This document shows, in pieces, positions 1 through 64,000 of a DNA stretch of 64,000 bases. The DNA is taken from sequence record NZ_AP019754.1; one strand, written 5' to 3'. Positions within the stretch are counted from its first letter, which is position 1. Each line of letters starts with the position of its first letter. The stretch is from a plasmid. Made by a program: the position numbers and the translations under genes. The notes beneath the pieces are model-generated. The model saw only the letters and a list, made by a program, of their open reading frames with translations. It was not told the origin of the DNA and made no database searches.

Positions 1-1437
1 AACATCGCTTACGCTCAAAAGCTCGCTGACACAACCGACCGCTACCTCAAAACTGCGCAGCAGGAACTGGCCTGGAGTGCGTCTCAGATAAATACGCTTG
101 ATGATGTTGTTCAACTGGCCAGTGAAAGCGAGCGGTTAAGGCTACAGTCCGACTTTTTCAATACAGTCGTCGTGGTAAACCGGAACGCGGTAGTTACTGC
201 CACATCACCTCAAAGCCTGAAGCTTGTCGGTGTCAGACTTAAACCTGTTGCCAGCCTGCAGTCTATTGATATGGAAAAACCATATATCTCCCCCCCTTTC
301 ATCGCAGAAACTGGTAATTACGTCATTTTTATCTCTCAGCCGCTTTTCACCTCTAAAGGTAATTATCTCGGCTATATCGGAGGAACAATTTATCTCAAAA
401 AGCAGAGCATGCTTAGCGATATCCTCAGCCGGCATTTTTTTGGAAAGGACTCTGTTGTCAGTATTGTCAGTAATGAAGGGCTGATTATTTACAGTCAAGA
501 CCCAGGCAAGACCGGTACTAAGATGTTTCTTCCTGTCTCTATCCAGAAACGCCTGGCCGATACGAAAAGTGGACAGAAAAACGGACATAAATTACTGATA
601 GGATATGCGAACCTTCGTTCCACTGGCTGGAATGTCTTTATGACCGGTACGTCTGAAACGGTAAAAGCTATACTTTTGAACTCTGTGCGAAATACCTTCT
701 GGTTTATTATCGGAATCCTGGCACTGACCTCAGGTGTCATGGCACTGCTTGCGGGACGCATTGCTTTACCACTCGAGAAGCTTGCAGCAATGGTACGAGA
801 AGGAGGTAGTAATGCTACTGCGGAGTCGGTCATCGGTACACATGCATGGTATTATGAAGCGGAATGCCTGGCTGATGCCGTTCGCGATCACCGTAGGGCT
901 GTATCAGGACATATGGCCGCTATCAGTGATGAAGCAATGACAGATCCCCTTACGGGGCTTTACAACCGGCGCGGCTTTACTGTGACGGCTGACGAAGTGG
1001 TTGACAGTGCAGAACACTGCATCATCGCGATTGATATCGATCACTTTAAGTACATTAATGATAAATTTGGTCATGACGCGGGAGATTTTGCTTTGGTCGG
1101 ACTTGCGGAGTTACTCGCAAAGGCGAGCCGCCCGATGGACCTGGTCAGTAGGTTTGGAGGAGAGGAGTTCATTATACTAATGCCAAATACCTCTCTTCTG
1201 GACGGTGCTGCTACGGCAGAGCGCATTCGTCTGGAAGTAAACAAAGCTAACTTTCCTGGCGTAGGCAGAATGGCCGTTTCAGCGGGTGTAGCCGTTTTTA
1301 GTGGTCAGGAAGTCGCTCATGAAGAAGCTCTTCGCCATGCTGATGAAGCCCTATACTTTTCCAAAAGAGCGGGGCGAAACCAGGTATCAGTGAGTATCTC
1401 AGGAAAAATTATTGTTCCTTTCAGTACAGTTGGATAG
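1..1437 (+). CDS. Sensor diguanylate cyclase (periplasmic Cache-like sensor, TM helix, GGDEF domain); 5' end lies outside the window
   Basis: Frame 1 is open from base 1 with no stop, so the listed M at 172 is internal. A TM segment (FWFIIGILALTSGVMALLAG) is followed by the GGDEF hallmarks RFGGEEF and DIDHFKYINDKFGHDAGD. Confidence 0.8.
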   Translation, partial: NIAYAQKLADTTDRYLKTAQQELAWSASQINTLDDVVQLASESERLRLQSDFFNTVVVVNRNAVVTATSPQSLKLVGVRLKPVASLQSIDMEKPYISPPFIAETGNYVIFISQPLFTSKGNYLGYIGGTIYLKKQSMLSDILSRHFFGKDSVVSIVSNEGLIIYSQDPGKTGTKMFLPVSIQKRLADTKSGQKNGHKLLIGYANLRSTGWNVFMTGTSETVKAILLNSVRNTFWFIIGILALTSGVMALLAGRIALPLEKLAAMVREGGSNATAESVIGTHAWYYEAECLADAVRDHRRAVSGHMAAISDEAMTDPLTGLYNRRGFTVTADEVVDSAEHCIIAIDIDHFKYINDKFGHDAGDFALVGLAELLAKASRPMDLVSRFGGEEFIILMPNTSLLDGAATAERIRLEVNKANFPGVGRMAVSAGVAVFSGQEVAHEEALRHADEALYFSKRAGRNQVSVSISGKIIVPFSTVG

Positions 1438-1950
1438 GTTTAGATCTTATGCAGATGGTCACTTATTTTGCAATAAAATACAGCTGCGAAAATCTTAATA
1501 ACATACCGGTTGTAAATCAAACCGTCATGTTACCATCCTGTAGCCTTCCGCCCGGGCGAATTGTTTGCGCAGGCGCAGTCCCCATACTGAGACCTTTATC
1601 AGAAAAAAACGGGGCCGGACGTGAGCCCCAAAGACACCATTACTTGCTTTTGATTATAGAGGTTCGCTTGCCGGCCAGCCGGTTCGCTTAATTATCATCA
1701 CTGTACAACCTGTAAATTACAAGTGCATGATTATGTTGAAATAAAATTCAGAGCGAAAATATTAATGCCTTCAGGAATCAGAATTAATTCTGGATGATTT
1801 GTGATAACAGCCTATAAGCATCGGCTGCCTGCGAGAGCTACCTTTGAAAAGAAGTAAATGATGCCCTTGAGGTATGAGCGTCGATTGTGAGGACTGCAAC
1901 AACAGCTCTGTGCCACTAACGGACATGTGCATAAACCTGATTCCGTTGAT

Positions 1951-1986
1951 ACAAAAAAACGCCTGATGCAGGGCTTCAGGCGTTGG
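1951..1986 (-). terminator. Rho-independent terminator-like hairpin (aacgcctga / tcaggcgtt), with a T-tract when read on the minus strand
   Basis: Perfect 9-bp inverted repeat at 1958–1984. A run of 7 A on the plus strand gives a U-tract for minus-strand transcripts downstream of the MCP remnant. Confidence 0.4.
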
Positions 1987-2035
1987 GGCATATCTACATT
2001 TCAGTTCGTGATCGGAAATGCTTTTATCAGAACTG

Positions 2036-2780
2036 TTCCCAGTTCTGATCCTGGCCGCCAGCCGCAATGGCTTGTGTTTTTTTCATGACAGGCACAGAAA
2101 TCACTTCGGGGCGGCTGTGCTTCCGGTCATTAGCGGGTGATATTCCTGACACGCTGACGGTGAATGCGCTCACCAGCCTGCACAAAGCTCATTGAAGACT
2201 CTATCAGCTCCTTGATTTCACGTGCGGAGGCAGATGAACGCTGTGCCAGATTACGGACTTCGCCAGCCACAACCGCAAAGCCGCGACCCTGCTCACCCGC
2301 ACGGGCCGCTTCGACGGCCGCGTTGAGCGCAAGGATGTTGGTCTGGAAGGCAATACCCTCAATCAGCGCAATGATGTCCGTGATTTTGGCTGAGCTTCCA
2401 CGGATATCGCTCATCGTGGTCATCAGGGTGCGCACGCGACCGGCGCTGTCTTCTGAAATATCCCGGGCGTTTCTGGCCAGGTGGCTGGCCAGGCGCGTGT
2501 TTTCTGCAGTCTGGCGGACAGTTTCACTGAGCTCAGACATGCTGGCTGCCGTCTGTTCCAGTGAGGCGGCCTGCTCCTCGGTGCGTGATGACAGATCCTC
2601 GTTACCGGCTGATATCTGTGCCGAAGCGGAACTGACCGACTGGGCAGACGCCTCTACTTTTAACACAGCATTAGCAATGTCCGCTTTTCGCTGATAGCGG
2701 ACCTCCAGCTCAGTCAGCCTGTCCGCTTTGTGCCAGGAGCGGACCTTATAAACACTAAGGTACGATCGTTTAGGGGCAGT
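2036..2780 (-). pseudogene. Methyl-accepting chemotaxis protein remnant. The N-terminal sensor/TM/HAMP region is absent, the signalling domain is internally disrupted, and the C-terminal NWEQF pentapeptide survives in a shifted frame
   Basis: The 2130..2666 ORF encodes only the conserved MCP signalling core ([34 protein letters not shown]). Upstream the frame closes at a TAG (2781–2783) after about 40 aa with no TM or HAMP. Downstream a +1 frame reads ...KKTQAIAAGGQDQNWEQF*, matching the NWETF-type CheR/CheB tether, with its stop at 2036–2038. Confidence 0.6.
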
Positions 2781-3136
2781 CTATGGAGAGTTATTATAGT
2801 GAGAACTCATCACGACCGAAGAAGATCGTAACAGATTCAGCCCCCTTGAGAGCGCAACATATAAATCAGTTGTGGACAATCCATCCGAGGCGTTCAGGCA
2901 GAGGCCAGCGCATGACTTCGCCGGTCTCTTCCTGAAAGGCAAGCATCAATATCTGTCCAGTAAAGTCTGCGTGTTCTTTGGGACCAGAGGGGCACTCGCC
3001 CAGCAAATTGCTGACATGGGCTGCTACTGAAAATATGTTATTTCTCCAGGAGGATAAAAGTTGCGAGGGTGAACGAACTGAAGGTCAGGGACGTCTGCGA
3101 CTGGACATACGTCCCTAACCAGCAGTGTCGCTTGGT

Positions 3137-3608
3137 TAATACAGAAAATGCTCGGTAAGCCGGTCGCTAAAAAGCATGATGCCGAGCCCGGTCAGCATGA
3201 CCAACACGCCACCCATCTTGATGAGCGAAACCGGCCGTCATATGGCGCCCAGCAGACCAAAATGGTCGATCACCTGTGATGAGCGACAATCGCCAACCCG
3301 AGCGGGGCTGAAAAACCGATTTTTGGTGCAAGTACCACATAGCTGAATAACGCACAGGCACCGATCTGTCGGCCCGCCAGACTCCACAGAGGCTGTGAAG
3401 GGATGGCAGCAAGGGCGGTGAAAACCCCTCCACGTAGCAGCGAGTAAACGCCTAGGCTCAACGCTCCGGCCGTAAAGGAAAACAACGCGGCGGTGACCGG
3501 GTCGCCCTCGAGCCCTTTTGCAAGCTGGCTGTTCAATGTTGTCTGCAGGGTAATACCCAGACCTGCTGCAAAAGCCAGTACGTAATAAATCGCGCTCATG
3601 CTGTTCAT
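3137..3608 (-). pseudogene. YdcZ-like DMT-superfamily (DUF606) inner-membrane protein, frameshifted
   Basis: The 112-aa ORF 3270..3608 looks like the N-terminal two-thirds of a ~150-aa YdcZ-type protein. The C-terminal part (QVIDHFGLLGAI* then RPVSLIKMGGVLVMLTGLGIMLFSDRLTEHFLY*) continues in a different frame after a stop. Confidence 0.55.
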
Positions 3609-3613
3609 CTCAG

Positions 3614-3960
3614 TTAGTTTGCCTGCACCATCGGCAGGAATTTTTCCGCAAAGATGTCAGGCTCATACCCTGCTGCCGTAAAAAGGTGTTCGCTTGATTC
3701 ATCAATGGCTGCGCGAAGGCGTTCACTGTCCACACCCGCTTTCCCGGCTAACGCGGTCTGAAACGCAGAATGGAGGTCGGAGGTAAAAAACGCCAGATGG
3801 CGGGGTGTAAAGGTATTGATCCCGTCGAACATAAATTCAAACACCTTGCCGGTTTCAGGGCTAAGGAGGCCGCTGAAAGGATAGCGCTGGCGCAGGTCTC
3901 CGACGTTTTCCGGCGCACACCTGGTCTGTCAATGAGCTCGGGAGATGTCATCAGGGCGTG
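3614..3960 (-). pseudogene. Hypothetical gene that appears split by a frameshift (…MGIRIEREPNPNVIVRLITRLHHALMTSPELIDRPGV / PENVGDLRQRYPFSGLLSPETGKVFEFMFDG…LPMVQAN)
   Basis: Two overlapping minus-strand ORFs (3614..3844 and 3748..4077) have protein-like composition only on either side of a frame switch near 3885. I could not recognise a family. Confidence 0.25.
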
Positions 3961-4246
3961 ATGAAGCCGGGTGATGAGCCTGACAATGACGTTTGGGTTT
4001 GGCTCCCGCTCAATACGAATCCCCATGTCTGTAAGGGTTTGGCAAGGGGGAACGCATGATGGAGTTATGGCGCGCATAGCGCCCCCGCTTTTTTGCTTCT
4101 GTTGTGTCCATAAGATGCGCGTCTGTGGAGGAGGATGGGGGCATTTTTTTCAGGCGGGCTGAACCAGGATGGTTGCTGCTGCTCCGCCAGAAAAAAGGGT
4201 ATTCGTGATTCAGGAAAATATTTCCCATCGAATCAACGCGTTGAAA

Positions 4247-4942
4247 TCAAGTAATTAAGCTCGGATCGTTCCAGAGACGAAATCCTCCCTCGAATGCCAG
4301 TGTGTTGTCGCCTTTGCGGCACTTTGGCGGGAGTGAGTCGAGTTCATCTACGTTTCCTCCGCCTAAAACCACGTAGTCAGGCTGCAACGCGGTGGTCAGC
4401 ATCTCCACCACGTCAAAAACCCGCGCCTGCCATTTTTTGTTCCCCTTTTTTACCCGGTAGGCTTCACCTACGTAGTGTTCGTAGCTATTGCCTTTGCGAT
4501 AAGGTAAGTGAGCGATCTCCATGGGCTGAGCGACGTTTTCGATGATCATCGCAGCCCCTAGTCCCGTGCCAAGACCGAGGAACAGCATGCGTCCGCCCTG
4601 ATAGGAACCCAGCGCCTGCATCAGGGCGTCGTTGACGATACGAACAGGGCAGCCAAAGGCGCCTGCATAGTCAAACCCCATCCAGCCCTCACCGAGGTTG
4701 GCGGGCTCCCGAATAGGTTTATTGTCCGCGACGGGACCCGGAAACCCCATCGCGATCACATCATAGGACATGCCTTCAGCCAGGGTCTTAACCGCGGCAA
4801 CCATGTCTGCGGCCGACATGTTTTTTCCACTATCTGCCTTCTTTTTTACCCCGCCAGTGCTGGAGAGGATCTTCACATGGCTTCCGCCGATGTCGATGGA
4901 CAAAACAACATGATCTTTCTTTTTTTTAGTTTGCCGCGTCAT
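4247..4942 (-). CDS. ROK-family glucokinase, polyphosphate/ATP-glucokinase-like
   Basis: 231 aa with an N-terminal IDIGGSHVK sugar-kinase motif. It is about the size of actinobacterial PpgK and is the last gene of the GH15-gnd-zwf module. Confidence 0.65.
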   Translation of the reverse strand: MTRQTKKKKDHVVLSIDIGGSHVKILSSTGGVKKKADSGKNMSAADMVAAVKTLAEGMSYDVIAMGFPGPVADNKPIREPANLGEGWMGFDYAGAFGCPVRIVNDALMQALGSYQGGRMLFLGLGTGLGAAMIIENVAQPMEIAHLPYRKGNSYEHYVGEAYRVKKGNKKWQARVFDVVEMLTTALQPDYVVLGGGNVDELDSLPPKCRKGDNTLAFEGGFRLWNDPSLIT

Positions 4943-4960
4943 TGGTAATTCTCCATAGGC

Positions 4961-6331
4961 TCAAACGGGATCGACCCAGCCGCCGGGGGGCATAAAGTCC
5001 GCCATAGCGGCAGGCCCCCAGGTTCCTGGTTTGTAGGCAGGTGGAACAGTTTTATCCTTTAGTATAGGTTCGACGATTTTCCAGGCCAGCTCTGCTGCAT
5101 CCTGCCTGGTGAAAAGCTGACGATCGCCCGCCATGGCATCGCCAATCAGCCGCTCGTAGGGCGCCATATCGCCCAGACCATCGTCCAGCGCGGTGAGTTC
5201 GACCGCTTCACCCCGCATCTTTTCGCCGGACGCCTTGCGTCTCGCGCCAATGCCGATCGTAATATCCGGGCCGAGGCGAAAGCGGATATAGTTGGCGGGC
5301 TCGTCGGTAATTTCATCGAAAAGGGTAACCGGCGGTCGCCTGAAGCGCACAACCACTTCCGTGGCATGCGCGGGTAAATTTTTCCCAGCACGGATATAGA
5401 AGGGAACGCCACTCCAGCGCCACGTTGTAATCTGAAAGCGAACCGCAGCGAAGGTCTCCGTCGGAGAAGACGCGGCGACACCCGGTTCATCGGTATAGCC
5501 TTCAAACTGACCCCGAACAACGTCATCGTCTGACAGAGGCGGCATGGCCTTTAACACCTGGACTTTCTCATCAACCAGATCGTCGGATGCGCCGGAAGAG
5601 GGTGGTTCCATGGCAAGTAACAGAAGCACATTAACCAGGTGATTCTGGATCACATCACGGATGCAGCCAACTTCGTCATAGAATTTGCCGCGTCCCTTGA
5701 TGCCGAAGTCCTCAGCCATGGTGATCTGAACGCTTTCGATATGTTCACGATTCCATATGGGTTCAAGGAAGCTGTTCGCAAAGCGAAAGTAGAGGAGGTT
5801 CTGGATAGCCTCCTTGCCCAGAAAGTGGTCGATGCGGAAAATCGCGTCCTCATCGAAAACCTTGTGCAGCACCTCGTTCAGCTGTTTTGCCGAAGCGAGA
5901 TCGCGGCCAAACGGCTTTTCCACCATAAGTCGGGCGTTTTTCGCGATACCGGCCTCTGCCAGCCCACCCGCAACCGTTTCGAACAGGGAGGGGGGAATGG
6001 CAAGGTAGTAGAGCGGGTTATGATGACCGGCAAGCGCCTCGCGCAGCCCGTCGAATGTTGACTGAGATCGATAATCGCCTGAAACGTAGGAAAGCCTGTC
6101 CGCCAGTGCGGCAAAGACCGCCTGATCGACCACATCGACATGTTTTTCAACCGCCTCTTTTGCACGCGCGATCAACTGGTCACGCGTCCAGTCTTCAAAT
6201 GCAACACCGATAATGGGCGTACTGAGCGTTTTACGCTTCACCATTGCATAGAGAGAAGGGAAGATCATCTTGTAGGCAAGATCGCCGGTGACACCGAACA
6301 CTACCAGCACATCTGATCGTTGCTGCGCCAT
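4961..6331 (-). CDS. zwf: Glucose-6-phosphate 1-dehydrogenase
   Basis: 456 aa with NADP-binding [10 protein letters not shown], the G6PD active-site signature RIDHFLGKE and the conserved YLAIPP stretch. Confidence 0.9.
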
Positions 6332-6348
6332 CGCTGTGTACCTCCGCG

Positions 6349-7353
6349 TTACCTGGTTTTTTCCAAATGGCCGCCGAAGGCGTGCCGCATGGCTGAGAGG
6401 ACTTTTTCGGCAAACAGTGCTTCGCCACGAGAAGAGAAACGCCCGAAAAGAGCAGACGCGAGAACCGGAGCAGGAACGCCCGTGTCGACAGCCGCCTGCA
6501 ATGTCCAGCGCCCTTCACCGGAATCAGACACGCGGCCATCATAATGGTTGAGATTCGGGTCCTGTTTCAACGCTTCGGCTGTCAGATCCAGCAGCCAGGA
6601 GCCGATCACCGAGCCATGTCGCCATACCTCTGTAACGGCGGGAAGATTGATATCAAAACGATAATATTGCGGACTGGAAAGGGGCGCGGTTTCCGCATCA
6701 GCCTCCCGCTCGCCGGTTCCGCTATTGGCGGCCTTTAAAATGTTCAGGCCTTCGGCATAGGCGGCCATGACACCATATTCAATGCCATTATGTACCATCT
6801 TGACGAAGTGTCCGGCGCCTGCTGGCCCGCAATGAAGATAACCTCTCGGCGCCGTGCCCAGGGCCGCATCTTCCGCAATGTTCTGACCGGCACCGGGCGC
6901 AAGCGACGCAAAAATCGGGTCCAGGCGCTTCACGGCCGCCTGCGGGCCGCCAATCATCAGGGAGTAGCCACGCTCGAGGCCCCAAACGCCACCCGATGTG
7001 CCGACGTCGATATAGTCGATTCCGAGAGGTGAAAATTCCCCGGCGATATCGATAGCTTCACGGTAAAAGGAGTTGCCCCCATCGATAATAGCGTCGCCCT
7101 TATTCAGCGCTGCTGCGAACTCCCGCGCAATCTTTGGTGTTATCGCCGCGGGGAGCATGAGCCAGACCGCGCGCGGCGCCTCCAGCTTCGCAATCAGATC
7201 GCCAGGGGATAACGCGCCGGTTGCGCCTTCTTTAACCAGTGCGTCAACGTTATCGGCGTTCACGTCGTAAACGACGCATTCGTGGCCCTGTTTAAGAAGG
7301 CGACGTACCATGTTGGCGCCCATGCGGCCGAGACCTACCATTCCAATCTGCAT
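6349..7353 (-). CDS. gnd: 6-phosphogluconate dehydrogenase (decarboxylating), short GndA/YqeC-like form
   Basis: The Rossmann motif [16 protein letters not shown] sits at the N-terminus. The start is assigned to the ATG at 7353 (GGAG 7 nt upstream), which abuts the GH15 stop. The 6PGDH C-terminal domain is present. Confidence 0.8.
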
Positions 7354-7354
7354 A

Positions 7355-9856
7355 TCATTCTCCATTGCCAATGCGGGTTTGATCGTTCGGTTCATTTACG
7401 ACGTGAACGGTAAAATCGGTGTTTTCCCAATGTTCAACGTCAGGCCAGTAAAAGGTAAAGACAACACGGGTTCCTGCGGTTTCGTGCTGTACAGGCAGGT
7501 CCACGTAATAGGTTCCAAGCCCCGATGAGCGCGCCGGGGAGTCAGAAACGGTAGCCCAGTCATCCGTACTCCAGTGCACCAGGGCGTTCGCTTCCGTTTC
7601 CAGCCTCAGTTGCTTCCCGACAGGAAGGGAGGACACGCGGTTGTTAAAGCGCCATATGCGCAAATGCGATCCGGTCTGATTCCTGATATAGCGTTCAACG
7701 CCTTGGGGTGGCATATCGAAGACCGCGCCCTCGCGAAGCGATCGCAGCAGTTTAATATGTTCGGAATGTGCCCAGACAAGCGGCATGGCGCTACCGGAAG
7801 GACGCCCGAAGAACATCGCCTTATCAGGAATATCGGAGCCGTCCCATACCTGTTCCGGTAACAGCCCGCCCGAGCCTGCTGATTTTTCCAGCGTGGCCAG
7901 GAGCGCCTCAGCCGCGTCGTGCCTGCCCGCTGCCAGCTCGTAATGCGCGCGTTCGCCCGCCAGCAGAGGCCAGGGACGCCCCTGGCCGATACCGTCGAAC
8001 GGCGCGCCGTCTGCGTGTTCGCCATAGCCATCACCGGTGTACCGATACCACAATGGCCCCTGAGGTAAATCGACCCGAAGACTGTGGTCAATAGCCTTTA
8101 TCGTATCAAGGATGTGCGGGTCGTCCGCTGCACGCAGGCCGAAACGCACCAGTGCCAGGGCATCCGGGCTCAGCACATCAGCGGTCGGCAGAAGCGCCCG
8201 ATCCGGTGTCTGGTTGCGAATCTCGGTATTGCCGGATGCGCTGACCTCATCCGTTGCGCCCGACGGCGCGATGCGGACATAGTGACCGGAAATGCCAATC
8301 GAGGTGCAAAAATGGGGATCCCCGGCAAAGGTCCATTTTTCAATCTGCTCATTCCAGCAGTCTGCGGTTTCTCGCAGGTGGTTTGCCGCCGCTTCATCTC
8401 CGTCTATCGAAAGCAGATCCGCGGCGGCAAGCAGTGCAGCGATCTCGACCGCCAGGGTAAACGGACTGTAGCCTGAGTCTTCCTCCCAGCGGTCCTCCGC
8501 GGTCGCCGGGCCGTTGGTCAAAATGTAGCAGGCCGCGCGGCGTAGCATAGGCATAAAGCGTTTCTGCGCTTTATTGTCGAGATAGCCGAGTCTGCGCAGC
8601 ATATCCATAAGCAGAAGGGGGAATGCACACTCATCCATCTGGATGCCTGGCCAGTAGGGTTTTCCATCCAGCCACAGGTTCTGTGGCCAGCGCCCGGAGG
8701 GCTCCTGAACACGACGGAGATATTCCAGAATGGCGAGTGCCTGGTCGGCGTCGCCTGCGGCCAGGAAACCCCCTGCCGTTTCGACCAGGTCTCGCGGCCA
8801 GACCAGATGATAGCCGCCAAGATCGTCATCGCCCTTCGAAAATCCCCAGGGTATCGTCAGGCTCGCGACAACGGCGCCGGGACAATCAGCGGCTCTGTGC
8901 GAGGCCAGTACCGCCGTTGAAACCCGGTATGTATTGACGCCGTTTCGCGCTTCTTGATCGAGTGGAATGAGCCTGTCCTGCCACGCTTGCCAGTTGCGAA
9001 TATACCCATCGCGCGCTTTATCAAAGCCCGCGTTAAGACTGGCGGTTGCCGCCGCTGCGGCCTCGGATTCCGTTTGGCCGAAACCAATAGCCAGCGTGGC
9101 TTCACTGCAGGCGCTGGTGAACGCCAGCTCTCCGGCAAGCGCGACATTGCCATCGTCTGCCCGCCGGTATTGGTTCACAAGGCGTCCCTGTTCTTTAAGC
9201 TGCTGCCAGCCGTCTGACATACCGACAAACCCGGCGCTCATTGCCGTCCAGGGGATGTCGCAGACGAGCGCCAGATAGCGGGAGCGGCCGGTGGCGAAAA
9301 GCACTGGCTTATCGTCAAATTCGCCGATCCAGGCGGCGTTCATTTGTCCGGCATTCACCAGATGGGGAGCGAGCAGTGCGGTGACGGTGTAATGCTCAAC
9401 GTTCCCCTTCAACGCGGTGAAACGGACCCGCTGCAGCACACAGTCACGGGCCGGATCAGTAATGATGTCCTTCTCAAGCCTGTAGAGGCCGTCACGCGCC
9501 GTGTTGGTGATGGTGAAGGCCGGAATGCCTGGCGAGTGGGGTCGGGTTTCGGTCAGGCAGTCGCGCTTTTCTTCGGAGAAATAACCTTCAGGCCCCGTGA
9601 TAACGAAGACGCAATCGCGGGTACAGGCGCTGTCAACGCGTGGATAATAGATTTCGTTGAGAACGCCGTGGCTCAAGGTGAACCAGACGCGCGAGTCTGA
9701 TGAAAGGGCCGTGCCGATTCCGCTCTTGGCACTCGATGTCCATCGGGCTTCAATTCCTGGCCTTCCCGGGGCGGCGTCAACGCCTGCGCGTAATGGCGGG
9801 TCGTCATGCTTCATGCACGTTTGCAACGGGACGGCGTCGCTGTCAGCGTTTGACAT
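7355..9856 (-). CDS. Glycoside hydrolase family 15 (glucoamylase / glucodextranase / trehalase-like), 833 aa
   Basis: N-terminal beta-sandwich followed by an (alpha/alpha)6 catalytic region with the GH15-type WEE/DSGYS and WPRD stretches. It is first in an apparent operon with gnd, zwf and the glucokinase. Confidence 0.75.
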   Translation of the reverse strand: MSNADSDAVPLQTCMKHDDPPLRAGVDAAPGRPGIEARWTSSAKSGIGTALSSDSRVWFTLSHGVLNEIYYPRVDSACTRDCVFVITGPEGYFSEEKRDCLTETRPHSPGIPAFTITNTARDGLYRLEKDIITDPARDCVLQRVRFTALKGNVEHYTVTALLAPHLVNAGQMNAAWIGEFDDKPVLFATGRSRYLALVCDIPWTAMSAGFVGMSDGWQQLKEQGRLVNQYRRADDGNVALAGELAFTSACSEATLAIGFGQTESEAAAAATASLNAGFDKARDGYIRNWQAWQDRLIPLDQEARNGVNTYRVSTAVLASHRAADCPGAVVASLTIPWGFSKGDDDLGGYHLVWPRDLVETAGGFLAAGDADQALAILEYLRRVQEPSGRWPQNLWLDGKPYWPGIQMDECAFPLLLMDMLRRLGYLDNKAQKRFMPMLRRAACYILTNGPATAEDRWEEDSGYSPFTLAVEIAALLAAADLLSIDGDEAAANHLRETADCWNEQIEKWTFAGDPHFCTSIGISGHYVRIAPSGATDEVSASGNTEIRNQTPDRALLPTADVLSPDALALVRFGLRAADDPHILDTIKAIDHSLRVDLPQGPLWYRYTGDGYGEHADGAPFDGIGQGRPWPLLAGERAHYELAAGRHDAAEALLATLEKSAGSGGLLPEQVWDGSDIPDKAMFFGRPSGSAMPLVWAHSEHIKLLRSLREGAVFDMPPQGVERYIRNQTGSHLRIWRFNNRVSSLPVGKQLRLETEANALVHWSTDDWATVSDSPARSSGLGTYYVDLPVQHETAGTRVVFTFYWPDVEHWENTDFTVHVVNEPNDQTRIGNGE

Positions 9857-10635
9857 TTTTAGGATACCTTGGCGGTCTGCGTAAAAAATCTAGACGACGA
9901 CGTTGCGGAGTAAATCCTGGCTTCATGCGGCGGCTTTTCTGTCCCGGGGCAACCCGGTTCACCTTGCGCCTGAGCAATGTAGAACCAAACTCCAAGATTT
10001 ATATAGCGCTGATAGTGTGTTGAATCAACCATCCCTATCAGCGCAGCAACACCGAAAATTATTCACGACAAGACGACTTTTCGCCGCTCACCTTCATCCG
10101 CACATGAACGTCTTTCTCACTGACTCATTAACCGCCGCGACCCGCTCCCCTTCATCGCGCGGACACTAAACCCGCGCCCCATCTCTGGGTAGCCAGGGCG
10201 ACGATGCGCCTTGCTTCAGACGAACCCGACTGATGCCCGGCAGCGCAAGAACGTGCGTCCTGATAGCACCGCTCTCCCGTCTGGATTTTCAGCTAACCGC
10301 ATGAAATCACATCATTTAAAGGGCTTTGCCCGACTACGTCGGGCGTACGGCGCTGAGCCGCATCTTTGCACTTATCGCTGTAGTCCTGGTCAGGCTAAAG
10401 GTCTGGCTCAACGATCGCTTTGTGCCCGTAGCGGACGTGATAGCAGGGTAGGTCAGATATCTAATGTACAAGGCCCGATCGGGCAAGGCAGCGTGAGATA
10501 CCCTGTGGCCAGCTACGTTGAGCCTGGCAGGTAAATCGACAGTGCGCCCCTGCGTAATGTCTTTTTTTGCAATGTCTAAAAGCAGAAAACTTACATCGTG
10601 TTACGACATAAACCCCATCGCTAAAGGTGACTGTA

Positions 10636-11000
10636 TGTCACAGCCGAAAATGACAGATGCTGATTACATCTTGCTGGCCAACTTCCGCACGGAACTACGC
10701 AGATTTATTGCCTTTAGTGATAGTCAGGCACGCAATGTGAGATTGACACCACAGCAACATCAGGCGCCACTGACTATTTGGGTAGCGCGAGAAGCAACGG
10801 CAACGGTGGTTAGGTTGCAGAGCGGCTGATTTTAAAACCGCACGGCGCGTCTGGGCTGATTAGCCGCCTGCAGGACGCCGGGCTCATCACTCGTCAGGCC
10901 GATGAATCGATTGACGCCTCAGGCGGAAGCCTTGCTTGAGGCGCGCGCTGGCGCATATCGACGTGCGCAAAACGCGAAAACCTTTGCAGGTAGATCTGGT
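10636..11000 (+). pseudogene. MarR-family transcriptional regulator with multiple frameshifts
   Basis: The N-terminal 55 aa (…RLTPQQHQAPLTIWVAREATATVV) are intact. The expected continuation (…LISRLQDAGLITRQADES… then LTPQAEALLEARAGAYRRAQ) is scattered over three frames with stops. Confidence 0.5.
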
Positions 11001-11043
11001 CGATGAGCTTGATGGCTGACAGCGCTGGAGCTGTCCGCCGCGG

Positions 11044-11835
11044 TTAGCGTAAACAATCGATATATTTTTGCGCCGACTGCTTCACCACACTGCTGGCATC
11101 GGCAATAATATCGCGCCCTTCAAATGCGCTGTAAAGTTTCCTGAAATCATAGGGTTGAAGTCGATTGACGATCGCAGTGATTGTCGCGGCGGGTAAAGGA
11201 AGCATATTGGGATAACTCCACATAAAAGAGACTGCGTTTGACCCTGCGCTAACCTGCACGATATCACCAGACAGCACGATGCCATCCTCCTTTGCCCAGT
11301 GCAGCACGGTTCCACCTTCAAAGTGTCCTCCCAGACGTAACAGTGTCACATCAGGCATGAGGGTTTTTGCCTCACCTTCCCACAACCGCAGATAGGGGCT
11401 GTCACGCATAATCCACTCGCTGTCACTGGCGTGCAGGTAAATCGGGGCATCAAAGACCGCTGCCCAGTCTTGCATGGTGCTGTAGTAATGAGGATGAGAA
11501 ACCGCAATCGCGCTGATGCCGCCCAGGGCACGAACGATGTCAATCGTGGCATCGTCAAGATCAGGAATGCAGTCCCAAAGTACGTTGCCCTGCGCGCCCT
11601 TTACAAGAAAGGCCCGCTGGCCAATAGCAAATTCAGGAACCGTTTGCAGGCTGAATAATCCCTTTTCCAGCTGAGACCATTTATTACTATGGGCCGCATG
11701 CAACGCCTCAGGTGAAATCCACTGTTGTCCTGTTGGCGGGACATACTGACGTTCGTCCTCACAGATTTTACAGCGATCAATGTGAACATCCTGCTGTTGA
11801 TATGACGTGCCGCACGTGAGGCAAATTTTGATCAT
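11044..11835 (-). CDS. MBL-fold metallo-hydrolase
   Basis: 263 aa with a metal-binding motif-2-like SHPHYYS and an N-terminal Cys-rich zinc-ribbon-like segment. Confidence 0.65.
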   Translation of the reverse strand: MIKICLTCGTSYQQQDVHIDRCKICEDERQYVPPTGQQWISPEALHAAHSNKWSQLEKGLFSLQTVPEFAIGQRAFLVKGAQGNVLWDCIPDLDDATIDIVRALGGISAIAVSHPHYYSTMQDWAAVFDAPIYLHASDSEWIMRDSPYLRLWEGEAKTLMPDVTLLRLGGHFEGGTVLHWAKEDGIVLSGDIVQVSAGSNAVSFMWSYPNMLPLPAATITAIVNRLQPYDFRKLYSAFEGRDIIADASSVVKQSAQKYIDCLR

Positions 11836-11923
11836 CCTGCGCTCTCCCTTAACCCTTTCAGATTAATTTTAGAGCCTGTATCAGGTGCAGGTTTCAATTT
11901 GTGCCATAGGGCGTGAAGGACAA

Positions 11924-12424
11924 TTAATGGCTGTAGACCAAAAAGTGGACGTTGTTGATGTAAAACTGCGCCACCTGGGTCATGCCAAGACGCTCGTGCG
12001 CCTGAATTGATCGACGATTGTCAGCCTGGATAAACAGCACCGGGGCCTTAGTACCGTAGTGACTGCGCAGTTCATCGTACAGACGCAGCAGCAGGCCCTG
12101 ACCGCGGGCCCGGGTGCTGATGCAGGCCGGGCCATAAATCCAGCACTGCTTCCCGGGCGGCCAGGCGCGCAACATGGCGTTCACCACCTCCGGGCCTTGC
12201 CGGAATGATGAGGTGCTAAATAACACGCCGGCAATCCCTGCCGCACACTGCGCGACTGCCACTATGGCGCCAGGGTGATTCAGCATGCCGGCAACTTTTT
12301 CGGCGGGGAAATCGCCATTCAGCGCGCCGCCATTGCCCGCTGCGTTTTCCTGAAGCAGTGCCGTGATGCCTGCCAGGTCATGCGTCGTTGCTTGCCGGAC
12401 GAGATAGTTATCCGGGGTAGGCAT
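11924..12424 (-). CDS. GNAT-family N-acetyltransferase
   Basis: 166 aa with the acetyl-CoA binding pattern (RARGQGLLLRLYDEL). Confidence 0.75.
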   Translation of the reverse strand: MPTPDNYLVRQATTHDLAGITALLQENAAGNGGALNGDFPAEKVAGMLNHPGAIVAVAQCAAGIAGVLFSTSSFRQGPEVVNAMLRAWPPGKQCWIYGPACISTRARGQGLLLRLYDELRSHYGTKAPVLFIQADNRRSIQAHERLGMTQVAQFYINNVHFLVYSH

Positions 12425-12463
12425 AATGCGATACTCCCTTAAAGATGATGCCGCCGTCCGGTT

Positions 12464-12697
12464 TTACGGGGTATTGCGGCGGTACAATGCCCACTCATCT
12501 ATGCGCTCTCCCGAAGGCAAGGTACAGTATCCCTCTTCGCCAGCCGCTGTTTTCACGCTGTCAATTTTGCCGCCGACAGCAAGGCAATGTTGGGATGCAG
12601 GATTAGCCAGCTGTGATGTCGATGTTTCACGCGGTGAGGGTGAGGACAGACAGCCAGAGAGCAGCAGAGAGAGTAAAATCGGTAAAAAGGTTCTCAT
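12464..12697 (-). CDS. DUF333-type small lipoprotein (putative haemolysin family)
   Basis: Lipobox LLSGC after a signal peptide, and the NPASQHCLAVGGK motif typical of DUF333. Confidence 0.5.
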   Translation of the reverse strand: MRTFLPILLSLLLSGCLSSPSPRETSTSQLANPASQHCLAVGGKIDSVKTAAGEEGYCTLPSGERIDEWALYRRNTP

Positions 12698-12784
12698 ATA
12701 ACCTGCTTGTTGTTGAAGAGCGCATTCACATGCTATCCGGATTTATCGGGTAAATCATTATAGCCACTCAAAAGGAGAAGGATG

Positions 12785-13357
12785 ATGTCTGACAAACCGT
12801 TAAAAATCGTCACGCTGCTGGGAAGCCTGAGGCAAGGCTCGTACAACGCAATGATCGCACGTGCACTCCCACAGCTGGCGCCAGAGGGGATGACCATAGA
12901 TGCACTGCCATCCATTCGGGATATTCCACTGTACGATGCGGATCTTCAGCAAGAAGAGGGATTCCCCGCCACGGTTGACACGCTGGCTGCACGTATTCGC
13001 GAGGCTGATGGCGTCATTATCGTCACACCCGAATATAACTACTCCGTGCCTGGCGGTTTAAAGAATGCCATTGACTGGTTATCTCGCGTACCGAATCAAC
13101 CCTTGGCGGGTAAACCGGTGGCGATTCAAACCAGTTCCATGGGCGCTATTGGTGGAGCACGTTGTCAGTATCACCTGCGTCAGATTCTGGTATTTCTCGA
13201 TGCCATGGTGCTGAACAAGCCGGAATTTATGGGTGGGGCGATCCAGAATAAAGTCGATGAGCAGGCCGGGAAGGTGATTGAGCAGGGCACGCTGGAACAT
13301 CTGGCAAAACAGTTAGCCGCGTTCAGTGATTTTATTCGCAGGGTAAGCGAGGGGTGA
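12785..13357 (+). CDS. NAD(P)H-dependent FMN reductase (ChrR/YieF family)
   Basis: Flavodoxin-like fold with TPEYNYSVPGGLKNAIDWLS, characteristic of YieF/ChrR quinone and chromate reductases. Confidence 0.8.
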   Translation: MSDKPLKIVTLLGSLRQGSYNAMIARALPQLAPEGMTIDALPSIRDIPLYDADLQQEEGFPATVDTLAARIREADGVIIVTPEYNYSVPGGLKNAIDWLSRVPNQPLAGKPVAIQTSSMGAIGGARCQYHLRQILVFLDAMVLNKPEFMGGAIQNKVDEQAGKVIEQGTLEHLAKQLAAFSDFIRRVSEG

Positions 13358-13375
13358 TTTAAGTTAATCCTCTGA

Positions 13376-13407
13376 GAAGAACCACGCTCTGCAAAAAGCG
13401 TGGTTCT
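13376..13407. terminator. Bidirectional terminator hairpin between the convergent FMN-reductase and flagellin genes
   Basis: Perfect 12-bp inverted repeat aagaaccacgct / agcgtggttctt with an 8-nt loop. Confidence 0.5.
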
Positions 13408-13418
13408 TAAATTGTCGA

Positions 13419-14354
13419 TTAACGAAGTAAAGACAGCATAGTCTGAGGTACCTGATTGGCCTGGGCCAGTACCGACGATCCCGCCTGTTGCAGAATCTGC
13501 GCGCGTGACATGTTCGACACTTCCGTCGCATAGTCCGCATCCTGGATACGGCTTCGTGCTGCAGTCAGGTTAGTCACGGTGTTATTCAGGTTACTGATTG
13601 TAGACTCAAAGCGGTTCTGAGATGCACCCAGCAGGCTGCGCTGACTGTCGACGGCCTTGATGGCTTTATCGATATCCGCCAGTGGGGTGCTGCCTGATGC
13701 GGTGCCACCACTACCGCCGGTTACGGCACCCTTCAGCACGTCAAAACCAATAGCCGCAGTGCTACGGGCGGTTCCGTTAACTGTCTGGCCAGTGGTCACG
13801 CTGGTATTCTGCACGGTGCCTGACGAGGCGTTACCGGCCGCAGCAAGATCGAAGCTGTCACTGGAACTCAGGGTGATACCGATAGTCTGGCCATCCTGTG
13901 CACCGACCTGGAAATTGTAAGTGCTGCTACCCGATCCCGTGTTGAGGACTTTCAGACCGTTGAAATCTGTCTGCTTGGTATCGCGGTCAATCTCCTGCAT
14001 ACGCTGGTTAACTTCAGCCTGGATTGAGTCAATATCGGATGCTGAGTTGGAGCTGTTCTGAGCCTGAACAGTCAGGTCACGGACGCGCTGCAGGTTGTTG
14101 TTTATTTCATCCAGTGCACCTTCAGCCGTCTGAGACAATGAAATACCGTCGTTGGCGTTACGTGCGGCAACCGTCAGGCCGTCAATATTTGATGTGAAAC
14201 GGTTAGCAATCGCTTCACCGGCCGCGTCATCTTTGGCGCTGTTGATACGCAGGCCTGATGACAGGCGCTCGATAGCCGTACCCAATGATGACTGTGACTT
14301 ATTCAGGTTGTTTTGAGTAATTAACGACAGAACGTTTGTGTTGATCACTGACAT
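13419..14354 (-). CDS. fliC: Flagellin (short 311-aa form lacking a large hypervariable domain), copy 1
   Basis: Conserved flagellin N-terminus ([42 protein letters not shown]) and C-terminus ([24 protein letters not shown]). Confidence 0.9.
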
Positions 14355-14397
14355 GGTAAATTCCTTCTTATAGAAACGTATTATTTACGCATTATTA

Positions 14398-14424
14398 TTA
14401 TCGAGCTGACCACGCCAAACTTTA
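14398..14424 (-). promoter_or_regulatory. FliA (sigma-28) class-3 promoter for flagellin copy 1
   Basis: On the minus strand the site reads TAAAGTTT, then 11 nt, then CTCGATAA, against the consensus TAAAGTTT-N11-GCCGATAA. The -10 element lies about 44 nt upstream of the ATG. Confidence 0.5.
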
Positions 14425-15037
14425 ATGAAAAGACGCCAGTTAAGATTAATTAGTGAATGGTTTTTTTTACAGGGCGGTGAAGTTGTAAATACAGAAACAA
14501 CTCAGAAAAAAGTTATTATAAGCACACACAAACCTCAATCAGAAGAATAACTTTTTAAAGGTTAAAAACCTTTTGTTACAGCATTGCTCATCAAAAAGCA
14601 CAGATGATTAAATATTTACATTATTAGCCGCATGGTATGATGAGTCATGTTTTTTTGTAACACAGCCTCTCATTAAGGAAATTACATTAACTCTCCCTAA
14701 TTAAAAAGTAAGATATATCATTATCCGGCATTACGATGATAATAATTATTTTTTTACATTTTCCCACAAGAAAGACAGACGTCCGTAATCAAGAAAATTG
14801 CTGGCAGCGTTAAAACCAGTTTGTCATGAAAAACGACGGGAGTTCAGCCTTGGCTCTCATGTCCAGAGACATCGGTTAGCGGACGGGTAATAATGTTGAA
14901 CGGATTTCTCGTGTTCAGCTTAAGCAGAGAAGGGACGAACGGGGAACCGGTCTGGGAAAGGACAACATCAAACGGCGGCGCGCTGATGGCAAGGTGTACC
15001 ATCAGCGCGGAAGATAAAAATTTCGGCTAAACCAGAA

Positions 15038-16432
15038 TTACATTTTTGCGAACTGTGCAGAGAGGTAATCCCCCGTCTGCGTCATTGAAGACACCAGCGT
15101 ACTCAGATTGGTGAACTCCGTTTTATACTGCGCCATGACCGCGGTGATCTGATCATTAACGTTGTTATATTGATCAGACAACTGTTTTAGCGAGGTATTA
15201 ATCCCTGTCGTCGCGTTTGATACCGTGCCGTTGCTGGCTAACATATCATTGAGTCTGTTGGTCACCTGCGTCGCGAACCCCGTAGTTTTGCCATCACCGG
15301 TCAGAAAACTTAAAACATCTGCAGGCTGATTGGTTAAGGCGGCATTCAGCTTGGTGCTGTCTACCGTCAGGTCACCTTTATCGTCCTGGGTAATGCCGAG
15401 TTGTGAGAGTACCTGAATGCTTCCGCTACCCTGAGGATCGGAAAACTGGCTGCGCAGGCTGGTCTGGATATTCATTAACGTATTATCCCCCAGCAGATCG
15501 CCATTATCGGTACTTGGCGCCTGGCCTTCCTGCACGGGTGTATAATTTGTCTGATCTGCAATGGTTTTTTGCAGGGAATTATAGGCATCAACGTACGTCT
15601 GAATCGCCGTCGCCATAGGCGTGGTATCCGTGGCGATAGATAAGGTTTCAGGGGAACCGCTGTTAACTTTATTCAGATTCAGTGTGACCCCTTCAGGGGC
15701 ATCGGTGACGATGTTGCTGCTGCGCGTGATAGCCAAACCGTTTATCTTCAACTGAGCATCCTGAGCAGCAACCTGCTGTGTCATGCCGTTATTACTGCCG
15801 CCACTGCTGTAACTGATATACTGTGACAGCGTCGAGTCATTGGTGCTGACGGTCATCGCATTCGCGGTACCGCTATCACGTGCGGTCAGGGACAAATAGT
15901 AGGTGTTATCGTTTGCCATAATCACGCTGGCATTAACACTACCTTGCTGCTTGTTAATTGCATCACGGATATCTGTCAGGCTGGTCTGATCCTGGTTTAA
16001 GGTCACGGTCAGCGGCGATTTCTGCCCAGACTGGCTGATGGTAATCGTACGTGATGCCATGCTGCTGTCACCGAGATCGGTACTTTCGCTGCTGGCGGAC
16101 TTAGAAAGCAGAGACTGCGCGGCGGCGAGCTGATCGACCTCAACGGAATAGTTTCCGGCTGCGGCACCGCTGGCAAGCGTGGCAGTAAAGGCGGTATTTG
16201 AGCTGGTGACTTTGGTTGTGGCAATGCTCGAGGCATTTTCCAGCGCAGAGGCGGCCGTTTGCAATTTCGACATTGAACTCTGAACCACGCCCCAGGCCGT
16301 CAGCTGCGCATTATAAGACGCCTGCTGATTAGTAATCGGTGTCAGTTGCGCCTGCTCAGCTGACTGTAAATTATCATATAACGTGTTGAGGTCGAGGTTA
16401 GTACCAGCGCCAAGTGTGCTTATGCTTGCCAT
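15038..16432 (-). CDS. fliD: Flagellar filament capping protein (hook-associated protein 2)
   Basis: Canonical MASISTLGAGTNLDL N-terminus and ~464 aa length. The start is taken at the 9th codon of the listed ORF. Confidence 0.9.
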   Translation of the reverse strand: MASISTLGAGTNLDLNTLYDNLQSAEQAQLTPITNQQASYNAQLTAWGVVQSSMSKLQTAASALENASSIATTKVTSSNTAFTATLASGAAAGNYSVEVDQLAAAQSLLSKSASSESTDLGDSSMASRTITISQSGQKSPLTVTLNQDQTSLTDIRDAINKQQGSVNASVIMANDNTYYLSLTARDSGTANAMTVSTNDSTLSQYISYSSGGSNNGMTQQVAAQDAQLKINGLAITRSSNIVTDAPEGVTLNLNKVNSGSPETLSIATDTTPMATAIQTYVDAYNSLQKTIADQTNYTPVQEGQAPSTDNGDLLGDNTLMNIQTSLRSQFSDPQGSGSIQVLSQLGITQDDKGDLTVDSTKLNAALTNQPADVLSFLTGDGKTTGFATQVTNRLNDMLASNGTVSNATTGINTSLKQLSDQYNNVNDQITAVMAQYKTEFTNLSTLVSSMTQTGDYLSAQFAKM

Positions 16433-17077
16433 ATTCTTGTCCTGATGAAGTGACACCAGAATTAAAAATACAATGCATTAATCAGGGGTTTTTCTGATTT
16501 TAAATGTTGTTGCAAATCGGTTTATTGTCATTACTTAACTATCAATTTTCTGTTAAGGAGGTAAAAAATTGTTAACGCAATAACAATTTGAAATTCTTCC
16601 GGGGCGGTTAATTTGGCTTTTGAATAATATACATCGGTGCCGTCTGCAAACACATCAGCGATTAATCAGTCATTTAGCCAGCATCCTCTACCTTAAGCCA
16701 AATTCATTTTTCCTAATCATCATAGCTCAGTTATTCACTCTGCTTATCCTGTTTTAACGACGATCGACGACAAATTGATGCAAAAAACGGAAAAATACTT
16801 AATGCAAATTATGCAGTGTCCTGAAAATATCCGTCGCTAATCAATGCGTTTACAACCGGGCCAGAAAGGTGGATGACTGCTTTTTATTGCGTATTCTTCC
16901 CTGTTTTCGGTAAAAAATATTTTCGCTGCGCGTTAAGTTTACGATTGTTACATCCATTTACGGCAGCGATCGAAACGTTAACAAAGGTGCACGCTGAAGC
17001 ACATACCGCAGAGCGGAGCCCAACCCGATGTCAGGGGCGCAGGGCTACGTGAAGAGGTGCATGTTGATCCGTCGGCC

Positions 17078-17545
17078 TTATGCCTGTCGGGAAAAGCGTG
17101 CATCAAAAAGGAAGGGGATATTTACCGCCTGTCTGACGATCGCACTGAATTCAGGATGCTCCGGATTGAGAAGATAATTCGATTCCACGGGCGAAAGGGC
17201 ACTGGGCACGCGCAGTGCGACCGATCCCCCGCTTTGTATCCAGGCATCACCAAATAAACGCAGCGCTGCAGGCGCTTCCGGTGCGGCCCAGTCGTCAGGC
17301 AGTTGCTTGATATCAATCCATTCAATCAGCCTGTCGGGAACGTCAATGCTCATGAGGGTAAAAAAGTCCAGTACGCTGGCGCTTTGCAGATGGATAAGCG
17401 TCTCCAGCATGGTGAGGGAAGCAGTTTCAGAAGCGTAGACCATCGATACGCCGACGCTGTTCCAGCGTCCGCCGCCTTCACGGGCACCAAAACCGCTCCA
17501 GGCCGACCCCAGATAGCGCGTTTTGGTCATGCGATAGAGCTTCAA
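17078..17545 (-). CDS. RES-domain toxin (type II TA system)
   Basis: 155 aa with the RES-domain layout and conserved Arg/Glu/Ser positions. It overlaps the upstream antitoxin gene by 4 bp. Confidence 0.75.
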   Translation of the reverse strand: MKLYRMTKTRYLGSAWSGFGAREGGGRWNSVGVSMVYASETASLTMLETLIHLQSASVLDFFTLMSIDVPDRLIEWIDIKQLPDDWAAPEAPAALRLFGDAWIQSGGSVALRVPSALSPVESNYLLNPEHPEFSAIVRQAVNIPFLFDARFSRQA

Positions 17546-17997
17546 GAATACACACCGTGTTCAAGCCGGGTAATGAGTTTCAGCACTTCATAAGCCCCGG
17601 TTTCTGACGCGACCAGATCAGCCGGTTTTTTATTGCCTAAGGCGCGCGCAGGCTCATTGAGCCACTGCCGTGCCTTTTCTTTATCGCCCTCAAACAGCTC
17701 AACCGCACGATCCATCACGCGAATAAAACGCACCAGCCGTTCGCTCTGCTCCGCAGTAAAGCGGCTTTTAACGCCGCGGGTGAAGGTTGAGCCCGCAATG
17801 CCGGTCATACGGCGCAGTTCTGCCTGAGAGATTTGCGCCCAGGTGACAATGCGACTGGCTACCGTGCCGTCCAGACCATCATCGATTTGATCCATCAGCA
17901 TCACGCCGTCAGCACTGCTCAGGCCAGCAAATTGCCATAGACGATCCGGTTCTGCAGCGGATACGGGTAAAGTGAACTGTTTCATCATCACCTCCAT
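17542..17997 (-). CDS. Xre/MbcA/ParS-type antitoxin (DUF2384) paired with the RES toxin
   Basis: 151 aa with a C-terminal DUF2384-like helix bundle (ARALGNKKPADLVASETGAYEVLKLITRLEHGV). It lies immediately upstream of the RES gene and is translationally coupled to it. Confidence 0.7.
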   Translation of the reverse strand: MEVMMKQFTLPVSAAEPDRLWQFAGLSSADGVMLMDQIDDGLDGTVASRIVTWAQISQAELRRMTGIAGSTFTRGVKSRFTAEQSERLVRFIRVMDRAVELFEGDKEKARQWLNEPARALGNKKPADLVASETGAYEVLKLITRLEHGVYS

Positions 17998-18371
17998 TTG
18001 GTTGTTCTATTATAGCCAAATGGTGATATCGTTCAATCAGTTATTGATGCACTGTCATCATAAGAAAATAAAGTCGTTTTATCATTTCTCTGGCTGCAGA
18101 CAGAGAAACGAAGTTATACCGCCTTGACGGTCAGCGCCGGGTCTGACAAGAAAACGTAAAAGCGTGACTGAAAACAAAGGAAAAACGGCTACGAACGACG
18201 CATTTGGCTGGACGTCATTACAGGTACACCATAGCCAGTGTGGCTTCTACAGACAGGGCATCATTTTTTAACATGGCAAGATTTTTACCTAAGGCAACTC
18301 TTATCGATGACTGTGTTATATTGCCGCTCTTAAACGCAGGTACTGGGCTCAACCGATAGGGACTATCCGTT

Positions 18372-18596
18372 ATGAAACGACACGATATTAATTCTTCCTC
18401 TCTTTTCCGCAGTGCGGGATTCGACCCGACGTCAGGCGTACTGGAACTTGAATACCGCAATGGCACCTGCCGTCGCTGGCTTGCCGTGCCTGCTCATACC
18501 TATCAGGGATTCTGTGCTGCCCTCGATCAGGACGCTTTTTTCCGCGAAAGTATCGACAACCGTTTCTTCTCCATGTATCAAAAGAGTGATGCCTAA
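18372..18596 (+). CDS. KTSC-domain small protein
   Basis: 74 aa. The pattern LELEYRNGTCRRWLAVPAHTYQGFCAA…FF fits the KTSC fold signature. Confidence 0.4.
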   Translation: MKRHDINSSSLFRSAGFDPTSGVLELEYRNGTCRRWLAVPAHTYQGFCAALDQDAFFRESIDNRFFSMYQKSDA

Positions 18597-18749
18597 GCGC
18601 ATTGCTGAAGCCCTGAAAACATTGACCGCCGTCACCTTTTTCAGGGCATTGACGTGGCAGGGATAACCAGACACATTCGGGTCTGCCTGTTGCTGGCTGC
18701 CAGTATTATCCCTGCAGGCTGATCTTTCTGTCTGCGCAGTGAGGTAACG

Positions 18750-19445
18750 ATGAAAAAATCGCTTATCCGCGTTTTTTTAAGTTTAGTCACCCGCATGGCT
18801 GTGGTACTCGTTGCACTGACAGGAATAACGGTTGCCGCCGAAAACATTCCCTCGTCCGCACGCTCCGCTGAGCAACCCTGCTGTGGTCCCGTCACGCCTG
18901 CCGCTCAGGCGATCCTCACCGTGCTTGATCGGTCGGACGTTGAGCATTTATGGCTCAATCATCATCACGTCAACTGGGAAACCGGTCAGCCTGACAAGCC
19001 GGATGACTACTCAGGCCCCGGCAATCATACTCACTGCAGTGCGTTTGCGGCGGCCATGGGGGCCCGGCTGGGTGTGTATATGCTCAGGCCACCACAGCAC
19101 AGCCAGATATTGCTGGCAAGCGCGCAGACACGCTGGTTCGACAGTCAGGAAGGTCGTCAGGCGGGCTGGATTAGGGCGGCCGATGCACTACATGCACAGC
19201 AGTTTGCTAACCAGGGAATGCTGGTCGTGATTTCCTATGAAAGCCCCGATAAGCACAGGCCTGGCCATATCGTTATTGTCCGACCTTCATTAATTACGCT
19301 GGCGAGATTGCGCGCAGAGGGGCCTTACATCACCCAGGCCGGAACCCATAACCTGCTTGTCGGCAATGCAGCCACTGCGTTTGCGGGCCACCCGGGCGCC
19401 TGGCCTGACGGCGTGAAGTTTTTTGCGCACGCATTACGGCAATGA
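18750..19445 (+). CDS. Secreted papain-like (NlpC/P60- or CHAP-like) Cys/His hydrolase, hypothetical
   Basis: N-terminal signal peptide. A candidate catalytic Cys lies in NHTHCSAFAAAMG and a candidate His in PGHIVIVRP, the spacing and context seen in cysteine peptidoglycan amidases and peptidases. Confidence 0.4.
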   Translation: MKKSLIRVFLSLVTRMAVVLVALTGITVAAENIPSSARSAEQPCCGPVTPAAQAILTVLDRSDVEHLWLNHHHVNWETGQPDKPDDYSGPGNHTHCSAFAAAMGARLGVYMLRPPQHSQILLASAQTRWFDSQEGRQAGWIRAADALHAQQFANQGMLVVISYESPDKHRPGHIVIVRPSLITLARLRAEGPYITQAGTHNLLVGNAATAFAGHPGAWPDGVKFFAHALRQ

Positions 19446-19519
19446 CGCCGGGAGAGATGCGAGGCCAGTTTAGCCTGTGGTGTAAACGGCCTGGAACAGT
19501 AGCGTTCTGCCCGCCATTT

Positions 19520-20212
19520 TTACGCCCGAATCTGAATCCCTTCGGTGATGATGTGCTGGACACTCTTCACCGTTTGTTCAAAAAACACAGGATCGCTGAG
19601 TGTTTTACCGGTAATCGCCTCAACCTGTACCCCAAAATCTGCGTAATGCTGAGTGGTGGCCCACAGCATAAAAATCAACTGCATCGGATCGATGGGTGCG
19701 ATCAACTCATCTTTAATCCAGCCGCGAATCACGTCCGATTTATCCTCCACCAGCGTTTTCAGGCTGCCGCCAAGCTCCTGTTTCAGCAGCGGTGCGCCCT
19801 GAACCATCTCCAGACAAAATAATCTTGAGGCCTGAGGATGGTCACGGGAGACGCAAAGCTTCAGACGAATATATTCCCGTATTGCTTCCAGAGGATGCTG
19901 ATCGGACTGCAGTGCTTTAAGCGGTGCCAGCCAGATATCCAGCAGCCCTTTGAGCACCGCAATGTATAAATCTTCTTTCGAGGGAAAGTAGTAGAACAGA
20001 TTGGTTTTCGAGACATCCGCGCGTTCAGCAACCTGCTCAAGACGGGTGCCGTGAAAGCCATACAGTGAGAAGAATTCCAGTGCAGCGGCCATGATAGCGC
20101 CACGTTTGGCAGCAACCGCTCGCGAACGTCGCGTCAAAGATTTCGATGGCGTTTTCGCGGCGAGGTTTTCTCCGGCGTCAGAACCCGGGTTTTCGGACAA
20201 TGGCTTCACAAC
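19520..20212 (-). CDS. rutR: TetR-family pyrimidine-utilisation repressor
   Basis: Very close to E. coli RutR throughout (HGTRLEQVAERADVSKTNLFYYFPSKEDLYIAVL…IDPMQLIFMLWATTQHYADF). The start is probably the GTG at 20212. It is divergent from rutA. Confidence 0.85.
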   Translation of the reverse strand, partial: VVKPLSENPGSDAGENLAAKTPSKSLTRRSRAVAAKRGAIMAAALEFFSLYGFHGTRLEQVAERADVSKTNLFYYFPSKEDLYIAVLKGLLDIWLAPLKALQSDQHPLEAIREYIRLKLCVSRDHPQASRLFCLEMVQGAPLLKQELGGSLKTLVEDKSDVIRGWIKDELIAPIDPMQLIFMLWATTQHYADFGVQVEAITGKTLSDPVFFEQTVKSVQHIITEGIQIRA

Positions 20213-20382
20213 ATTTCCCTGATACACACAACAAGGCCAAAAGCATAACAAATAGGCATTAAGGCGACTATCGTCATACGCGTTATTTATAAACACAACT
20301 TGATAACAACCCAGCACAACCAATATTTAACAAAACTGCACCATTTGCGCTCAACTCTGCCTGATTAACGTGCAGCTATTTT

Positions 20383-20413
20383 TGAGTAAATGGTCTGTTT
20401 TAGACCATTTACT
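20383..20413. promoter_or_regulatory. Perfect 13-bp inverted repeat (GAGTAAATGGTCT-N5-AGACCATTTACTC) in the rutR–rutA intergenic region; candidate operator
   Basis: Contains TGGTC/GACCA half-sites like those of the RutR box, although the arrangement and spacing differ from the E. coli consensus. Confidence 0.35.
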
Positions 20414-20469
20414 CCATTATAAATCTACACAATCCCATAACATTCTGTTTTAAATGACTTTTTAAAAAC

Positions 20470-20485
20470 TGGCATCCGCTTTGCA
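20470..20485 (+). promoter_or_regulatory. Sigma-54 (RpoN) promoter upstream of rutA
   Basis: TGGCAT-N5-TTGCA with GG–N10–GC spacing, about 120 nt upstream of the rutA ATG. E. coli rutA is NtrC/sigma-54 dependent. Confidence 0.55.
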
Positions 20486-20607
20486 AATGTCCTTACGTCA
20501 GGAGATTTCAGCACGGTGCAACAGGAACCCGCAGGACGCACTTAAGCCGCGCAGAGATTTTCGCAAGCCCTTGTTGTCGTCCCAATTATTTTCAATCGAG
20601 GTGAGCT

Positions 20608-21699
20608 ATGAAAATCGGTGTCTTTATTCCTATCGGTAACAACGGTTGGCTAATTTCAGAAACTGCGCCGCAGTACAAGCCAACCTTCGAACTGAATAAA
20701 ACCATTGTGCAGAAAGCAGAGCACTACCATTTCGACTTCGCGCTCTCGATGATCAAACTGCGCGGCTTCGGCGGTAAAACGGAATTCTGGGAACACAACA
20801 TGGAGTCATTCACGTTGATGGCCGGTCTGGCCGCCGTAACGTCCCGCATTCAGCTCTACGCCACCGCCGCCACCCTGGTCATGCCACCGGCAATCGTTGC
20901 GCGCATGGCTGCCACAATTGACTCCATCTCCAACGGCCGGTTCGGCGTGAACGTGGTAACCGGCTGGCAGAAACCGGAATACGAACAAATGGGCATGTGG
21001 CCTGGCGATGACTATTTTACCCGCCGCTACGATTACCTGACCGAATATGTCAGCGTACTGCGCGATCTGTGGGGAACAGGGCACTGCACGCTTGACGGCG
21101 AATTTTTCAAAATGGATGACTGTCGCGTCAGTCCACGCCCGCAAAGCGAAATGAAAGTCATCTGCGCCGGACAAAGTGACGCTGGCATGGCGTTTTCCGC
21201 CAAACACGCCGATTTTAACTTCTGCTTTGGCAAAGGCGTCAACACGCCAACCGCTTTTGCACCTACCGCAGCCCGCATGAAAACAGCGGCTGACGCTGAA
21301 AACCGTGACGTGTCCTCTTACGTGTTGTTCATGGTGATTGCCGATGAAACCGACGAGGCCGCGCGCGCCAAATGGGAGCTGTACAAAGCCGGTGCTGATG
21401 CGGAGGCCCTGTCATGGCTCACCGACCAGAGCAGTAAAGATACCCGCTCCGGCAGCGATACCAATGTTCGCCAGATGGCCGATCCCACGTCAGCGGTCAA
21501 CATCAACATGGGGACGCTGGTCGGCTCCTGGGCCAGCGTCGCCAGAATGCTTGATGAGATCGATACGGTTCCCGGTGCGGGCGGCGTATTGCTGACCTTT
21601 GACGATTTCGTCGAAGGCATTGAAAACTTTGGTCGTTACATTCAGCCGTTAATGAAAACGCGCCAGCACATCGGCATTCAGCAGAAAGAGGTCGCATGA
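20608..21699 (+). CDS. rutA: Pyrimidine monooxygenase (FMN-dependent, luciferase-like)
   Basis: 363 aa, first gene of the rut operon. Confidence 0.9.
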
Positions 21700-22448
21700 T
21701 GAACATTGTTGAAAATCAAACCGTGGTTCGCCGCGCGCCCGATAATGCTGGCGAGGAAAGGGTGCTGGCCGCGCGTCCTGAAGCCATTGGTTTCACCCCG
21801 CAGCAGACGGCGCTTATTGTGGTGGATATGCAAAACGCTTACGCCTCGCAGGGCGGTTATCTTGATCTTGCAGGCTTTGACGTGTCTGCCACCGCGCCGG
21901 TCATTGCCAATATCAAAGTGGCGATTGCCGCTGCTCGCGCGGCAGGCATTAAGGTGATTTTTTTCCAGAACGGCTGGGACAATCAGTATGTCGAAGCCGG
22001 GGGGACGGGCTCGCCCAACTTCCATAAATCCAATGCGCTGAAAACAATGCGCAAACGTCCCGAGCTGATGGGCAAACTGCTGGCGAAAGGGGACTGGGAT
22101 TACGATCTGGTCGATGAACTGCAACCCCAGCCGGGCGATATTGTGCTGCCAAAACCACGCTACAGCGGCTTCTTTAATACCCAGTTGGATAGCCTGCTGC
22201 GCAGCTACGGCATTCATCATCTGGTTTTCACCGGCATCGCCACCAACGTGTGCGTCGAATCCACCCTGCGTGACGGCTTCTTTTTGGAATATTTTGGCGT
22301 CGTACTGGAAGACGCGACACACCAGGCGGGCCCCGAGTTTGCGCAAAAAGCCGCGATTTATAACATCGAAACGTTTTTTGGTTGGGTCTCCAGCGTAAGC
22401 CACTTCTGCGACGCGGTGGGTTACAAAACTGAACAAAACGCGGCCTGA
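21696..22448 (+). CDS. rutB: Ureidoacrylate / peroxyureidoacrylate amidohydrolase (isochorismatase family)
   Basis: 250 aa, overlaps the rutA stop, isochorismatase-fold motifs present. Confidence 0.9.
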
Positions 22449-22473
22449 CCGCTTGTGAAAAGGACAATGAACG

Positions 22474-22860
22474 ATGCCTAAACGCGCCATTATTCCAGCC
22501 GGCAGCGGTGTTCCGCTGGCGCCATTTGTTCCCGGTACGCTTGCCGATGGGGTCCTGTACGTTTCCGGTACTTTGCCTTTTGATAAAGACAACAACGTCG
22601 TACATGTGGGCGATGCGGCAGCACAAACCCGCCATGTACTGGAGATCATCAAAAGCGTGATCGAAACCGCAGGCGGCAGCATGGATGACGTCACCATGAA
22701 CTCGATTTTTATCACCGACTGGGCGAATTACGGGGCAGTGAATCAGGTCTATGCGGAGTATTTCCCGGGTGAAAAACCGGCAAGGTTCTGCATTCAGTGT
22801 GGGCTGGTGAAACCGGATGCGTTGATCGAAATCGCATCGATTGCCCACCTTGGCAAATAA
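22474..22860 (+). CDS. rutC: RidA-family aminoacrylate peracid reductase
   Basis: 128 aa with a YjgF/RidA fold, in rut operon position. Confidence 0.85.
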
Positions 22861-22895
22861 TCTGTTCGGTGATGTATTTCATCTGAGGAAACAGT

Positions 22896-23723
22896 ATGTA
22901 TTACAAGGTATTGGGTCAGCAAAACGCTGATGCAGAAACCGTCGTGCTCTCCTCGGGTCTCGGCGGCTCCGGGGGATTCTGGCAGCCTCAGCTGGCGATG
23001 CTCTCGGCGCATTTTCGGGTGGTGGTCTATGACCAGTACGGCACCGGCGCCAGTCAGGGTAGCGTACCCGCCGGTTACCGGATGGAGGATATGGCCGATG
23101 AGCTGGCAGGCTTACTTAACGCGCTGAATATCAGCCGCTGTCATCTGGTCGGTCACGCACTGGGCGGCATTATGGGTCTGCATCTTGCCCTGCGTTATCC
23201 CGCGCTGCTGCAAAGTCTGGTGGTAATTAATGGCTGGACAGTCCTTAACAGCCAGACGCGCCGCTGCTTCGACGTCCGTCGGAACCTGCTGCTTAACAGC
23301 GGCGTAGATGCCTACGTGCAGGCGCAGCCGCTGTTTCTGTACCCGGGTGACTGGCTTTCTGAACATGAAGCTTTCCTGCAGGAAGAGCGCCAGCATCAGG
23401 TGGCGAACTTTCAGGGGATGGAAAACCTGCTGCATCGCCTGCAGGCGCTGATGGACTCCGATCTGACCACCTCGCTCAAAGGCGTCATCGCGCCGACCCT
23501 GGCGTTGAGCGCTAAAGATGATTTGCTGGTGCCCTGGTCCTGTTCAGCCGATCTCGCCTCGCGCCTTCCCCATGGCGAGCACCTGCAAATGGGCTACGGC
23601 GGACATGCCATGAGCGTAACGGACCCCGATACGTTTAACCCGATTTTACTGGACTGGCTGCAGCGGCAGGCTTCGCATCCATCCGGAACACCGTCTGATT
23701 TCATACCTGTGGAGATGCCATGA
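22896..23723 (+). CDS. rutD: Alpha/beta-hydrolase aminoacrylate hydrolase
   Basis: 275 aa with a HALGG nucleophile-elbow variant. Confidence 0.85.
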
Positions 23724-24310
23724 CCGAAGCATTAACCGCCAGCGCGCTGGCCACGTTGTTCACCGAAGCCCGCACCCATAACGGCTGGCTGAATAAACCG
23801 GTAACAGGCGAACAACTGAAAACGATTTACGAACTGGCGCGCATGGGGCCGACCTCGGCGAACTGCAGCCCGGTGCGCATCGTATTTATTCAGAGCCAGG
23901 AAGCGAAACAACAACTGGCGCCGGCACTTTCCAGTGGCAATCTGAAGAAAACGATGACCGCTCCGGTGACGGCGATTATTGCCTGGGATCCGGAATTCTA
24001 TGAGCTGCTGCCTGAACTGTTTCCGTCCGGCGATGCCCGTTCATGGTTCACCTCCAGCCCACAGCTGGCACAGGATACCGCGTTCCGCAACAGCAGTTTA
24101 CAGGCTGCGTATCTGATTATGGCCTGTCGCGCGATCGGCCTGGATACCGGACCGATGTCCGGTTTCGACAATGCCAAAGTTGATGAAACCTTTCTGGCGC
24201 AGGAAGGCTGGAAATCGAATTTTCTGATTAACATTGGTTACGGCGACAGCAGCAAAGTCTATCCGCGCGCACCGCGCCTGGACTTTGACCGCGCCTGTCG
24301 CGTGCTGTAA
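23720..24310 (+). CDS. rutE: Nitroreductase-like malonic semialdehyde reductase
   Basis: 196 aa, overlaps the rutD stop. Confidence 0.85.
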
Positions 24311-24322
24311 GCATCACCGATC

Positions 24323-24895
24323 ATGACTGAGGACACGAGCATGCAATCAACCCTGAACGCCACACTGCCCGCGACCGACATGCCCCTTGCTGAAAAAGAG
24401 GCTGCCGTTGAGAAACAGGAATACCGCAATGCCATGGCGCGCCTCGGCTCTGCCGTCAACATCATCACCACTGACGGCCCCGGCGGTCGGGCAGGTTTCA
24501 CCGCCTCTGCTGTGTGCAGCGTCACCGATACGCCACCGACACTGCTGGTGTGCCTGAACCGTTCTGCGTCGGTACATCCGGCGTTTATACAAAATCAGGT
24601 GCTGTGCGTAAACACGCTGGCCGACAGCCACGAATCACTTTCTAATTTATTCGGCGGAAAAACGCCGATGGAACAACGCTTCGACGCCGCCGAATGGACA
24701 GATCTCGCCACCGGCTCCCCGATCCTCACTAACGCGCTGGTGTCATTTGACTGCAAGGTCACGCAGATCACCCGGGTCGGTACCCACGATATTATGTTTT
24801 GTGAAGTTGTTGCACTCCGTTGCAACGATGACTGCCACGGACTGGCGTATTTCGACCGACGCTATCATCCGCTGATGCGTCAGATAGCCTGTTAA
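24323..24895 (+). CDS. rutF: Flavin reductase (the true start may be an internal Met)
   Basis: [37 protein letters not shown] matches E. coli RutF. There is a ~20-aa N-terminal extension relative to E. coli. Confidence 0.85.
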
Positions 24896-24928
24896 CTCAA
24901 TCCGCATTCAACTTAGTAAGGATCGTAC

Positions 24929-26275
24929 ATGGCACATTCCTGGTTTCCGCAATGGCGTAAAAGAGAAGGTAATCTGGATGGCGCGGTGATCGCGCCGGAT
25001 GAACGGCTACCGTTTGGCGCGACGGTGATCATGGGACTGCAACACACGGTGGCGATGTTTGGTGCCACGGTACTCATGCCATTGCTGATGGGGTTTGACG
25101 CCAATATGGCGATCCTGATGTCGGGCATCGGCACGCTGCTGTTCTTCCTGGTCGTAGGCGGGCGCGTGCCGAGTTATCTCGGTTCCAGTGCTGCATTTGT
25201 CGGGTTAGTGATTGCCGTGACCGGCTACAGCGGCCACGGCACGAACCCGAATATCGGCGTCGCGCTGGGCGGGATTATCGCCTGTGGCCTGATTTACATG
25301 CTGATCGGTTTTGTCGTCATGGCGGTCGGCACGCGCTGGATTGAGCGCCTGATGCCGCCGGTGGTGACCGGCGCGGTAGTGATGGCGATTGGACTCAATC
25401 TGGCGCCGATTGCCATAAACAGCGTATCCGCTTCATCGTTTGACAGCTGGATGGCGGTGATGACGGTGCTGTGTATCGGATCGGTGGCGGTGTTTACACG
25501 CGGTCTGGTACAGCGACTGTTACTGTTGCTGGGTCTGGTGGCGGCGTACCTGATTTATATGGCGATCACCAACGGCCTCGGGCTGGGCACGCCGGTGAAT
25601 TTCAGCGCCGTGGCGCAGGCGCCCTGGTTCGGCGTGCCCACCGTCACTACGCCGGTATTCAGCACGCACGCTATGCTGATGATTGCGCCGGTGGCGGTGA
25701 TCCTGGTTGCGGAAAACCTTGGCCATATTAAAGCCGTGGCGGGGATGACCGGTAAAAATCTCGATCCCTACATGGGCCGCGCCTTTATCGGGGATGGCCT
25801 GGCGACCTTGCTTTCGGCTTCGGCGGGCGGCACCGGCGTGACAACCTATGCCGAAAATATCGGCGTCATGGCCGTCACTAAAATTTACTCCACGCTGATT
25901 TTTGTCGCCGCCGCAATCATGGCCATTGTGTTGGGTTTTTCGCCTAAATTTGGTGCCTTGATCCACACCATTCCTGGCCCGGTGCTCGGTGGAGCATCCA
26001 TCGTGGTATTTGGCTTGATTGCCGTAGCTGGCGCCCGCATTTGGGTACAAAACCACGTTGATTTGGGCCTGAATGGCAATCTCATCATGGTGGCAGTTAC
26101 GCTGGTACTGGGCGCGGGCAACTTCACCCTGAGCCTGGGCGGCTTCAGCATGGGCGGCATCGGCACCGCGACCTTTGGGGCGATTTTACTCAATGCTTTC
26201 CTGAGCCGCAGCAAAATGGCAAAGACGCCGGCTGAGATTGAGGCAGCCACAGAAGCGGCGCTGAGAGAGCCGTAA
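24929..26275 (+). CDS. rutG: NCS2-family pyrimidine permease
   Basis: 448 aa, polytopic membrane protein, last gene of the operon. Confidence 0.85.
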   Translation: MAHSWFPQWRKREGNLDGAVIAPDERLPFGATVIMGLQHTVAMFGATVLMPLLMGFDANMAILMSGIGTLLFFLVVGGRVPSYLGSSAAFVGLVIAVTGYSGHGTNPNIGVALGGIIACGLIYMLIGFVVMAVGTRWIERLMPPVVTGAVVMAIGLNLAPIAINSVSASSFDSWMAVMTVLCIGSVAVFTRGLVQRLLLLLGLVAAYLIYMAITNGLGLGTPVNFSAVAQAPWFGVPTVTTPVFSTHAMLMIAPVAVILVAENLGHIKAVAGMTGKNLDPYMGRAFIGDGLATLLSASAGGTGVTTYAENIGVMAVTKIYSTLIFVAAAIMAIVLGFSPKFGALIHTIPGPVLGGASIVVFGLIAVAGARIWVQNHVDLGLNGNLIMVAVTLVLGAGNFTLSLGGFSMGGIGTATFGAILLNAFLSRSKMAKTPAEIEAATEAALREP

Positions 26276-26315
26276 CCTTTTATTGCTTCGTCTGTCGTCA
26301 GTGGGTGTTAAGGGT

Positions 26316-26353
26316 GCCTGGTGATCGTTTCACAACACTAACCAGGCATTTTT
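26316..26353 (+). terminator. Terminator-like hairpin followed by a T-run downstream of rutG
   Basis: gcctggt…accaggc stem followed by ttttt. Confidence 0.35.
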
Positions 26354-26551
26354 CACCGCCTTTTTGCGCCTGACATATTATCTTTTCCTATGCATTCCCC
26401 CGCAAACTGGGCTGATTTTCGCCCTGATCCCTGAATTAACGTGGGTGCCATAACCTTTTCATCTGACTATAGCCTGCGGTTATATCCTCCAACTAAACAA
26501 GCATTCGTCACCTTTTGAAGCGCATGAAATAGTGGGTTCAGAAACTTACCT

Positions 26552-27580
26552 TTGTCTGAAACGAGAAATATCATGCTAATTCCACAACCCTATTTACTTT
26601 TTCTTGGCGATGTCACCGATCCACTCGCGGCGAAAACGGCGCGAGGTATTCATATCTGGCGGCCGGAGCAGTGCGTGGGCGAAATTAAACTCCCGGGCTG
26701 TACTGTCAGCCTGGGTCTGGATGAACTTGACATCATCAGCGCCAAAGCACGCGGCGCGAAAACGCTGGTGCTCGGTACTGCTAACGCAGGGGGCTATCTG
26801 CCAGAACACTGGCTGGATACGGTGAAAAGTGCCATCAAAGCAGGCATGAACGTTGCCAGCGGACTGCATCACCGTCTGGTGGACGAGCCCGAACTGGTGA
26901 CGCTTGCCCAGACGTTTGGTGTTGAGCTTTTTGACTTACGTCATATGCGTCCGACGCTGAGCGTTGGCAGTGGTAAGAAGCGGACAGGCAAACGGATACT
27001 GACTGTTGGCACTGACTGCTCCGTGGGCAAGATGTACACCTCACTGGCGCTGGAAGCGGCGATGCGTGAGCGCGGAATGAAAGCGGATTTTCGCGCTACA
27101 GGTCAGACAGGGATTCTGGTGGCGGGTGAAGGGATTGCCGTGGATGCGGTCATCGCGGATTTTATTGCAGGTGCGGCCGAAGCGCTATCACCCGCGAATG
27201 ATGAGGATCACTGGGACATCGTTGAAGGGCAGGGGTCACTGTTCCACCCCTCTTACGCAGGCGTCAGTATGGGGCTCATGCACGGTGCGCAACCTCACTG
27301 GTTGGTGATGTGCCATGAAATGGGGCGCCCCCATATGCGCCATTTACCTCATCAGCCAATGGTCAGCCTGAAAGACTGCGTTGAAGCCAATCTGCGCGCT
27401 GCCCAGGTGACCAGCGCGTCCGTCCAGCTGGCGGGGTTTGCCATTAACACCTCAAATTACACGGAAGACGAAGCGCGCGCCTATTGCGCCGAAGTCAGCG
27501 CAGAGTTTGGTTTACCGGCTACGGATCCTGTGCGTTTTGGCATCGACGAGATCGCCGCACTGCTTCAGGCGCGGGGGTGA
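26552..27580 (+). CDS. DUF1611-family protein (DgcN-like putative D-glutamate N-acetyltransferase)
   Basis: 342 aa. It has the DUF1611 architecture, with an N-terminal Rossmann-like region (LLFLGD…AKTARG) and a C-terminal P-loop-like segment (ILTVGTDCSVGKMYTSLALE). Confidence 0.6.
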   Translation: MSETRNIMLIPQPYLLFLGDVTDPLAAKTARGIHIWRPEQCVGEIKLPGCTVSLGLDELDIISAKARGAKTLVLGTANAGGYLPEHWLDTVKSAIKAGMNVASGLHHRLVDEPELVTLAQTFGVELFDLRHMRPTLSVGSGKKRTGKRILTVGTDCSVGKMYTSLALEAAMRERGMKADFRATGQTGILVAGEGIAVDAVIADFIAGAAEALSPANDEDHWDIVEGQGSLFHPSYAGVSMGLMHGAQPHWLVMCHEMGRPHMRHLPHQPMVSLKDCVEANLRAAQVTSASVQLAGFAINTSNYTEDEARAYCAEVSAEFGLPATDPVRFGIDEIAALLQARG

Positions 27581-27581
27581 A

Positions 27582-28547
27582 ATGAGACAGTTGCAGATTG
27601 ACGTGGTGGAATTGCCGCTGGCCCGGCCCTTTGCTATTTCGCGCGGTACGCGTACCGCCGTCACGGTTATCCGGGTCACGCTGGAGCAAAACGGTTTCAT
27701 TGGGCGAGGCGAATGTACGCCCACGGCGCGCTACGATGAAACGCCAGACAGCGTTCAGGCCGAGCTTGAGGCAGTGCGCGCTGACGTTGAAGCCGGCCTG
27801 AGCCGTCATGATCTGCAACACCGCTTACCCGCCGGTTCCGCGCGCAACGTGCTGGACTGTGCGCTGTGGCGACTGGATGCCGCCCGCGCCAGTCAAACGC
27901 TATGGCAGAAAAGTGCACGTCCTCAGCCACGCTCGGTGATCACGGCGGAAACCCTCAGCCTCGATACGCTGGAAAATATGGCGCTGGCGGCGGCGGATGC
28001 CGTATCGCGTGGCGCCATCCTGCTCAAAATTAAGCTCAATCGTGATGCAGTTCTGGAAAAGGTGGCGGCCATTCGCGCTGCGGCACCGCGCGCCACGCTG
28101 ATTATCGACGCTAATGAGGCCTGGTCGGGAATGGACCTGGAAAGCCTGCTGGCCGCACTTCAGGGCTATAACATTGCTATGGTCGAGCAACCGCTTCCCG
28201 CCGGTCAGGATCAGGACCTGCAACGTTTTCATCATCCGGTTCCCGTTTGTGCTGATGAGAGTTGCCATACGCGCGAGGATATTGCCGGACTGCGGAACCG
28301 CTACGAGATGATCAACATCAAGCTGGATAAGTGCGGTGGCCTGACGGAAGCGCTGGCGATGGTAGAAGAAGCACAAAAGCAGAATATGCGCATCATGGTC
28401 GGCTGCATGCTGGGCTCATCACTGGCGATGGAAGCCGCATTGCCGGTGGCGGTTAACGCAGAGCACGTCGATTTAGATGGCCCTATCTGGCTTGCTGCCG
28501 ACAGTTCTCCTTTTTTGACCTACTCCGAAGGCCGTATCTGGCTATAA
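27582..28547 (+). CDS. Enolase-superfamily dipeptide/N-acyl amino acid epimerase (YcjG/AEE- or DgcA-like)
   Basis: 322 aa from the ATG at 27582, 2 nt after the upstream stop. It carries the mandelate racemase/muconate lactonizing enzyme layout, with a capping domain and then the K-x-K (ILLKIKLN) and metal-ligand (IIDANEAW…MVEQP…LDKCGG) motifs. Confidence 0.7.
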   Translation: MRQLQIDVVELPLARPFAISRGTRTAVTVIRVTLEQNGFIGRGECTPTARYDETPDSVQAELEAVRADVEAGLSRHDLQHRLPAGSARNVLDCALWRLDAARASQTLWQKSARPQPRSVITAETLSLDTLENMALAAADAVSRGAILLKIKLNRDAVLEKVAAIRAAAPRATLIIDANEAWSGMDLESLLAALQGYNIAMVEQPLPAGQDQDLQRFHHPVPVCADESCHTREDIAGLRNRYEMINIKLDKCGGLTEALAMVEEAQKQNMRIMVGCMLGSSLAMEAALPVAVNAEHVDLDGPIWLAADSSPFLTYSEGRIWL

Positions 28548-28562
28548 CTCTACGAGGCGACG

Positions 28563-30428
28563 ATGACGGACACACGACTCACTTCTTCTGCCAACAGTGC
28601 CGCCGGTTCATCACCCGTGCTTGATATTCGGGATCTCAGCGTCTCATTTCGTGGGCGCAGCGGCGAGAATCAGGCACTAAAAGGCATCAGTTTTGCCATT
28701 AATCCGGGCGAAATTGTCGCCGTAGTGGGTGAGAGTGGCTCAGGGAAATCAGTCACTTCTTTGGCCGTAATGGGCTTACTGGCGAACAGCGGCCGTATCG
28801 ATCGCGGCAGCATGCAGTTTCGCGATCGTGGCGGAAAAGTACATGCGCTGGAAACACTGGATGAAAATCAGCGCCGCACGTTACGTGGTTGCGAAATGGC
28901 GATGATCTTTCAGGAGCCCATGACCTCGCTGAATCCGGTGCTGCGCGTCGATGACCAGCTCACTGAAGCGTTACGCGATCATCAACAGTGCGACAAGAAA
29001 GAAGCGCATGCGCGCGTGCGTGAATTGCTTCGACAGGTGCGTATTGCCGATGTGGATCGTGTCATGAAAAGCTATCCGCACGCACTCTCAGGCGGTATGC
29101 GCCAGCGGGTGATGATTGCGCAGGCGCTGGCCTGTGATCCGCAACTTCTGATTGCTGACGAACCTACAACGGCGCTGGATGTTACCGTGCAGGCGCGCAT
29201 TCTGCACATTCTGCGTGAGCTGCAACGCGAGAAACAAATGGCGGTGCTGTTTATCACTCACGATATGGGCGTCGTGGCTGAAATCGCCGATCGTGTCGTG
29301 GTCATGCTGCGTGGCGAAGTCGTCGAACAGGGCAGCGTCGCAGCGGTTTTTGCCGCCCCGCAGCACCCGTATACCCAGGCTTTGCTGGCGGCGGTGCCGA
29401 GACTGGGCGACATGCGCGAATATGCGTGGCCGCAACGCTTTCCGCTGCTCGGCACACAGAATACCGTCGAAAATGAACAGCATACCGCGCGCTACGACAC
29501 CGCGCCGTTGCTCGATGTGCGTGGGTTGAAAGTCTACTATCCCATCCGCAGCGGCATCTTTTCGACGCTCACGCATCATGTCCATGCGGTTGAGCAGATT
29601 GATTTCAGTCTGTGGCCAGGTGAAACCCTGGCGATCGTGGGCGAAAGCGGCTGCGGCAAATCGACGACCGGCCGTGCGCTGATGCGCCTGATCAACAGTG
29701 ACGCCGAAAGCATTCACTTCGAAGGGAAAGAAATCTCTCACCTGAAAGAGGCAGCATTCCAGCCGCTCCGCCGTGAAATTCAGATGGTGTTTCAGGATCC
29801 CTACGCCTCACTGAACCCTCGGCTTACCGTGGGTTTCACCATTGCCGAGCCCTTGCTGTTACATGGCATGGTGTCCTCACTGGAACAGGCTTCGCCACAG
29901 ATAGATGCGTTGCTGAAGAGCGTTGGTCTGCTGCCCGAGCACGCGCGTCGGTATCCACATGAATTTTCAGGTGGTCAGCGCCAGCGTATTGCCATTGCCC
30001 GCGCCATGGCCCTGAAGCCCAAAGTGATTATTGCTGATGAAGCGGTATCGGCCCTTGACGTCTCCATTCAGGCGCAGGTGGTGAACCTGATGATGGATCT
30101 GCAGCAGCAAACGGGCGTGGCGTGGATTTTCATCTCTCACGATATGGCGGTCGTCGAGCGCATTGCCAACCGTGTGGCGGTGATGTACCTCGGCCAGATT
30201 GTGGAGCTTGGGCCGCGTCAGTCGGTATTTAATCAGCCGCAACATCCTTATACCCAACGCCTGCTGGCCTCCGTGCCGGTGGCGGATCCCGAGAACCGTC
30301 AGCCCCGTATTATCGATGACAGCGAAATCCCTTCGCCGTTAAGAAAAGTGGGCGAAACGGTCACTAAACCCCGTTATCGACAGGTTGCGCCTCAGCACTG
30401 GGTCGCTGACGGCATTGCATTGCGATAA
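28563..30428 (+). CDS. Peptide ABC transporter ATP-binding protein with two fused nucleotide-binding domains (DppD/DppF-like)
   Basis: 621 aa with duplicated Walker A (GESGSGKS / GESGCGKS), two LSGG signatures and Walker B. Confidence 0.85.
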
Positions 30429-30449
30429 TTCAACGACCAGGAGATTTTT

Positions 30450-31991
30450 ATGAAAACGCTGTTTCGCCGTACTTCACTCGCCCTCGCATTGACGACGACG
30501 CTGGTCATGACTGCACAGGCACAGGATCTGCGTATTTCAATGTATGCCGATATTACGGGGCTGGATCCGCACGATACCTCAGACAATGTCAGCTATTCGG
30601 TGCAGAGTGGTATCTTTGAACGACTGTTTCAGTTCGATCCACACATGAAGCTCCAGCCCTGGCTGGCCACCGGTTATACCTCAAATGAAAATGCAACGGA
30701 GTTTACGCTGACGTTGCGCAAAGGCGTCACCTTCCAGGATGGCACACCTTTTGATGCGGAAGCCGTCAAAGCCAACCTTGATCGCCTGGCAGACCAGAAA
30801 AAAGGGCTAAAGCGTAACAGCCTGTACAAAATGATCGATAAGGTTACGGTGCTGGCACCCGATCAGGTAAAAATCGATCTTAACCAGTCGTTTGGTGCCT
30901 TTATTAACACGCTGGCACATCCTTCCGCAGTGATGTGGAGCCCGTCCATTCTCAAGCAATATCCAGACGAAGCCCAACTCCGGTTGCATCCTGTGGGTAC
31001 CGGTCCGTTTAAATTTGTTGACTGGACACCGGGCAAAGCGGTCACGCTGGCGAAGTATGACGGTTACTGGCAGCAGGGATGGCCAAAAGTCGATCATGTT
31101 ATCTTCTCACCCAGCCCGGAAGATGCAACACGCGTAGCCGCGTTGAAGTCGGGTCAGGTTGACGCAATCTGGCCATTGCCTTCGGATCTGATTGCTGCCG
31201 TGAAGCAAGACAGCAACCTCTCTGTTCAGCGCGATCCCAGCATTTATCTTTATTACATGGCGATTAATACGCAGCACAAGCCACTGGCAGATGTTCGCGT
31301 GCGTCAGGCAATCAACTATGCGATTGACCGTAATCTGTGGCTGAAGGTGGCCTTTGCTGGTTTAGGTAAACCTGCCACATCCGCCATGCCCGAAGGTGTC
31401 CAGTTTTATCAGAAACAAAACGATCCTGATTATCACTATGCGCCGGATAAAGCCAAAGCGCTGCTGAAAGCGGCGGGCTATCCGAATGGTCTGGATCTCA
31501 AACTCTGGGTTACGAATGCAACGGCCAGCGTGCGCGCCGCTCAGGTACTGAAAGCGCAGCTGGGCACGGTGGGCATTCGTGCCACGGTAACTCCGATGGA
31601 TTCCGGCACGCGCAACGCTAAGTTATGGGGCGTACAGGACCCGAAAAAGGCGGAATTTGACCTGTACTATGGTGGCTGGTCGACGTCCACAGGCGATGCC
31701 GACTGGGCGCTGCGTCCGCTGTTTGCCACTGAATCCTGGGTACCCACCTCCTACAATGTCTCCTATTTCAGCAATCCTGATGTAGACAAAGCCATTGCCG
31801 CCGGGCTGGCAACGGCCGATCCGGCAAAGCGTGGTATCGCCTATGCGCAAGCGCAGAAACTGATATGGCAGGATGCACCGGTGGCATTCCTTGGTACGCC
31901 AGACAATCTCGTTGGCAAACGCCGCACCCTGAATGGTGTTTCCATGCTGCCTGATGGCAATTTGCTCTTCACTCAGGCGTCGTTTAAATAA
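30450..31991 (+). CDS. Family-5 (DppA/OppA-type) periplasmic peptide-binding protein
   Basis: 513 aa with a signal peptide (MKTLFRRTSLALALTTTLVMTAQA). Confidence 0.85.
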   Translation: MKTLFRRTSLALALTTTLVMTAQAQDLRISMYADITGLDPHDTSDNVSYSVQSGIFERLFQFDPHMKLQPWLATGYTSNENATEFTLTLRKGVTFQDGTPFDAEAVKANLDRLADQKKGLKRNSLYKMIDKVTVLAPDQVKIDLNQSFGAFINTLAHPSAVMWSPSILKQYPDEAQLRLHPVGTGPFKFVDWTPGKAVTLAKYDGYWQQGWPKVDHVIFSPSPEDATRVAALKSGQVDAIWPLPSDLIAAVKQDSNLSVQRDPSIYLYYMAINTQHKPLADVRVRQAINYAIDRNLWLKVAFAGLGKPATSAMPEGVQFYQKQNDPDYHYAPDKAKALLKAAGYPNGLDLKLWVTNATASVRAAQVLKAQLGTVGIRATVTPMDSGTRNAKLWGVQDPKKAEFDLYYGGWSTSTGDADWALRPLFATESWVPTSYNVSYFSNPDVDKAIAAGLATADPAKRGIAYAQAQKLIWQDAPVAFLGTPDNLVGKRRTLNGVSMLPDGNLLFTQASFK

Positions 31992-32074
31992 GACGCGGAT
32001 TGCTCTCACGTCCCTTTCCCTCGCAGGGCAAAAGGACGTGAGGGCACCCGTCACAGTGCATTTCAAGGAATGGC

Positions 32075-33007
32075 ATGTTTGCATACATCCTTCGCCGATT
32101 ACTGGAGATGATCCCGGTTTTGCTGGTGGTCTCGCTGCTGGTTTTCGGTTTTATCAAGCTGCTGCCGGGCGACCCGGCGCGCATCTATGCTGGACCGGAT
32201 GCGCCCATTGAGGCGGTTGAAGCGGCGCGTCAGCACCTTGGGCTTAACGATTCGCTGCCACAGCAGTACGTCCACTGGATCGATAGCCTGTTACACGGCG
32301 ATCTTGGCACCACCTACCGCACCCAGCAACCGGTGCTGCAGGTGATTAAACAGGGCTTCATGCCAACGCTTTGGCTCGCCTTAGCGGGGTTTGCCTGGTC
32401 AGTGATTCTCGGCCTCGTACTTGGCGTTCTTGCGGCACTGAAGCGAGGAAAATGGCAAGACTGGACGCTGATGAGCATGGCGGTGGGCGGTATCTCAATG
32501 CCTGCTTTCTGGCTGGGTCTGTTGCTGATCCAGTTCGTCGCGATGCCTTTTGGGCTGTTCTCAGTCAGCGGTTTCAACAAAGCCAGTGATATTGTCCTGC
32601 CCGCCATCACGCTGGGTTCGTCAGTGGCGGCAGTGATGGCTCGGTTTACCCGCTCAGCCTTCCTGGAGGTGGCGCAGGAAGATTACGTGCGGACCGCCAA
32701 AGCCAAAGGACTGCGTAACCGCCTCGTGACGTGGAAACATGTGATGCGTAATGCACTCATTCCGGTGATTACCATGCTCGGTTTGCAGTTCGGTTTTCTG
32801 CTGGGCGGCTCCATCGTCGTGGAGAGCGTCTTCAACTGGCCGGGGTTAGGCTGGTTGTTGATTGAGTCGATAAAAGCGCAGGATCAGCCGGTTATTCAGG
32901 CGCTGGTGATGCTGTTCGTGTTTGAATTTATTGTCATTAATCTGCTGGTCGATCTGCTTTACGCGGTCGTCAATCCGGCGATTCGTCTGCGACAGGAGCC
33001 GAGATGA
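32075..33007 (+). CDS. Peptide ABC transporter permease (DppB-like)
   Basis: 310 aa with the binding-protein-dependent permease EAA-like loop. Confidence 0.85.
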
Positions 33008-33888
33008 GTATTCAATCGCTGACTGAAAACCCGCCTCAGGTCATCCGTTCGCCGTGGCGCGATTTCCTGCATGCCTTTGTGCGTAATCCTCTGGCGCTGG
33101 TCTCAGGCGGATTTGTACTGTTGTTGATCGTGGTGGCGATCTTTGCGCCCTGGCTGGCCCCCTGGGATCCGATGGCACCAGACTGGATGGCGTTGTCGTC
33201 ACCGCCCAGCGCGGCACACTGGATGGGAACCGACGAGCTGGGGCGTGATCTGCTCAGTCGCATTATCTATGGGGCGCGTATCTCGCTCTATGTCGGCGTG
33301 CTGTCCGTAACGCTCGGCATGATTGTCGGTGTGGTGTTGGGTTTACTGGCAGGCTATTACGGCGGCTGGGTCGATATGCTGATCATGCGCGGCGCCGACG
33401 TGTTATTCGCTTTTCCCGGCATGTTACTGGCCATTGCGGTTGTCGCGCTACTTGGAACCGGCCTGAACAATGTGATCATCGCGGTCGCGGTGTTCAGCGT
33501 ACCCGTTTTTGCCCGTATTGTGCGCGCCTCGACGCTGTCATTGAGACAGGCCGCCTATGTGGAAGCCGTTCGCTGTGCCGGTGCACCCGATCGCATCATT
33601 ATCCTGCGACATATTTTGCCCGGTACGCTTTCCAGCGTGATTGTCTACTTCACTATGCGCATCGGCACCAGTATTCTCACCGCAGCGGGCTTAAGCTTTA
33701 TTGGCCTGGGGCCGGAGCCGGATGTGCCTGAATGGGGTAATATTCTGGCGATGAGCCGGAGCATGATGATGGCTGGCGCATGGCACATGAGCGTGTTTCC
33801 GGGGCTGGCGATTTTTATCACGGTGCTGGCGTTCAACCTGCTCGGCGACGCGCTGCGCGATACGCTCGACCCGAAACTGAAGAGCTGA
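33004..33888 (+). CDS. Peptide ABC transporter permease (DppC-like)
   Basis: 294 aa, overlaps the upstream permease stop. Confidence 0.85.
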
Positions 33889-33890
33889 CC

Positions 33891-34934
33891 ATGGATTTTC
33901 AACAATTGCAGCGCGATCTGCTGCTAAACCACTGGCGTCACGCGCGTACGTTGGGACAGCCGCGCGGCGCTTGCGGGCCCGGCAATCGAATCAGCGATGT
34001 TGCCGGCGTGCGCGTCGGACATTACACGCTGAATGATGGAGAAAGGCAGACTGGCGTCACCGCTATCGTTCCGCCGGGCGACAATGTGTTTCTCACGCCG
34101 CTGCCGTGTGGCGCGGAAGTGCTCAATGGCTTTGCAAAACCGGTCGGGCTGGTACAGGTCGAGGAGCTTGGCGTGTTACAGACGCCGATTCTGCTCAGCA
34201 ACACGCTGGCGGTGGGCACGCTGTTTACCACGCTGGTCCGGGATGCCATCCGTCGTAATCCGGAGCTGGGGCGGACCTTGCCCACGGTAAATCCGCTGGC
34301 ACTGGAGTGCAACGATGGCTGGCTTAATGATATCCAGTCGTTGTCCATCAGCGAGGCGATGGCGCAGGCGGCATTGCGCACGGCCGCCGCCGATTTTGCA
34401 CGCGGCAGCGTCGGGGCAGGGCGCGGGATGAGCTGTTTTAGCCTGAAGGGCGGGATCGGCACGGCCTCTCGTGTTATTCCCTCGCTCAACGCCACGCTCG
34501 GGGTGCTGGTGCTGGCAAATTTTGGTTCGCTAAGCGCATTAACGCTTGACGGTGTGCGACTCGGCGACATGATAGCGCCGCTGCTGGCCGGGCAACCGCC
34601 GCAGCGTGATGCCGGCTCTGTCATCATCGTTATGGCCACGGATGCGCCACTGGATGCGCGTCAGTTGAAACGGATTGCCCGGCGTGCCGGCGCCGGCCTT
34701 GGACGGCTGGGCAGCTACTGGGGCCACGGTTCAGGCGATATTGCCGTGGCGTTCTCAACGCAACCCCTGCCGCAACCACCTCAGGATGACCAGCTGGAGC
34801 CGCTGCTTGCCGCCGCGGCAGATGCAACCGAACAGGCTGTTCTGGATGCCTTGTTGAGCGCGGAGGCCGTCACCGGCTTTCGTGGTCACCATCGGCCCTC
34901 ACTGACTCAGATTCTGGACAAATTAACCGCATGA
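33891..34934 (+). CDS. P1/S58-family aminopeptidase (DmpA-like L-aminopeptidase/D-Ala-esterase/amidase)
   Basis: 348 aa from the ATG at 33891. It has the Ntn-hydrolase DmpA/ArgJ-like pattern, with an autoproteolysis-site region (…GSVGAGRG…) and a C-terminal GHGSGDIAVAFST. Confidence 0.65.
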   Translation: MDFQQLQRDLLLNHWRHARTLGQPRGACGPGNRISDVAGVRVGHYTLNDGERQTGVTAIVPPGDNVFLTPLPCGAEVLNGFAKPVGLVQVEELGVLQTPILLSNTLAVGTLFTTLVRDAIRRNPELGRTLPTVNPLALECNDGWLNDIQSLSISEAMAQAALRTAAADFARGSVGAGRGMSCFSLKGGIGTASRVIPSLNATLGVLVLANFGSLSALTLDGVRLGDMIAPLLAGQPPQRDAGSVIIVMATDAPLDARQLKRIARRAGAGLGRLGSYWGHGSGDIAVAFSTQPLPQPPQDDQLEPLLAAAADATEQAVLDALLSAEAVTGFRGHHRPSLTQILDKLTA

Positions 34935-35755
34935 AAATTTTTATCTCTGCCGATATTGAAGGTATCGCGGGCGTCATGCGCCCGGAGCACTGCACACCAG
35001 GCAACCCGGAATATCAGATGGCCCGGGGGCTGATGGAACAGGAAGTCAATGCCGCGATTGAGGGGGCGTTCGCGGGGGGCGCAACGGAGGTGGTGGTCGC
35101 CGACAGCCATGCGCAAATGACCAATTTACGTGCGGAAAATATTGATCCACGCGCCCGACTGGTGCAGGGTAAACCTCGCGGTCTGTCTATGGTTGAAGGG
35201 ATCGAGCAGCAGACGTTCGACGGATTATTTCTGGTGGGCTATCACAGCGCAGCAGGCGAACCTGGCGTACTGGCGCACACCATTAACGGCCGCGCATTCT
35301 GGCGTATCCATATCAATGGCCTTGTGATGGGGGAAACCGACATTTATGCCGCCGCTGCCGCTGAACAGGGTACGCCTCTGTTGTTGGTCACCGGCGACGA
35401 TCAGCTCCAGAGCTGGATAGCAGAATATTATCCCACGGTTGATTACGTCTGTGTAAAACGCGCCATTTCCCACACCTGCGCGGAATCCATCAGCCCCAAA
35501 GCGGCGCAGCGTGCAATATGCGCCGCGGCAAGCGCCGCACTGCAGCATTCACATCAGGCAAGCACGACTCGCCTGGCCGCGCCTTATCGCATGCAGCTCC
35601 AGGCCAGCAAACCCGTGCTGGCCGATCTGTTTAGCCTGATTCCTGGTGTCACGCGCATTGATGCGGTTACCGTGGAGTATCAGGCGGAGCGGATGGGTAC
35701 GTTGATCGGCTTGCTCAGTGCCTTTTCCTATCTGGCGAGTACCCAATCGTCATAA
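34931..35755 (+). CDS. M55-family D-aminopeptidase (Bacillus DppA-like)
   Basis: 274 aa with an N-terminal MKIFISADIEGIAGV identical in style to D-Ala-D-Ala aminopeptidase DppA. It overlaps the upstream stop. Confidence 0.7.
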   Translation: MKIFISADIEGIAGVMRPEHCTPGNPEYQMARGLMEQEVNAAIEGAFAGGATEVVVADSHAQMTNLRAENIDPRARLVQGKPRGLSMVEGIEQQTFDGLFLVGYHSAAGEPGVLAHTINGRAFWRIHINGLVMGETDIYAAAAAEQGTPLLLVTGDDQLQSWIAEYYPTVDYVCVKRAISHTCAESISPKAAQRAICAAASAALQHSHQASTTRLAAPYRMQLQASKPVLADLFSLIPGVTRIDAVTVEYQAERMGTLIGLLSAFSYLASTQSS

Positions 35756-36229
35756 GAGGATGTGCGTATCGGCAGCGGCAACGTTAGCGCGCCTGTTCTG
35801 CTGCCCTGAAACACCGCTGCCATACAGGATTACCCATCGGCCAACCGCGCGGCTGGCCATCCAGCGATGTCGCTTCCGTTGCACCACGATGGGGCGAACG
35901 CCTGTCCGGACAGCGTTTCCATTCTGTCCGGCCCGGAGGTGCAAAAAACAGCGCGGCAGAGCCCATTTCATCTCCTCTCTTCAGACGCAGTCATCGACTC
36001 ATACCGATAGCCAGATGAAGGTCGGCGACTCAGCCACCGTCAGCTTTACGGTACAAATTTTGCAAGAGAGCAGGGATTGCCATGTAATAACCCAGGGTTT
36101 GGGCTCTGCCAGAAAGCGGTTGCAGGCTTTCCCGTAAAGTTGCGGTGTTGGCAGTCTCATGCAGGCACTGCTGTAAAAGGGTGGTGACAACGGCCTGCGG
36201 TCAGGTGAATCCAGTTAAGGTGAATAATA

Positions 36230-37147
36230 ATGCGGCTCCGTCACATAGAGGTATTTCAGGCCATCGTACAGACCGGTAGCATCAGCGCTGCAGCGCGCTT
36301 GCTGAATGTGTCCCAGCCGAATATCAGCCGCGTGCTGAATCATGCGGAACAGCAATTGGGTTTTGCACTGTTTGAGCGACGGATACAGGGAATGAGCGTC
36401 ACGGCGGAAGGACGACGCCTGCTGCCCGAAGTAGAAGATCTTTATCAACGTTTGCAATCCATTACTCAACTCACCGAACAACTTCGACGCGGCGAAGGGC
36501 AGATAGTCCGCGTGGGTGCGGCTCACGCGTTCGGTCAAATGGTGCTGGCACCCGCATTGGTCACCTGGCGACAACAGGTGGCCTCGGTCAGTGTCGAACT
36601 GGTCACGGAGCACTTCAAGACTTTGTGCCAAATGATTCTGGAAAATCAGCTTGATTTCGCCCTGGTGTTTGGTCAACAGGTGGATGCAGACCTTTTGGCT
36701 GAACCGCTGTTCCAGTCTTCCATGGTGGCGCTGCTGCCGCTCAATCATCCCCAGCATGAACCCGTTTCGCTGGAGTGGTTATGCAGCAATAATCTGCTGA
36801 TGATGCAGACCCAGGATCCGCTTGGGCGCGTATTACACCGCGCGCTGCGCGATAAAAAGCTGAATCCCGCTGTGTCACTGTCGATTAAAACCTATTCGGT
36901 GATTGCGGATATGGTCCTGGCAGGCGGCGGCGTGGGCGTCGTGGATCTGTTCACGGCATGCCGCTATGCCGACCAGCTAAAATTGCTCCCCGTCGCGCAA
37001 CCGTTGCCGTTTGAAGTGATGCTGATCAGCCGTCGTGATAAACCCCAGTCACAGTCCACCCTGCAACTTAAGCAGGTAATACGTAACAGGCTGTGGGAGA
37101 TTGCCCGACAGTGCGAAGCACAGTTTCTGGTTGAGAAAGCAAGCTAA
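36230..37147 (+). CDS. LysR-family transcriptional regulator
   Basis: The N-terminal HTH (RLRHIEVFQAIVQTGSISAAARLLNVSQPNISRVL) is followed by a substrate-binding domain. Confidence 0.85.
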   Translation: MRLRHIEVFQAIVQTGSISAAARLLNVSQPNISRVLNHAEQQLGFALFERRIQGMSVTAEGRRLLPEVEDLYQRLQSITQLTEQLRRGEGQIVRVGAAHAFGQMVLAPALVTWRQQVASVSVELVTEHFKTLCQMILENQLDFALVFGQQVDADLLAEPLFQSSMVALLPLNHPQHEPVSLEWLCSNNLLMMQTQDPLGRVLHRALRDKKLNPAVSLSIKTYSVIADMVLAGGGVGVVDLFTACRYADQLKLLPVAQPLPFEVMLISRRDKPQSQSTLQLKQVIRNRLWEIARQCEAQFLVEKAS

Positions 37148-37329
37148 AAACGGCTTCTGGTGAATCTGGTGGTACACCTGCTATCGGCAAAGGTTTGCGT
37201 CACTGTTTTGCCTTTTGAAACCTGTTCTGGTCGTCCCGGTGCAGTCAGGGATACTTATTTCTTTTAAAGACATCCGGCGCTTTCTGTCCCCGTCAGTTGT
37301 TCCGGCAGGGACTGAGAAGGGCACACACT

Positions 37330-39387
37330 TTACTTCTGAATCCAGCAAGGGCCCGGCCTGCCAAAGAGGTATCCCTGAAGTAACGGACACTCATTCGTCT
37401 TTAGCCACTCCGCCTGGGCAGGCGTTTCCACGCCCTCTGCGGTCACTTCAACCTGGAGTTGACGGCAGAGTGAAAGAACGGAGCTGACGATGGCTGCCGC
37501 TCCGGAGTCCAGGTGCAGATCGTTGATAAACGACCTGTCTATTTTTATCCTGCTGAACAGTCCGGAACTGAGGTGGTTCAGTGAAGAAAAGCCCGTACCA
37601 AAATCATCCAGTACGATATGAATTCCGGTATCCCTGAACCTGCGAATCATTTCGTAACTGCCTTCGGGGTTGTCGAACAGCGCCGACTCGGTGATTTCGA
37701 GCTCCAGCCGGTTTGGGTGCAGCCCACTCTCAATAAGAACCGTTTTCACCCTGTTGGCCAGCTGTGGATCACGAAACTGACGGGGCGAGATATTAACTGC
37801 CACGCGTTCGTGCCCTGACCACTCCGCCATATCGTTGCAGGCTCGCTCAAGCGCGAATGCGCCAATATCATGAATAAGCCCGGTTTTTTCAGCGAGCGGG
37901 ATGAACACGTCAGGCGAAACATTTCCCCTTACAGGATGATTCCAGCGCAGCAGGGCTTCATAGGAAACCACTTCCTCACTGATGCTGCAGACGACGGGCT
38001 GATAAAAAATCTGCAGCTCACCGTTCTCGAGCGCGCCACGCAGGTCATTTTCCAGGCTAAAGCGCTCTGCCGCCGAACTGGCTAGCTCATCGGTAAAAAT
38101 TACCCAGCCTTTGCGCCCGGCTGACTTGGCAGCGTAGAGGGCGATATCGGCTGCCGATAACATGCTTTCGGCATCTCGCGCATAGCCCGGAAAGAGGCAA
38201 ACCCCGAAGCTGCAACCCGAGGTGACTTTCCGCCCTTTCAGCATGAAGGGCTCCTTCAGGACCATCGTCAGGCGCGATGCTGTTTCGCTTGCGTCTTCTG
38301 CCGAGCTAATGCCGGGCAAAACGGCAACGAACTCGTCACCGCCCGTGCGGGCCAGAATGTCGCCCGGGCGCAGGACTGACAGCAGCCGTGCTGAAACCTC
38401 AATGAGCAAGGTATCGCCCGCCGCGTGACCCAGAACGTCGTTGACGCTTTTAAACCGGTCGATGTCAGACACCATGACCGCAAAGGGTTCGTCACCGTCC
38501 AGAAGCGTTTCAAGCTCAGGCATCAGGCCACGGCGGTTGAGAAGCCCTGTCAGCGGATCATGAAGGGCCAGATGGTTCGCTCTGACCGCAGCCTGATACT
38601 CCGCCGTGACGTCCAGTATGGTATACAGGAGATAGTCATCTCCGCCGCCCGAATTCAGCCTTTCGGCGGAAATCCGTAATGAAAATTCCGGCTCATTATC
38701 GCCCGAAGAAACCGTTTCACTAAAGCCCTGGTCGGGAAGGAGGTCAAATGCCTGCCTGAACACAGCCGCGAGATTGTCTGGCAGGCCCGCAGGCAGGGCG
38801 GTTCGGGTATTCCCACTGCGTACCCGTTCTTGCAGACAGGACAAATTCATGGCCGTCGGGTTCGCGCGTATGATGTCCCCCGATGCAACGTCACACAGGA
38901 TGAGCGCGCAAGGCGTGTGGCTGAATACGGCGTCGAGCACCTTATTTGTGTCTGATAACTCGGTTTCCCTTTTCAGGATAACTTTTTGAGCGATGCGGAG
39001 CGCCGCCCTTTCCTGATAGCCTTGTGAAACGTCACGCACGATTTTGATAAAGGCCGCATTATCTTCATCGGACGGATTGAGAAATTCTATTTCAACTGAT
39101 GCCCGAAACGCGCTGCCGTTTTTGCGCAGGCGCCAGCCCTCTCCTGTGAACTTGCCGCGCTCACGGGCCTCCCTCAGGTTGGCCTCAGGGATATTCCTGG
39201 CCTGCTCATCTTCATCATAAAAAACCGAAATATGCTGCCCTCGGATATCGCGGCTATCCCATCCCTTGATCTCACGGCATCCAAGATTCCAGCTCATCAC
39301 TTCTCCGGTGGAAGACAGCAGATATATCGCACAAAGAGACGTTCTGGCCACGGCGGCCCCCAGTTGGTCATTGGTTACGGATTTCAT
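37330..39387 (-). CDS. PAS–GGDEF–EAL c-di-GMP signalling protein
   Basis: 685 aa with an N-terminal PAS domain, a GGDEF site (RTGGDEFVAV) and an EAL domain (YEALLRW, ELEITES, DDFGTG). Confidence 0.85.
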   Translation of the reverse strand: MKSVTNDQLGAAVARTSLCAIYLLSSTGEVMSWNLGCREIKGWDSRDIRGQHISVFYDEDEQARNIPEANLREARERGKFTGEGWRLRKNGSAFRASVEIEFLNPSDEDNAAFIKIVRDVSQGYQERAALRIAQKVILKRETELSDTNKVLDAVFSHTPCALILCDVASGDIIRANPTAMNLSCLQERVRSGNTRTALPAGLPDNLAAVFRQAFDLLPDQGFSETVSSGDNEPEFSLRISAERLNSGGGDDYLLYTILDVTAEYQAAVRANHLALHDPLTGLLNRRGLMPELETLLDGDEPFAVMVSDIDRFKSVNDVLGHAAGDTLLIEVSARLLSVLRPGDILARTGGDEFVAVLPGISSAEDASETASRLTMVLKEPFMLKGRKVTSGCSFGVCLFPGYARDAESMLSAADIALYAAKSAGRKGWVIFTDELASSAAERFSLENDLRGALENGELQIFYQPVVCSISEEVVSYEALLRWNHPVRGNVSPDVFIPLAEKTGLIHDIGAFALERACNDMAEWSGHERVAVNISPRQFRDPQLANRVKTVLIESGLHPNRLELEITESALFDNPEGSYEMIRRFRDTGIHIVLDDFGTGFSSLNHLSSGLFSRIKIDRSFINDLHLDSGAAAIVSSVLSLCRQLQVEVTAEGVETPAQAEWLKTNECPLLQGYLFGRPGPCWIQK

Positions 39388-39785
39388 GTGGCTATCCTTG
39401 ATGAGTTCATCGACCTGTTCGGAGATGATCTGGCGTTAAAAACGATTATCGGCGCCGTTAGCCAGAAACAGAGACAAAAATTTGTAAAAATTTAGTTAGA
39501 GGCCATATTACGCCACCTGTCTGGACCAGCCCAATCATAATGCACACGGGACTTAGCAGCGTTCGCTTTTCGCTGTAGAGTCAGTCGTTTCACGCACAAT
39601 TAATTTTTTAAAAGTCTGCCGCAAGTGACTTAATGCAAATCCAAACAGCGCTATCTGCTGTACGCATTCTGGAGGCACCGATCTCACCAATACGGTTATC
39701 ATCCCGCAAAAAGCGCGGAAGCCTTTTGCCGCTATCCTGTTTATGTGTTTAGATTGATAGAAATCTATCATCACCAGGCTGAGTA

Positions 39786-40808
39786 ATGAAAAAAATCTCT
39801 ATGTCAGCGGTGGCACGAGCAGCCGGCGTGGGCGTCGCTACCGTGGATCGCGTGCTTAACAACAGAGCTTCTGTTAAACAGGAAACCCGGCAACGGGTCC
39901 TGCGCGCCGCTGAAGCCTTAGGCTACCGTGAAGACCTCATTAAGGTCATGACGCCGGACGCGACAGCGGCCAACATCCCCGTGCGCATCGGGTTCATTCT
40001 GCTGCCCAATAATTATTCTTTTTATCAGGTACTTTCAGAAGAAATCAGTCGATGCGCAGAGGGAAAACTGGCGACGAAACCGGCGTTTATGTGGGCCGAT
40101 ATTCACGATGTGGAGAACGTCGTATCGTCTCTGGAAGCGCTGGCAGAACGTGTTGATATCATCGGGCTTGTTGCTCTGGATCATCCCCTTATACGACATA
40201 CGATTAAGCAGCTTTCCGCCTCAGGTGTGCAAATTTTCACGTTGTTTTCTGATCTCTCTCCCTGTGGTCAGGCGGGCTATATCGGGCTGGATAACCTCAA
40301 AGCAGGACGTACGGCGGGATGGTTTGCTGAACGCATGACAGAAAAAGAAAGTGTGATTGGCGTGCTACTGGGTGACCACCGTTTCAACTGCCAGGAAAGC
40401 TGTGAAATAAGCTTTCGTTCATACCTGCGTGAAAACAGAAAAGATGCCGTGGTTCTGGAGCCTCTCCAGACGCTTGAATGTATCAATGGGGGCTATCTGG
40501 CCGCGACGCAGCTGCTGAAAGACAACCCATTCATTACAATAATTTATGCGCCATGTGGTGGTGTGGAAGGGGTGATTAAAGCCGTTTCTGAAAGCCCGCG
40601 GGATGATATAAAAATTCTCTGTCATGGTCCGTTTATCGGCGATGAAATGGCGCTGATTGAGGGACAGATCGACATCATGATACGTCACCGCATTGATGCC
40701 GTGGCTGAAAAGATCGTCTCTGTTTTTATCAGCAGATATCAAGAGAACGATCGCAATCCGGTTTACGTTACCCTGCCTTTCGATCTCATCACTCGGGAAA
40801 ATATCTGA
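39786..40808 (+). CDS. LacI-family transcriptional regulator
   Basis: The N-terminal HTH (MSAVARAAGVGVATVDRVLNNRASV) is followed by a periplasmic-binding-protein-like domain. Confidence 0.85.
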   Translation: MKKISMSAVARAAGVGVATVDRVLNNRASVKQETRQRVLRAAEALGYREDLIKVMTPDATAANIPVRIGFILLPNNYSFYQVLSEEISRCAEGKLATKPAFMWADIHDVENVVSSLEALAERVDIIGLVALDHPLIRHTIKQLSASGVQIFTLFSDLSPCGQAGYIGLDNLKAGRTAGWFAERMTEKESVIGVLLGDHRFNCQESCEISFRSYLRENRKDAVVLEPLQTLECINGGYLAATQLLKDNPFITIIYAPCGGVEGVIKAVSESPRDDIKILCHGPFIGDEMALIEGQIDIMIRHRIDAVAEKIVSVFISRYQENDRNPVYVTLPFDLITRENI

Positions 40809-41023
40809 ATCACTCCGGCTTCTGCCGAAGGCTTACGCAGCCTGCATTTGATGTAAAACAATCAAATAAATGATATAAAAAAATCATGATCGCTATCAAA
40901 TAACTCACTTCGAAGGGTTGCCGGTGTTAAAAAACCGGCGCAATACTGCGCGCATTGAGCCAGACGATTGCCGTCGGGGCGCTCAGTGTTCATCAGTGTT
41001 GCCGCATCCGGAGAAAAAACATC

Positions 41024-41929
41024 ATGACGATTTCCATCGCGACTGCGCCCTGCAGCTGGGGAGTGGATGACCCGAAGAATCCTTTTCTTCCCCCCTGGCA
41101 GAGCGTGCTTAAAGAAGCCGCGCTTGCAGGTTATAAAAGCCTGGAACTGGGGCCGTGGGGATATTTGCCCGTCCAGCCGGATGCGCTAAAAGCTGCGCTT
41201 GCCGAATTCCAGCTGTCGATCGTTGCTGGCACCCTTTTCGACGATTTGGTGAGTGAAGAGAACTTTCCGGCCATGATCGCGCTGACCCATAAAATCTGTC
41301 ACAACCTGAGCTTCCTTTCCGAACAGGGCAAACCTACACCTTATCTCGTCATCATCGATTTCGGCGATCCTGAACGGGCAGCCACCGCGGGCCAGTCTGA
41401 AAAAGCGCCACGACTGAACGACAGCGACTGGCAGACCATGATGAGACATATCACCGTTCTGAGTGAGATCGCCTGGAAAGAGTACGGTGTCAGACCGGTC
41501 ATTCATCCCCATGCAGGCGGCTGCATTGAGTTTGCCGATGAACTGGAAAGGCTGGTTCGCGATATTCCTCATAGCGTTGCCGGCCTTTGTCTGGATACCG
41601 GCCATTTGTATTACGCCGGCATGGATCCTGTTGCTGCGCTGGAACGTTACTGGGACCGGATTGATTACCTTCATTTCAAAGACGTCAACGAGGTTGTCTG
41701 GCGTCAGGCCATCAAACAAGGGCTGGATTTTTTCACCGCCTGTGCCCAGGGCGTCATGTGCCCACTTGGCAGCGGCGCTATCAACTATCCCGATGTCCAC
41801 GCATTTCTGCGCCAGCGCCATTATCAGGGCTGGATCACTATTGAACAGGAAAGGGATCCGCGTGATGCGGACACCAGCCTGCGTGACGTCACAGCAAGTC
41901 TGCACTATCTGCACTCAGTCGGTTTTTAA
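41024..41929 (+). CDS. Xylose-isomerase-like TIM-barrel enzyme (IolE/inosose-dehydratase- or sugar-epimerase-like)
   Basis: 302 aa from the ATG at 41024 (GGAG 9 nt upstream). It has the AP-endonuclease-2/xylose-isomerase TIM-barrel pattern, including a metal-binding HPHAGG…D…H…E. Confidence 0.6.
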   Translation: MTISIATAPCSWGVDDPKNPFLPPWQSVLKEAALAGYKSLELGPWGYLPVQPDALKAALAEFQLSIVAGTLFDDLVSEENFPAMIALTHKICHNLSFLSEQGKPTPYLVIIDFGDPERAATAGQSEKAPRLNDSDWQTMMRHITVLSEIAWKEYGVRPVIHPHAGGCIEFADELERLVRDIPHSVAGLCLDTGHLYYAGMDPVAALERYWDRIDYLHFKDVNEVVWRQAIKQGLDFFTACAQGVMCPLGSGAINYPDVHAFLRQRHYQGWITIEQERDPRDADTSLRDVTASLHYLHSVGF

Positions 41930-41940
41930 GGAGAAAGGTC

Positions 41941-43110
41941 ATGATTAACGGCATTAAACCGCTTAAAAATTCACTGCGGTGGGGCATGGTGGGCGGCGGC
42001 GGTACCAGTCAGATTGGCTACATTCACCGTTCATCAGCACTCCGCGATAACACATTTACCTTAGTTGCCGGGGCGTTCGATATTGATGCGGCACGTGGCC
42101 GCGCCTTTGGTGAAGCTCTGGGCCTTTCCCCGGACCGGTGCTATGCCGACTATGAAACCCTGTTTGCATCAGAAGCAAAACGCGATGATGGCATTCAGGC
42201 TGTCTCGATCGCCACACCCAACAACACGCACTTTGCGGTCTGCTGCGCAGCGCTTGAAGCCGGTCTCCATGTGATATGTGAGAAACCGCTGTGCTTTACG
42301 GTGGAAGAAGCTGAACATCTGGCGAAGCTGAGCCTGGAGAAAAAGAAGATCGTCGGCGTGACTTACGGTTACACCGGTCATCAGCTCATCCTTCAGGCCA
42401 GGGAGATGATCGCGCAGGGATTACTGGGTGACATCCGCATCGTCAACATGCAGTTTGCACACGGTTTTCATCACGAAGCCGTTGAACAGAATAACGCCAG
42501 CACCAGCTGGCGCGTCGACCCGCGCTTTGTCGGACCCAGTTATGTTCTGGGTGATTTGGCGACCCATCCGCTGTGTATCGCTGAAACCATGGCACCCGAA
42601 CTGAAAATCAGACGGCTGCTTTGCTCACGCCAGAGCTTTGTGAAAAGTCGGGCGCCTCTCGAAGACAACGCATTTGTTCTGATGGAATACGAGAACGGCG
42701 CAGTGGGAAATCTGTGGGCCTCAGCCGTCAACTGCGGATCAATGCATGGGCAGAAAGTCCGCATCGTTGGCTCCAGAGCCAGTTTTGAGTGGTGGGATGA
42801 GCAGCCAAACCAGCTGCGTTTCGAAATTCAGGGTGAGCCGGTGCGCATTCTGGAAAGAGGCATGGACTATCTGCACCCGGCTGCTCGTGAAGATGACCGG
42901 ATAGGCGGCGGTCATCCGGAAGGACTTTTCGAAGCCTGGTCGAATCTCTACCGACGTTTCGCGCTGGCAATGGATGCAACCGATCGGGGCGACGACGCAT
43001 TCCTGAAAAACTTCTGGTATCCCGATGTCCATGCCGGCCTGGCTGGCGTCAGATGGGTGGAAAACTGTGTCCGTTCAGCCGACTCCGGCTCGGTGTGGGT
43101 GGAATGCTGA
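41941..43110 (+). CDS. Gfo/Idh/MocA-family NAD(P)-dependent oxidoreductase
   Basis: 389 aa with an N-terminal Rossmann GMVGGGGTSQIG and a catalytic EKP motif (ICEKPLCF). Confidence 0.8.
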   Translation: MINGIKPLKNSLRWGMVGGGGTSQIGYIHRSSALRDNTFTLVAGAFDIDAARGRAFGEALGLSPDRCYADYETLFASEAKRDDGIQAVSIATPNNTHFAVCCAALEAGLHVICEKPLCFTVEEAEHLAKLSLEKKKIVGVTYGYTGHQLILQAREMIAQGLLGDIRIVNMQFAHGFHHEAVEQNNASTSWRVDPRFVGPSYVLGDLATHPLCIAETMAPELKIRRLLCSRQSFVKSRAPLEDNAFVLMEYENGAVGNLWASAVNCGSMHGQKVRIVGSRASFEWWDEQPNQLRFEIQGEPVRILERGMDYLHPAAREDDRIGGGHPEGLFEAWSNLYRRFALAMDATDRGDDAFLKNFWYPDVHAGLAGVRWVENCVRSADSGSVWVEC

Positions 43111-43239
43111 GGTCCTGGTCGTGAGAACCGGACTCAGCCTGTCACACAGGGTTGAGAACGCCTGACATTCGATCCGTTTAAAGATTTTCGCTGCCTGAAC
43201 CCGACTCAGGCAGCAAGAGACAACGCAAAGGTGGCATCA

Positions 43240-44130
43240 ATGAAAATCGCTTTCGATGTAGATGTAATCAAAGATCTGGGCATCACCAAAATGGTCCAAC
43301 AGGTGTCGGAATGGGGATACAACTACATTGAGCAGTCTCCACATCCGGAAATTAACCCTTTCTATAAGCATCCTCGTGCCAGCCGCGAGATCATGGCTGA
43401 GTATAAAAAGGCGCTGCGCGAAACAGGAGTGGAAATTTCATCGTTTATCTGTGTTTATCGCTGGTCTGGTCCCGATGAACTGCGCCGACAGGCGGCCGTT
43501 AAAAACTGGAAACGTATGGTGGAGATCGCCGTCGAAATGGGCGTACAGGTCATCAATACCGAACTGGCGGGCGATCCTAATCAACCCGAAATCTGCGATG
43601 AAATGTTTTACCGCTCAATGGAAACGCTGCTTCCGCTGTTCGAACGTGAGGGTATCCGTGTTGAAATTCAGGCGCACCCGTGGGACTTCTGTGAAGAGAG
43701 CGATGAGACTGTCAATATGGTCAAGTCGTTCAGGAGTGATAACGTTAAATATGTCTACAGCGTTCCTCATACCTTTTTCTATGATAAAGGAAAAGGCGAC
43801 GTAGAGAAGATGCTCCGTCATGCCGGACACGATCTGTCCCATGTTCTTATTGCCGATACCATGAACCACACGAAGCATTGCCGTTACATCGTTAACCCAC
43901 CAGGCGTGGATGCCACTATTCATCAGCACGTTGGCATCGGCGAAGGCGAAGTAGATTTTGACACGCTGTTCCGAACGTTGCGTGAAATGAAGTTTGCAGA
44001 GCAGACGTTCAAAGTAGGGGGAGAGCCTATTGTGGCCGCATCGCTTTTTGGTTATCCGGAAAAAATGAAGTATCAGGCCGTGGAAACCCGCGAGCGGATA
44101 GAGCGAGAATTGCTTACGCCTCATCCATGA
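43240..44130 (+). CDS. Sugar phosphate isomerase/epimerase-family TIM-barrel protein (second copy in the cluster)
   Basis: ~296 aa from the ATG at 43240 (AAGGTGG upstream). It has a xylose-isomerase-like TIM-barrel signature. Confidence 0.6.
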   Translation: MKIAFDVDVIKDLGITKMVQQVSEWGYNYIEQSPHPEINPFYKHPRASREIMAEYKKALRETGVEISSFICVYRWSGPDELRRQAAVKNWKRMVEIAVEMGVQVINTELAGDPNQPEICDEMFYRSMETLLPLFEREGIRVEIQAHPWDFCEESDETVNMVKSFRSDNVKYVYSVPHTFFYDKGKGDVEKMLRHAGHDLSHVLIADTMNHTKHCRYIVNPPGVDATIHQHVGIGEGEVDFDTLFRTLREMKFAEQTFKVGGEPIVAASLFGYPEKMKYQAVETRERIERELLTPHP

Positions 44131-44529
44131 GTGATGTGCCCGGTGACATGTAAAATTGCTGCCGGGCTTTAAAATATGCCTTCCCAGTATTTGCATGCCA
44201 GCGCCTTCCTGTAGAGCAGGCCATAATCAGCACCGTTGAAGCCGCACAAAGGTCGGGTGCCCCTTTGTCGTACTCGCCTGCTTGCCGCTGCGTTCAGCGA
44301 TTTTACGCCTTTCTCTCCGATAATGACCGATGACCTTTTCTCTCACGCCTTACCACAGAAGGCTTAATCAGAATCAGGGAATGAGGGCTGATTTTTACAC
44401 TGTGCAAATTAAGCTGGCTCAGAAGGGGGCAACCGCCCGGTAGATCACTAACAGATCGTCGCTATGTTGACGAGAGAGGCCAATGCAGGCCATGCGCTTT
44501 CGCATAGCCTGTCTCTGTGGTCTGCACCG

Positions 44530-45858
44530 CTACATCATTTGTGGCTGGCGAATAACGTTACCTTTATCAAAGCGTGAGAGCCGGTAGGGGGCAAGGTCGG
44601 TATAAACGGGCTTGTTCGTCATCATCTGCGCACACAGCAGTCCCGCACCTGGCCCGATGGCAAAACCATGACCACTAAAGCCAGAGGCAATAAACATGCC
44701 CGGGATCTGGCTCACTTCATCAATAACCGGCACCAAATCCGGTGTGGTATCAATCCAGCCCGCCCAGGCATAATCGACTTTTGTTCCCTCCAGCGCGGGG
44801 AACAAGCGGATTAATTCTGCCAGACCATCATTAACGATGCGTTTATCCGGCGTGGGATCGAGAACCCGGATTTTTTCAAAAGGGGAAGGCGTGTCATGAG
44901 ACCAACTCCCCGAGGCTTCAGGGCCTGAAAAGAATGAGCCATTCAGCCGGATTTTCAGTTTCTTTGCCACTTTACTACGGAACATAGGATAAAACTTTGC
45001 GGCATATCGGATGTTCTGCGGCGCCAAATCGATCTGGCCCAGGCCCGGAACGGCAACGGTATAACTGCCATCCAGACGGCGACGAACACAGAGTTGCGGC
45101 GTGCTCAGACAACCTTTTACAATTTCCGGGGCGGCGGTTGTTTTAAACACCGTGCCCAAAATATTGGCGGCGGGGAGTTCAACGCCATATTGTCTGCAAA
45201 AACGCGAGCTCCATGCACCGCCGCAACAGATCACCCGGCTGGCTTTGACTAACCCGCGCTCTGTCCAGACGCCAGAAACGCGTCCGGCGCTGATATCCAG
45301 TGCCCGTACCGCGCAACGCTGGAAAATGCTGGCACCCAAATTTTGCGCACCTTTTGCGATGGCCGGTACCGCCTGTGACGGTTCTGCGCGTCCATCCGTC
45401 GGCGACCACACGCCGCCACGCCAGGCTGTTTTGTCACCAATACGTTCCTGAGCCTCACGCGCGGACAACAACTGGCTGGTAAAGCCAATCTGCTTTGCCT
45501 GCTGGCCCCATTTTTCCCAACGCGCCAGGTCAGCGTCATTTAGCGTGCCATACAGGATGCCGTTGCGCCTGAAGCCCAGATCCATTCCGATTTCAGTACT
45601 GAGTTCATCCCAGCGCTGCAGGCTTCGTATCGCCATCGGCAACTCATGCAAATCACGGTTCTGTTGGCGCACCCAGCCCCAGTTTCTACCTGACTGCTCA
45701 CCGGCAATCACGCCTTTTTCAAACAGCGCAACAGATACGCCTTGTTTAGCCAGTTCATATGCCGTTGACGTCCCCACAACGCCGCCCCCTATTACAACAA
45801 CATCGACGGAGGTGGGGAAGAGGGTGCTGTCATTAACGCTATCGACCTTAATTCGCAT
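44530..45858 (-). CDS. FAD-dependent oxidoreductase (DadA / opine-oxidase subunit B / PuuB-like amine oxidase)
   Basis: 442 aa with an N-terminal dinucleotide-binding VVVIGGGVVGTSTAYELAK and a DAO-family layout. Confidence 0.7.
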   Translation of the reverse strand: MRIKVDSVNDSTLFPTSVDVVVIGGGVVGTSTAYELAKQGVSVALFEKGVIAGEQSGRNWGWVRQQNRDLHELPMAIRSLQRWDELSTEIGMDLGFRRNGILYGTLNDADLARWEKWGQQAKQIGFTSQLLSAREAQERIGDKTAWRGGVWSPTDGRAEPSQAVPAIAKGAQNLGASIFQRCAVRALDISAGRVSGVWTERGLVKASRVICCGGAWSSRFCRQYGVELPAANILGTVFKTTAAPEIVKGCLSTPQLCVRRRLDGSYTVAVPGLGQIDLAPQNIRYAAKFYPMFRSKVAKKLKIRLNGSFFSGPEASGSWSHDTPSPFEKIRVLDPTPDKRIVNDGLAELIRLFPALEGTKVDYAWAGWIDTTPDLVPVIDEVSQIPGMFIASGFSGHGFAIGPGAGLLCAQMMTNKPVYTDLAPYRLSRFDKGNVIRQPQMM

Positions 45859-45872
45859 GAGTTAACCTTGTT

Positions 45873-46484
45873 TCAAATATGATGTCGGGGCGGAATATGC
45901 ATAATCCACAACACACGGGCTTCGGTATCGCTGTCGTTAAAAATGTTATGCGGCAGATGGCTTTTAAACTGAAAGCTGTCGCCCGCTTCGATGAAGGTCG
46001 TTTCACCATTCACCTCAAGCGCAAGCCGGCCCTCCATGACCACACCTGCTTTTTCACCTATCCCCGTCAGCATCTCTTCAGAACGCGTGCGGGGAGGGAT
46101 GCTGATATACATGAACTGGATATCGTGTTCGCCGGACGGCGATAACATCTCTTTGCTAATGCCCTGCTTGCCAACCTGAAAATGCGGTCGCTCACGCCAG
46201 CGACGAACATAGTGTTCAGCACCTGGCCGCATCACCTCATGCTGTTCAAGAAAAGCGGTCAAGGGGACATTCAAGACCACCCGAAGCTGCTCCAGTACCC
46301 GTACCGTCGGGTTAGCCAGATTACGTTCAATCTGGCTAATTGCCCCTGCCGACACATTGGCCTGTTGCGCCAGTTCTTTGATAGTCATATTGCGAGACTT
46401 GCGTATTAATTTTAACCGTACGCCAATATTGATCTCGACGGCACTCAGATCCTCAGAGTGCATTAACGCTGTTTTCATCACCAT
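45873..46484 (-). CDS. XRE-family HTH regulator with a C-terminal cupin domain (PuuR-like)
   Basis: HTH_3 (LKLIRKSRNMTIKELAQQANVSAGAISQIERN) plus a cupin region (HIPPRHH). It lies immediately upstream of the FAD oxidase. Confidence 0.7.
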   Translation of the reverse strand: MVMKTALMHSEDLSAVEINIGVRLKLIRKSRNMTIKELAQQANVSAGAISQIERNLANPTVRVLEQLRVVLNVPLTAFLEQHEVMRPGAEHYVRRWRERPHFQVGKQGISKEMLSPSGEHDIQFMYISIPPRTRSEEMLTGIGEKAGVVMEGRLALEVNGETTFIEAGDSFQFKSHLPHNIFNDSDTEARVLWIMHIPPRHHI

Positions 46485-46523
46485 GTTCCTTAAGGTTTCG
46501 TGCCTCCGTGCATGAAAGCGCGA

Positions 46524-47279
46524 TTAGGGCATTCCCCACTTAGCTTTGATTTTTTGCAAAGTGCCATCCGCTTTCATCGCCGTCAGGGCGGTATTGATAT
46601 CGGCAAGCAGCTTATCGTTGCCTTTTTTCACACCAAAGGCCATGGGCGCGATATGCTCGGGCTTATAACCATCCACCACATGCATGCCTTTGTACGCGCC
46701 TGATTTTTCCTGATATTTCATGATCGGGTAATCGTTCATGCCCGCCGCGATACGACCCAGCGACAGATCACGCATCATGTCTGCCGGACTGTCGTACACT
46801 TTCACCTCTTTCGGGATACCGCTCTTGATCAGAGCCTGCGTGTAATCGGTGCCTGTCATGGTGCCAACGATGTCACCTTTCAGATCCTGCTGAGAGCGAT
46901 AGACTTTTTTGTTGTCATCACGCACAACCAATCCGGGTCCGAATGCGGTGACCGGCTGTGAGAACGAGATACGTTTTTCACGCTCGGGTGTTGGTGTCAT
47001 CCCGGCCACGATCATGTCAATTTTGCCAGCAATCACAGACTGAATCAGCGTAGAGAAGGGCACAGCCGTAAAGTTAACATCCAGGTGCTGACGTTTAGCC
47101 ACTTCGGCAGCCACATCCGGCATGAAGCCTTCAATCTTACCGGTTTTCGTATCCAGAAATGTCGTTGGCGCACTGGAGGGCGGCGAGCCTGCCGTTAGTG
47201 TGGCAGCGTGCGCACTGTAAGTGACACCGAGGGCAACAGACAATAAAGCCATAGTAACGTGCGACCGAATAGACATCAC
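46524..47279 (-). CDS. Polar amino acid (His/Lys/Arg/opine type) ABC transporter substrate-binding protein
   Basis: 251 aa with a signal peptide and a family-3 solute-binding-protein fold. Confidence 0.8.
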   Translation of the reverse strand: MMSIRSHVTMALLSVALGVTYSAHAATLTAGSPPSSAPTTFLDTKTGKIEGFMPDVAAEVAKRQHLDVNFTAVPFSTLIQSVIAGKIDMIVAGMTPTPEREKRISFSQPVTAFGPGLVVRDDNKKVYRSQQDLKGDIVGTMTGTDYTQALIKSGIPKEVKVYDSPADMMRDLSLGRIAAGMNDYPIMKYQEKSGAYKGMHVVDGYKPEHIAPMAFGVKKGNDKLLADINTALTAMKADGTLQKIKAKWGMP

Positions 47280-47546
47280 TCACTCCTGATTAACATGCGA
47301 ACAATTAACTTCACTATAATGAAATTAAATCCCCTCCTGTCAATCTTTTCTTTTTAAAAATGCTGCGCCTCACAAATTAACATAAAACCCTTTTATTTCG
47401 GGGCAAAGTGAGCCTTCAATCCATTTTGTTACATGAATAAGTTAATGCTATGACGTCATCCGATGAAAAGTTTGACAATATTTACGGGTAGCCATATTCA
47501 TTAAAATGAATTTTAGCCTCACACTCAACACCGGCGGGAGCGCATA

Positions 47547-48197
47547 ATGGACTGGAGCAGTATTCACGTTTACCTTCCCTTTCTTTTGCAAGGGGCGGAA
47601 ATGACAATTTATATCACGATCTTGTCCTTGCTCATCAGCACGCCGTTAGGTCTGGTGTTTGCTGCCGCAAAAATGTGTCCTTTTAAAATCATCTCCTGGC
47701 CCGTGAGCGTCATCATCAATATCACGCGTGCCTTACCGATGATTGTGGTGCTGTTTTATATCTATTTCGTTTTCCCCGATATCGGCATTACCCTGACATC
47801 GTTTCAGGCCAGCGTGGTCGGTATCGCTTTCTGCTTTTCTACCTTCCTCGCAGAGATTTTTCGCTCGGGTATTGAATCGGTCGATCGTGGTCAGCTTGAA
47901 GCGGCGCGCTCGATGGGCATGAGCTTCTTTAAAGCGATGCGGCGCGTCATCCTGCCTCAGGCTTTTCATGTCGCGCTGCCGCCGTATAGCAATACGCTGG
48001 TGATGATGCTGAAAGATTCTGCGCTGGCATCAACGATTGCGGTTACCGAAATGACCCGGCAGGGACAGCTTCTGGCCGCCTCAACCTTTGATAACACCAC
48101 CGTATATACGCTGGTGGCGTTACTTTATCTGACGTTGTGCATGCCACTGCTGGCTTTCACTAAGCACCTTGAAAATCGTCAGAAAAAAGGAGCCTGA
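47547..48197 (+). CDS. Polar amino acid ABC transporter permease (HisQ/HisM-like)
   Basis: 216 aa with 5 TM segments and the conserved permease EAA loop. Confidence 0.8.
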
Positions 48198-48198
48198 G

Positions 48199-48945
48199 AT
48201 GATTGAAATTCGTGATGTCCATAAGCGGTTCGGTGCTGTCGAAGTGCTGAAAGGGGTAAGTTTCCGCGTCGATGAGGGCGAAGTGGTATGCCTGGTGGGG
48301 CCCTCCGGTTCCGGAAAATCGACTGTGCTGCGCTGTATTAACGGGCTTGAAACCTATGAAAGCGGCACCATTCGCGTGCTCGACCAGCATGTTGACAGTA
48401 AAAGTAAAAATATCAATTCGCTTCGGCGCCAGATAGGAATGGTTTTCCAACGATTTAACCTCTTTCCGCACCGTAGCGTGCTGGAAAACGTGATGGAAGG
48501 TCCGATTTACGTTAACGGTGAATCGCGCAGTAAAGCCGAAAAGATAGCCAAAGAGTTGCTGGAAAGAGTAGGACTGGCCGACAAAGTCTCCGCCTGGCCG
48601 TCGCAGCTTTCCGGTGGTCAGCAGCAGCGCGTGGCCATCGCCCGAACGCTGGCATTGCAGCCGAAAGCCATTCTTTTCGACGAACCGACATCAGCACTGG
48701 ATCCGGAGTTAGTCGGCGAGGTTCTGCAGGTCATGCGCAACCTGGCACAGCAGGGAATGACCATGATCGTGGTCACGCATGAGATGCAGTTTGCAAGAGA
48801 GGTCGCCGATCGCGTCTGTTTCCTGCACAGCGGACAAATTGTGGAGCAGGGCCACGCTGAACAGGTGCTGTTGCGCCCTCAGGAGGCGCGCACGCAAGAT
48901 TTCCTACGGCGGGTTCTGGGAACATCTGCGTCCGGAACAGGATGA
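48199..48945 (+). CDS. Polar amino acid ABC transporter ATP-binding protein
   Basis: The start is taken at [12 protein letters not shown] (GGAG upstream). Walker A (GPSGSGKST), [13 protein letters not shown] and Walker B are all present. Confidence 0.85.
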
Positions 48946-49482
48946 GACGGGAGCAATTCTGTCACTCCTGAGACTTTTTAGCGCCTCAAGAAAGGGCATG
49001 ACGCGCAAACAGCGGATTGATGACGTTACCGTGCAGATACACCCGCCTTGCTGATGGCCACAATCAGCGCGGTTCCGCCGAATCCCCATCCCCAGAATGT
49101 TTTCGCAGACTTAATTTTCCTGTCACAAGCGCCTTTAGCATTGTCAGTTCCCTGTCTGAATCCGGTTATATTCGGTCAACGACAGGCTCAAACAGAAACT
49201 TTCCTGACATTCTCTTTGAAGACACGCTACCAGACCGAAAGGATGGCCGCGTGTGCGTGAGGCCCGTCAGGTACGGGGAAAGCGTGTCCGGAGAAGGATA
49301 ACCGTGCAGCTTCCGGATGATGCATTTACCCGGCATCAGTCGTCGGACAAAAAAAGGCCCGTCAGCATGAACGCGACGGGCCAGCACGGAGGCGACGAAA
49401 ATATTTCTGACAACAGACACATCACAACGGAGTAACGTTAACCAATATTCTGCGAAAGACGTATTTCAGCTGCAGGGAGAGT

Positions 49483-49812
49483 TTATCGGGGCTTGCTGCC
49501 ATTCTCTCTGGCCTGGTGCTCCAGGCATCTTATAAAATTCTCTATTATCTGCACAGAGTAAGTTATGGCCAGCAACTCTGCCGTGAGCTGGACATCCATA
49601 CGCATCAGCGTCTCCATGACGCCGGGCTTGCTGAGGACCGGCTTCATATTTTTTACCCGGTCCATCAGATGTGTCCAGTTATTGATAAAGGTGTCCGGGT
49701 CAGCATAGGTTCCATCCCTCAGTTGCGTGTAAATCGCGTCAACATCCGCTTTCATTAGCCTGACGGCCTTAATCAGTCTTTCCTCGTAAGTGGGCTGGTT
49801 TTCATCAGACAC
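49483..49812 (-). CDS. Small hypothetical protein (109 aa) overlapping the 3' end of the chemoreceptor gene by 8 nt
   Basis: Open frame with plausible composition and no recognisable family. It is positioned as if translationally coupled to the upstream MCP. Confidence 0.35.
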   Translation of the reverse strand: MSDENQPTYEERLIKAVRLMKADVDAIYTQLRDGTYADPDTFINNWTHLMDRVKNMKPVLSKPGVMETLMRMDVQLTAELLAITYSVQIIENFIRCLEHQARENGSKPR

Positions 49813-51349
49813 GGAACGTTTCCACCATACATCTCAGCGCATGCGCCTGCTCAGACAGTGACTGCGAAGCCGAGGATGACTCCTCGACCAGCGCCGCGTT
49901 GTTCTGCGTCACGCCGTCCATCTGACTCACGGCAACACTCACCTGCGAAATGCCCTGCATCTGCTCTGCGGACGCCAGGGAGATGTTATCCATCGCCTCA
50001 GCGAGCTCACCGACCAGGCCGACCACCTTCTGGATACTCTGTCCGGTCGATGAAGCTACGCCGACGCCGCTTTCAATCTGATCGACGGCCTGCTCAATCA
50101 GCGTCTTGATGTCCTTTGCGGCCGTCGCGCTGCGCTGTGCCAGCGTACGCACCTCTCCGGCTACCACGGCAAATCCGCGTCCCTCTTCACCTGCGCGGGC
50201 CGCTTCCACCGCGGCGTTCAGTGCCAGAATGTTGGTCTGGAACGCGATGCCCTCAATCACTGACGTGATGTCGCGGACTTTTGCGGCACTCGCTGAGATG
50301 TCCTGCATGGTCACTGACATGCGCTGTACGTCCGACCCGCCTGCGTGAGCCAGCTGCGCGGTCCCACGGGCGGACTCTGCTGTCTGCTGCGCACTGGCCG
50401 CGTTGCTCTTCACCGTGGCGGTCAGCTGCTCCATGCTGGCGGCCGTTTCCTGCAGCGCAGCCGCCTGCTGTTCGGTGCGGGATGACAGTTCAGTATTACC
50501 CTGCGCGATTTCGTCCGAGGCGAGGGCCACAGAGGCAGAGGTCTCTTTAATCTGCGACACCAGGCCGCGCAGGTTGGCCTGCATGCTGTCAAGCGACGCC
50601 AGCAGGCTGGTCGTGTCGTTGCGGCGAAGCACGACCGGCGATGTGAGGTCGCCGGCCGCAATGGTGGCGGCCAGTGCCTGCGCCTGGGCAGGCTCACCGC
50701 CCAGCTGGCGCATTAGTACACGGACAACCAATACACAGGCCCCGACACTGATGAAAATGGATGCACCGGCCAGAAGGATCAGGATGAGAGATGAGCGTGA
50801 AGTTGAAGTGCTGTTCTCCTTCACCTCAGCAAAGCTTGTCTTCTGCTGTATCCCTGTCACAACCTGCAAATCGCTGAGCATTTTATCCTGCACGGGCTGG
50901 ACCTCTTTTGTCAGACACTCAAAGAAGTCTTTATCGCGATTGGCCAGGCCAAGCTGACTGGCCTTTGCAAAAATGGCAAAAAAAGAGGCCTCTGTATCGG
51001 TCAGTCTCTTGAAAGCGTTCCGTCCTGCCGGAAGAGAATCGATCTTCAGCAAGTCACCAAGAGCCTGGCGGTTAGCGCTATATTGCGCCTGAGTTTTCTG
51101 CATGCGCTCTGCTACGGGTTTCATTGCCACAGGATCGCTCAGCAGCCCAAGCGTTCTGACGTCTATGGACATCTCTCTCAGTTCACCGAGCATGTCCTGC
51201 GCAATTTGGTACTTTTTCATTTTGATGTTTACGATCCTGTCCATTCCTTCCCGGGCTTTATAGAGCGCATTCAGCGCAGTACCGGTGCAGATGATGAACA
51301 GGAAGATAAGCAGGCCGAAACCTGCAGCAAGGCGAGTCGATATTTTCAT
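49805..51349 (-). CDS. Methyl-accepting chemotaxis protein (4HB-type periplasmic sensor, HAMP, signalling domain; no C-terminal pentapeptide)
   Basis: 514 aa with an N-terminal TM (LAAGFGLLIFLFIICTG), a second TM followed by HAMP, and the conserved core [40 protein letters not shown]. Confidence 0.85.
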   Translation of the reverse strand: MKISTRLAAGFGLLIFLFIICTGTALNALYKAREGMDRIVNIKMKKYQIAQDMLGELREMSIDVRTLGLLSDPVAMKPVAERMQKTQAQYSANRQALGDLLKIDSLPAGRNAFKRLTDTEASFFAIFAKASQLGLANRDKDFFECLTKEVQPVQDKMLSDLQVVTGIQQKTSFAEVKENSTSTSRSSLILILLAGASIFISVGACVLVVRVLMRQLGGEPAQAQALAATIAAGDLTSPVVLRRNDTTSLLASLDSMQANLRGLVSQIKETSASVALASDEIAQGNTELSSRTEQQAAALQETAASMEQLTATVKSNAASAQQTAESARGTAQLAHAGGSDVQRMSVTMQDISASAAKVRDITSVIEGIAFQTNILALNAAVEAARAGEEGRGFAVVAGEVRTLAQRSATAAKDIKTLIEQAVDQIESGVGVASSTGQSIQKVVGLVGELAEAMDNISLASAEQMQGISQVSVAVSQMDGVTQNNAALVEESSSASQSLSEQAHALRCMVETFRV

Positions 51350-51900
51350 GTCTTTTCTCGTTATATAGGGCGTTCTGGTGTTGGTTAATCTTTGCCGGAC
51401 GTCAAGAGCAGTCCGACCGGATTAATCCTAGATGGGTTTTTGCATTTAGTGCTTATTTCGCCCCAGTATTACTGAGAATAATCTGAAAAAAATTGTTTCT
51501 GCGTACTTCAATTGCCTGCGCAACGGCTTTGCCTGACGTCGGAATCTGTCATCTCAGTCACGTCCAGCCCCACTGATGGGGTTGCCTTCAGAAAACCCTT
51601 ATGATGAGAAATCCGTCACGCACAATAAGTTGATTGAGAGACTAAACATCCTTTTCCAACAAACATCTCTCCCCGATCGAAAAGCCGCGATAATCCGTGC
51701 CATTACTCTACTTACCTGAGTCCGTGACCAGACAATCCCGGCTTGACGTGAAATGAATGCCCCTTTTTAGGAGGCGCAGGCCATCTGGGCTGATTGACAG
51801 GTGGTCAGTAAAAAGAGGCCTGTTGCATGGTCAACATGACACATCGTCAGTATGTCAAATTGATTCCAGTGATAAATGATCGACCTGCGTCACAATTAAA

Positions 51901-51927
51901 GAAAGCAACTATCGTGACGATAACGTT
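51901..51927 (+). promoter_or_regulatory. FliA (sigma-28) promoter for flagellin copy 2
   Basis: TAAAGAAA-N11-GACGATAA, about 38 nt upstream of the ATG at 51966. Confidence 0.5.
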
Positions 51928-51965
51928 AGGGCGTGATTTGCACGCTTTGACTACAGGGAGTCAAC

Positions 51966-52901
51966 ATGGCCGTTATCAACACAAATACGCTGTCACTGGT
52001 TACGCAGAATAACCTGACAAAGTCACAGTCTTCACTAGGCACGGCGATTGAGCGCCTGTCTTCCGGTCTGCGCATCAACAGTGCAAAAGATGATGCAGCC
52101 GGTGAGGCCATCGCTAACCGTTTCACCTCCAACATCAACGGGATGACCGTTGCCGCCCGCAATGCCAACGACGGTATTTCGCTGTCGCAGACCGCCGAGG
52201 GCGCGCTGACTGAAATTAACAATAATCTGCAGCGAGTTCGTGACCTGACCGTTCAGGCGCAGAACAGCTCTAACTCAGCCTCGGATGTCGACTCGATTCA
52301 GGCTGAAGTTAACCAGCGCATGCAGGAAATCGACCGCGTTACGAAACAGACTGATTTCAACGGTATCAAAGTGCTGAACACCGGCTCCGGCAGCACCACC
52401 TACAATTTCCAGGTGGGCGCAAAAGACGGCGAAACTATTGGTATTGCGCTGAGCTCAAGCGACGGTTTTGACCTGGCTGCAGCGGGCAACGCTTCTACAG
52501 GCACCACTCAGAATACCAGTTCTACGACAGGCCAGACGGTCAACGGCAATGCCCGCACCACGTCAGCCATCGGCTTCGACGTGCTGAAAGGGGCTGTCAC
52601 CGGCGGTTCAGGCGGCACAGCGTCAGGTACCACGCCACTGGCCGACATTGATAAAGCCATCAAAGCGGTCGATAACCAGCGCAGCCTGCTGGGTGCCTCG
52701 CAAAACCGTTTCGAGTCCACCATCAGCAACCTGAACAATACCGTGACAAACCTGACCGCGGCCCGCAGCCGTATTCAGGATGCGGATTACGCGACGGAAG
52801 TGTCGAACATGTCCCGCGCGCAGATCCTGCAGCAGGCGGGCTCTTCTGTACTGGCCCAGGCCAACCAGGTGCCACAGACCATGCTGTCACTGCTCCGCTA
52901 A
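51966..52901 (+). CDS. fliC: Flagellin (311 aa), copy 2; paralogue of the gene at 13419..14354
   Basis: Same length and conserved termini as copy 1. About 88% amino-acid identity overall, with differences concentrated centrally. Double stop TAATAA. Confidence 0.9.
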
Positions 52902-52909
52902 TAAACGCT

Positions 52910-52941
52910 GAGGAACTGGATGCTGTCTGATGCAGTTCCTC
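52910..52941 (+). terminator. Hairpin (gaggaactg / cagttcctc) downstream of flagellin copy 2
   Basis: 9-bp perfect stem 9 nt after the stop. The following T-run is weak. Confidence 0.35.
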
Positions 52942-53182
52942 ACGATTTCGTCCCGCTCTGTAACCAGAAGCGGGCAAAACCCTGATTCTCGTCGCGGTGG
53001 AAATGTCAGGTTGAACATGGGATGTGGGGCGGAGTAGCACTCTGAACACGCCATCAAGATGCTTAAGCAGGGCTATGGACTGATTTAAGAACACCATCTT
53101 GCCAAACGCCCGTATTATCGGCTCCCGGCACGAAGCCGTTTTCTTTACTGTTTCATTTTCGAGTGTTAACCGAGGAAAGATA

Positions 53183-54847
53183 ATGAACAATATTAAAATC
53201 GGCGTCCGTCTCGGTGCCGGATTTGGCTTTATCCTGCTTCTTCTCATCGTTATTACCCTGGCCGGTTTAATGCGTATCGACTCACTGGGCGACACCGTGG
53301 ATAAACTGGCCGGCGATCGTTTTGACAAGGCTACCGCTGCCAGTAATCTTCGCTTTTACGTTACTGATATGAGTCGTATGGTTCGCAGCATCGCGCTTGT
53401 CGACGATCCGGCGCAAAAAGAAAGACTGAAACAAAATTATGAGCAGGCCCGCACCCGGCTTGAAACGGCTTTCAACAAAGTCGATCACATACTGCACGCT
53501 CCCAGAAGTCGCGAGCTGATTGACGTCATGAAAAAAGCAGGGAAACAGTATCTATCTTATTCTGAGCAGGCGGTAAAACTGGGTATGGAAGGCAAGCGGG
53601 ATGAGGTGACGCAACTACTCACCGGGCCGGCTTATCAGGCTCAGGACGAATACACAACGGCTATCACGGACCTCGCCAACTTCCAGGGGGAGCAGATGAA
53701 AACCGCGGGAGCTAAAGCCGCGTCAGAGCAGCGCAACGCCGTAACGTTACTCGTTTCACTCAGCCTGGCTGCCATTGTACTGGCAGCAACGCTCGCCTGG
53801 TTTATTACCCGCAGTATCGTCAGGCCCGTCAATATCGCACTTGAAGCGGCGGTAAGGGTTGCTGAAGGTGATCTCACTGCAGAGGTGCCGGTGAGCGGAC
53901 GGGACGAAACCGGGAAACTGCTTGAAGCTATTCGTGGCATGCAGCATTCCCTGGTGCAAACCGTGAGTGCCGTTCGGGCGAATGCGGAAAGCGTTGCCGC
54001 AGCAAGCCTTCAGATAGCTCAGGGAAACACCGATCTGTCACAGCGCACTGAAGAACAAGCCAGCGCGCTGGAACAGACCGCTGCCACGATGGGTGAACTG
54101 GGTGTCACGGTCAGGAATAACGCAGATAATGCCAGCCAGGCCGCCACGCTGGCCGTTACGGTACGTGAGGTTGCCCGGCAGGGTAATGACATCACTTCAG
54201 ATATCACCGATACCATGAAGGGCATAGGCGAAAGTTCAGGGCGCATTGCGGATATCACTTCAGTGATTGACAGCATCGCTTTCCAGACCAACATTCTGGC
54301 GCTCAATGCCGCCGTCGAAGCTGCCCGCGCGGGTGAGCAGGGTCGCGGCTTTGCCGTTGTCGCTGGTGAAGTTCGTTCACTGGCGCAGCGCAGTGCGACT
54401 GCTGCGGGTGAGATTCGTCAGCTCATTGAGGCCAACGCTCAGCGCGTCAGTGAAGGCTCAACGCTGGTAGCGCGTTCTGCTGGCACGATGTCTGCCGTTG
54501 TTTCTTCGGTGGGCCAACTCACTGACAGGGTAGAGGAAATTACCGCCGCTACTGCTGAACAGGCGCGCGGCATTGAACAGGTCAGCATAGCCGTGACAGA
54601 AATAGATGACGTCACGCAGCAGAATGCTTCACTTGTGGAAGAGTCTGCCTCTGCGGCAGCAAGCCTGCGTGAACAGGCCGATCTGCTAATGCAGTCTGTA
54701 TCCGTTTTTACACTTTCAGATCATTCATCCTCCGCCGTTAAAACAGCACTTGTTGCGCCCGTAACGGTTACCGCATCCCCGACGACGCATGACAATTCCA
54801 TGCGATCAAAAGAGACAACGCTGGAAGAAAACTGGACAACATTCTGA
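53183..54847 (+). CDS. Methyl-accepting chemotaxis protein with a C-terminal NWTTF pentapeptide tether
   Basis: 554 aa from the ATG at 53183 (GAGGA upstream). It has TM1, a periplasmic 4HB-like sensor, TM2, HAMP and the conserved signalling core, and ends …EENWTTF*. Confidence 0.85.
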
Positions 54848-55149
54848 GCATGCCCCGATGTGAGGGGGTAAGCAGGCAACGCTACGTGAATTCTGTATAA
54901 CCCGCAGGGGTTCTGTGCGCCAGTTTTCACGTAGCGCGCCCGGTGATTACGGGCTTCAGGTCCAGAGGGGACGCAGGTGAGGTGCCGGTGCGTAACCGGG
55001 TACGTGTCGGGATGTATTATTTAACATAATTAGTATTATGCGCACTTTAATGTAACGGCTAAATTCAGATGTCCGCCTCTGGCTGTATTGAGATGTCCGC
55101 ATTATCGTCCTTTTTCCAGGGTTTCCCGGCTGAGGACGCAACTGATGAC

Positions 55150-55315
55150 GGCTTAGGATTCGGAGTGCTGAGAGCATGAACAGACGTTTGGCCCCCATAC
55201 GTCTTGCCAGCCAACTGCTAAGCGGTATGACCAACATCAGGCCCAGGATATAGACATTACTTATCCATGCCAACTGGCTAACGGGTAGTTGGAGTACTTG
55301 CCTCCCCTGTGACAT
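55150..55315 (-). pseudogene. Fragment of an MFS (DHA-type) transporter gene
   Basis: The 55 aa VSQLAWISNVYILGLMLVIPLSSWLARRMGAKRLFMLSALRIL match the TM1–loop–TM2/3 region and the G-x-L-a-D-r-x-G-r-k motif of MFS drug exporters. Sequence beyond that is non-protein-like. Confidence 0.35.
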
Positions 55316-55681
55316 CTCTCACCCCCTGCCAAAACATTTCCGTTTAGTACTGGAAAAATACTCTCTGTATCCGGCCAGACATTGCTGATAATTTGTCCAG
55401 ACTCTGGTTTAACATAGCTGACAAACGCTTAACGGACGCATCAGAAAACGAACAGCATCAACGTAAGGCTTCGTGCCACGAGGGGCCGTTTCTGACATTT
55501 CAAAAAGCGACACGACTAACAGCAAACGAATACCGCTCATCTTCCTTTTCTGGCAACCGTTTCGACGTGAAGAAAGAACGTATTACTGAAACGCGACGCT
55601 CTGCCCTTTTGCTTACTAAGTATTCATTGCCCGGATGTTCAGGCGACCGTAAAAATTAACGACACTGACGAGTAGGGAAAA

Positions 55682-56827
55682 ATGATGAATAAAACGATTC
55701 TGGCGCTAGCCGCCGTTGCAAGTGCTTCGGCCATTGTGCCGCTGATGGCTCAGGCATCTTACGCGTATGTGGGAACCTATAATCCCAATGGCGAAGGGGT
55801 TTATCGATTTATCCTCAATGCGCAGGGTGAACTGTCGGGAAAAACATTGGTGAGTCAACTGCCCAACCAGGCACAGATGGTGGCGTCAGCGGATGGTAAA
55901 CATCTTTATGTGGCGAGTGAGACCGAGAAAGGTAGCATCACCGCTTATCAGATTGGTACGGACGGTTCGCTCACGGCATTAAATCAGGTCGACACGCAAG
56001 GCAAAGGACCGGTGTACCTGTCCCTGACACCCGATCAGCGTTACCTGATGGTCGCAAATTATGTCAGCGGCAGTATTACAGTGTTTGCGGTAACGCCAGA
56101 AGGCAAGCTGAGTGAGGCTGTCGATCATCATCAGGACAGCGGCCCGGCTGGCGCAGGCAAACCGGCCGCAGCGGTAGACGGCAGCTTTGCCATCAGCGAT
56201 CACAATGGTCCGCATGCACATATGGTCGCCAGCGATCCCACGGGCCAGTTTGTTTACTCGACGGATTTGGGGCTGGACCGCATTTACCAATACCACCTGA
56301 ATAAAGACGGTACGCTGACGCCCGGCAAACCCGCATGGATAAACGCCTCGTCTGCCGGTGCAGGCCCCCGCCATTTCGTTCTTAGCGCTGAGGGTCATGC
56401 GCTCTGGTTAGTGAATGAAGAAGCCTCCACGCTCACACATTACCTCATTAATCCGCAAAGCGGTGCTTTGCAGGAAAAGGCCACGGTTTCTACGCTGCCT
56501 TCCGGTTATAAAGGCACCAGTTTTGCAGCCGGGTTAGTCATTGATAAGGGCGGGAAAAATCTTTACGTCGCCAACCGTCTGCATGACAGCATTGCGCACT
56601 TTGAGGTCAATGCTAACGGCACACTGACGCATAAAGATGATGTGTGGACGCGCGGGGATTACCCCCGAACGCTGACATTATCCCCTGATGGCAGCATGAT
56701 TTACGTGATGAATCAGCGTAGCGATAACATCACCAGCTTCAGGGTGGATAAAGCGAGTGGTGCCATCAGCTTTACCGGGAACTATGTTGCCGTAGGCGCG
56801 CCTTCACAGATGGTTATTGTTCCCTGA
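55682..56827 (+). CDS. Lactonase-family 7-bladed beta-propeller protein (Pgl/YbhE-like) with an N-terminal signal peptide
   Basis: 381 aa with a cleavable signal peptide (MMNKTILALAAVASASAIVPLMAQA). The repeated propeller blades and overall pattern resemble 6-phosphogluconolactonase/3-carboxymuconate-cyclase-like lactonases. Confidence 0.7.
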   Translation: MMNKTILALAAVASASAIVPLMAQASYAYVGTYNPNGEGVYRFILNAQGELSGKTLVSQLPNQAQMVASADGKHLYVASETEKGSITAYQIGTDGSLTALNQVDTQGKGPVYLSLTPDQRYLMVANYVSGSITVFAVTPEGKLSEAVDHHQDSGPAGAGKPAAAVDGSFAISDHNGPHAHMVASDPTGQFVYSTDLGLDRIYQYHLNKDGTLTPGKPAWINASSAGAGPRHFVLSAEGHALWLVNEEASTLTHYLINPQSGALQEKATVSTLPSGYKGTSFAAGLVIDKGGKNLYVANRLHDSIAHFEVNANGTLTHKDDVWTRGDYPRTLTLSPDGSMIYVMNQRSDNITSFRVDKASGAISFTGNYVAVGAPSQMVIVP

Positions 56828-56995
56828 AACATTGATGCGGATAACATGCACGTCACACTGTGGTGCGTGTTACCGACGCAGCGTGCAGGTGCACGAGAAG
56901 GTCAGTCTCGCGCACCTGCCCGTTCAAGATCACTAACGGGCATGATCGATAAGCACTCAGGCCCAGCGATTATCGCTGCCAGTGCTAACGCAAAA

Positions 56996-59900
56996 TCAGG
57001 TGTTATCCTCCACAATCACCGCAACCCGCTGTCCGGCGCGCACGGCACTGCCTGGCTGTACGTTAACCTGCTGGATGATCCCATCGCAGGGTGCCAGCAA
57101 CGGAATCTCCATTTTCATGGATTCCAGTACCACCAGAACATCCCCCGCCTGAACCCGACTTCCCACCGTGGTTTGCACTTGCCAAAGGTTGCCGGAAACC
57201 GGGCTTTCGACACCCTGCTCGCCCTGCTGTAGTGGTGCATCACCGCCCTCTTCTGCCACGTTCTCCTGGCTGTCGAAATGGGCCTGACCACTGGCGATCC
57301 AGCGATCGCGTTCCGCATTGAACGCCTGTTGCTGGTGGTCACGAAACGCCGCGATGCTTTGCGCCTCATGAGCGAGAAACTGCTGATAATCACTCAACCG
57401 CAGCGTACTGGGCTCAATGCGCAGCGGATAACGCCCCAGCGGGAAATCGCGGCGGATTTGCACCAGTTCCTCGGCGGATACAGGGTAGAACCGCAGTTGA
57501 TCAAAGAAGCGCAGCAGCCAGGGTTTCCCCGCAAAATCAGCAACCTCTCGATAGCGATTCCACATCTGAAGCGTGCGCCCCACAAACTGATAGCCGCCAG
57601 GTCCTTCCATGCCGTAAACGCAGAGGTAAGCGCCGCCGATACCCACCGAGTTCTCTGCCGTCCAGGTGCGCGCCGGGTTGTATTTTGTGGTGACCAGGCG
57701 ATGGCGCGGATCCAGCGGTGTCGCAACCGGCGCCCCCAGATAGACATCGCCCAGCCCCATAACCAGATAGCTGGCCTCAAACACCGTCTCCCAGACCGCC
57801 TGTTCGTCAGGCAGATCGTTAATGCGGCGAATGAATTCAAGGTTACTGGGGCACCACGGTGCATCAGGGCGTACCGTCGTCATGTACTTTTCAATCGCCT
57901 GGCGACAGGCGGGATCGTCCCAGGAAAGCGGCAGATGTACTACGCGAGTTGGCACCTGCAGATCATCACTCAGGCAAACCCTGAGCCACTCGCCGCGTAC
58001 CCAGTCCAGCAGCGCGTCATGGGTGAGGATTTCAGGCTGAAAATGGATCTGCAACGAACGAATCCCGGGCGTGATATCAATCACCCCGTCTTTTGCATGC
58101 GCTTCCAGCGCCTGCATCAGGGCATGAATGCGAAAACGCAGAACCAGATCCAGCTCCGGCTCCCCGGCTTCGAGTAGCAGATGCGTATCGCCAGAAAGTC
58201 GCGCGACCAGGCGCTTATCGGCCTCACCGCAGGTCATCACGATCGGCGAGGTCAGCGGCGCAGGTTGCCAGGCTGTCGCCTGGCCACAGAGCGTTGCCAG
58301 CTCCTGGCCTCGCGCTTTAGCCAACTGGCGCGCGGTGGTTAAATCCACCGAGGTAAAGCGCACTTTATCACCGGCTTTCAACTGCCCTAACTGCCAGAGA
58401 TCGGCTTCGATGACTGTGACCGGACAAACGAATCCCCCGAGGCTGGGTCCATCCGGGCCCAGAATCACCGGCATATCGCCGGTAAAATCAACCGCACCTA
58501 CCGCGTACGGATTGTCGTGAATGTTTGACGGATGCAGTCCGGCTTCGCCCCCGCTGTCTCGGCTCCAGATGGGCTTGGGCCCAATCAGGCGGACGCCCGT
58601 GCGGCTGGAGTTAAAATGCACTTCCCATTCTGTGGCAAAAAAAGTGGCGATATAGTCCGGCGCGAAGAACTCCGGCGCACCGTGTGGACCATAAATTACC
58701 CGTAGGGTGCGGATCTGCGGGAGATCCGTGCGCAATGCCTCAGGAAGTGCCACGCCAGCTTCCGTTGCTGCCTGTGGGGCCAGGTGCAGCACATCGCCGC
58801 TACGCAGTGCGCGTCCGGCGTGGCCGCCAAACTGGCCAAGCGTAAAGGTGCTTTTACTGCCTAAATACGTTGGCACCTGAATGCCGCCGCTCAGGCAGAG
58901 ATAGCTTCGCACGCCCGCCCCACTCACAGCACCCAGCTTTAACGTCGCCCCGGCGGGAATGGTAAAAACACAATCCATCGGCACGGGCTGGCCATCCAGG
59001 GTAGCGCTCAGTGGTGCACCGCAGATGACGGCCTGGATGGCGGTATTGAATTTCAGAGTGGGTCCGGTGAGGGCCATTTCCAGTGCGGCTTCCCCCTCGT
59101 CATTGCCCAGCAGCCGATTGCCTGAACGCAGGGCGCGGTCGTCCATCGGCCCCGATGGCGGTACGCCGACCGCCCAGTAGCCCAGACGGCCCGGATAATC
59201 CTGCACGCTGGTTTGCGTACCGGCGCCTAGCACCTCAACCGTCGCTGCCTGATAGCTCAGCTGTTCCAGACAACGGGTCCAGGGTTCTCCCTGAACAAAG
59301 GGCGCAAACGCTAAAATTTGCTGCAGATAGAGGCGGTTGGTTTCAACACCGTATAAACGCGTTTCTGCCAGCGCCTGCGCCAGTGTGGCAATGGCCTCCG
59401 GGCGGCTGGGCCGCCAGGCGATCGTTTTCGCCAGCAGCGGATCAAAAAAGGGCGGCACTTCGCAACCGGCTTCAATCCAGTGATCAATGCGCAGGCGAGC
59501 ATCCTGTTGGTCGGGAAAGGCAACGTCTGTCAGCAGGCCCGGTGAAGGCTGAAACTGCCGTCCCGGATCTTCCGCATAAATGCGTGCCTGGATAGCATGG
59601 CCTTGTGGCGCAAGCCCGGCAGCCAGCTCGCGCAGGGGCGGCAAGGTGTCCGCAGCCAGTTCAATCATCCATTTCACCAGGTCAACGCCCCAGACCTGTT
59701 CTGTTACGCCATGCTCGACCTGAAGGCGAGTGTTGACCTCCAGGAAGTAAAATTGTTGGTTCAGGCTGTCATAGACAAACTCCACGGTGCCCGCGCTGCG
59801 ATAGTTCACTGCTTTACCCAGCGCAACTGCCGCCTCGCAGAGCGCCTGTGCCATGCCTTCAGGCAAATTGGGGGCAGGTGTTTCTTCGATGACCTTCTGG

Positions 59901-60601
59901 TTACGCCGCTGCACCGAGCAGTCACGCACGCCCAGCGCGATAACGTCTCCTTGCCCGTCACCAAAGATCTGCACCTCAAGATGACGTGCGCGTTCGATAT
60001 AGTTCTCGAGAAACACGCCGGCATCACTAAAGTTGTTCTGCCCCAGCCGCTGCACGGTATCAAACGCTTCCGTCAGTTCATGCGAATCGCGACAAACGCG
60101 CATGCCAATCCCGCCGCCACCCGCCGTACTTTTCAGCATCACCGGATAACCAACGGTCTCGGCGACGCGGCAGGCTTCGGCGGCATCGGCCAGTAACTCG
60201 CTGCCTTCCAGCAAGGGCACACCTTCAGCTTTCGCCAGAGCACGGGCCGTGTGCTTCAGACCAAAAGTCCGCAACTGCTGTGGCGTTGGGCCAACAAAAA
60301 TCAGCCCTGCGGCCTCGCAGGCCTCAGCGAACCCGGCGTTTTCAGAGAGAAAACCGTAGCCCGGGTGAATCGCCTGTGCACCGCTTTGCTGCGCTGCGGC
60401 AATAATTTTTTCAGCGGCCAGATACGTTTGTGCCGCCGGGCCGTCGCCAAGGGACAACGCTTCATCGGCATCACGAATATGCAGGCTGCCCAGATCGGCC
60501 TCGGCATAGACAGCCACCCCCTTGACCTGCATGGCGCGCAGGGTGCGTAAGATGCGGCAGGCGATCGCACCGCGGTTAGCAATCAGTAAGGTATCAAACA
60601 T
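56996..60601 (-). CDS. Urea carboxylase-family biotin-dependent carboxylase (urea or guanidine carboxylase), 1201 aa
   Basis: The N-terminus is a biotin carboxylase (MFDTLLIANRGAIACRILRTLR…). The centre carries KipA/KipI-like carboxyltransferase (allophanate-hydrolase-subunit-like) domains. The C-terminus is a biotinyl-lysine domain (VLESMKMEIPL). Confidence 0.85.
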   Translation of the reverse strand: MFDTLLIANRGAIACRILRTLRAMQVKGVAVYAEADLGSLHIRDADEALSLGDGPAAQTYLAAEKIIAAAQQSGAQAIHPGYGFLSENAGFAEACEAAGLIFVGPTPQQLRTFGLKHTARALAKAEGVPLLEGSELLADAAEACRVAETVGYPVMLKSTAGGGGIGMRVCRDSHELTEAFDTVQRLGQNNFSDAGVFLENYIERARHLEVQIFGDGQGDVIALGVRDCSVQRRNQKVIEETPAPNLPEGMAQALCEAAVALGKAVNYRSAGTVEFVYDSLNQQFYFLEVNTRLQVEHGVTEQVWGVDLVKWMIELAADTLPPLRELAAGLAPQGHAIQARIYAEDPGRQFQPSPGLLTDVAFPDQQDARLRIDHWIEAGCEVPPFFDPLLAKTIAWRPSRPEAIATLAQALAETRLYGVETNRLYLQQILAFAPFVQGEPWTRCLEQLSYQAATVEVLGAGTQTSVQDYPGRLGYWAVGVPPSGPMDDRALRSGNRLLGNDEGEAALEMALTGPTLKFNTAIQAVICGAPLSATLDGQPVPMDCVFTIPAGATLKLGAVSGAGVRSYLCLSGGIQVPTYLGSKSTFTLGQFGGHAGRALRSGDVLHLAPQAATEAGVALPEALRTDLPQIRTLRVIYGPHGAPEFFAPDYIATFFATEWEVHFNSSRTGVRLIGPKPIWSRDSGGEAGLHPSNIHDNPYAVGAVDFTGDMPVILGPDGPSLGGFVCPVTVIEADLWQLGQLKAGDKVRFTSVDLTTARQLAKARGQELATLCGQATAWQPAPLTSPIVMTCGEADKRLVARLSGDTHLLLEAGEPELDLVLRFRIHALMQALEAHAKDGVIDITPGIRSLQIHFQPEILTHDALLDWVRGEWLRVCLSDDLQVPTRVVHLPLSWDDPACRQAIEKYMTTVRPDAPWCPSNLEFIRRINDLPDEQAVWETVFEASYLVMGLGDVYLGAPVATPLDPRHRLVTTKYNPARTWTAENSVGIGGAYLCVYGMEGPGGYQFVGRTLQMWNRYREVADFAGKPWLLRFFDQLRFYPVSAEELVQIRRDFPLGRYPLRIEPSTLRLSDYQQFLAHEAQSIAAFRDHQQQAFNAERDRWIASGQAHFDSQENVAEEGGDAPLQQGEQGVESPVSGNLWQVQTTVGSRVQAGDVLVVLESMKMEIPLLAPCDGIIQQVNVQPGSAVRAGQRVAVIVEDNT

Positions 60602-60712
60602 AAGCGGAACTCTCAGGAAAGCGGGTCGTCCCGCAGAAAGTCGACATGTCCCCTGGGGCCGTCCCCGGGGCTTCTCCTTTTCAGGCGTGCGTATTGTTTA
60701 GTCGCACCAGGC

Positions 60713-61348
60713 TCAGTTCCATACCAATACCTCGGCGGGCGTGGGATTCCAGCCGTTACAGGGGTTATTCAGCTGCGGACAGTTTGAGATTAAGACCGCC
60801 GCATTACACTCGGCGCGCAGTTCAACATATTTGCCGGCGGCGGAAATACCGTCTTCAAAGGTCAGTCCACCCTGCGGAGTGACGGGAACGTTCATAAAAA
60901 AGTTGATGTTGGCGCCGATATCGCGTTTATGCAGGCGACCGTCATGCAGGCAGGCACAAAGAAAATTATCCCGGCAGCTGTGCATATAGCGCTTGTCGTG
61001 AGCATAACGTACCGTGTTACTTTCCTGCGCGCAGGCACCGCCCAACGTATCGTGGCGGCCACAGGTATCGGCGACAATGGTCAGCAGCGGATTGCCCATA
61101 TTCGAGTAAAGTACGCTGCCGGTGGTCAGGTAAGCATTACCCTGACGGCGCAGCGTACGCTGGGGATCGTAACGCTCGCGCGGATTATCTGCGTTGTAGA
61201 ACAGCGTATCGATCGCCTGATTCCCTTCCAGGTCGAGCAGACGCAATGTTTGCCCTTGTTTGACCTCAAACAGCCAGGGTTCGCCCGCCGGAATCACATG
61301 ACGGTAAACCGCATCCTCTGGGCGGCGGTCGCTGGAAATAATCATCAT
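60713..61348 (-). CDS. DUF1989 urea-carboxylase-associated protein (UAAP; CgdB/CgdA-like)
   Basis: ~211 aa from the internal Met (GGAG upstream). It is conserved adjacent to urea-carboxylase-family genes. Confidence 0.7.
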
Positions 61349-61358
61349 CGCTGACTCC

Positions 61359-62087
61359 TTACAGGGCAAAAAGTTGAGTGTTCTGTATTGCGCGCTGATT
61401 TTCATCGCGGATGAACAGCGCTTCGGTGGTAGCCTGTGCGTCATCGGCCTGATACCAGCTCAGCTGGATGGGACGCGGTGCATAGTCAGGGGCAGGATCC
61501 ATTGGATGGGGGAGCGCGGTCAGGACGATCAGCACGTCCATTGGGGCAAACAGCTCAACAACATCCCCTGCGCGGCTATGTTCGGTATCGAAGCGGAAGC
61601 GGCCATCTTCATCGACGGTGACTTTGCTAAAGAAGTTAACGACCATGAGCAGATCTTCAAGACCCAAATCCCATTTGCCCATCTCGACCAGCAGATTATC
61701 GACTCCATTGCGGTAAAACCCATTCCGCAGCTCCTGATAGCGCCCTGCGCCATATTTTTCGCGCGTTTCCGCCGCGTTAAGTACGCCACCAAACGGGTCG
61801 TGCCAGCCACAACTGTCCGCCACGATCCCGGCGAGTACGCGGCCCATATCGGAATAAAAACAGTGGCCGGTAGTGAGCCGGGCCGTATGCTGGCCCTTCA
61901 GCGTATCCGGTAGATTAAGGCGTTCACTTTTCTCATGCGGATTGAGCATCATCATGCTGACATTCGCGCCGCCATCAATATCGGTCAGGCGCAGGATGTG
62001 CCCTTTGCGCAGAATGAATGAGGTGTGCGCCCCGCCGGGAAGCCGCTCTTCGCGCAGGCTGGGCGCTGAGTGAAAACGTGCCGTCAT
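61359..62087 (-). CDS. DUF1989 urea-carboxylase-associated protein (second paralogue)
   Basis: 242 aa and paralogous to the downstream gene, with shared motifs (…NLPD/DTL…TTG…YS.MG…). It overlaps the upstream ABC ATPase stop. Confidence 0.7.
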
Positions 62088-62866
62088 TGCTGTCTCCTTA
62101 ATGCATAAACGTTGTCTTTACTGTCTGTCATCAGCTGTGCCATTCGCGCCTCATTCAGCGGAATGTCATAGGTGATACGCGCGCCCCAGGCATGAGGGGC
62201 TTGGGGATCGTGGCGGACTTTGTCAAATACCAGTAGCCGTGTCCCCAGGTTGAAGCCTTCAGTAAGATCGTGGGTGACCATAAAGACCGTCATTCGGGTT
62301 TCACTCCACAGTTGAAGCAGCAGCGCGTGCATGTCTTTGCGGATACCGGGATCCAGTGCGCCAAAGGGCTCATCCAACAACAGCACTCGCGGTTGCATGA
62401 TAAAAGCCTGGGCAATTGCCAGCCTTTGCTGCATTCCGCCGGAGAGCTGTGCCGGATATTTATCCAGCGCATTTCCCAGCCCTACTTTGTCCAGCATCTG
62501 TCGTGCCTGCTGCCGGGCCGCGCGTTTTCGGGCGCCGAACAGGCGACCCGACAAGGGCGAAGCAGGCAGTTCGAGCCCTATCGCGACGTTATCGAGTACA
62601 TTGAGATGGGGAAACACGGAATAGCGTTGAAACACGACGCCGCGGCTGCGGTCGGGTTCTGTCGCCAGTGCCTTACCATCCAGGGTGATCTCTCCCCGGG
62701 TGGGTTTTTCCTGCCCCAGCAGCAGGCGCAAAAACGTCGACTTCCCGCAGCCCGATGCACCGACCATAGAGCAGAACTCGCCCGCCTTAACCTGCAAATT
62801 GATGCGTTCCAGCACCACGTGGTCGCCGTACTCCTGCCAGATATTGTTGATACTGATAAAACTCAT
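62084..62866 (-). CDS. ABC transporter ATP-binding protein (NitT/TauT nitrate/sulfonate/bicarbonate family)
   Basis: Walker A (GASGCGKST), LSGGMQQRLAIAQAF and Walker B are present. The start is the ATG forming an ATGA overlap with the permease stop. Confidence 0.85.
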   Translation of the reverse strand: MSFISINNIWQEYGDHVVLERINLQVKAGEFCSMVGASGCGKSTFLRLLLGQEKPTRGEITLDGKALATEPDRSRGVVFQRYSVFPHLNVLDNVAIGLELPASPLSGRLFGARKRAARQQARQMLDKVGLGNALDKYPAQLSGGMQQRLAIAQAFIMQPRVLLLDEPFGALDPGIRKDMHALLLQLWSETRMTVFMVTHDLTEGFNLGTRLLVFDKVRHDPQAPHAWGARITYDIPLNEARMAQLMTDSKDNVYALRRQQ

Positions 62867-63678
62867 TCCCGGCCTCCTTCCGCCCATGGGAAACAGGCGT
62901 TGTGCAGCTTGCGCAGGCCCAGATCCATCAGCCAGGCCAGCAGCGTGATCCAGATGACATAGGGGATAATCACATCCATCGCCATGTAGCGACGCACCAG
63001 GAAAATGCGATAGCCCAGCCCGGCGGTCGCCGAAATCGCTTCGGAGGAAATTAAAAACAGCCAGGCCGATCCCAGAAGCAGCCGTACCGAGGTGATAAGC
63101 CGTGATAACAGCTGCGGCAGCACGACCCGCAGCACGACCGTCCAGCTATTGGCTCCCAGGGTTTGCGCTTTGATTAACAGTTCCGCCGGAATTTCCCGTG
63201 CCCGCTGTTCAAGATCGCGTGCCAGCATCGGCGTAATGCCAATGACGATGAGCATGACCTTCGACAGCTCATCCAGGCCGAAAACAATAAACAGCACGGG
63301 CAGAATCGCCAGCGGCGGCACCATTGAGACAACCGTCATCAGGGGTGACAGTGCGGCGCGGGACATCGGAAAAACGCCCGCGGCAATGCCGAGGCACAGA
63401 CCAATCAGCGAGGAGAGCGCCAGCCCCATGAGCAGACGGCTCAGGCTGATAAACGTATCGGCCCACAGCAGGTATTCACCACTGCGCTTATCTGGCGTGA
63501 AGGCCATCCGATCAATCGCCTCAATCATCTGCGACAGTCCGGGCAGCAGTTTGTCCTGCGGATTGGCCTCCAGCCGCACCGCTGATCCGATAAACCAGGC
63601 GGCGATGATCAGCACGAAGGGCAACAGCATTAGCGTCAGGCGCATGCCCTGGCGGGGATAGCGGTTGATGTAGCGCAT
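62863..63678 (-). CDS. ABC transporter permease (NitT/TauT family)
   Basis: 271 aa, 6 TM segments, binding-protein-dependent permease signature. Confidence 0.85.
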   Translation of the reverse strand: MRYINRYPRQGMRLTLMLLPFVLIIAAWFIGSAVRLEANPQDKLLPGLSQMIEAIDRMAFTPDKRSGEYLLWADTFISLSRLLMGLALSSLIGLCLGIAAGVFPMSRAALSPLMTVVSMVPPLAILPVLFIVFGLDELSKVMLIVIGITPMLARDLEQRAREIPAELLIKAQTLGANSWTVVLRVVLPQLLSRLITSVRLLLGSAWLFLISSEAISATAGLGYRIFLVRRYMAMDVIIPYVIWITLLAWLMDLGLRKLHNACFPWAEGGRE

Positions 63679-63702
63679 GACATGAACTCCCGTGCTCAGT
63701 GG

Positions 63703-64000
63703 TTACAACTTGCCCGCAGCGGCCAGCTTAAGATAGCTGTCGTCAAAGCGCAGTTTGCTGTTAGCACTATCGCCAACGGTGACGTTGCCCGGGAATGTCA
63801 TGCCGATAAAATCAGCGCTCTGTGCGCCCTGACCCAGCAGACCTTTGTCAAACGAGAAGTTCGCCACGCGTTGCATGGTCTTTGGCAGATCAGGCGAAGA
63901 AATAAAGGCCAATGTCTCAGCAGGCGTCCAGAACAGATGCGTTGTTTTAAGCTGAGCCTGATAGCCCGCGAGGTCGGTACCGGAATCTGCCGCCATTGCA
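63703..64000 (-). CDS. NMT1/THI5-like periplasmic substrate-binding protein of the same ABC system; only the C-terminal part lies in the window
   Basis: The minus-strand frame is open to the window edge. The C-terminal 97 aa resemble NitT/TauT-family binding proteins. Confidence 0.6.
   Translation of the reverse strand, partial: AMAADSGTDLAGYQAQLKTTHLFWTPAETLAFISSPDLPKTMQRVANFSFDKGLLGQGAQSADFIGMTFPGNVTVGDSANSKLRFDDSYLKLAAAGKL

Follow-up and report, generated by a model that had tools for sequence, protein, structure and literature searches.

What do two flagellin genes do in a stretch of plasmid DNA whose only other flagellar gene is a single fliD? The question arises from a window of 64,000 nucleotides (the whole stretch analyzed, sequence record NZ_AP019754.1). 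The window comes from LPP-1, the large megaplasmid of Pantoea ananatis, and is of Group II (P. ananatis type). Its positions 2289–54978 were collinear with pPANA10 at 99.2–99.3% identity, and its right end matched CP014208 at 99.8%. The sequenced LPP-1 plasmids collinear with the window belong to replicon cluster 1232, and other P. ananatis plasmids were collinear with it at 99% identity or more. Apart from the two fliC and the fliD, the genes are metabolic, transport, or regulatory, and the full flg/flh/fli complement of a supernumerary system (flag-2 to flag-5) was not present in the window. Both flagellin genes have been known since 2012, when De Maayer et al. (BMC Genomics 13:625, PMC3505739) described two fliC on Group II LPP-1, away from the chromosomal fli locus with its further fliC copy; the genes described there, like the type of plasmid, are those of the window. 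That description came without divergence analysis, promoters, or strain distribution and mentioned one chromosomal fliC vs. the three tandem genes found here. The present analysis adds the chromosomal fliC triplet, an orphan flagellin, the distribution of the two copies among plasmids, and the finding of no switching machinery.

Copy 1 (the LPP-1 core fliC; 13419–14354, minus strand) and copy 2 (51966–52901, plus strand) are open reading frames of 311 aa each, lying in inverted orientation and separated by 37,611 bp, just as an earlier note on this DNA had described them. Both products matched Pfam Flagellin_N (PF00669) at residues 4–138 (E = 7.5e-40 and 2.2e-41) and, at residues 226–310, Flagellin_C (PF00700; E about 2e-31), the domain containing the segment for FliS binding and polymerization. 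The same note had assigned a sigma-28 promoter to each copy, and the motif was indeed present: the core pattern TAAAG-N15-17-CGATAA occurred at exactly two sites in 64 kb vs. 0.05 expected. For copy 1, the promoter of sigma-28 (FliA) type (14398–14424, minus strand; TAAAGTTT-N11-CTCGATAA) agrees with the consensus at 14 of 16 positions and ends 43 nt before the ATG. That of copy 2 (51897–51923, plus strand; TAAAGAAA-N11-GACGATAA) agrees at 12 of 16 and ends 42 nt before it. Boxes and distance of copy 1 are kept on the Lstri plasmid of P. ananatis and in P. stewartii DC283, where the spacer sequence differs, and the copy 2 promoter is kept on pCN102 (P. stewartii) and pOC5aB (P. ananatis). The sigma-28 boxes of orthologues are conserved in position while the remaining spacer has diverged. 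In the sequence upstream of the plasmid fliD and of the two chemoreceptor (MCP) genes, such boxes scored no higher than background (9–11 of 16). Between the converging copy 1 and FMN reductase genes, a perfect stem of 12 bp closed by an 8-nt loop (13377–13408) is a likely bidirectional terminator, and a hairpin of 13 bp immediately behind the stop codon of copy 2 (52909–52942, plus strand) is likely a terminator as well. The Rfam scan gave no match near either flagellin.

The two copies were 80.0% identical in DNA and 92.6% identical in protein, with 141 codons differing only synonymously and 23 non-synonymously, and the DNA is thus far more diverged than the protein, as had been noticed by inspection. 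The 23 amino-acid differences counted by alignment replace the earlier estimate of approximately 35: 13 fall in residues 141–240, 10 in residues 1–140, and none in residues 241–311. Identical D0/D1 segments had been claimed for both termini. This holds for the C-terminal 74 residues, the only identical terminal segment, and not for the N-termini, which differ at positions 2, 8, 12, and 18. The region of residues 15–40, proposed to distinguish the copies, contains a single change, N18T. In the central domain, 13 of 100 positions differ, mostly by conservative swaps of the Ser/Thr type, which does not support a marked antigenic difference; Ser or Thr is involved in 15 of all 23 differences. By the Nei–Gojobori method, pS was 0.66, dS about 1.6, dN 0.045, and omega 0.03 (0.036 in the central domain). 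Judged from these values, the split between the copies is old and has been under strong purifying selection; together with the syntenic counterparts of each copy in P. stewartii, they support the earlier proposal of an old duplication maintained by selection. Gene conversion as the source of the identical C-termini was rejected, since the DNA behind this stretch has a pS of 0.60, which points to selection. The longest DNA run identical between the copies was 23 bp.

Both paralogues are real; they are not, however, an isolated pair. Within the 64-kb window there was no third flagellin, and a tblastn search for FliS/FliT remnants, which included the spacer between fliD and copy 1, gave nothing better than E = 2. 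The P. ananatis chromosome examined carries three tandem fliC beside fliD-fliS-fliT, each with its own sigma-28 promoter. The order fliD–flagellin without adjacent fliS/fliT, which had been called atypical, is therefore real and explained by the window being plasmid DNA, the canonical locus with its three fliC and fliD-fliS-fliT being chromosomal. A flagellin glycosylation island adjoins chromosomal fliC, and at least one P. ananatis strain has an orphan chromosomal flagellin (L007) at a non-flagellar site. The two plasmid copies thus belong to a flagellin family of the species that has up to six near-identical members. The three chromosomal FliC were 86–95% identical to the plasmid copies, and the last 74 residues were the same in all seven flag-1-type flagellins compared (FliC-A, FliC-B, FliC-C, and P. 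stewartii FliC included). Copy 2 is the nearer of the two to chromosomal FliC (96.4% amino-acid identity to that of P. stewartii, 94.5–94.8% to P. ananatis FliC-A/FliC-B), and among the flag-1-type flagellins it is copy 1 that has diverged furthest. Peptides that discriminate the copies are FTSNINGLTVAAR for chromosomal A, FSSNINGLTVAAR for chromosomal B and C, and one 13-residue peptide each for copies 1 and 2. We also considered the plasmid fliC, fliD, and MCP genes as the remnant of a flag-3 locus, because the first chromosomal match in P. ananatis seemed more distant than tandem flagellins of Enterobacter adelaidei. This match was the orphan L007, and the true flag-1 FliC proteins of P. 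ananatis and P. stewartii are 90–96% identical to the plasmid copies, so that the remnant was rejected.

The shared C-terminal 74 residues and the near-identical N-terminal D0/D1 helices make chromosomal FliS, chromosomal export, and the flag-1 filament the most likely partners of the plasmid flagellins. Our preferred reading, held with a probability of roughly 60%, is that both are accessory plasmid-borne class-3 flagellins feeding the chromosomal flag-1 filament. Each copy would be a monocistronic class-3 gene transcribed with chromosomally encoded FliA (sigma-28). The products would be chaperoned by chromosomal FliS, exported via the flagellar type III apparatus encoded on the chromosome, and polymerized into the same filament as chromosomal FliC, resulting in mixed filaments or simply in a larger subunit supply. 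Copy 1 and the second fliD would form an old LPP-1 module, retained universally, and copy 2 would be part of a mobile, dispensable chemoreceptor–flagellin cassette of 5.7 kb, under loss in some lineages.

Copy 1 does lie downstream of a same-strand fliD, a plasmid-borne second filament-cap gene encoding 464 aa (15038–16432, minus strand; Pfam FliD_N and FliD_C). The 683-bp spacer between them (14355–15037, minus strand) is non-coding, with no ORF over 52 aa, and all that P. stewartii shares of it is the promoter-proximal ~110 nt and an AT-rich patch lying some 170–270 nt upstream of the ATG. Copy 1 was annotated as an intact flagellin in 15 of 15 P. ananatis-type LPP-1 plasmids. Its syntenic orthologue on P. 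stewartii pDSJ10 was 98.1% identical in protein and 83.6% in DNA (pN 0.016, pS 0.61), and among seven neighboring gene pairs this pair had the lowest pN with an ordinary pS; omega was 0.013 between the species and 0.035 within P. ananatis lineages. The weak codon bias of copy 1 (ENC 46.4) suggests low expression. Copy 1 and the plasmid fliD could instead be a dedicated filament-plus-cap module, used under other conditions than the chromosomal fliC–fliD, e.g., for a different filament segment or cap–flagellin pairing. On LPP-1, both species keep fliD linked to the flagellin, and copy 1 has diverged furthest of the flag-1-type copies. The plasmid FliD shares only 76% amino-acid identity with its chromosomal counterparts in P. 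ananatis and P. stewartii (91% with the LPP-1 FliD of P. stewartii), yet it is under purifying selection within P. ananatis (pN 0.003, pS 0.098). The conjugative plasmid pOC5aB carries a related cassette, flagellin-hyp-fliD-flgD-flgK. A special cap nevertheless seems unneeded, the D0/D1 termini of copy 1 being almost those of chromosomal FliC. Moreover, the plasmid fliD is without a recognizable flagellar promoter, and in P. stewartii DC283 the LPP-1 fliD is interrupted by IS630 while the flagellin stays intact. We consider such a module decidedly improbable.

Copy 2 lies, as the note had stated, between two intact chemoreceptor genes. The divergent one (49805–51349, minus strand) encodes a methyl-accepting chemotaxis protein of 514 aa (Pfam MCPsignal and 4HB_MCP_1), and the downstream one (53183–54847, plus strand) a second of 554 aa (MCPsignal, 4HB_MCP_1, HAMP, and TarH). 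With a 109-aa protein encoded downstream of the first MCP gene and overlapping its stop (49483–49812, minus strand; no Pfam match), they form a replaceable hyp-MCP-fliC2-MCP cassette of 5.7 kb (49308–55018). In the LPP-1 plasmid of P. ananatis FDAARGOS_680, exactly this interval is replaced by a 2.5-kb segment with a GNAT gene, and the right border of the cassette is the point where LMG 5342 and the window diverge. The 109-aa protein had no tblastn match in the loci compared, a set to which pCN102 did not belong. On pCN102, a hypothetical gene of ~100 aa is placed like the 109-aa gene, the likeness being one of position only. The copy 2 block as such has a syntenic match in P. stewartii pCN102. 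Copy 2 was carried by nine of the 15 LPP-1 plasmids and absent from six. Its ENC of 34.0, as low as in chromosomal fliC genes (34.7–36.5), suggests a history of high expression.

Eight of the nine copy 2 genes were annotated as intact, copy 2 is frameshifted in LMG 5342, and in LMG 2665 a 159-bp in-frame deletion removes the C-terminal helices. Since copy 2 has been inactivated or lost repeatedly, its contribution cannot be essential. Along with the three fliC genes already present on the chromosome, this decay would fit plasmid flagellins that are redundant passengers and give nothing beyond the chromosomal FliC supply, their long-term constraint reflecting past function. A further point in the same direction is that P. 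stewartii DC283 with ‘fliCI’ deleted alone was aflagellate though its LPP-1 flagellin is intact (Herrera et al. 2008, as related in PMC5723134). As far as this second-hand account goes, the LPP-1 flagellin of DC283, whose partner fliD is broken by the insertion, is unable, in the conditions used, to form a filament by itself. We regard redundancy as unlikely, however: copy 1 is universally intact and under low omega, most copy 2 genes are intact, both promoters are kept across species, and 98% protein identity at 84% DNA identity is not expected of neutral relics.

It is similarly doubtful that one flagellin type is expressed at a time, so that the filament surface is changed for plants, animals, or flagellotropic phages. 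Phase variation of the LPP-1 fliC was proposed by De Maayer et al. (2012; PMC3505739), an idea that the earlier note echoed, and several observations are in line with it. The flagellin genes are spread over different replicons. Of the 23 differences, which are rich in Ser/Thr, 13 fall in the central domain, which is exposed, and given the island beside chromosomal fliC such exchanges could alter where the filament is glycosylated. A GWAS reported two fliC copies as associated with pathogenicity on an Allium hybrid (PMC9933511). Against it, the annotation covering about 2289–64000 of the window contains no recombinase gene, and Pfam revealed none in the two ORFs tested upstream of 2289. No inverted repeats flank either promoter, only short imperfect ones and the terminator hairpins occurring nearby. 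No fljA-like repressor is co-transcribed, as a hairpin follows each flagellin and the next genes are the MCP and the converging FMN reductase. The same kind of sigma-28 promoter on five of five flag-1-type flagellin genes predicts co-expression. The relative orientation of the copies was constant in all nine plasmids with both; the spacing was about 37.3 kb in eight of them and about 52 kb in CP022429, and with a longest shared run of 23 bp we rejected inversion between the copies. Finally, alignment of the flg22-equivalent stretch (residues 29–50) revealed the same sequence in copy 1, copy 2, and chromosomal FliC-A, and thus the suggestion of plant-immunity variation was not supported.

Beyond the preferred reading of accessory flagellins for the flag-1 filament, it is conceivable, with slight probability, that Pantoea replicons circulate small ‘filament-surface’ cassettes (flagellin; flagellin with cap; or, on a conjugative plasmid, flagellin with cap, FlgD, and FlgK) that use the host machinery. 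Given the glycosylation island beside chromosomal fliC, the Ser/Thr substitutions could then re-pattern O-glycosylation of the filament. Phage or host recognition would be altered with the protein fold unchanged. Phage-borne flagellin replacement systems have recently been described, and would be a parallel if the idea is true, though the Pantoea cassettes would work without a dedicated repressor.

For P. ananatis, a plant pathogen and epiphyte, the flagellin family is larger than usually stated, with one plasmid copy core and the other a presence/absence polymorphism inside a chemoreceptor cassette. The ‘fliC’ hits in the GWAS on pathogenicity of P. ananatis (PMC9933511) may plausibly stem from this polymorphism. 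In practice the result is of modest value, but the polymorphism is relevant to the design of fliC knock-outs and to the reading of flg22-type immune assays.

The genes do not represent a new kind of system, and the preferred reading is an ordinary one. In Salmonella enterica, phase variation between fliC and fljBA-hin depends on a promoter inverted by Hin together with the FljA repressor, and the two flagellins have very different central domains; plasmid-borne fljB-like flagellins occur in Salmonella and E. coli. The likeness to these is a second flagellin off the main locus, sometimes on a plasmid, which uses the export and assembly machinery of the host. In contrast to fljBA-hin, the LPP-1 copies have nearly the same central domains, and no invertase, invertible segment, or repressor was found. 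Several similar, co-expressed flagellins in one filament are known from Stenotrophomonas maltophilia with three tandem fliC (PMC8998449), Bdellovibrio with six flagellins (PMC2791853), and Pseudomonas with duplicated ones (PMC9927476). Several close flagellins could likewise feed one filament in Pantoea. In those bacteria the copies are chromosomal and mostly clustered, whereas in Pantoea two are on a megaplasmid, one of them in an indel-prone cassette. The loci flag-3a and flag-3b of Enterobacterales (De Maayer et al. 2020, PMC7526173) are complete second systems, comprising about 45 genes whose products share about 52% identity with those of flag-1. They resemble the window in extra fliC/fliD and in MCP genes beside fliC, in some Pantoea, Erwinia, and Enterobacter; unlike them, the window has two fliC and one fliD only, and its flagellins are 86–96% identical to the flag-1 FliC of their own species.

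The two flagellin genes are located at 13419-14354 on the minus strand (copy 1) and at 51966-52901 on the plus strand (copy 2), and each is an open reading frame of exactly 311 codons. Both products contained the Pfam domains Flagellin_N (residues 4-138) and Flagellin_C (residues 226-310), and flagellins were their top solved-structure matches. Upstream of copy 1, on the same strand, lies fliD (15038-16432; Pfam FliD_N and FliD_C), separated from it by 683 bp with no ORF longer than 52 aa. Copy 2 is flanked by two intact genes for methyl-accepting chemotaxis proteins (MCPs), at 49805-51349 (minus strand) and 53183-54847 (plus strand). A hairpin was found 3' of each copy. The two genes and their neighbours, though not the hairpins, had been described in an earlier note, whose observation is correct except for numerical details of the protein comparison. 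Directly upstream of the plasmid fliD, a RES-domain toxin is paired with an Xre/MbcA/ParS-type antitoxin (17078-17997, minus strand).

The core sigma-28 pattern TAAAG-N15-17-CGATAA was detected by pattern search only twice in 64 kb (0.05 sites expected), at 14398-14424 (minus strand) before copy 1 and at 51897-51923 (plus strand) before copy 2, ending 42-43 nt before the start codon in both cases; a promoter for each copy had been proposed in advance. Both genes have long upstream spacers, most of whose sequence could not be aligned between the two species P. ananatis and P. stewartii, but the last ~110 nt (copy 1) and ~75 nt (copy 2) are conserved, with 38-39 of 50 positions shared. Since these conserved stretches amid diverged spacers contain each gene's sigma-28 box and 5' untranslated region, the data support functional promoters for both copies. 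The consensus matches of the plasmid fliD and of both MCP genes were at background level. A dedicated module of copy 1 and the adjacent FliD is possible but lacks promoter support.

Between the two proteins, 23 residues differ (92.6% identity) rather than the approximately 35 counted previously: 10 of them lie within residues 1-140 and 13 within 141-240, and residues 241-311 are invariant. The termini, thought to be identical, are so at the C-terminal end but not at the N-terminal end, where positions 2, 8, 12, and 18 differ. Within residues 15-40, the supposed variation came down to N18T, and the flg22-equivalent stretch is the same in both copies; immune evasion via flg22 is not supported. 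As anticipated, the DNA is more diverged than the protein (80.0% identity; 141 synonymous-only and 23 non-synonymous codon differences). Nei-Gojobori estimates were pS 0.66, dS ~1.6 (near saturation), dN 0.045, and omega 0.03, and omega was still 0.036 in the central surface-exposed third. The C-terminal 71 codons encode the same protein in both copies yet have pS 0.60; thus, identity was kept by selection, and gene conversion was ruled out as its source. The proposed old duplication under selection is well supported by these values. The flanking DNA of the two copies is unrelated, and their longest identical run is 23 bp. The codon bias of copy 2 is very strong (ENC 34.0), similar to that of the chromosomal fliC genes (34.7-36.5), with 46.4 for copy 1 and 48-52 for ordinary plasmid genes.

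The window is a stretch of LPP-1, the Large Pantoea Plasmid of Pantoea ananatis. Collinearity with pPANA10 of strain LMG 5342 extends over positions 2289-54978 (99.2-99.3%), and further P. ananatis LPP-1 plasmids match the right end, with up to 99.8% identity. The gene order, noted as atypical, was indeed seen and is explained by this plasmid location, the canonical flagellar genes being elsewhere in the genome. Near the start of the collinear region, a 177-aa ORF (2130-2666, minus strand) with only a partial MCP signalling domain probably represents a third chemoreceptor gene in truncated form. Between the two flagellin copies, there is a near-complete pyrimidine utilisation operon (19520-26275) with rutR and rutB-G annotated and an unannotated rutA-sized ORF at 20608-21699. 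A Guanidine-II (mini-ykkC) riboswitch (60621-60670, minus strand) was detected at 40.4 bits, the gathering score being 32. A gene for a 1201-aa urea carboxylase (56996-60601) follows it at a distance of 20 nt, suggesting that the plasmid has a carboxylase operon that responds to guanidine.

Every one of the 15 P. ananatis-type LPP-1 plasmids in PLSDB carries copy 1, annotated as intact. Plasmid pDSJ10 (LPP-1 of P. stewartii DC283, same replicon cluster) shares the fliD-flagellin-FMN reductase-DUF333-GNAT-MBL block, with its fliD interrupted by IS630. Between the pDSJ10 flagellin gene and copy 1, identity is 98.1% at the protein level but only 83.6% at the DNA level; the pS of 0.61 for this pair falls inside the range of 0.43-0.77 obtained between the two species for LPP-1 neighbour orthologues and chromosomal fliD, fliS, and fliT, indicating ordinary orthologous divergence, and the pN of 0.016 was the lowest of all genes compared. 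Copy 2 was present in only 9 of the 15 plasmids. It is frameshifted in LMG 5342, has lost its C-terminal helices through a 159-bp in-frame deletion in LMG 2665, and is gone from FDAARGOS_680, where a 2.5-kb segment carrying a GNAT gene takes the place of 49308-55018. Such decay agrees with pure redundancy of the two copies, which, however, does not fit copy 1, a gene that is universally retained and extremely constrained.

A different P. stewartii replicon, pCN102, carries a matching MCP-hyp-MCP <-> flagellin-MCP-EAL block. The region just past the second MCP gene (54978-55019) is a structural-variation hotspot: here the FDAARGOS_680 replacement has a breakpoint, and here LMG 5342 departs from the window sequence to continue in an island that encodes a tyrosine recombinase. 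Two cyclic-di-GMP genes were also found, for a Cache-GGDEF diguanylate cyclase (172-1437, plus strand) and an EAL-domain protein (37330-39387, minus strand). The latter shares 84.5% identity with the EAL gene that immediately follows the copy 2-type block in pCN102. At 58 nt upstream, the window gene has a sigma-28 -10 box that matches perfectly (GCCGATAA), but its -35 box is poor.

The chromosomal flag-1 locus of P. ananatis, reached through a FliD homologue with 76% identity, contains three tandem flagellin genes (312, 310, and 301 aa) divergent from fliD-fliS-fliT-amyA, followed by a glycosylation island (aminotransferase, 1183-aa glycosyltransferase, and formyltransferase). The corresponding P. 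stewartii locus has a single fliC beside fliDST and two giant glycosyltransferases. Copy 2 is 94.5%, 94.8%, and 89.7% identical to the tandem products FliC-A, FliC-B, and FliC-C, respectively, and 96.4% to P. stewartii FliC, compared with 86-92% for copy 1; the last 74 residues are the same in all seven flagellins compared. By synonymous distances, the copy 1 lineage splits first and the copy 2 type next, the chromosomal copies being mutually closest. Each chromosomal fliC has its own sigma-28 promoter (14-15 of 16 positions) ending 68-69 nt before the ATG. Discriminating tryptic peptides are FTSNINGLTVAAR for chromosomal A, FSSNINGLTVAAR for chromosomal B and C, and one of 13 residues each for copy 1 and copy 2. 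The P. ananatis LMG 2665 chromosome (comparison locus L007, 8001-8936) and P. allii (L006, 8001-8930) both have an orphan gene for a 311-aa flagellin that shares ~73% identity with the plasmid copies; it sits between dkgA and ftsP-plsC-parC, remote from all flagellar genes. No sigma-28 box was found in the 160 nt upstream of it and its codon bias is weak (ENC 54.8); it is conserved between the two species (pN 0.015, pS 0.19). With three tandem, one orphan, and two plasmid copies, a P. ananatis genome can possess up to six flagellin genes.

The evidence best supports a reading of copy 1 and copy 2 as FliA-dependent class-3 flagellin genes. Their products would rely on the FliS chaperone and the export apparatus encoded by the chromosome and would become part of the flag-1 filament; we infer transcription from the promoter motifs and co-assembly from sequence identity. 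This reading is tempered by the repeated loss of copy 2 and by P. stewartii DC283, in which deletion of "fliCI" alone is reported to remove flagella (Herrera et al., 2008, as cited in PMC5723134), so that the LPP-1 flagellin is insufficient there. De Maayer et al. (2012; PMC3505739) suggested phase variation for the LPP-1 fliC genes. The defining parts of phase or antigenic variation are missing: no invertible segment or repressor was found, nor any recombinase in the annotation covering about 2289-64000 or in two tested ORFs before 2289. Moreover, the promoter type is common to all five flag-1-type copies, the flg22 region does not vary, and inversion between the copies was seen in no plasmid. 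A subtle surface change is possible, given that Ser or Thr is involved in 15 of the 23 differences and flagellin glycosylation enzymes are encoded on the chromosome.

The core of the finding is already published: two fliC genes on Group II LPP-1 plasmids, away from the chromosomal fli locus with its further fliC, were stated in the same 2012 paper. New in our analysis are a quantitative treatment of selection, footprints of the promoters, the chromosomal array of three copies together with the orphan flagellin, and the contrast of a core copy 1-fliD module with a dispensable copy 2 cassette. Another arrangement was found on the conjugative MOBF plasmid pOC5aB of P. ananatis OC5a (L084, 6070-12550), where flagellin, a hypothetical gene, fliD, flgD, and flgK lie on the same strand, the named genes encoding exported flagellar components. 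Tandem related short flagellins beside fliD, 74-88% identical to the plasmid copies, also occur on the Enterobacter adelaidei chromosome (two; L004, 6881-8903) and in Candidatus Pantoea haifensis (four; L005, 5569-10184), indicating that flagellin multiplication is recurrent within this flagellin lineage.

Follow-up and report, generated by a model that had tools for sequence, protein, structure and literature searches.

Gene content and operon structure

The window, the whole 64-kb stretch of DNA that was analysed, belongs to the Pantoea ananatis LPP-1 megaplasmid and carries nine genes on the plus strand, each with a strong family match in profile searches (Table 1). The initial annotation had named the families of these nine co-oriented genes, and the Pfam and NCBIfam matches confirmed all of them, including DUF1611_N plus DUF1611, MR_MLE_N/C, Peptidase_S58 and Peptidase_M55, for which it had proposed HMM searches. 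The first eight genes are packed with intergenic distances of 1, 15, 21, 83, -4, 2 and -4 nt (in gene order), and a scan for terminator-like sites revealed no internal terminators above shuffle expectation. Judged by this spacing, the eight-gene unit is probably co-transcribed as one tight operon. The tight coupling that had been noted between the DUF1611 and epimerase genes is borne out, with dgcA beginning 1 nt past the dgcN stop, and the LysR gene does lie just downstream, separated from the M55 gene by 474 nt.

Homologue lengths, together with the RefSeq annotation of an identical record (NZ_CP014208.1), served to correct three start codons, those of dgcN (26573 instead of 26552), dgcA and the S58 gene. 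In RefSeq the parts are already annotated as dgcN, dgcA, ABC transporter, P1 peptidase, M55 peptidase and LysR. The components are known individually, but our literature search found no description of an arrangement of dgcNA with a peptide importer and S58/M55 peptidases, in agreement with the earlier remark that it resembles no described system.

Table 1. Features of the operon and its flanks (positions in the window; corrected starts for dgcN, dgcA and the S58 gene)
Feature	Position	Strand	Basis or remark
Palindromic LysR-type (T-N11-A) box TATAGCCTGCGGTTATA, putative DgcR-like site	26468..26484	.	104 nt 5' of the dgcN ATG
Conserved promoter-proximal blocks AAACAAGCATTCGTCAC, CATGAAATAGT	26495..26533	+	Invariant columns in five aligned Enterobacterales upstream regions
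dgcN, DUF1611 protein, putative D-glutamate N-acetyltransferase, 335 aa	26573..27580	+	Pfam, NCBIfam, RefSeq name
dgcA, putative enolase-superfamily N-acyl-D-Glu racemase/epimerase, 321 aa	27582..28547	+	MR_MLE_N/C, NCBIfam
Fused double-NBD ABC ATPase, peptide (GsiA-like) type	28563..30428	+	Two ABC_tran and two oligo_HPY domains
Periplasmic family-5 substrate-binding protein (SBP), GsiB-like, signal peptide	30450..31991	+	SBP_bac_5, E = 3e-96
ABC permease, GsiC-like	32075..33007	+	BPD_transp_1_N, BPD_transp_1
ABC permease, GsiD-like	33004..33888	+	OppC_N, BPD_transp_1
Cytoplasmic S58/P1 (DmpA-like) Ntn-type aminopeptidase	33891..34934	+	Peptidase_S58, E = 3e-102
Cytoplasmic M55 (DppA-like) D-aminopeptidase	34931..35755	+	Peptidase_M55, E = 5e-96
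LysR-type regulator, proposed DgcR-like activator	36230..37147	+	HTH_1, LysR_substrate

The dgcN-dgcA pair

The DgcN/DgcA D-glutamate pathway was reportedly described by Yu et al. in 2023 (ISME J 17:537). DgcN of the window matched DUF1611_N and DUF1611 with E = 8e-78 and passed the NCBIfam equivalog NF041892 (525 bits, cut-off 480); its nearest solved structure is 7XRJ (374 bits). DgcA passed the DgcA model NF042940 (435.6 bits, cut-off 400) and also NF011708, the model for the L-Ala-D/L-Glu epimerase YcjG (371 bits, cut-off 343). Going by this equivalog-level HMM membership, DgcN would convert D-Glu to N-acetyl-D-Glu and DgcA would turn the latter into N-acetyl-L-Glu, which might then be deacetylated or enter arginine biosynthesis. 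In the alignment of DgcA to E. coli YcjG (1JPD; 48% identity) the Lys-x-Lys, the second Lys-containing and the DLD (DxD) segments all match, and identity on the DgcA side of the comparison is nearly the same (45%). Since the protein passes both models and is almost equally distant from either enzyme, the sequence singles out no preferred substrate, which we counted against the interpretation favoured below. Direct epimerisation of X-D-Glu dipeptides, as carried out by its close relative YcjG, may be a further activity of DgcA.

The importer

GsiA, GsiB, GsiC and GsiD were the top NCBIfam models for the four transporter proteins, all of which scored under the respective cut-offs (ATPase 827 vs 1077 bits, SBP 460 vs 594, permeases 399 vs 463 and 412 vs 484). 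The N-terminus of the SBP, MKTLFRRTSLALALTTTLVMTAQA, resembles a signal peptide. Its closest solved relative is E. coli YliB/GsiB (1UQW; 41% identity), AgaA and NikA are among the other solved relatives, and RefSeq labels it 'glutathione ABC transporter substrate-binding protein'. That its closest characterised relative by sequence is a glutathione binder was likewise counted against the favoured interpretation.

These matches could indicate a Gsi paralogue for glutathione or gamma-glutamyl peptides, accompanied by ordinary peptidases and joined by dgcNA through chance, as the top models, the closest structure and the RefSeq name would suggest. The scores below all four Gsi cut-offs and the identity of just 41% to GsiB argue otherwise, as do the retention of the dgcNA linkage over deep divergence and the occurrence of this importer elsewhere with D-amino-acid or isoAsp enzymes, and we consider such an assembly very improbable. 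Family-5 SBPs also bind opines and nickel chelates, as the relatives AgaA and NikA illustrate, and DmpA-type enzymes are amidases/esterases for D-Ala derivatives. Both points would fit ABC uptake of free D-Glu or a derivative (N-acyl-D-Glu, D-Gln), with the two peptidases acting as amidases on derivatives. However, two aminopeptidase families next to a Gsi/Dpp-type importer fit peptide substrates most simply, and the importer subfamily is without known precedent for free amino-acid transport, which makes this possibility decidedly improbable.

The two peptidases

The best solved relatives of the S58 enzyme are 2DRH, DmpA (1B65) and BapA, and its Gly-Ser self-cleavage site aligned as AG|S. The whole M55 enzyme can be aligned to B. 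subtilis DppA (1HI9); D8, E10, H60, H104 and E133 are retained, while its score against the DppA equivalog model (176 bits) is under the cut-off of 430. Active-site residues are intact in the alignments of DgcA, S58 and M55. Signal peptides are absent from the inspected N-termini of both peptidases. Neither family is confined to D-substrates, a further point held against the favoured interpretation. Similar neighbourhoods recur independently in other loci: in L143 and L160, M55 adjoins genes for a peptide ABC system and an epimerase of the enolase superfamily, and in L141 it lies near DUF1611 and MR_MLE genes. In two alphaproteobacterial loci M55 genes adjoin YkuD L,D-transpeptidase genes.

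The locus could alternatively serve strict murein-peptide recycling, in which stem-peptide fragments would be imported, 'DgcA' would work mainly as an L-Ala-D/L-Glu epimerase like YcjG/YkfB, M55 would remove D-Ala, S58 would remove L-Ala and DgcN would be auxiliary. This would agree with the score of the epimerase above the YcjG cut-off, its identity to YcjG and the retained DLD motif, with the nesting of YcjG within the same gammaproteobacterial clade in an NJ tree, with the YkuD neighbourhoods, and with the trio of M55, peptide ABC system and epimerase, which mirrors the B. subtilis dpp-ykf region and recurs in L143. We nevertheless regard it as unlikely, because the epimerase gene shows translational coupling with dgcN and sits beside it in most loci (see below), favouring an acetylation-racemisation pair, and because the operator is common to minimal clusters without peptide genes. 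An MpaA-like gamma-D-Glu-mDAP amidase and an LD-carboxypeptidase are absent among the cluster's genes; this also speaks against murein recycling, and we weighed it against the favoured interpretation as well. The initial annotation had proposed a module for uptake and catabolism of D-amino-acid peptides: the families, the D-amino-acid theme and the single unit hold, whereas specificity for murein stem peptides found no support.

Conservation of the unit and related modules

The eight-gene unit plus LysR is inherited en bloc, in Enterobacterales as well as in a small number of other Gammaproteobacteria, and is also present on conjugative Klebsiella and Enterobacter plasmids. Gene order is the same and divergence runs in parallel in a Klebsiella-type island (89-98%), in Lonsdalea, Rouxiella and Rahnella (63-87%), in Agarivorans (62-82%) and in Halotalea (47-73%); the LysR gene was undetected in the Lonsdalea locus (L002). 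The unit is whole in 8 of 8 metagenome contigs with an M55 of at least 89% identity and sufficient upstream DNA, so a lack of co-conservation, named beforehand as the observation that would count against the module, does not apply: the dgcNA pair, the importer genes, the two peptidase genes and the LysR gene are co-inherited in related genomes. Across the whole DgcN family, on the other hand, transporter and peptidases are the exception and not the rule. The next gene after dgcN is dgcA in 64 of 73 loci, whereas an ABC system with S58 and M55 accompanies them in 4 of 80 species-level loci, and most other dgcN genes belong to minimal clusters (LysR-dgcN-dgcA) that have neither transporter nor peptidases.

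Conversely, the Gsi-like importer subfamily also occurs with S58 and/or M55 but without dgcNA (identities of 55-57% for the ATPase, 54-67% for the permeases and 43-44% for the SBP). The partners in such modules are other enzymes acting on non-standard residues: in Azospirillum a D-amino-acid aminotransferase together with an isoaspartyl peptidase, in Agrobacterium vitis and Roseovarius again an isoaspartyl peptidase, and on a K. pneumoniae plasmid a PALP (PLP) enzyme. Agarivorans and Halotalea have sister clusters in which the isoaspartyl peptidase (Asparaginase_2) gene comes directly after M55; this gene also lies 3' of M55 in the Azospirillum and A. vitis modules and in four metagenome loci, and within the same cluster in Roseovarius.

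This recurrent pairing, which parallels E. coli iaaA-gsiABCD (an isoaspartyl peptidase with the glutathione importer), could mean that importer, S58 and M55 form a general module for 'abnormal' peptides that salvages spontaneously damaged ones (isoaspartyl, D-Asp, D-Glu) and is not specific to cell-wall or D-Glu peptides, with dgcNA as one of several interchangeable finishing modules. The isoaspartyl peptidase gene is missing, however, from the versions in Pantoea, Klebsiella, Rouxiella and Rahnella, and the 474-nt gap holds no detectable remnant of it, so that we judge this role distinctly unlikely for the present operon. Such salvage overlaps with the favoured interpretation rather than opposing it.

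A proposed DgcR-like operator upstream of dgcN

The earlier suggestion that the LysR protein binds upstream of the operon is backed by a predicted site, the conserved LysR-type box of Table 1. It has no second exact match in the 64-kb window and is unchanged in the aligned upstream regions of Pantoea, the Klebsiella-type island, Rouxiella and Rahnella. Among the upstream regions of 83 dgcN genes, 24 contain the exact motif ATA[AG]C-N5-G[CT]TAT, where ∼0.2 would be expected, and in 21 of the 24 it falls 70-125 nt upstream of dgcN. Canonical LysR-dgcN-dgcA clusters of Pseudoalteromonas, Vibrio, Photobacterium, Pseudidiomarina and sphingomonads carry it at the same distance. The conserved blocks between the box and dgcN possibly hold an activator-dependent promoter with a weak -35 (TTCGTC) and -10 (AATAGT); a consensus promoter scan made no call at these blocks.

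The LysR protein is 95% identical to that of the Klebsiella-type island, 62-64% to those of Rouxiella, Rahnella and Agarivorans, 47% to that of Halotalea, which is encoded upstream, and 28-38% to the canonical upstream LysR proteins. Its downstream position and this low identity to canonical regulators were counted against the favoured interpretation. We propose that it would act as a DgcR-type activator on TATAGCC-N3-GGTTATA, centred ∼97 nt 5' of the dgcN start. Acting at this box, it would switch on the transporter and peptidase genes jointly with dgcNA.

A proposed route for D-glutamate peptides and comparison with known systems

The presence of dgcNA, an importer and two peptidases of D-amino-acid type in one operon behind a box typical of D-glutamate clusters suggests that the system probably feeds on D-Glu peptides. 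We estimate a chance of roughly one in two that this is a DgcR-type-controlled operon for import of small D-Glu peptides, their hydrolysis and conversion of D-Glu to N-acetyl-L-Glu. The GsiB-like SBP would capture small peptides with D- or otherwise non-standard residues, and the GsiACD-like ABC system would take them into the cell. There, going by family chemistry, the S58/DmpA-like Ntn enzyme and the M55/DppA-like zinc enzyme may strip N-terminal residues and free D-Glu for DgcN and DgcA. If true, this widens the DgcN/DgcA pathway from free D-Glu to D-Glu bound in peptides, and perhaps beyond it to further D-amino acids.

A close comparison is the dgcR-dgcN-dgcA D-glutamate catabolic cluster of Pseudoalteromonas sp. 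CF6-2, as cited via two papers (PMC12363236, PMC10845958). Both share adjacent, coupled genes for DgcN and DgcA that pass the equivalog HMMs (52-61% and 38-50% identity between window and canonical proteins), an associated LysR gene and a palindromic box about 100 nt 5' of dgcN. The canonical cluster comprises three to four genes, LysR being upstream, and includes an NhaC-type secondary carrier in Pseudoalteromonas, whereas in the window six extra genes (peptide ABC importer, S58, M55) follow dgcA and LysR lies downstream. Given this carrier and the small number of DgcN-family loci with ABC system, S58 and M55, importer and peptidases may here replace a carrier for free amino acids.

Other known systems share parts of the operon. 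B. subtilis dppABCDE (dciA) and the adjacent ykfABCD likewise combine an M55 enzyme, a peptide ABC importer and a Glu-epimerising enolase-superfamily enzyme in one region, and D-peptide nutrient scavenging would be common to both. The B. subtilis region differs in gene order, transporter subfamily and the M55 type (as the sub-cut-off DppA score indicates), lacks DUF1611 and S58, and has an LD-carboxypeptidase and a gamma-D-Glu-diamino-acid endopeptidase that are missing in the window. With iaaA-gsiABCD the operon shares the transporter subfamily and the fused ATPase, and an IaaA-like gene is kept in sister clusters; it differs by its scores under the Gsi cut-offs, the lack of iaaA in the window and the added dgcNA, S58 and M55. 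The E. coli murein tripeptide recycling pair ycjG-mpaA resembles it in the epimerase, but the window lacks the MpaA amidase and has a DUF1611 partner, its own importer and aminopeptidases. E. coli ddpXABCDF, which encodes a D-Ala-D-Ala dipeptidase and a D,D-dipeptide importer and contains no stereo-inversion enzymes, uses a VanX-type M15 enzyme in place of M55 and S58, and a window permease matches the Ddp model weakly (251 bits, cut-off 434); the shared logic would be that of a dedicated D-peptide ABC importer co-transcribed with a cleaving hydrolase.

Composition and layout of the cluster

Profile searches with Pfam and NCBIfam placed nine plus-strand genes at 26.5-37.2 kb, and the nine family assignments that the initial annotation had made from the sequence alone were all matched exactly by these profiles. 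The ORF starts of three genes, dgcN, dgcA and the S58 gene, were trimmed. Spacing between successive genes among the first eight is 1, 15, 21, 83, -4, 2 and -4 nt, and scans for terminator and promoter consensus sequences gave nothing above shuffle expectation within the operon or after the M55 gene. RefSeq already labels dgcN, dgcA, the ABC transporter, a P1 family peptidase, an M55 family metallopeptidase and LysR; its label for the substrate-binding protein (SBP) is 'glutathione ABC transporter substrate-binding protein'. The base composition of the cluster is not foreign-looking relative to the neighbouring genes, and an Rfam scan of 26000-37500 gave no match.

Features of the cluster and its surroundings (window positions; all nine cluster genes on the plus strand)
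Feature	Position	Remark
rutD, rutE-like, rutF, rutG	22896-26275	pyrimidine utilisation
palindromic T-N11-A box TATAGCCTGCGGTTATA	26468-26484	within 200 nt before dgcN
two conserved blocks	26495-26533	after the box
dgcN	26573-27580	start trimmed to 26573
dgcA	27582-28547	start trimmed to 27582
ABC ATPase	28563-30428	
SBP	30450-31991	
first permease	32075-33007	
second permease	33004-33888	
S58 peptidase	33891-34934	start trimmed to 33891
M55 peptidase	34931-35755	
139-aa ORF	35718-36137	
M55-lysR gap	35756-36229	474 nt
9-mer GCCTGCGGT	~36194-36202	just 5' of the lysR start
lysR	36230-37147	

The gap between the M55 gene and lysR contains no gene-like ORF of at least 30 aa, and the 139-aa ORF, the sole gap ORF scanned, had no Pfam or NCBIfam match. 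A tblastn search of the gap with three IaaA proteins found no remnant of an isoaspartyl peptidase. The gap is partially conserved with the Klebsiella-type island. One RefSeq locus tag, AW734_RS21870, is missing from the numbering at this gap, and an annotated pseudogene may lie there.

Upstream, the cluster is preceded by rutD-G, and the downstream neighbour, on the opposite strand, is a PAS-GGDEF-EAL gene. Since the rut genes immediately precede the cluster, two nitrogen-scavenging loci are adjacent here. The LPP-1 plasmid paper describes rutRABCDEFG on group II Pantoea plasmids and does not mention the D-Glu cluster.

DgcN and the epimerase

The DgcN protein, a DUF1611 protein, exceeded the cut-off of its equivalog model over its full length (NF041892, 525 bits vs 480). 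DgcA, an enolase-superfamily racemase whose gene starts 1 nt past the dgcN stop, exceeded its own (NF042940, 435.6 bits vs 400). DgcA also exceeds the model of the L-Ala-D/L-Glu epimerase YcjG (NF011708, 371 vs 343), and its alignment with YcjG (1JPD) shows conservation of the Lys-x-Lys motif (KIK), the second Lys segment (NIKLDK) and the DxD motif (DLD), the motif that serves the ammonium group of the dipeptide. Its identity is 48% to YcjG and 45% to Pseudoalteromonas DgcA. In a neighbour-joining tree, the DgcAs of composite clusters formed one clade beside the Vibrionaceae DgcAs, and E. coli YcjG fell within the same gammaproteobacterial group. The DgcA and YcjG equivalog annotations may describe one enzyme family. 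Because N-acetyl-D-Glu and L-Ala-D-Glu are both N-acyl-D-Glu compounds, sequence does not decide between an acetyl-amino-acid and a dipeptide preference. Epimerisation of the dipeptide by DgcA is possible and would suit a peptide importer; the tight coupling of its gene to dgcN speaks for the acetyl route. Neither the nine genes nor their flanks yielded a murein-peptide amidase or endopeptidase gene of the mpaA, ykfA or ykfC type.

Among solved structures of DUF1611 proteins the nearest is 7XRJ, which bears the deposition title 'putative NAD-dependent epimerase/dehydratase'. It gave 374 bits to the Pantoea DgcN and 339 bits to a Pseudoalteromonas DgcN (surveyed locus L038:10001-10993). The idea that 7XRJ is itself the Pseudoalteromonas DgcN was dropped, its identity to a Pseudoalteromonas DgcN being ~52% as estimated from the alignment.

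Importer and peptidases

By Pfam, the importer has the architecture of GsiABCD, with a fused two-NBD ATPase, a family-5 SBP and two permeases. All four components missed the Gsi equivalog cut-offs (GsiA 827 vs 1077, GsiB 460 vs 594, GsiC 399 vs 463 and GsiD 412 vs 484), and the SBP shares 41% identity with E. coli GsiB. Because of this identity and the four sub-cut-off scores, we regard the importer as a Gsi paralogue and not as the glutathione importer itself. The SBP has a signal-peptide-like N-terminus, and none was found on the S58 or M55 proteins.

The S58 protein matched PF03576 with 342.6 bits, and its AG/S self-cleavage site, the kind that supplies the N-terminal nucleophile in this family, aligned to the Gly-Ser of DmpA, which we take to be G249/S250. 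In DppA, residues D8, E10, H60, H104 and E133 presumably occupy the zinc ligand positions. All five are kept by the M55 protein of the cluster when aligned to B. subtilis DppA (1HI9). This protein matched PF04951 with 321.5 bits and scored below the DppA equivalog (NF058634, 176 bits vs a cut-off of 430).

Distribution of the nine-gene block

The region matches the LPP-1-type megaplasmid of Pantoea ananatis R100 (NZ_CP014208.1) at 100% identity and other P. ananatis megaplasmids at 99%. At ~88% nucleotide identity, the nine-gene block occurs on plasmids of Klebsiella and Enterobacter, several of which are conjugative, and five of the 5426 complete E. coli genomes have it too, in an IS1/ISKpn26/Tn3-flanked island by mrkJ. 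On the chromosome of E. coli AH04 (NZ_CP081706.1, 2452934-2475764), the cluster is flanked by IS1, ISKpn26, a Tn3 fragment and IS4321, and this island looks like a Klebsiella plasmid segment that was integrated in the chromosome.

A DgcN-anchored survey with one genome per species yielded 80 loci. DgcA directly followed DgcN in 64 of the 73 loci with sufficient downstream DNA, and the ABC importer, S58 and M55 were found together in only four of the 80 (Lonsdalea, two Rouxiella and Rahnella). These full-set loci are four of the five closest DgcN relatives (68-83% identity). At the fifth, Ewingella sp. 20WA0182, dgcN is directly followed by a cluster-type LysR (63%), and dgcA, transporter and peptidases were undetected at the locus, which looks like an internal deletion variant. 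The cluster at the remaining DgcN loci (52-61% identity) is minimal. It is often preceded, at ~1 kb, by a co-oriented LysR gene, and in Pseudoalteromonas it has an NhaC-type carrier in addition. In an M55-anchored survey, homologues at least 60% identical belonged to the taxa that also gave the top DgcN matches, and for at least eleven of them the longest contig bearing the M55 homologue was equal in length to that bearing the DgcN homologue. In Agarivorans and Halotalea, dgcN-dgcA-ABC-S58-M55 is accompanied by a gene for an isoaspartyl peptidase (Asparaginase_2), with LysR downstream in the former and upstream in the latter.

In a metagenome scan, all eight loci with an M55 match of at least 89% and sufficient upstream sequence hold the entire block with identical spacing. 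Across the composite-cluster genomes all nine proteins diverge in parallel, as is expected under inheritance as a unit. A loss of co-conservation among the cluster genes in related genomes, which the initial annotation had named beforehand as evidence against its proposal, was not seen.

A putative dgc-type operator

A palindromic box and two conserved blocks precede dgcN (see table). Box and blocks are invariant in the four aligned enterobacterial upstream regions that have the exact box; the Lonsdalea box has diverged. The degenerate motif ATA[AG]C-N5-G[CT]TAT occurs exactly once in the 64-kb window. It was found in 24 of 83 dgcN upstream regions, where ~0.2 occurrences were expected from the background rate over the remainder of the same loci, and 21 of these 24 copies lie 70-125 nt 5' of the dgcN start codon. 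Canonical LysR-dgcN-dgcA clusters bearing the motif occur in Pseudoalteromonas, Vibrio, Photobacterium, Pseudidiomarina, Cognaticolwellia and sphingomonads. Because the box is typical of dgc clusters and stands at the canonical distance, the Pantoea operon appears to lie behind a dgc-type putative operator.

The downstream LysR is co-inherited with the cluster and is 28-38% identical to the canonical upstream LysRs. It shares 62% identity with the LysR of Agarivorans, which is downstream, and 47% with that of Halotalea, which is upstream. This is consistent with one regulator lineage that may have changed position. We infer both the probable binding of LysR at the box and its inducer. The 9-mer at the core of the dgcN box recurs close to the lysR start and is conserved there in the Klebsiella-type island; ~0.5 copies per window are expected by chance. 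This copy could be an autoregulatory half-site.

Proposed pathway and its significance

The most economical model is an operon regulated by a DgcR-type protein. The importer would take up small D-Glu peptides, possibly also peptides with other D- or iso-linked residues, and the two predicted cytoplasmic aminopeptidases, S58 and M55, would cleave them. DgcN would then N-acetylate the D-Glu at the expense of acetyl-CoA, and DgcA would racemise the product to N-acetyl-L-Glu. The chemistry of these last two steps was reportedly established by Yu et al. 2023. We follow the pathway as it is given in two citing papers (PMC12363236, PMC10845958). The general idea of uptake and catabolism of D-amino-acid peptides, put forward in the initial annotation, is supported; murein peptides in particular are a possible substrate, and the cluster has no enzyme for the gamma-D-Glu-mDAP bond.

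Environmental D-glutamate is released mostly in peptide-bound form, and to our knowledge D-glutamate is present in all bacterial cell walls. We know of no dedicated D-Glu catabolic route described so far other than DgcN/DgcA, which was reportedly defined on the free amino acid in marine bacteria. An operon in which this route is coupled to a peptide importer and to D-type aminopeptidases would show how D-Glu peptides are harvested by plant-associated and enteric bacteria. A Gsi-like transporter and two peptidase families about which little is known would gain a testable class of ligands, and the coupling could account for the carriage of the block by conjugative plasmids of Klebsiella and Enterobacter. 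The conserved putative operator would give a direct handle on regulation.

Literature searches (DUF1611; M55/P1/DgcN; epimerase, D-aminopeptidase, ABC and operon) did not find the fusion of dgcNA with an importer and S58/M55 under a dgc operator, nor any description of block inheritance, plasmid spread or a wider modular pattern. The protein families and the core D-Glu chemistry are all known already, and the advance is incremental.

Importer and peptidases without dgcNA

Loci that lack dgcNA can also have the transporter subfamily of the window, combined with S58 and/or M55; identities to the window's proteins are 55-57% for the ATPase, 54-67% for the permeases and 43-44% for the SBP. Azospirillum lipoferum combines RpiR, a D-amino-acid aminotransferase, ABC, P1, M55 and an isoaspartyl peptidase, and Agrobacterium vitis has RpiR, ABC, M55 and an isoaspartyl peptidase. 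In Roseovarius, IaaA, S58 and ABC genes are on one strand with LysR-M55 divergent, and several metagenome loci have S58 5' of M55 and IaaA 3' of it. A second plasmid-borne Klebsiella module, on a K. pneumoniae plasmid (JBQTKM010000003.1, 4699-11878), consists of a Gsi-like ABC importer, M55 and a PALP enzyme, without S58 or dgcNA. It is flanked on both sides by TacA-like antitoxin/GNAT-type acetyltransferase gene pairs, with an IS1 transposase gene nearby.

Because importer and aminopeptidases recur with varied partners, they seem to form a common core that deals with peptides containing non-standard residues. The partner enzyme looks, from these gene contexts, like the one that would handle the unusual residue released by the core, and for the window the partner DgcN/DgcA points to D-Glu. 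Tentatively, and with the odds against it, one may go further and see in these loci an undescribed modular family of 'non-standard peptide' salvage operons, in which a constant Gsi-type importer with S58 and/or M55 would be joined to interchangeable finishing modules (DgcN/DgcA, D-amino-acid aminotransferase, PALP enzyme or isoaspartyl peptidase). If true, Gsi-type importers would serve physiologically for D-, beta- or gamma-linked peptides and not for glutathione as such. In that case the Dgc pathway of Enterobacterales that are plant-associated or clinical, conjugative Klebsiella plasmids included, would be a means of feeding on peptidoglycan- or poly-gamma-glutamate-derived peptides that neighbours release.

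More distant M55 genes stand beside peptide ABC systems at ~15 further loci. An independent architecture, which resembles the dpp-ykf logic of B. subtilis, was seen in a metagenome contig (OCZT010001096.1, locus L143, 2621-11952) with SBP_bac_5, two permeases, two ATPases, a 287-aa ORF, an MR_MLE epimerase, M55 and an M20 peptidase. At another surveyed locus, L141, M55 is near DUF1611 and MR_MLE genes. In two alphaproteobacterial loci, L088 and L093, a solitary M55 gene abuts a YkuD L,D-transpeptidase gene, which places M55 in a cell-wall context; an M15 peptidase gene is present in L088 as well.

Follow-up and report, generated by a model that had tools for sequence, protein, structure and literature searches.

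A riboswitch-associated "urea carboxylase" cluster on the Pantoea LPP-1 plasmid as a predicted guanidine import and assimilation operon without its own allophanate hydrolase

The window analysed here, a stretch of 64,000 nucleotides from plasmid record NZ_AP019754.1, is DNA of the Pantoea ananatis LPP-1 megaplasmid, with 99.4–99.75% identity. LPP-1 is the universal plasmid of Pantoea, a plant-associated genus. One end of the window holds the 3' six-sevenths of an operon with all genes on the minus strand (Table 1). Profile matches confirmed the gene content proposed in the initial annotation: an ABC importer, two DUF1989 paralogues and a 1201-residue enzyme of the urea carboxylase family. The window ends inside the gene of the substrate-binding protein, which is 352 residues long in near-identical contigs. 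The start of the ATPase gene overlaps the stop of the permease gene; an alternative ATPase start at 62887, given by the longest open reading frame, was dropped because the gene calls of the near-identical contigs start at 62866. Likewise, a 243-residue reading frame for the second DUF1989 paralogue, reaching up to 61444, is an over-extension, and the RefSeq start was used instead. The lactonase gene that follows the carboxylase had been described as divergent; the two genes in fact lie tail to tail and are convergent.

Table 1. Features of the predicted guanidine operon and its neighbour (positions in the window).
Feature	Position	Strand	Basis
Substrate-binding protein gene, NitT/TauT-type, C-terminal 98 codons (3' end)	63703..64000	-	TIGR03427 'ABC_peri_uca', positions 231-328 of 328
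ABC transporter permease, 271 aa	62863..63678	-	Pfam BPD_transp_1; identical protein on P. ananatis contigs
ABC transporter ATPase, 260 aa	62084..62866	-	Pfam ABC_tran; gene calls of near-identical contigs and RefSeq
DUF1989 paralogue 1 / UAAP1, predicted CgdAB subunit	61359..62087	-	TIGR03425, 310 bits vs cutoff 206
DUF1989 paralogue 2 / UAAP2, other predicted CgdAB subunit, 211 aa	60713..61348	-	TIGR03424, 331 bits vs cutoff 285; RefSeq start
Guanidine-II (mini-ykkC) riboswitch aptamer	60621..60670	-	RF01068, 40.4 bits
Putative expression platform, UUUCCUGAGAGUUCCGCUU	60602..60620	-	Read from sequence
Predicted guanidine carboxylase, 1201 aa, annotated 'urea carboxylase' (uca)	56996..60601	-	TIGR02712, 1824 bits vs cutoff 1304
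Lactonase	55682-56827	+	

Two riboswitches of different guanidine-specific classes are associated with the operon. The promoter and any riboswitch had been expected beyond the end of the window. This holds for a guanidine-I riboswitch and a sigma-54 promoter motif, both known from other strains, but a guanidine-II riboswitch lies within the window itself, directly in front of the carboxylase gene. Its match to the Rfam model clears the gathering threshold (32 bits), with an E-value of 1.3e-4 across the window as a whole, and the aptamer is separated from the carboxylase ATG by 19 nt. The element consists of two GC-rich hairpins with ACGR tetraloops, P1 (CCCCGGGG-ACGG-CCCC(A)GGGG) and P2 (GCGGG-ACGA-CCCGC), joined by a short linker of 16 nt. 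Rfam detects a guanidine-II riboswitch at the equivalent position in P. agglomerans (43.7 bits) and in P. stewartii (35.1 bits); in Pantoea sp. Nvir it is recognised there by alignment only. Neither ACGR loop varies across these four Pantoea lineages, and one compensatory GC-to-AU change is seen in P1. The putative expression platform is near-invariant across three Pantoea species and contains a Shine-Dalgarno sequence, GAGAG, 8 nt upstream of the carboxylase AUG. In a single-sequence fold the linker is paired with the Shine-Dalgarno sequence and the AUG; the sequestering helix was not recovered in a consensus fold of the four species. By analogy with the family, the guanidine-II riboswitch is predicted to be an ON-type switch gating translation of the carboxylase.

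Because the window stops in the substrate-binding protein gene, the 5' end of the operon was analysed in other P. ananatis sequences. Rfam scanning beyond position 64,000 in three contigs that are 99.1–99.4% identical to the window revealed a guanidine-I riboswitch (RF00442) 817–915 nt past the window end, scoring 93 bits vs 63 and thus above the gathering score. Its conserved core is also present in three further contigs and in plasmid pEA320, giving seven near-identical P. ananatis sequences in total. A terminator hairpin overlaps the 3' end of the aptamer, 56 nt before the ATG of the substrate-binding protein, so that an aptamer with an expression platform precedes the first gene. Guanidine-I riboswitches were also found by Rfam in P. 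agglomerans and P. stewartii, and by alignment only in Pantoea sp. Nvir. About 0.95 kb past the window end, 5' of the operon, there is a sigma-54 motif seen in the four Pantoea lineages, which suggests that the promoter may respond to nitrogen limitation through NtrC.

The two DUF1989 proteins are encoded by adjacent genes beside the carboxylase and match UAAP1 and UAAP2, respectively, as their best models, each above the equivalog cutoff. According to the title of a paper cited in a review (Schneider et al. 2020, in PMC12186494), these families are the carboxyguanidine deiminases. UAAP1 and UAAP2 therefore probably form the heteromeric carboxyguanidine deiminase CgdAB. The PDB contains no solved CgdAB structure, the nearest entries being DUF1989 proteins from structural genomics and TMAO demethylase.

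The carboxylase has a complete architecture, comprising biotin carboxylase, carboxyltransferase (CT_A_B and CT_C_D) and biotinyl domains, with the MKM biotinylation motif at residue 1162. The closest solved structure is that of the Kluyveromyces lactis (K. lactis) enzyme (1075 bits). Guanidine carboxylases are distinguished by Asp rather than Asn at K. lactis position 1330 (PMC11410670, PMC12186494) and by a conserved Asp at position 1584 (PMC11410670). In our carboxyltransferase alignment the window enzyme has both residues: Asp705 (GAVDFTGD) aligns with K. lactis Asn1330 (GAINFTGD), and Asp952 (GLGDVYLG) aligns with Asp1584. Asp is found at position 1330 in all nine riboswitch-linked Pantoea carboxylases examined and in a Rhizobium copy discussed below; Asn occupies it in each of the 76 readable enterobacterial paralogues that are linked to allophanate hydrolase (AH) and have neither a riboswitch nor DUF1989 genes. 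The latter set includes the chromosomal paralogue of P. ananatis, whose sequence identity to the window enzyme is 51%. P. ananatis thus provides a natural pair, an Asp-type and an Asn-type carboxylase in one species, for the one-residue specificity rule. With Asp705, no AH gene and a transporter of the NitT/TauT instead of the Urt type, the plasmid enzyme does not fit the bona fide urea carboxylases. Taken together, the guanidine riboswitches, the Asp signature and the lack of an adjacent AH gene support the initial proposal of a guanidine carboxylase/CgdAB pathway, which had not decided between urea and guanidine, and strongly favour guanidine as the predicted substrate of the cluster; nothing that the proposal had named as refuting it was observed.

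The initial annotation had reported no AH gene after the carboxylase, and tblastn upheld this: no AH or other amidase-signature homologue was detected in the 64-kb window or in the examined flanks of the four Pantoea lineages, and none adjoins the operon just outside the window in the near-identical contigs. The operon is thus not a complete gca-cgdAB-atzF operon. A different gene follows the carboxylase in each of the four lineages, and an atzF orthologue is present on only 4 of about 76 Pantoea plasmids with the operon. Without an AH gene, the operon is maintained by purifying selection across Pantoea, with dN/dS values among the four lineages of 0.07–0.15 for UAAP1, 0.02–0.09 for UAAP2 and 0.07–0.10 for the carboxylase.

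A search elsewhere in the genome located AH on the P. ananatis chromosome, beside the second, Asn-type carboxylase. In strain LMG 2665 (contig L040), atzF lies at 8001–9794, adjoining the thr leader, and belongs to an atzF-uca-gntR-urtABCDE cluster. No riboswitch was found in this P. ananatis cluster; it has its own sigma-54 motif, which is located 5' of atzF in P. ananatis and in 45 of 80 enterobacterial loci at a fixed distance. At both the chromosomal cluster and the plasmid operon, the sigma-54 motif is conserved and suitably positioned, and no other strict match occurs in the locus. In P. stewartii, too, the chromosome carries AH with a sigma-54 promoter motif of the nitrogen type; the P. 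agglomerans species representative does not appear among the 80 best AH loci. In P. ananatis LMG 20103, both carboxylase forms are present and urease is reported missing (PMC3073912). For the strain of the window, the joint occurrence of the plasmid operon and chromosomal atzF is presumed from its occurrence at the species level and from the literature on LMG 20103.

We consider it highly probable, judging from these sequence comparisons, that the cluster is a riboswitch-controlled operon for the import and assimilation of guanidine as a nitrogen source, located on LPP-1 and supplied with AH in trans from the chromosome. Transcription would start at the sigma-54-type promoter, presumably under NtrC control, and would be controlled by the guanidine-I leader: in analogy with other members of the family, the 3' half of the aptamer would compete with the intrinsic terminator, and therefore guanidine would permit read-through. 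A single mRNA would then encode the ABC importer, both CgdAB subunits and the carboxylase. The guanidine-II riboswitch would act as a second gate on carboxylase translation, with the ligand docking the two ACGR hairpin loops and thereby freeing the Shine-Dalgarno sequence. Once imported, guanidine would be carboxylated by the Asp705-type enzyme at the expense of ATP and bicarbonate, and CgdAB would deiminate the resulting carboxyguanidine, giving allophanate and ammonium. AtzF from the chromosomal cluster would finally hydrolyse allophanate to 2 NH3 and 2 CO2.

More tentatively, and with slightly less than an even chance of being correct in our judgement, the Pantoea guanidine pathway may be split between two replicons with two control logics, the plasmid operon having permanently lost or never had AH and relying on chromosomal AtzF. 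Allophanate would be the point where the Asp-type (guanidine) and Asn-type (urea) routes join, with coordination only via shared sigma-54/NtrC. A single AH apparently serves both P. ananatis carboxylases. Since the chromosomal cluster lacks a guanidine riboswitch, it is not certain that guanidine induces AH. If the split is real, Pantoea without the chromosomal cluster, possibly including P. agglomerans, would run the pathway without AH, with allophanate or urea as its end product.

Alternatively, the pathway could be truncated and operate with no AH at all, releasing one ammonium; allophanate would decarboxylate spontaneously to urea, which would be excreted or enter a separate urea carboxylase/AH route, and the operon would serve mainly for detoxification or partial nitrogen scavenging. 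The organisation of the operon in all four lineages, the rarity of atzF on the plasmids, the position of P. agglomerans outside the best AH loci and the reported lack of urease in P. ananatis agree with this. We nevertheless regard it as unlikely: P. ananatis and P. stewartii do have a chromosomal AH with a nitrogen-type promoter motif, an ATP-using importer and an ATP-using carboxylase would be a costly way to obtain one of three nitrogens, and AH is the final step in every published pathway (PMC11410670, PMC12186494).

It is considerably less probable that the true physiological substrate is methylguanidine, guanylurea or another substituted guanidine, from which enzymes of other loci would first produce guanidine; the operon would then be just the lower half of an extended pathway. 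Published operons of this type do show such additions: Vreelandella boliviensis has mgdH and mgdL (PMC12508155), and Pseudomonas mendocina has guuH (PMC9800807). In P. agglomerans a 2OG-Fe(II) oxygenase gene lies two genes 3' of the carboxylase. However, no converting gene is present in or adjoining the P. ananatis operon, and free guanidine is described as the ligand of both riboswitch classes. In any case, this possibility supplements rather than contradicts guanidine assimilation as the function of the operon.

Hardly credible is the view implied by the RefSeq annotation, in which urea is imported and carboxylated to allophanate for an unlinked AH and the DUF1989 proteins are accessory 'urea amidolyase associated' factors: the matches to TIGR02712 ('urea carboxylase'), TIGR03424/5 ('urea amidolyase associated') and TIGR03427 ('putative urea ABC transporter') all exceed their cutoffs, but these family names are older than the reassignment in the literature (PMC12186494), and a urea carboxylase identity is largely refuted by the guanidine specificity of both riboswitch classes, by Asp instead of Asn at the discriminating position 705 and by the separate chromosomal cluster, which already provides the species with a urea carboxylase of the Asn type, linked to atzF and to urtABCDE for urea transport.

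The practical value of the analysis is a correction of annotation: in RefSeq all genes of the operon, which is conserved on Pantoea plasmids, bear urea-related names, and the riboswitches together with Asp705 indicate guanidine instead. Guanidine production in plants is mentioned in a review that cites homoarginine-6-hydroxylases (PMC12186494), and since plants reportedly produce guanidine, a guanidine-scavenging operon on a universal plasmid of Pantoea would be ecologically sensible.

The 1200-residue domain architecture of the carboxylase is shared with K. lactis DUR1,2 (PDB: 3VA7, 5I8I) and with the enzymes of enterobacterial atzF-uca-gntR-urtABCDE clusters. In contrast to the plasmid enzyme, these urea carboxylases have Asn at position 1330, a fused or adjacent AH and linkage to urea transporters, with no DUF1989 genes or riboswitches. 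The same Asp carboxyltransferase signature as in Pantoea is found in the guanidine carboxylase/CgdAB/AH pathway of Pseudomonas syringae (Schneider et al. 2020, as described in PMC11410670 and PMC12186494), and we assume the same three-step chemistry for Pantoea; the P. syringae pathway has been characterised biochemically and includes AH in the described set, whereas the Pantoea proteins are known from sequence.

Closer counterparts exist at the level of the operon. As described in a review (PMC12186494), operons published in 2021 contain a guanidine-I riboswitch that controls importer and carboxyguanidine deiminase genes and, just downstream, a guanidine-II riboswitch that controls a guanidine carboxylase. 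Judged by that description, their riboswitch arrangement and order (Enterobacterales) are as in Pantoea, and one of the hosts, Erwinia, belongs to the same family, Erwiniaceae. According to the same account, the AH gene follows the carboxylase under guanidine-II control in these operons, whereas the Pantoea operon stops at the carboxylase and AH is encoded in the chromosomal urea cluster. In plasmid pTA1_2 of Rhizobium ruizarguesonis (locus L094), the gene order (SBP-permease-ATPase-UAAP1-UAAP2-uca) is the same, Asp is present at both signature positions, and the carboxylase shares 55% identity with that of the window. Both riboswitch classes are present as in Pantoea, guanidine-I at the 5' end of the operon and guanidine-II within it, where it precedes UAAP1 rather than the carboxylase; atzF, the only gene missing in Pantoea, directly follows uca. 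In V. boliviensis, too, a class I riboswitch stands in front of the gca/mgdH operon and one of class II inside it; the operon encodes an ABC importer together with cgdA/B and gca, but differs from the Pantoea operon in having atzF and the methylguanidine demethylation genes mgdH and mgdL (PMC12508155). Thus, since the importer/CgdAB/carboxylase layout with leading class I and internal class II riboswitches has already been published in other bacteria, the operon belongs to a known type and leaves the current picture of guanidine metabolism unchanged; its sole variant feature is the organisation without AH, which is conserved across Pantoea.

Open reading frames and Pfam/NCBIfam matches define six genes on the minus strand at 56996–64000 of the window, in agreement with the gene content proposed in the initial annotation. 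The lactonase gene that follows had been described as divergent; it lies on the plus strand and is convergent with the minus-strand carboxylase gene.

Features of the Pantoea operon and its borders (window positions unless stated otherwise; SBP, substrate-binding protein)
Feature	Position	Strand	Basis
Sigma-54 motif CTGGCACGTCAATTGCA	8709–8724 of P. ananatis comparison sequence L001, about 955–970 nt beyond the window end	operon strand	Alignment of the operon upstream region
SBP gene, 3' end	63703 to window end	-	Matches last 98 positions of TIGR03427
Permease	62863–63678	-	BPD_transp_1
ATPase	62084–62866	-	ABC_tran
DUF1989 paralogue 1 (UAAP1)	61359–62087	-	TIGR03425, above equivalog cutoff
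DUF1989 paralogue 2 (UAAP2)	60713–61348	-	TIGR03424, above equivalog cutoff
Guanidine-II riboswitch	60621–60670	-	RF01068, 40.4 bits vs 32, E = 1.3e-4 (whole window)
Carboxylase, 1201 aa	56996–60601	-	TIGR02712 'urea carboxylase', 1824 bits vs cutoff 1304
7-bladed lactonase	55682–56827	+	Next gene, convergent with carboxylase

Guanidine carboxylases are recognized by a conserved Asp at position 1584 of the Kluyveromyces lactis enzyme together with an Asp at position 1330 (PMC11410670, Palatinszky et al., Methods), and urea carboxylases by an Asn at 1330 (PMC11410670); the Asp/Asn rule is repeated in a review (PMC12186494). In a HMMER alignment with full-length K. lactis urea amidolyase (5I8I, natural numbering), Asp705 of the window enzyme (GAVDFTGD) aligns with Asn1330 (GAINFTGD), and Asp952 (GLGDVYLG) with Asp1584, so that the carboxyltransferase residues are of the guanidine type. 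The search for allophanate hydrolase (AH, gene atzF) supplied atzF-linked carboxylases as an internal control. Those adjacent to atzF carry Asn at 1330 in all 76 readable loci (the P. ananatis chromosome, P. agglomerans 33.1, Salmonella pHCM1 and 73 further enterobacterial loci), and neither DUF1989 genes nor riboswitch motifs were found near them in any of the 76. The riboswitch-linked carboxylases carry Asp at this position in nine of nine fetched Pantoea copies and in one Rhizobium copy. The plasmid and chromosomal carboxylase paralogues of P. ananatis are 51% identical.

An Rfam scan of the whole window gave exactly one match above the gathering score, a guanidine-II (mini-ykkC) riboswitch (E = 1.8e-5 in a 9-kb scan). 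It lies within the 111 nt that separate the second DUF1989 gene from the carboxylase gene, its 3' end 19 nt before the AUG, and its two hairpins are capped by the defining ACGG and ACGA loops. The element was also detected by Rfam at the same site in P. agglomerans (43.7 bits) and P. stewartii (35.1 bits). When four Pantoea lineages are aligned, the loops are invariant and P1 contains one compensatory GC-to-AU change, while the flanking intergenic DNA diverges, for example by an insertion of approximately 57 nt just upstream in P. agglomerans. Strain AJ13355 has a natural C-to-U substitution in the 3' arm of P1 (L007 15600–15720) that turns a G-C into a G-U pair and preserves the stem. Apparent plus-strand terminators at 60651–60674 are merely the complement of hairpin P1. 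A helix between the linker and the Shine-Dalgarno/AUG region is present in the single-sequence fold of P. ananatis, with a z-score of only -0.8, and is absent from the four-species consensus fold; a conserved anti-Shine-Dalgarno helix is a conjecture.

The initial annotation had placed any riboswitch beyond the window end, which does not hold for the guanidine-II element but does for a second one. Six P. ananatis genome contigs run past that end and are 99.1–99.4% identical across it (window position 64000 corresponds to 9679 of L001, in reverse orientation). The three of these near-identical contigs that were scanned with Rfam carry a guanidine-I riboswitch (RF00442, 93 bits vs 63), which maps 817–915 nt beyond the end of the window and precedes the SBP ATG by 56 nt. 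Rfam places it at the corresponding site in both P. agglomerans and P. stewartii, and alignment does so in Pantoea sp. Nvir. In the predicted fold, a hairpin whose 5' arm overlaps GGGAG, the conserved 3' end of the aptamer, is followed by UUUUUU; such competition between terminator and aptamer is typical of an ON switch. A simple terminator scan returned nothing after the aptamer, as the hairpin with its U-tract escapes the loop and stem rules of the scan. The two riboswitch classes and the Asp signature support the proposed guanidine carboxylase/CgdAB (carboxyguanidine deiminase) interpretation, and the choice between urea and guanidine, initially left open, falls to guanidine to the extent that sequence alone can decide.

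The absence of an AH gene after the carboxylase, noted from the outset, was borne out: tblastn with three AH queries detected neither AH nor any other amidase-signature homologue in the 64-kb window. The carboxylase gene is the last of the operon in all four lineages, followed by genes for a lactonase (P. ananatis), an SDR (P. stewartii), a LysR (P. agglomerans) or malT (Pantoea sp. Nvir). The operon is not a decaying remnant left by AH loss, because all open reading frames are intact and dN/dS is 0.02–0.15 for the carboxylase and both DUF1989 genes across the four lineages. AH encoded elsewhere on LPP-1 is likewise ruled out: only four Pantoea plasmid records in PLSDB carry an atzF orthologue, none of the four from P. 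ananatis. When species-representative genomes were scanned with a Pantoea AH query, AH was found on the chromosome of P. stewartii and in P. ananatis LMG 2665, where the presence of the thr leader identifies the AH contig as chromosomal. Thus, AH is encoded elsewhere in the genome at the level of the species, the co-occurrence of plasmid operon and chromosomal AH being established for P. ananatis as a species rather than for the strain of the window.

The chromosomal locus of P. ananatis reads atzF (597 aa), the carboxylase gene uca (1205 aa, Asn type), gntR, urtA and urtB onward, and no riboswitch was found there. A chromosomal AH agrees with the genes that Strope et al. 2011 (PMC3073912) list for P. 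ananatis LMG 20103: a single urea amidolyase of the long form and one further urea carboxylase, with urease absent. The long form (~1800 aa) was reported as unique in bacteria (PMC3073912). In LMG 2665, atzF and uca are separate open reading frames with a 6-nt gap (L040 9794–9801); the LMG 20103 fusion may be confined to certain strains, or may stem from an error of annotation or sequencing.

Both clusters are preceded by candidate sigma-54 promoters. In a near-identical strain, CTGGCACGTCAATTGCA, a perfect -24/-12 motif, precedes the guanidine-I aptamer by about 40 nt and is the sole strict match in 20.8 kb, where 0.07 are expected. The GG and GC elements of this motif do not vary among the four Pantoea lineages, whose surrounding sequences diverge, and a conserved, NtrC-like GCAC-N7-GTGC dyad is found about 80 nt further upstream. 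This arrangement suggests that nitrogen limitation and guanidine jointly control the operon in an AND-type manner. In P. ananatis LMG 2665, a separate strict motif precedes the ATG of chromosomal atzF by 41 nt (L040 7945–7960), and such a motif occurs at a fixed distance in 45 of the best 80 enterobacterial atzF loci. We infer that both clusters would be expressed under nitrogen limitation, and therefore that AH would be available whenever the AH-less operon is on.

The region is shared with LPP-1-type megaplasmids of P. ananatis (99.4% identity), and plasmid NZ_CP014208 is collinear with the window (99.75% over 49.7 kb). By this collinearity, the stretch at approximately 19500–26300 of the window and its neighbours hold the rutR/rutABCDFG pyrimidine-nitrogen operon, dgcA/dgcN together with peptidases and a peptide ABC transporter, and an ABC transporter for amino acids, which places the guanidine operon among other nitrogen-scavenging genes. 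The plasmid also carries the genes for flagellin, FliD and two chemoreceptors. The stretch between a chemotaxis receptor gene and the lactonase gene (approximately 54850–55680) is strain-variable. AJ13355 has an insert of approximately 6 kb there (L007 4495–10029) encoding an integrase, a RelA/SpoT-domain protein, a large hypothetical protein and an MBL-fold fragment, and it is here that the alignments of two further P. ananatis sequences (L003 and L006) are interrupted; the window retains just a 119-aa open reading frame (54956–55315) and low-GC DNA.

The sequence provides an importer, two CgdAB-type subunits, an Asp-type carboxylase, a class II aptamer before the carboxylase gene, a class I aptamer with terminator before the operon, and AH elsewhere in the species. 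Judging from the families involved, guanidine would open the leader terminator, free the ribosome-binding site of the carboxylase and be carboxylated by this enzyme; CgdAB would yield the first ammonium and allophanate, and AtzF the other two ammonium. A PDB search for CgdAB structures returned only distant DUF1989 and TMAO-demethylase matches. Our literature search found no publication linking Pantoea to guanidine metabolism, and the locus therefore seems experimentally uncharacterised.

The guanidine pathway is credited to Schneider et al. 2020 in passages of PMC12186494 and PMC11410670. A Raoultella plasmid atzF was dropped as a canonical comparator, as it sits in a different, carboxylase-free cluster. 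An operon on the Rhizobium ruizarguesonis plasmid pTA1_2 has the same gene order, seven genes with atzF as the last, and both riboswitch classes; the Pantoea version is therefore the canonical operon minus its last gene. The internal guanidine-II element precedes the first DUF1989 gene in Rhizobium, whereas it precedes the carboxylase gene in Pantoea. The annotated Rhizobium ATPase open reading frame ends in a non-conserved 3' tail that contains this element (L094 13578–13627, minus strand); either the frame is annotated too long or coding sequence and riboswitch overlap. Vreelandella boliviensis likewise has a class I riboswitch at the head of the operon and a class II riboswitch within it (PMC12508155), and there MgdH, a 2OG/Fe(II) dioxygenase, extends the guanidine operon to methylguanidine (PMC12508155). 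A gene of the 2OG-Fe(II) oxygenase family is found two genes downstream of the carboxylase gene in P. agglomerans pAJ2b_A (L008 6108–6881). In the sequence features compared, the Pantoea operon agrees with the guanidine carboxylase, CgdAB, guanidine-I and guanidine-II families, lacks only an AH within the operon, and does not have the features of a bona fide urea carboxylase system. Supply of AH in trans, with possible sigma-54 coordination of the two clusters, would be a modest variation, and by its predicted functions the Pantoea operon belongs to an already known type.
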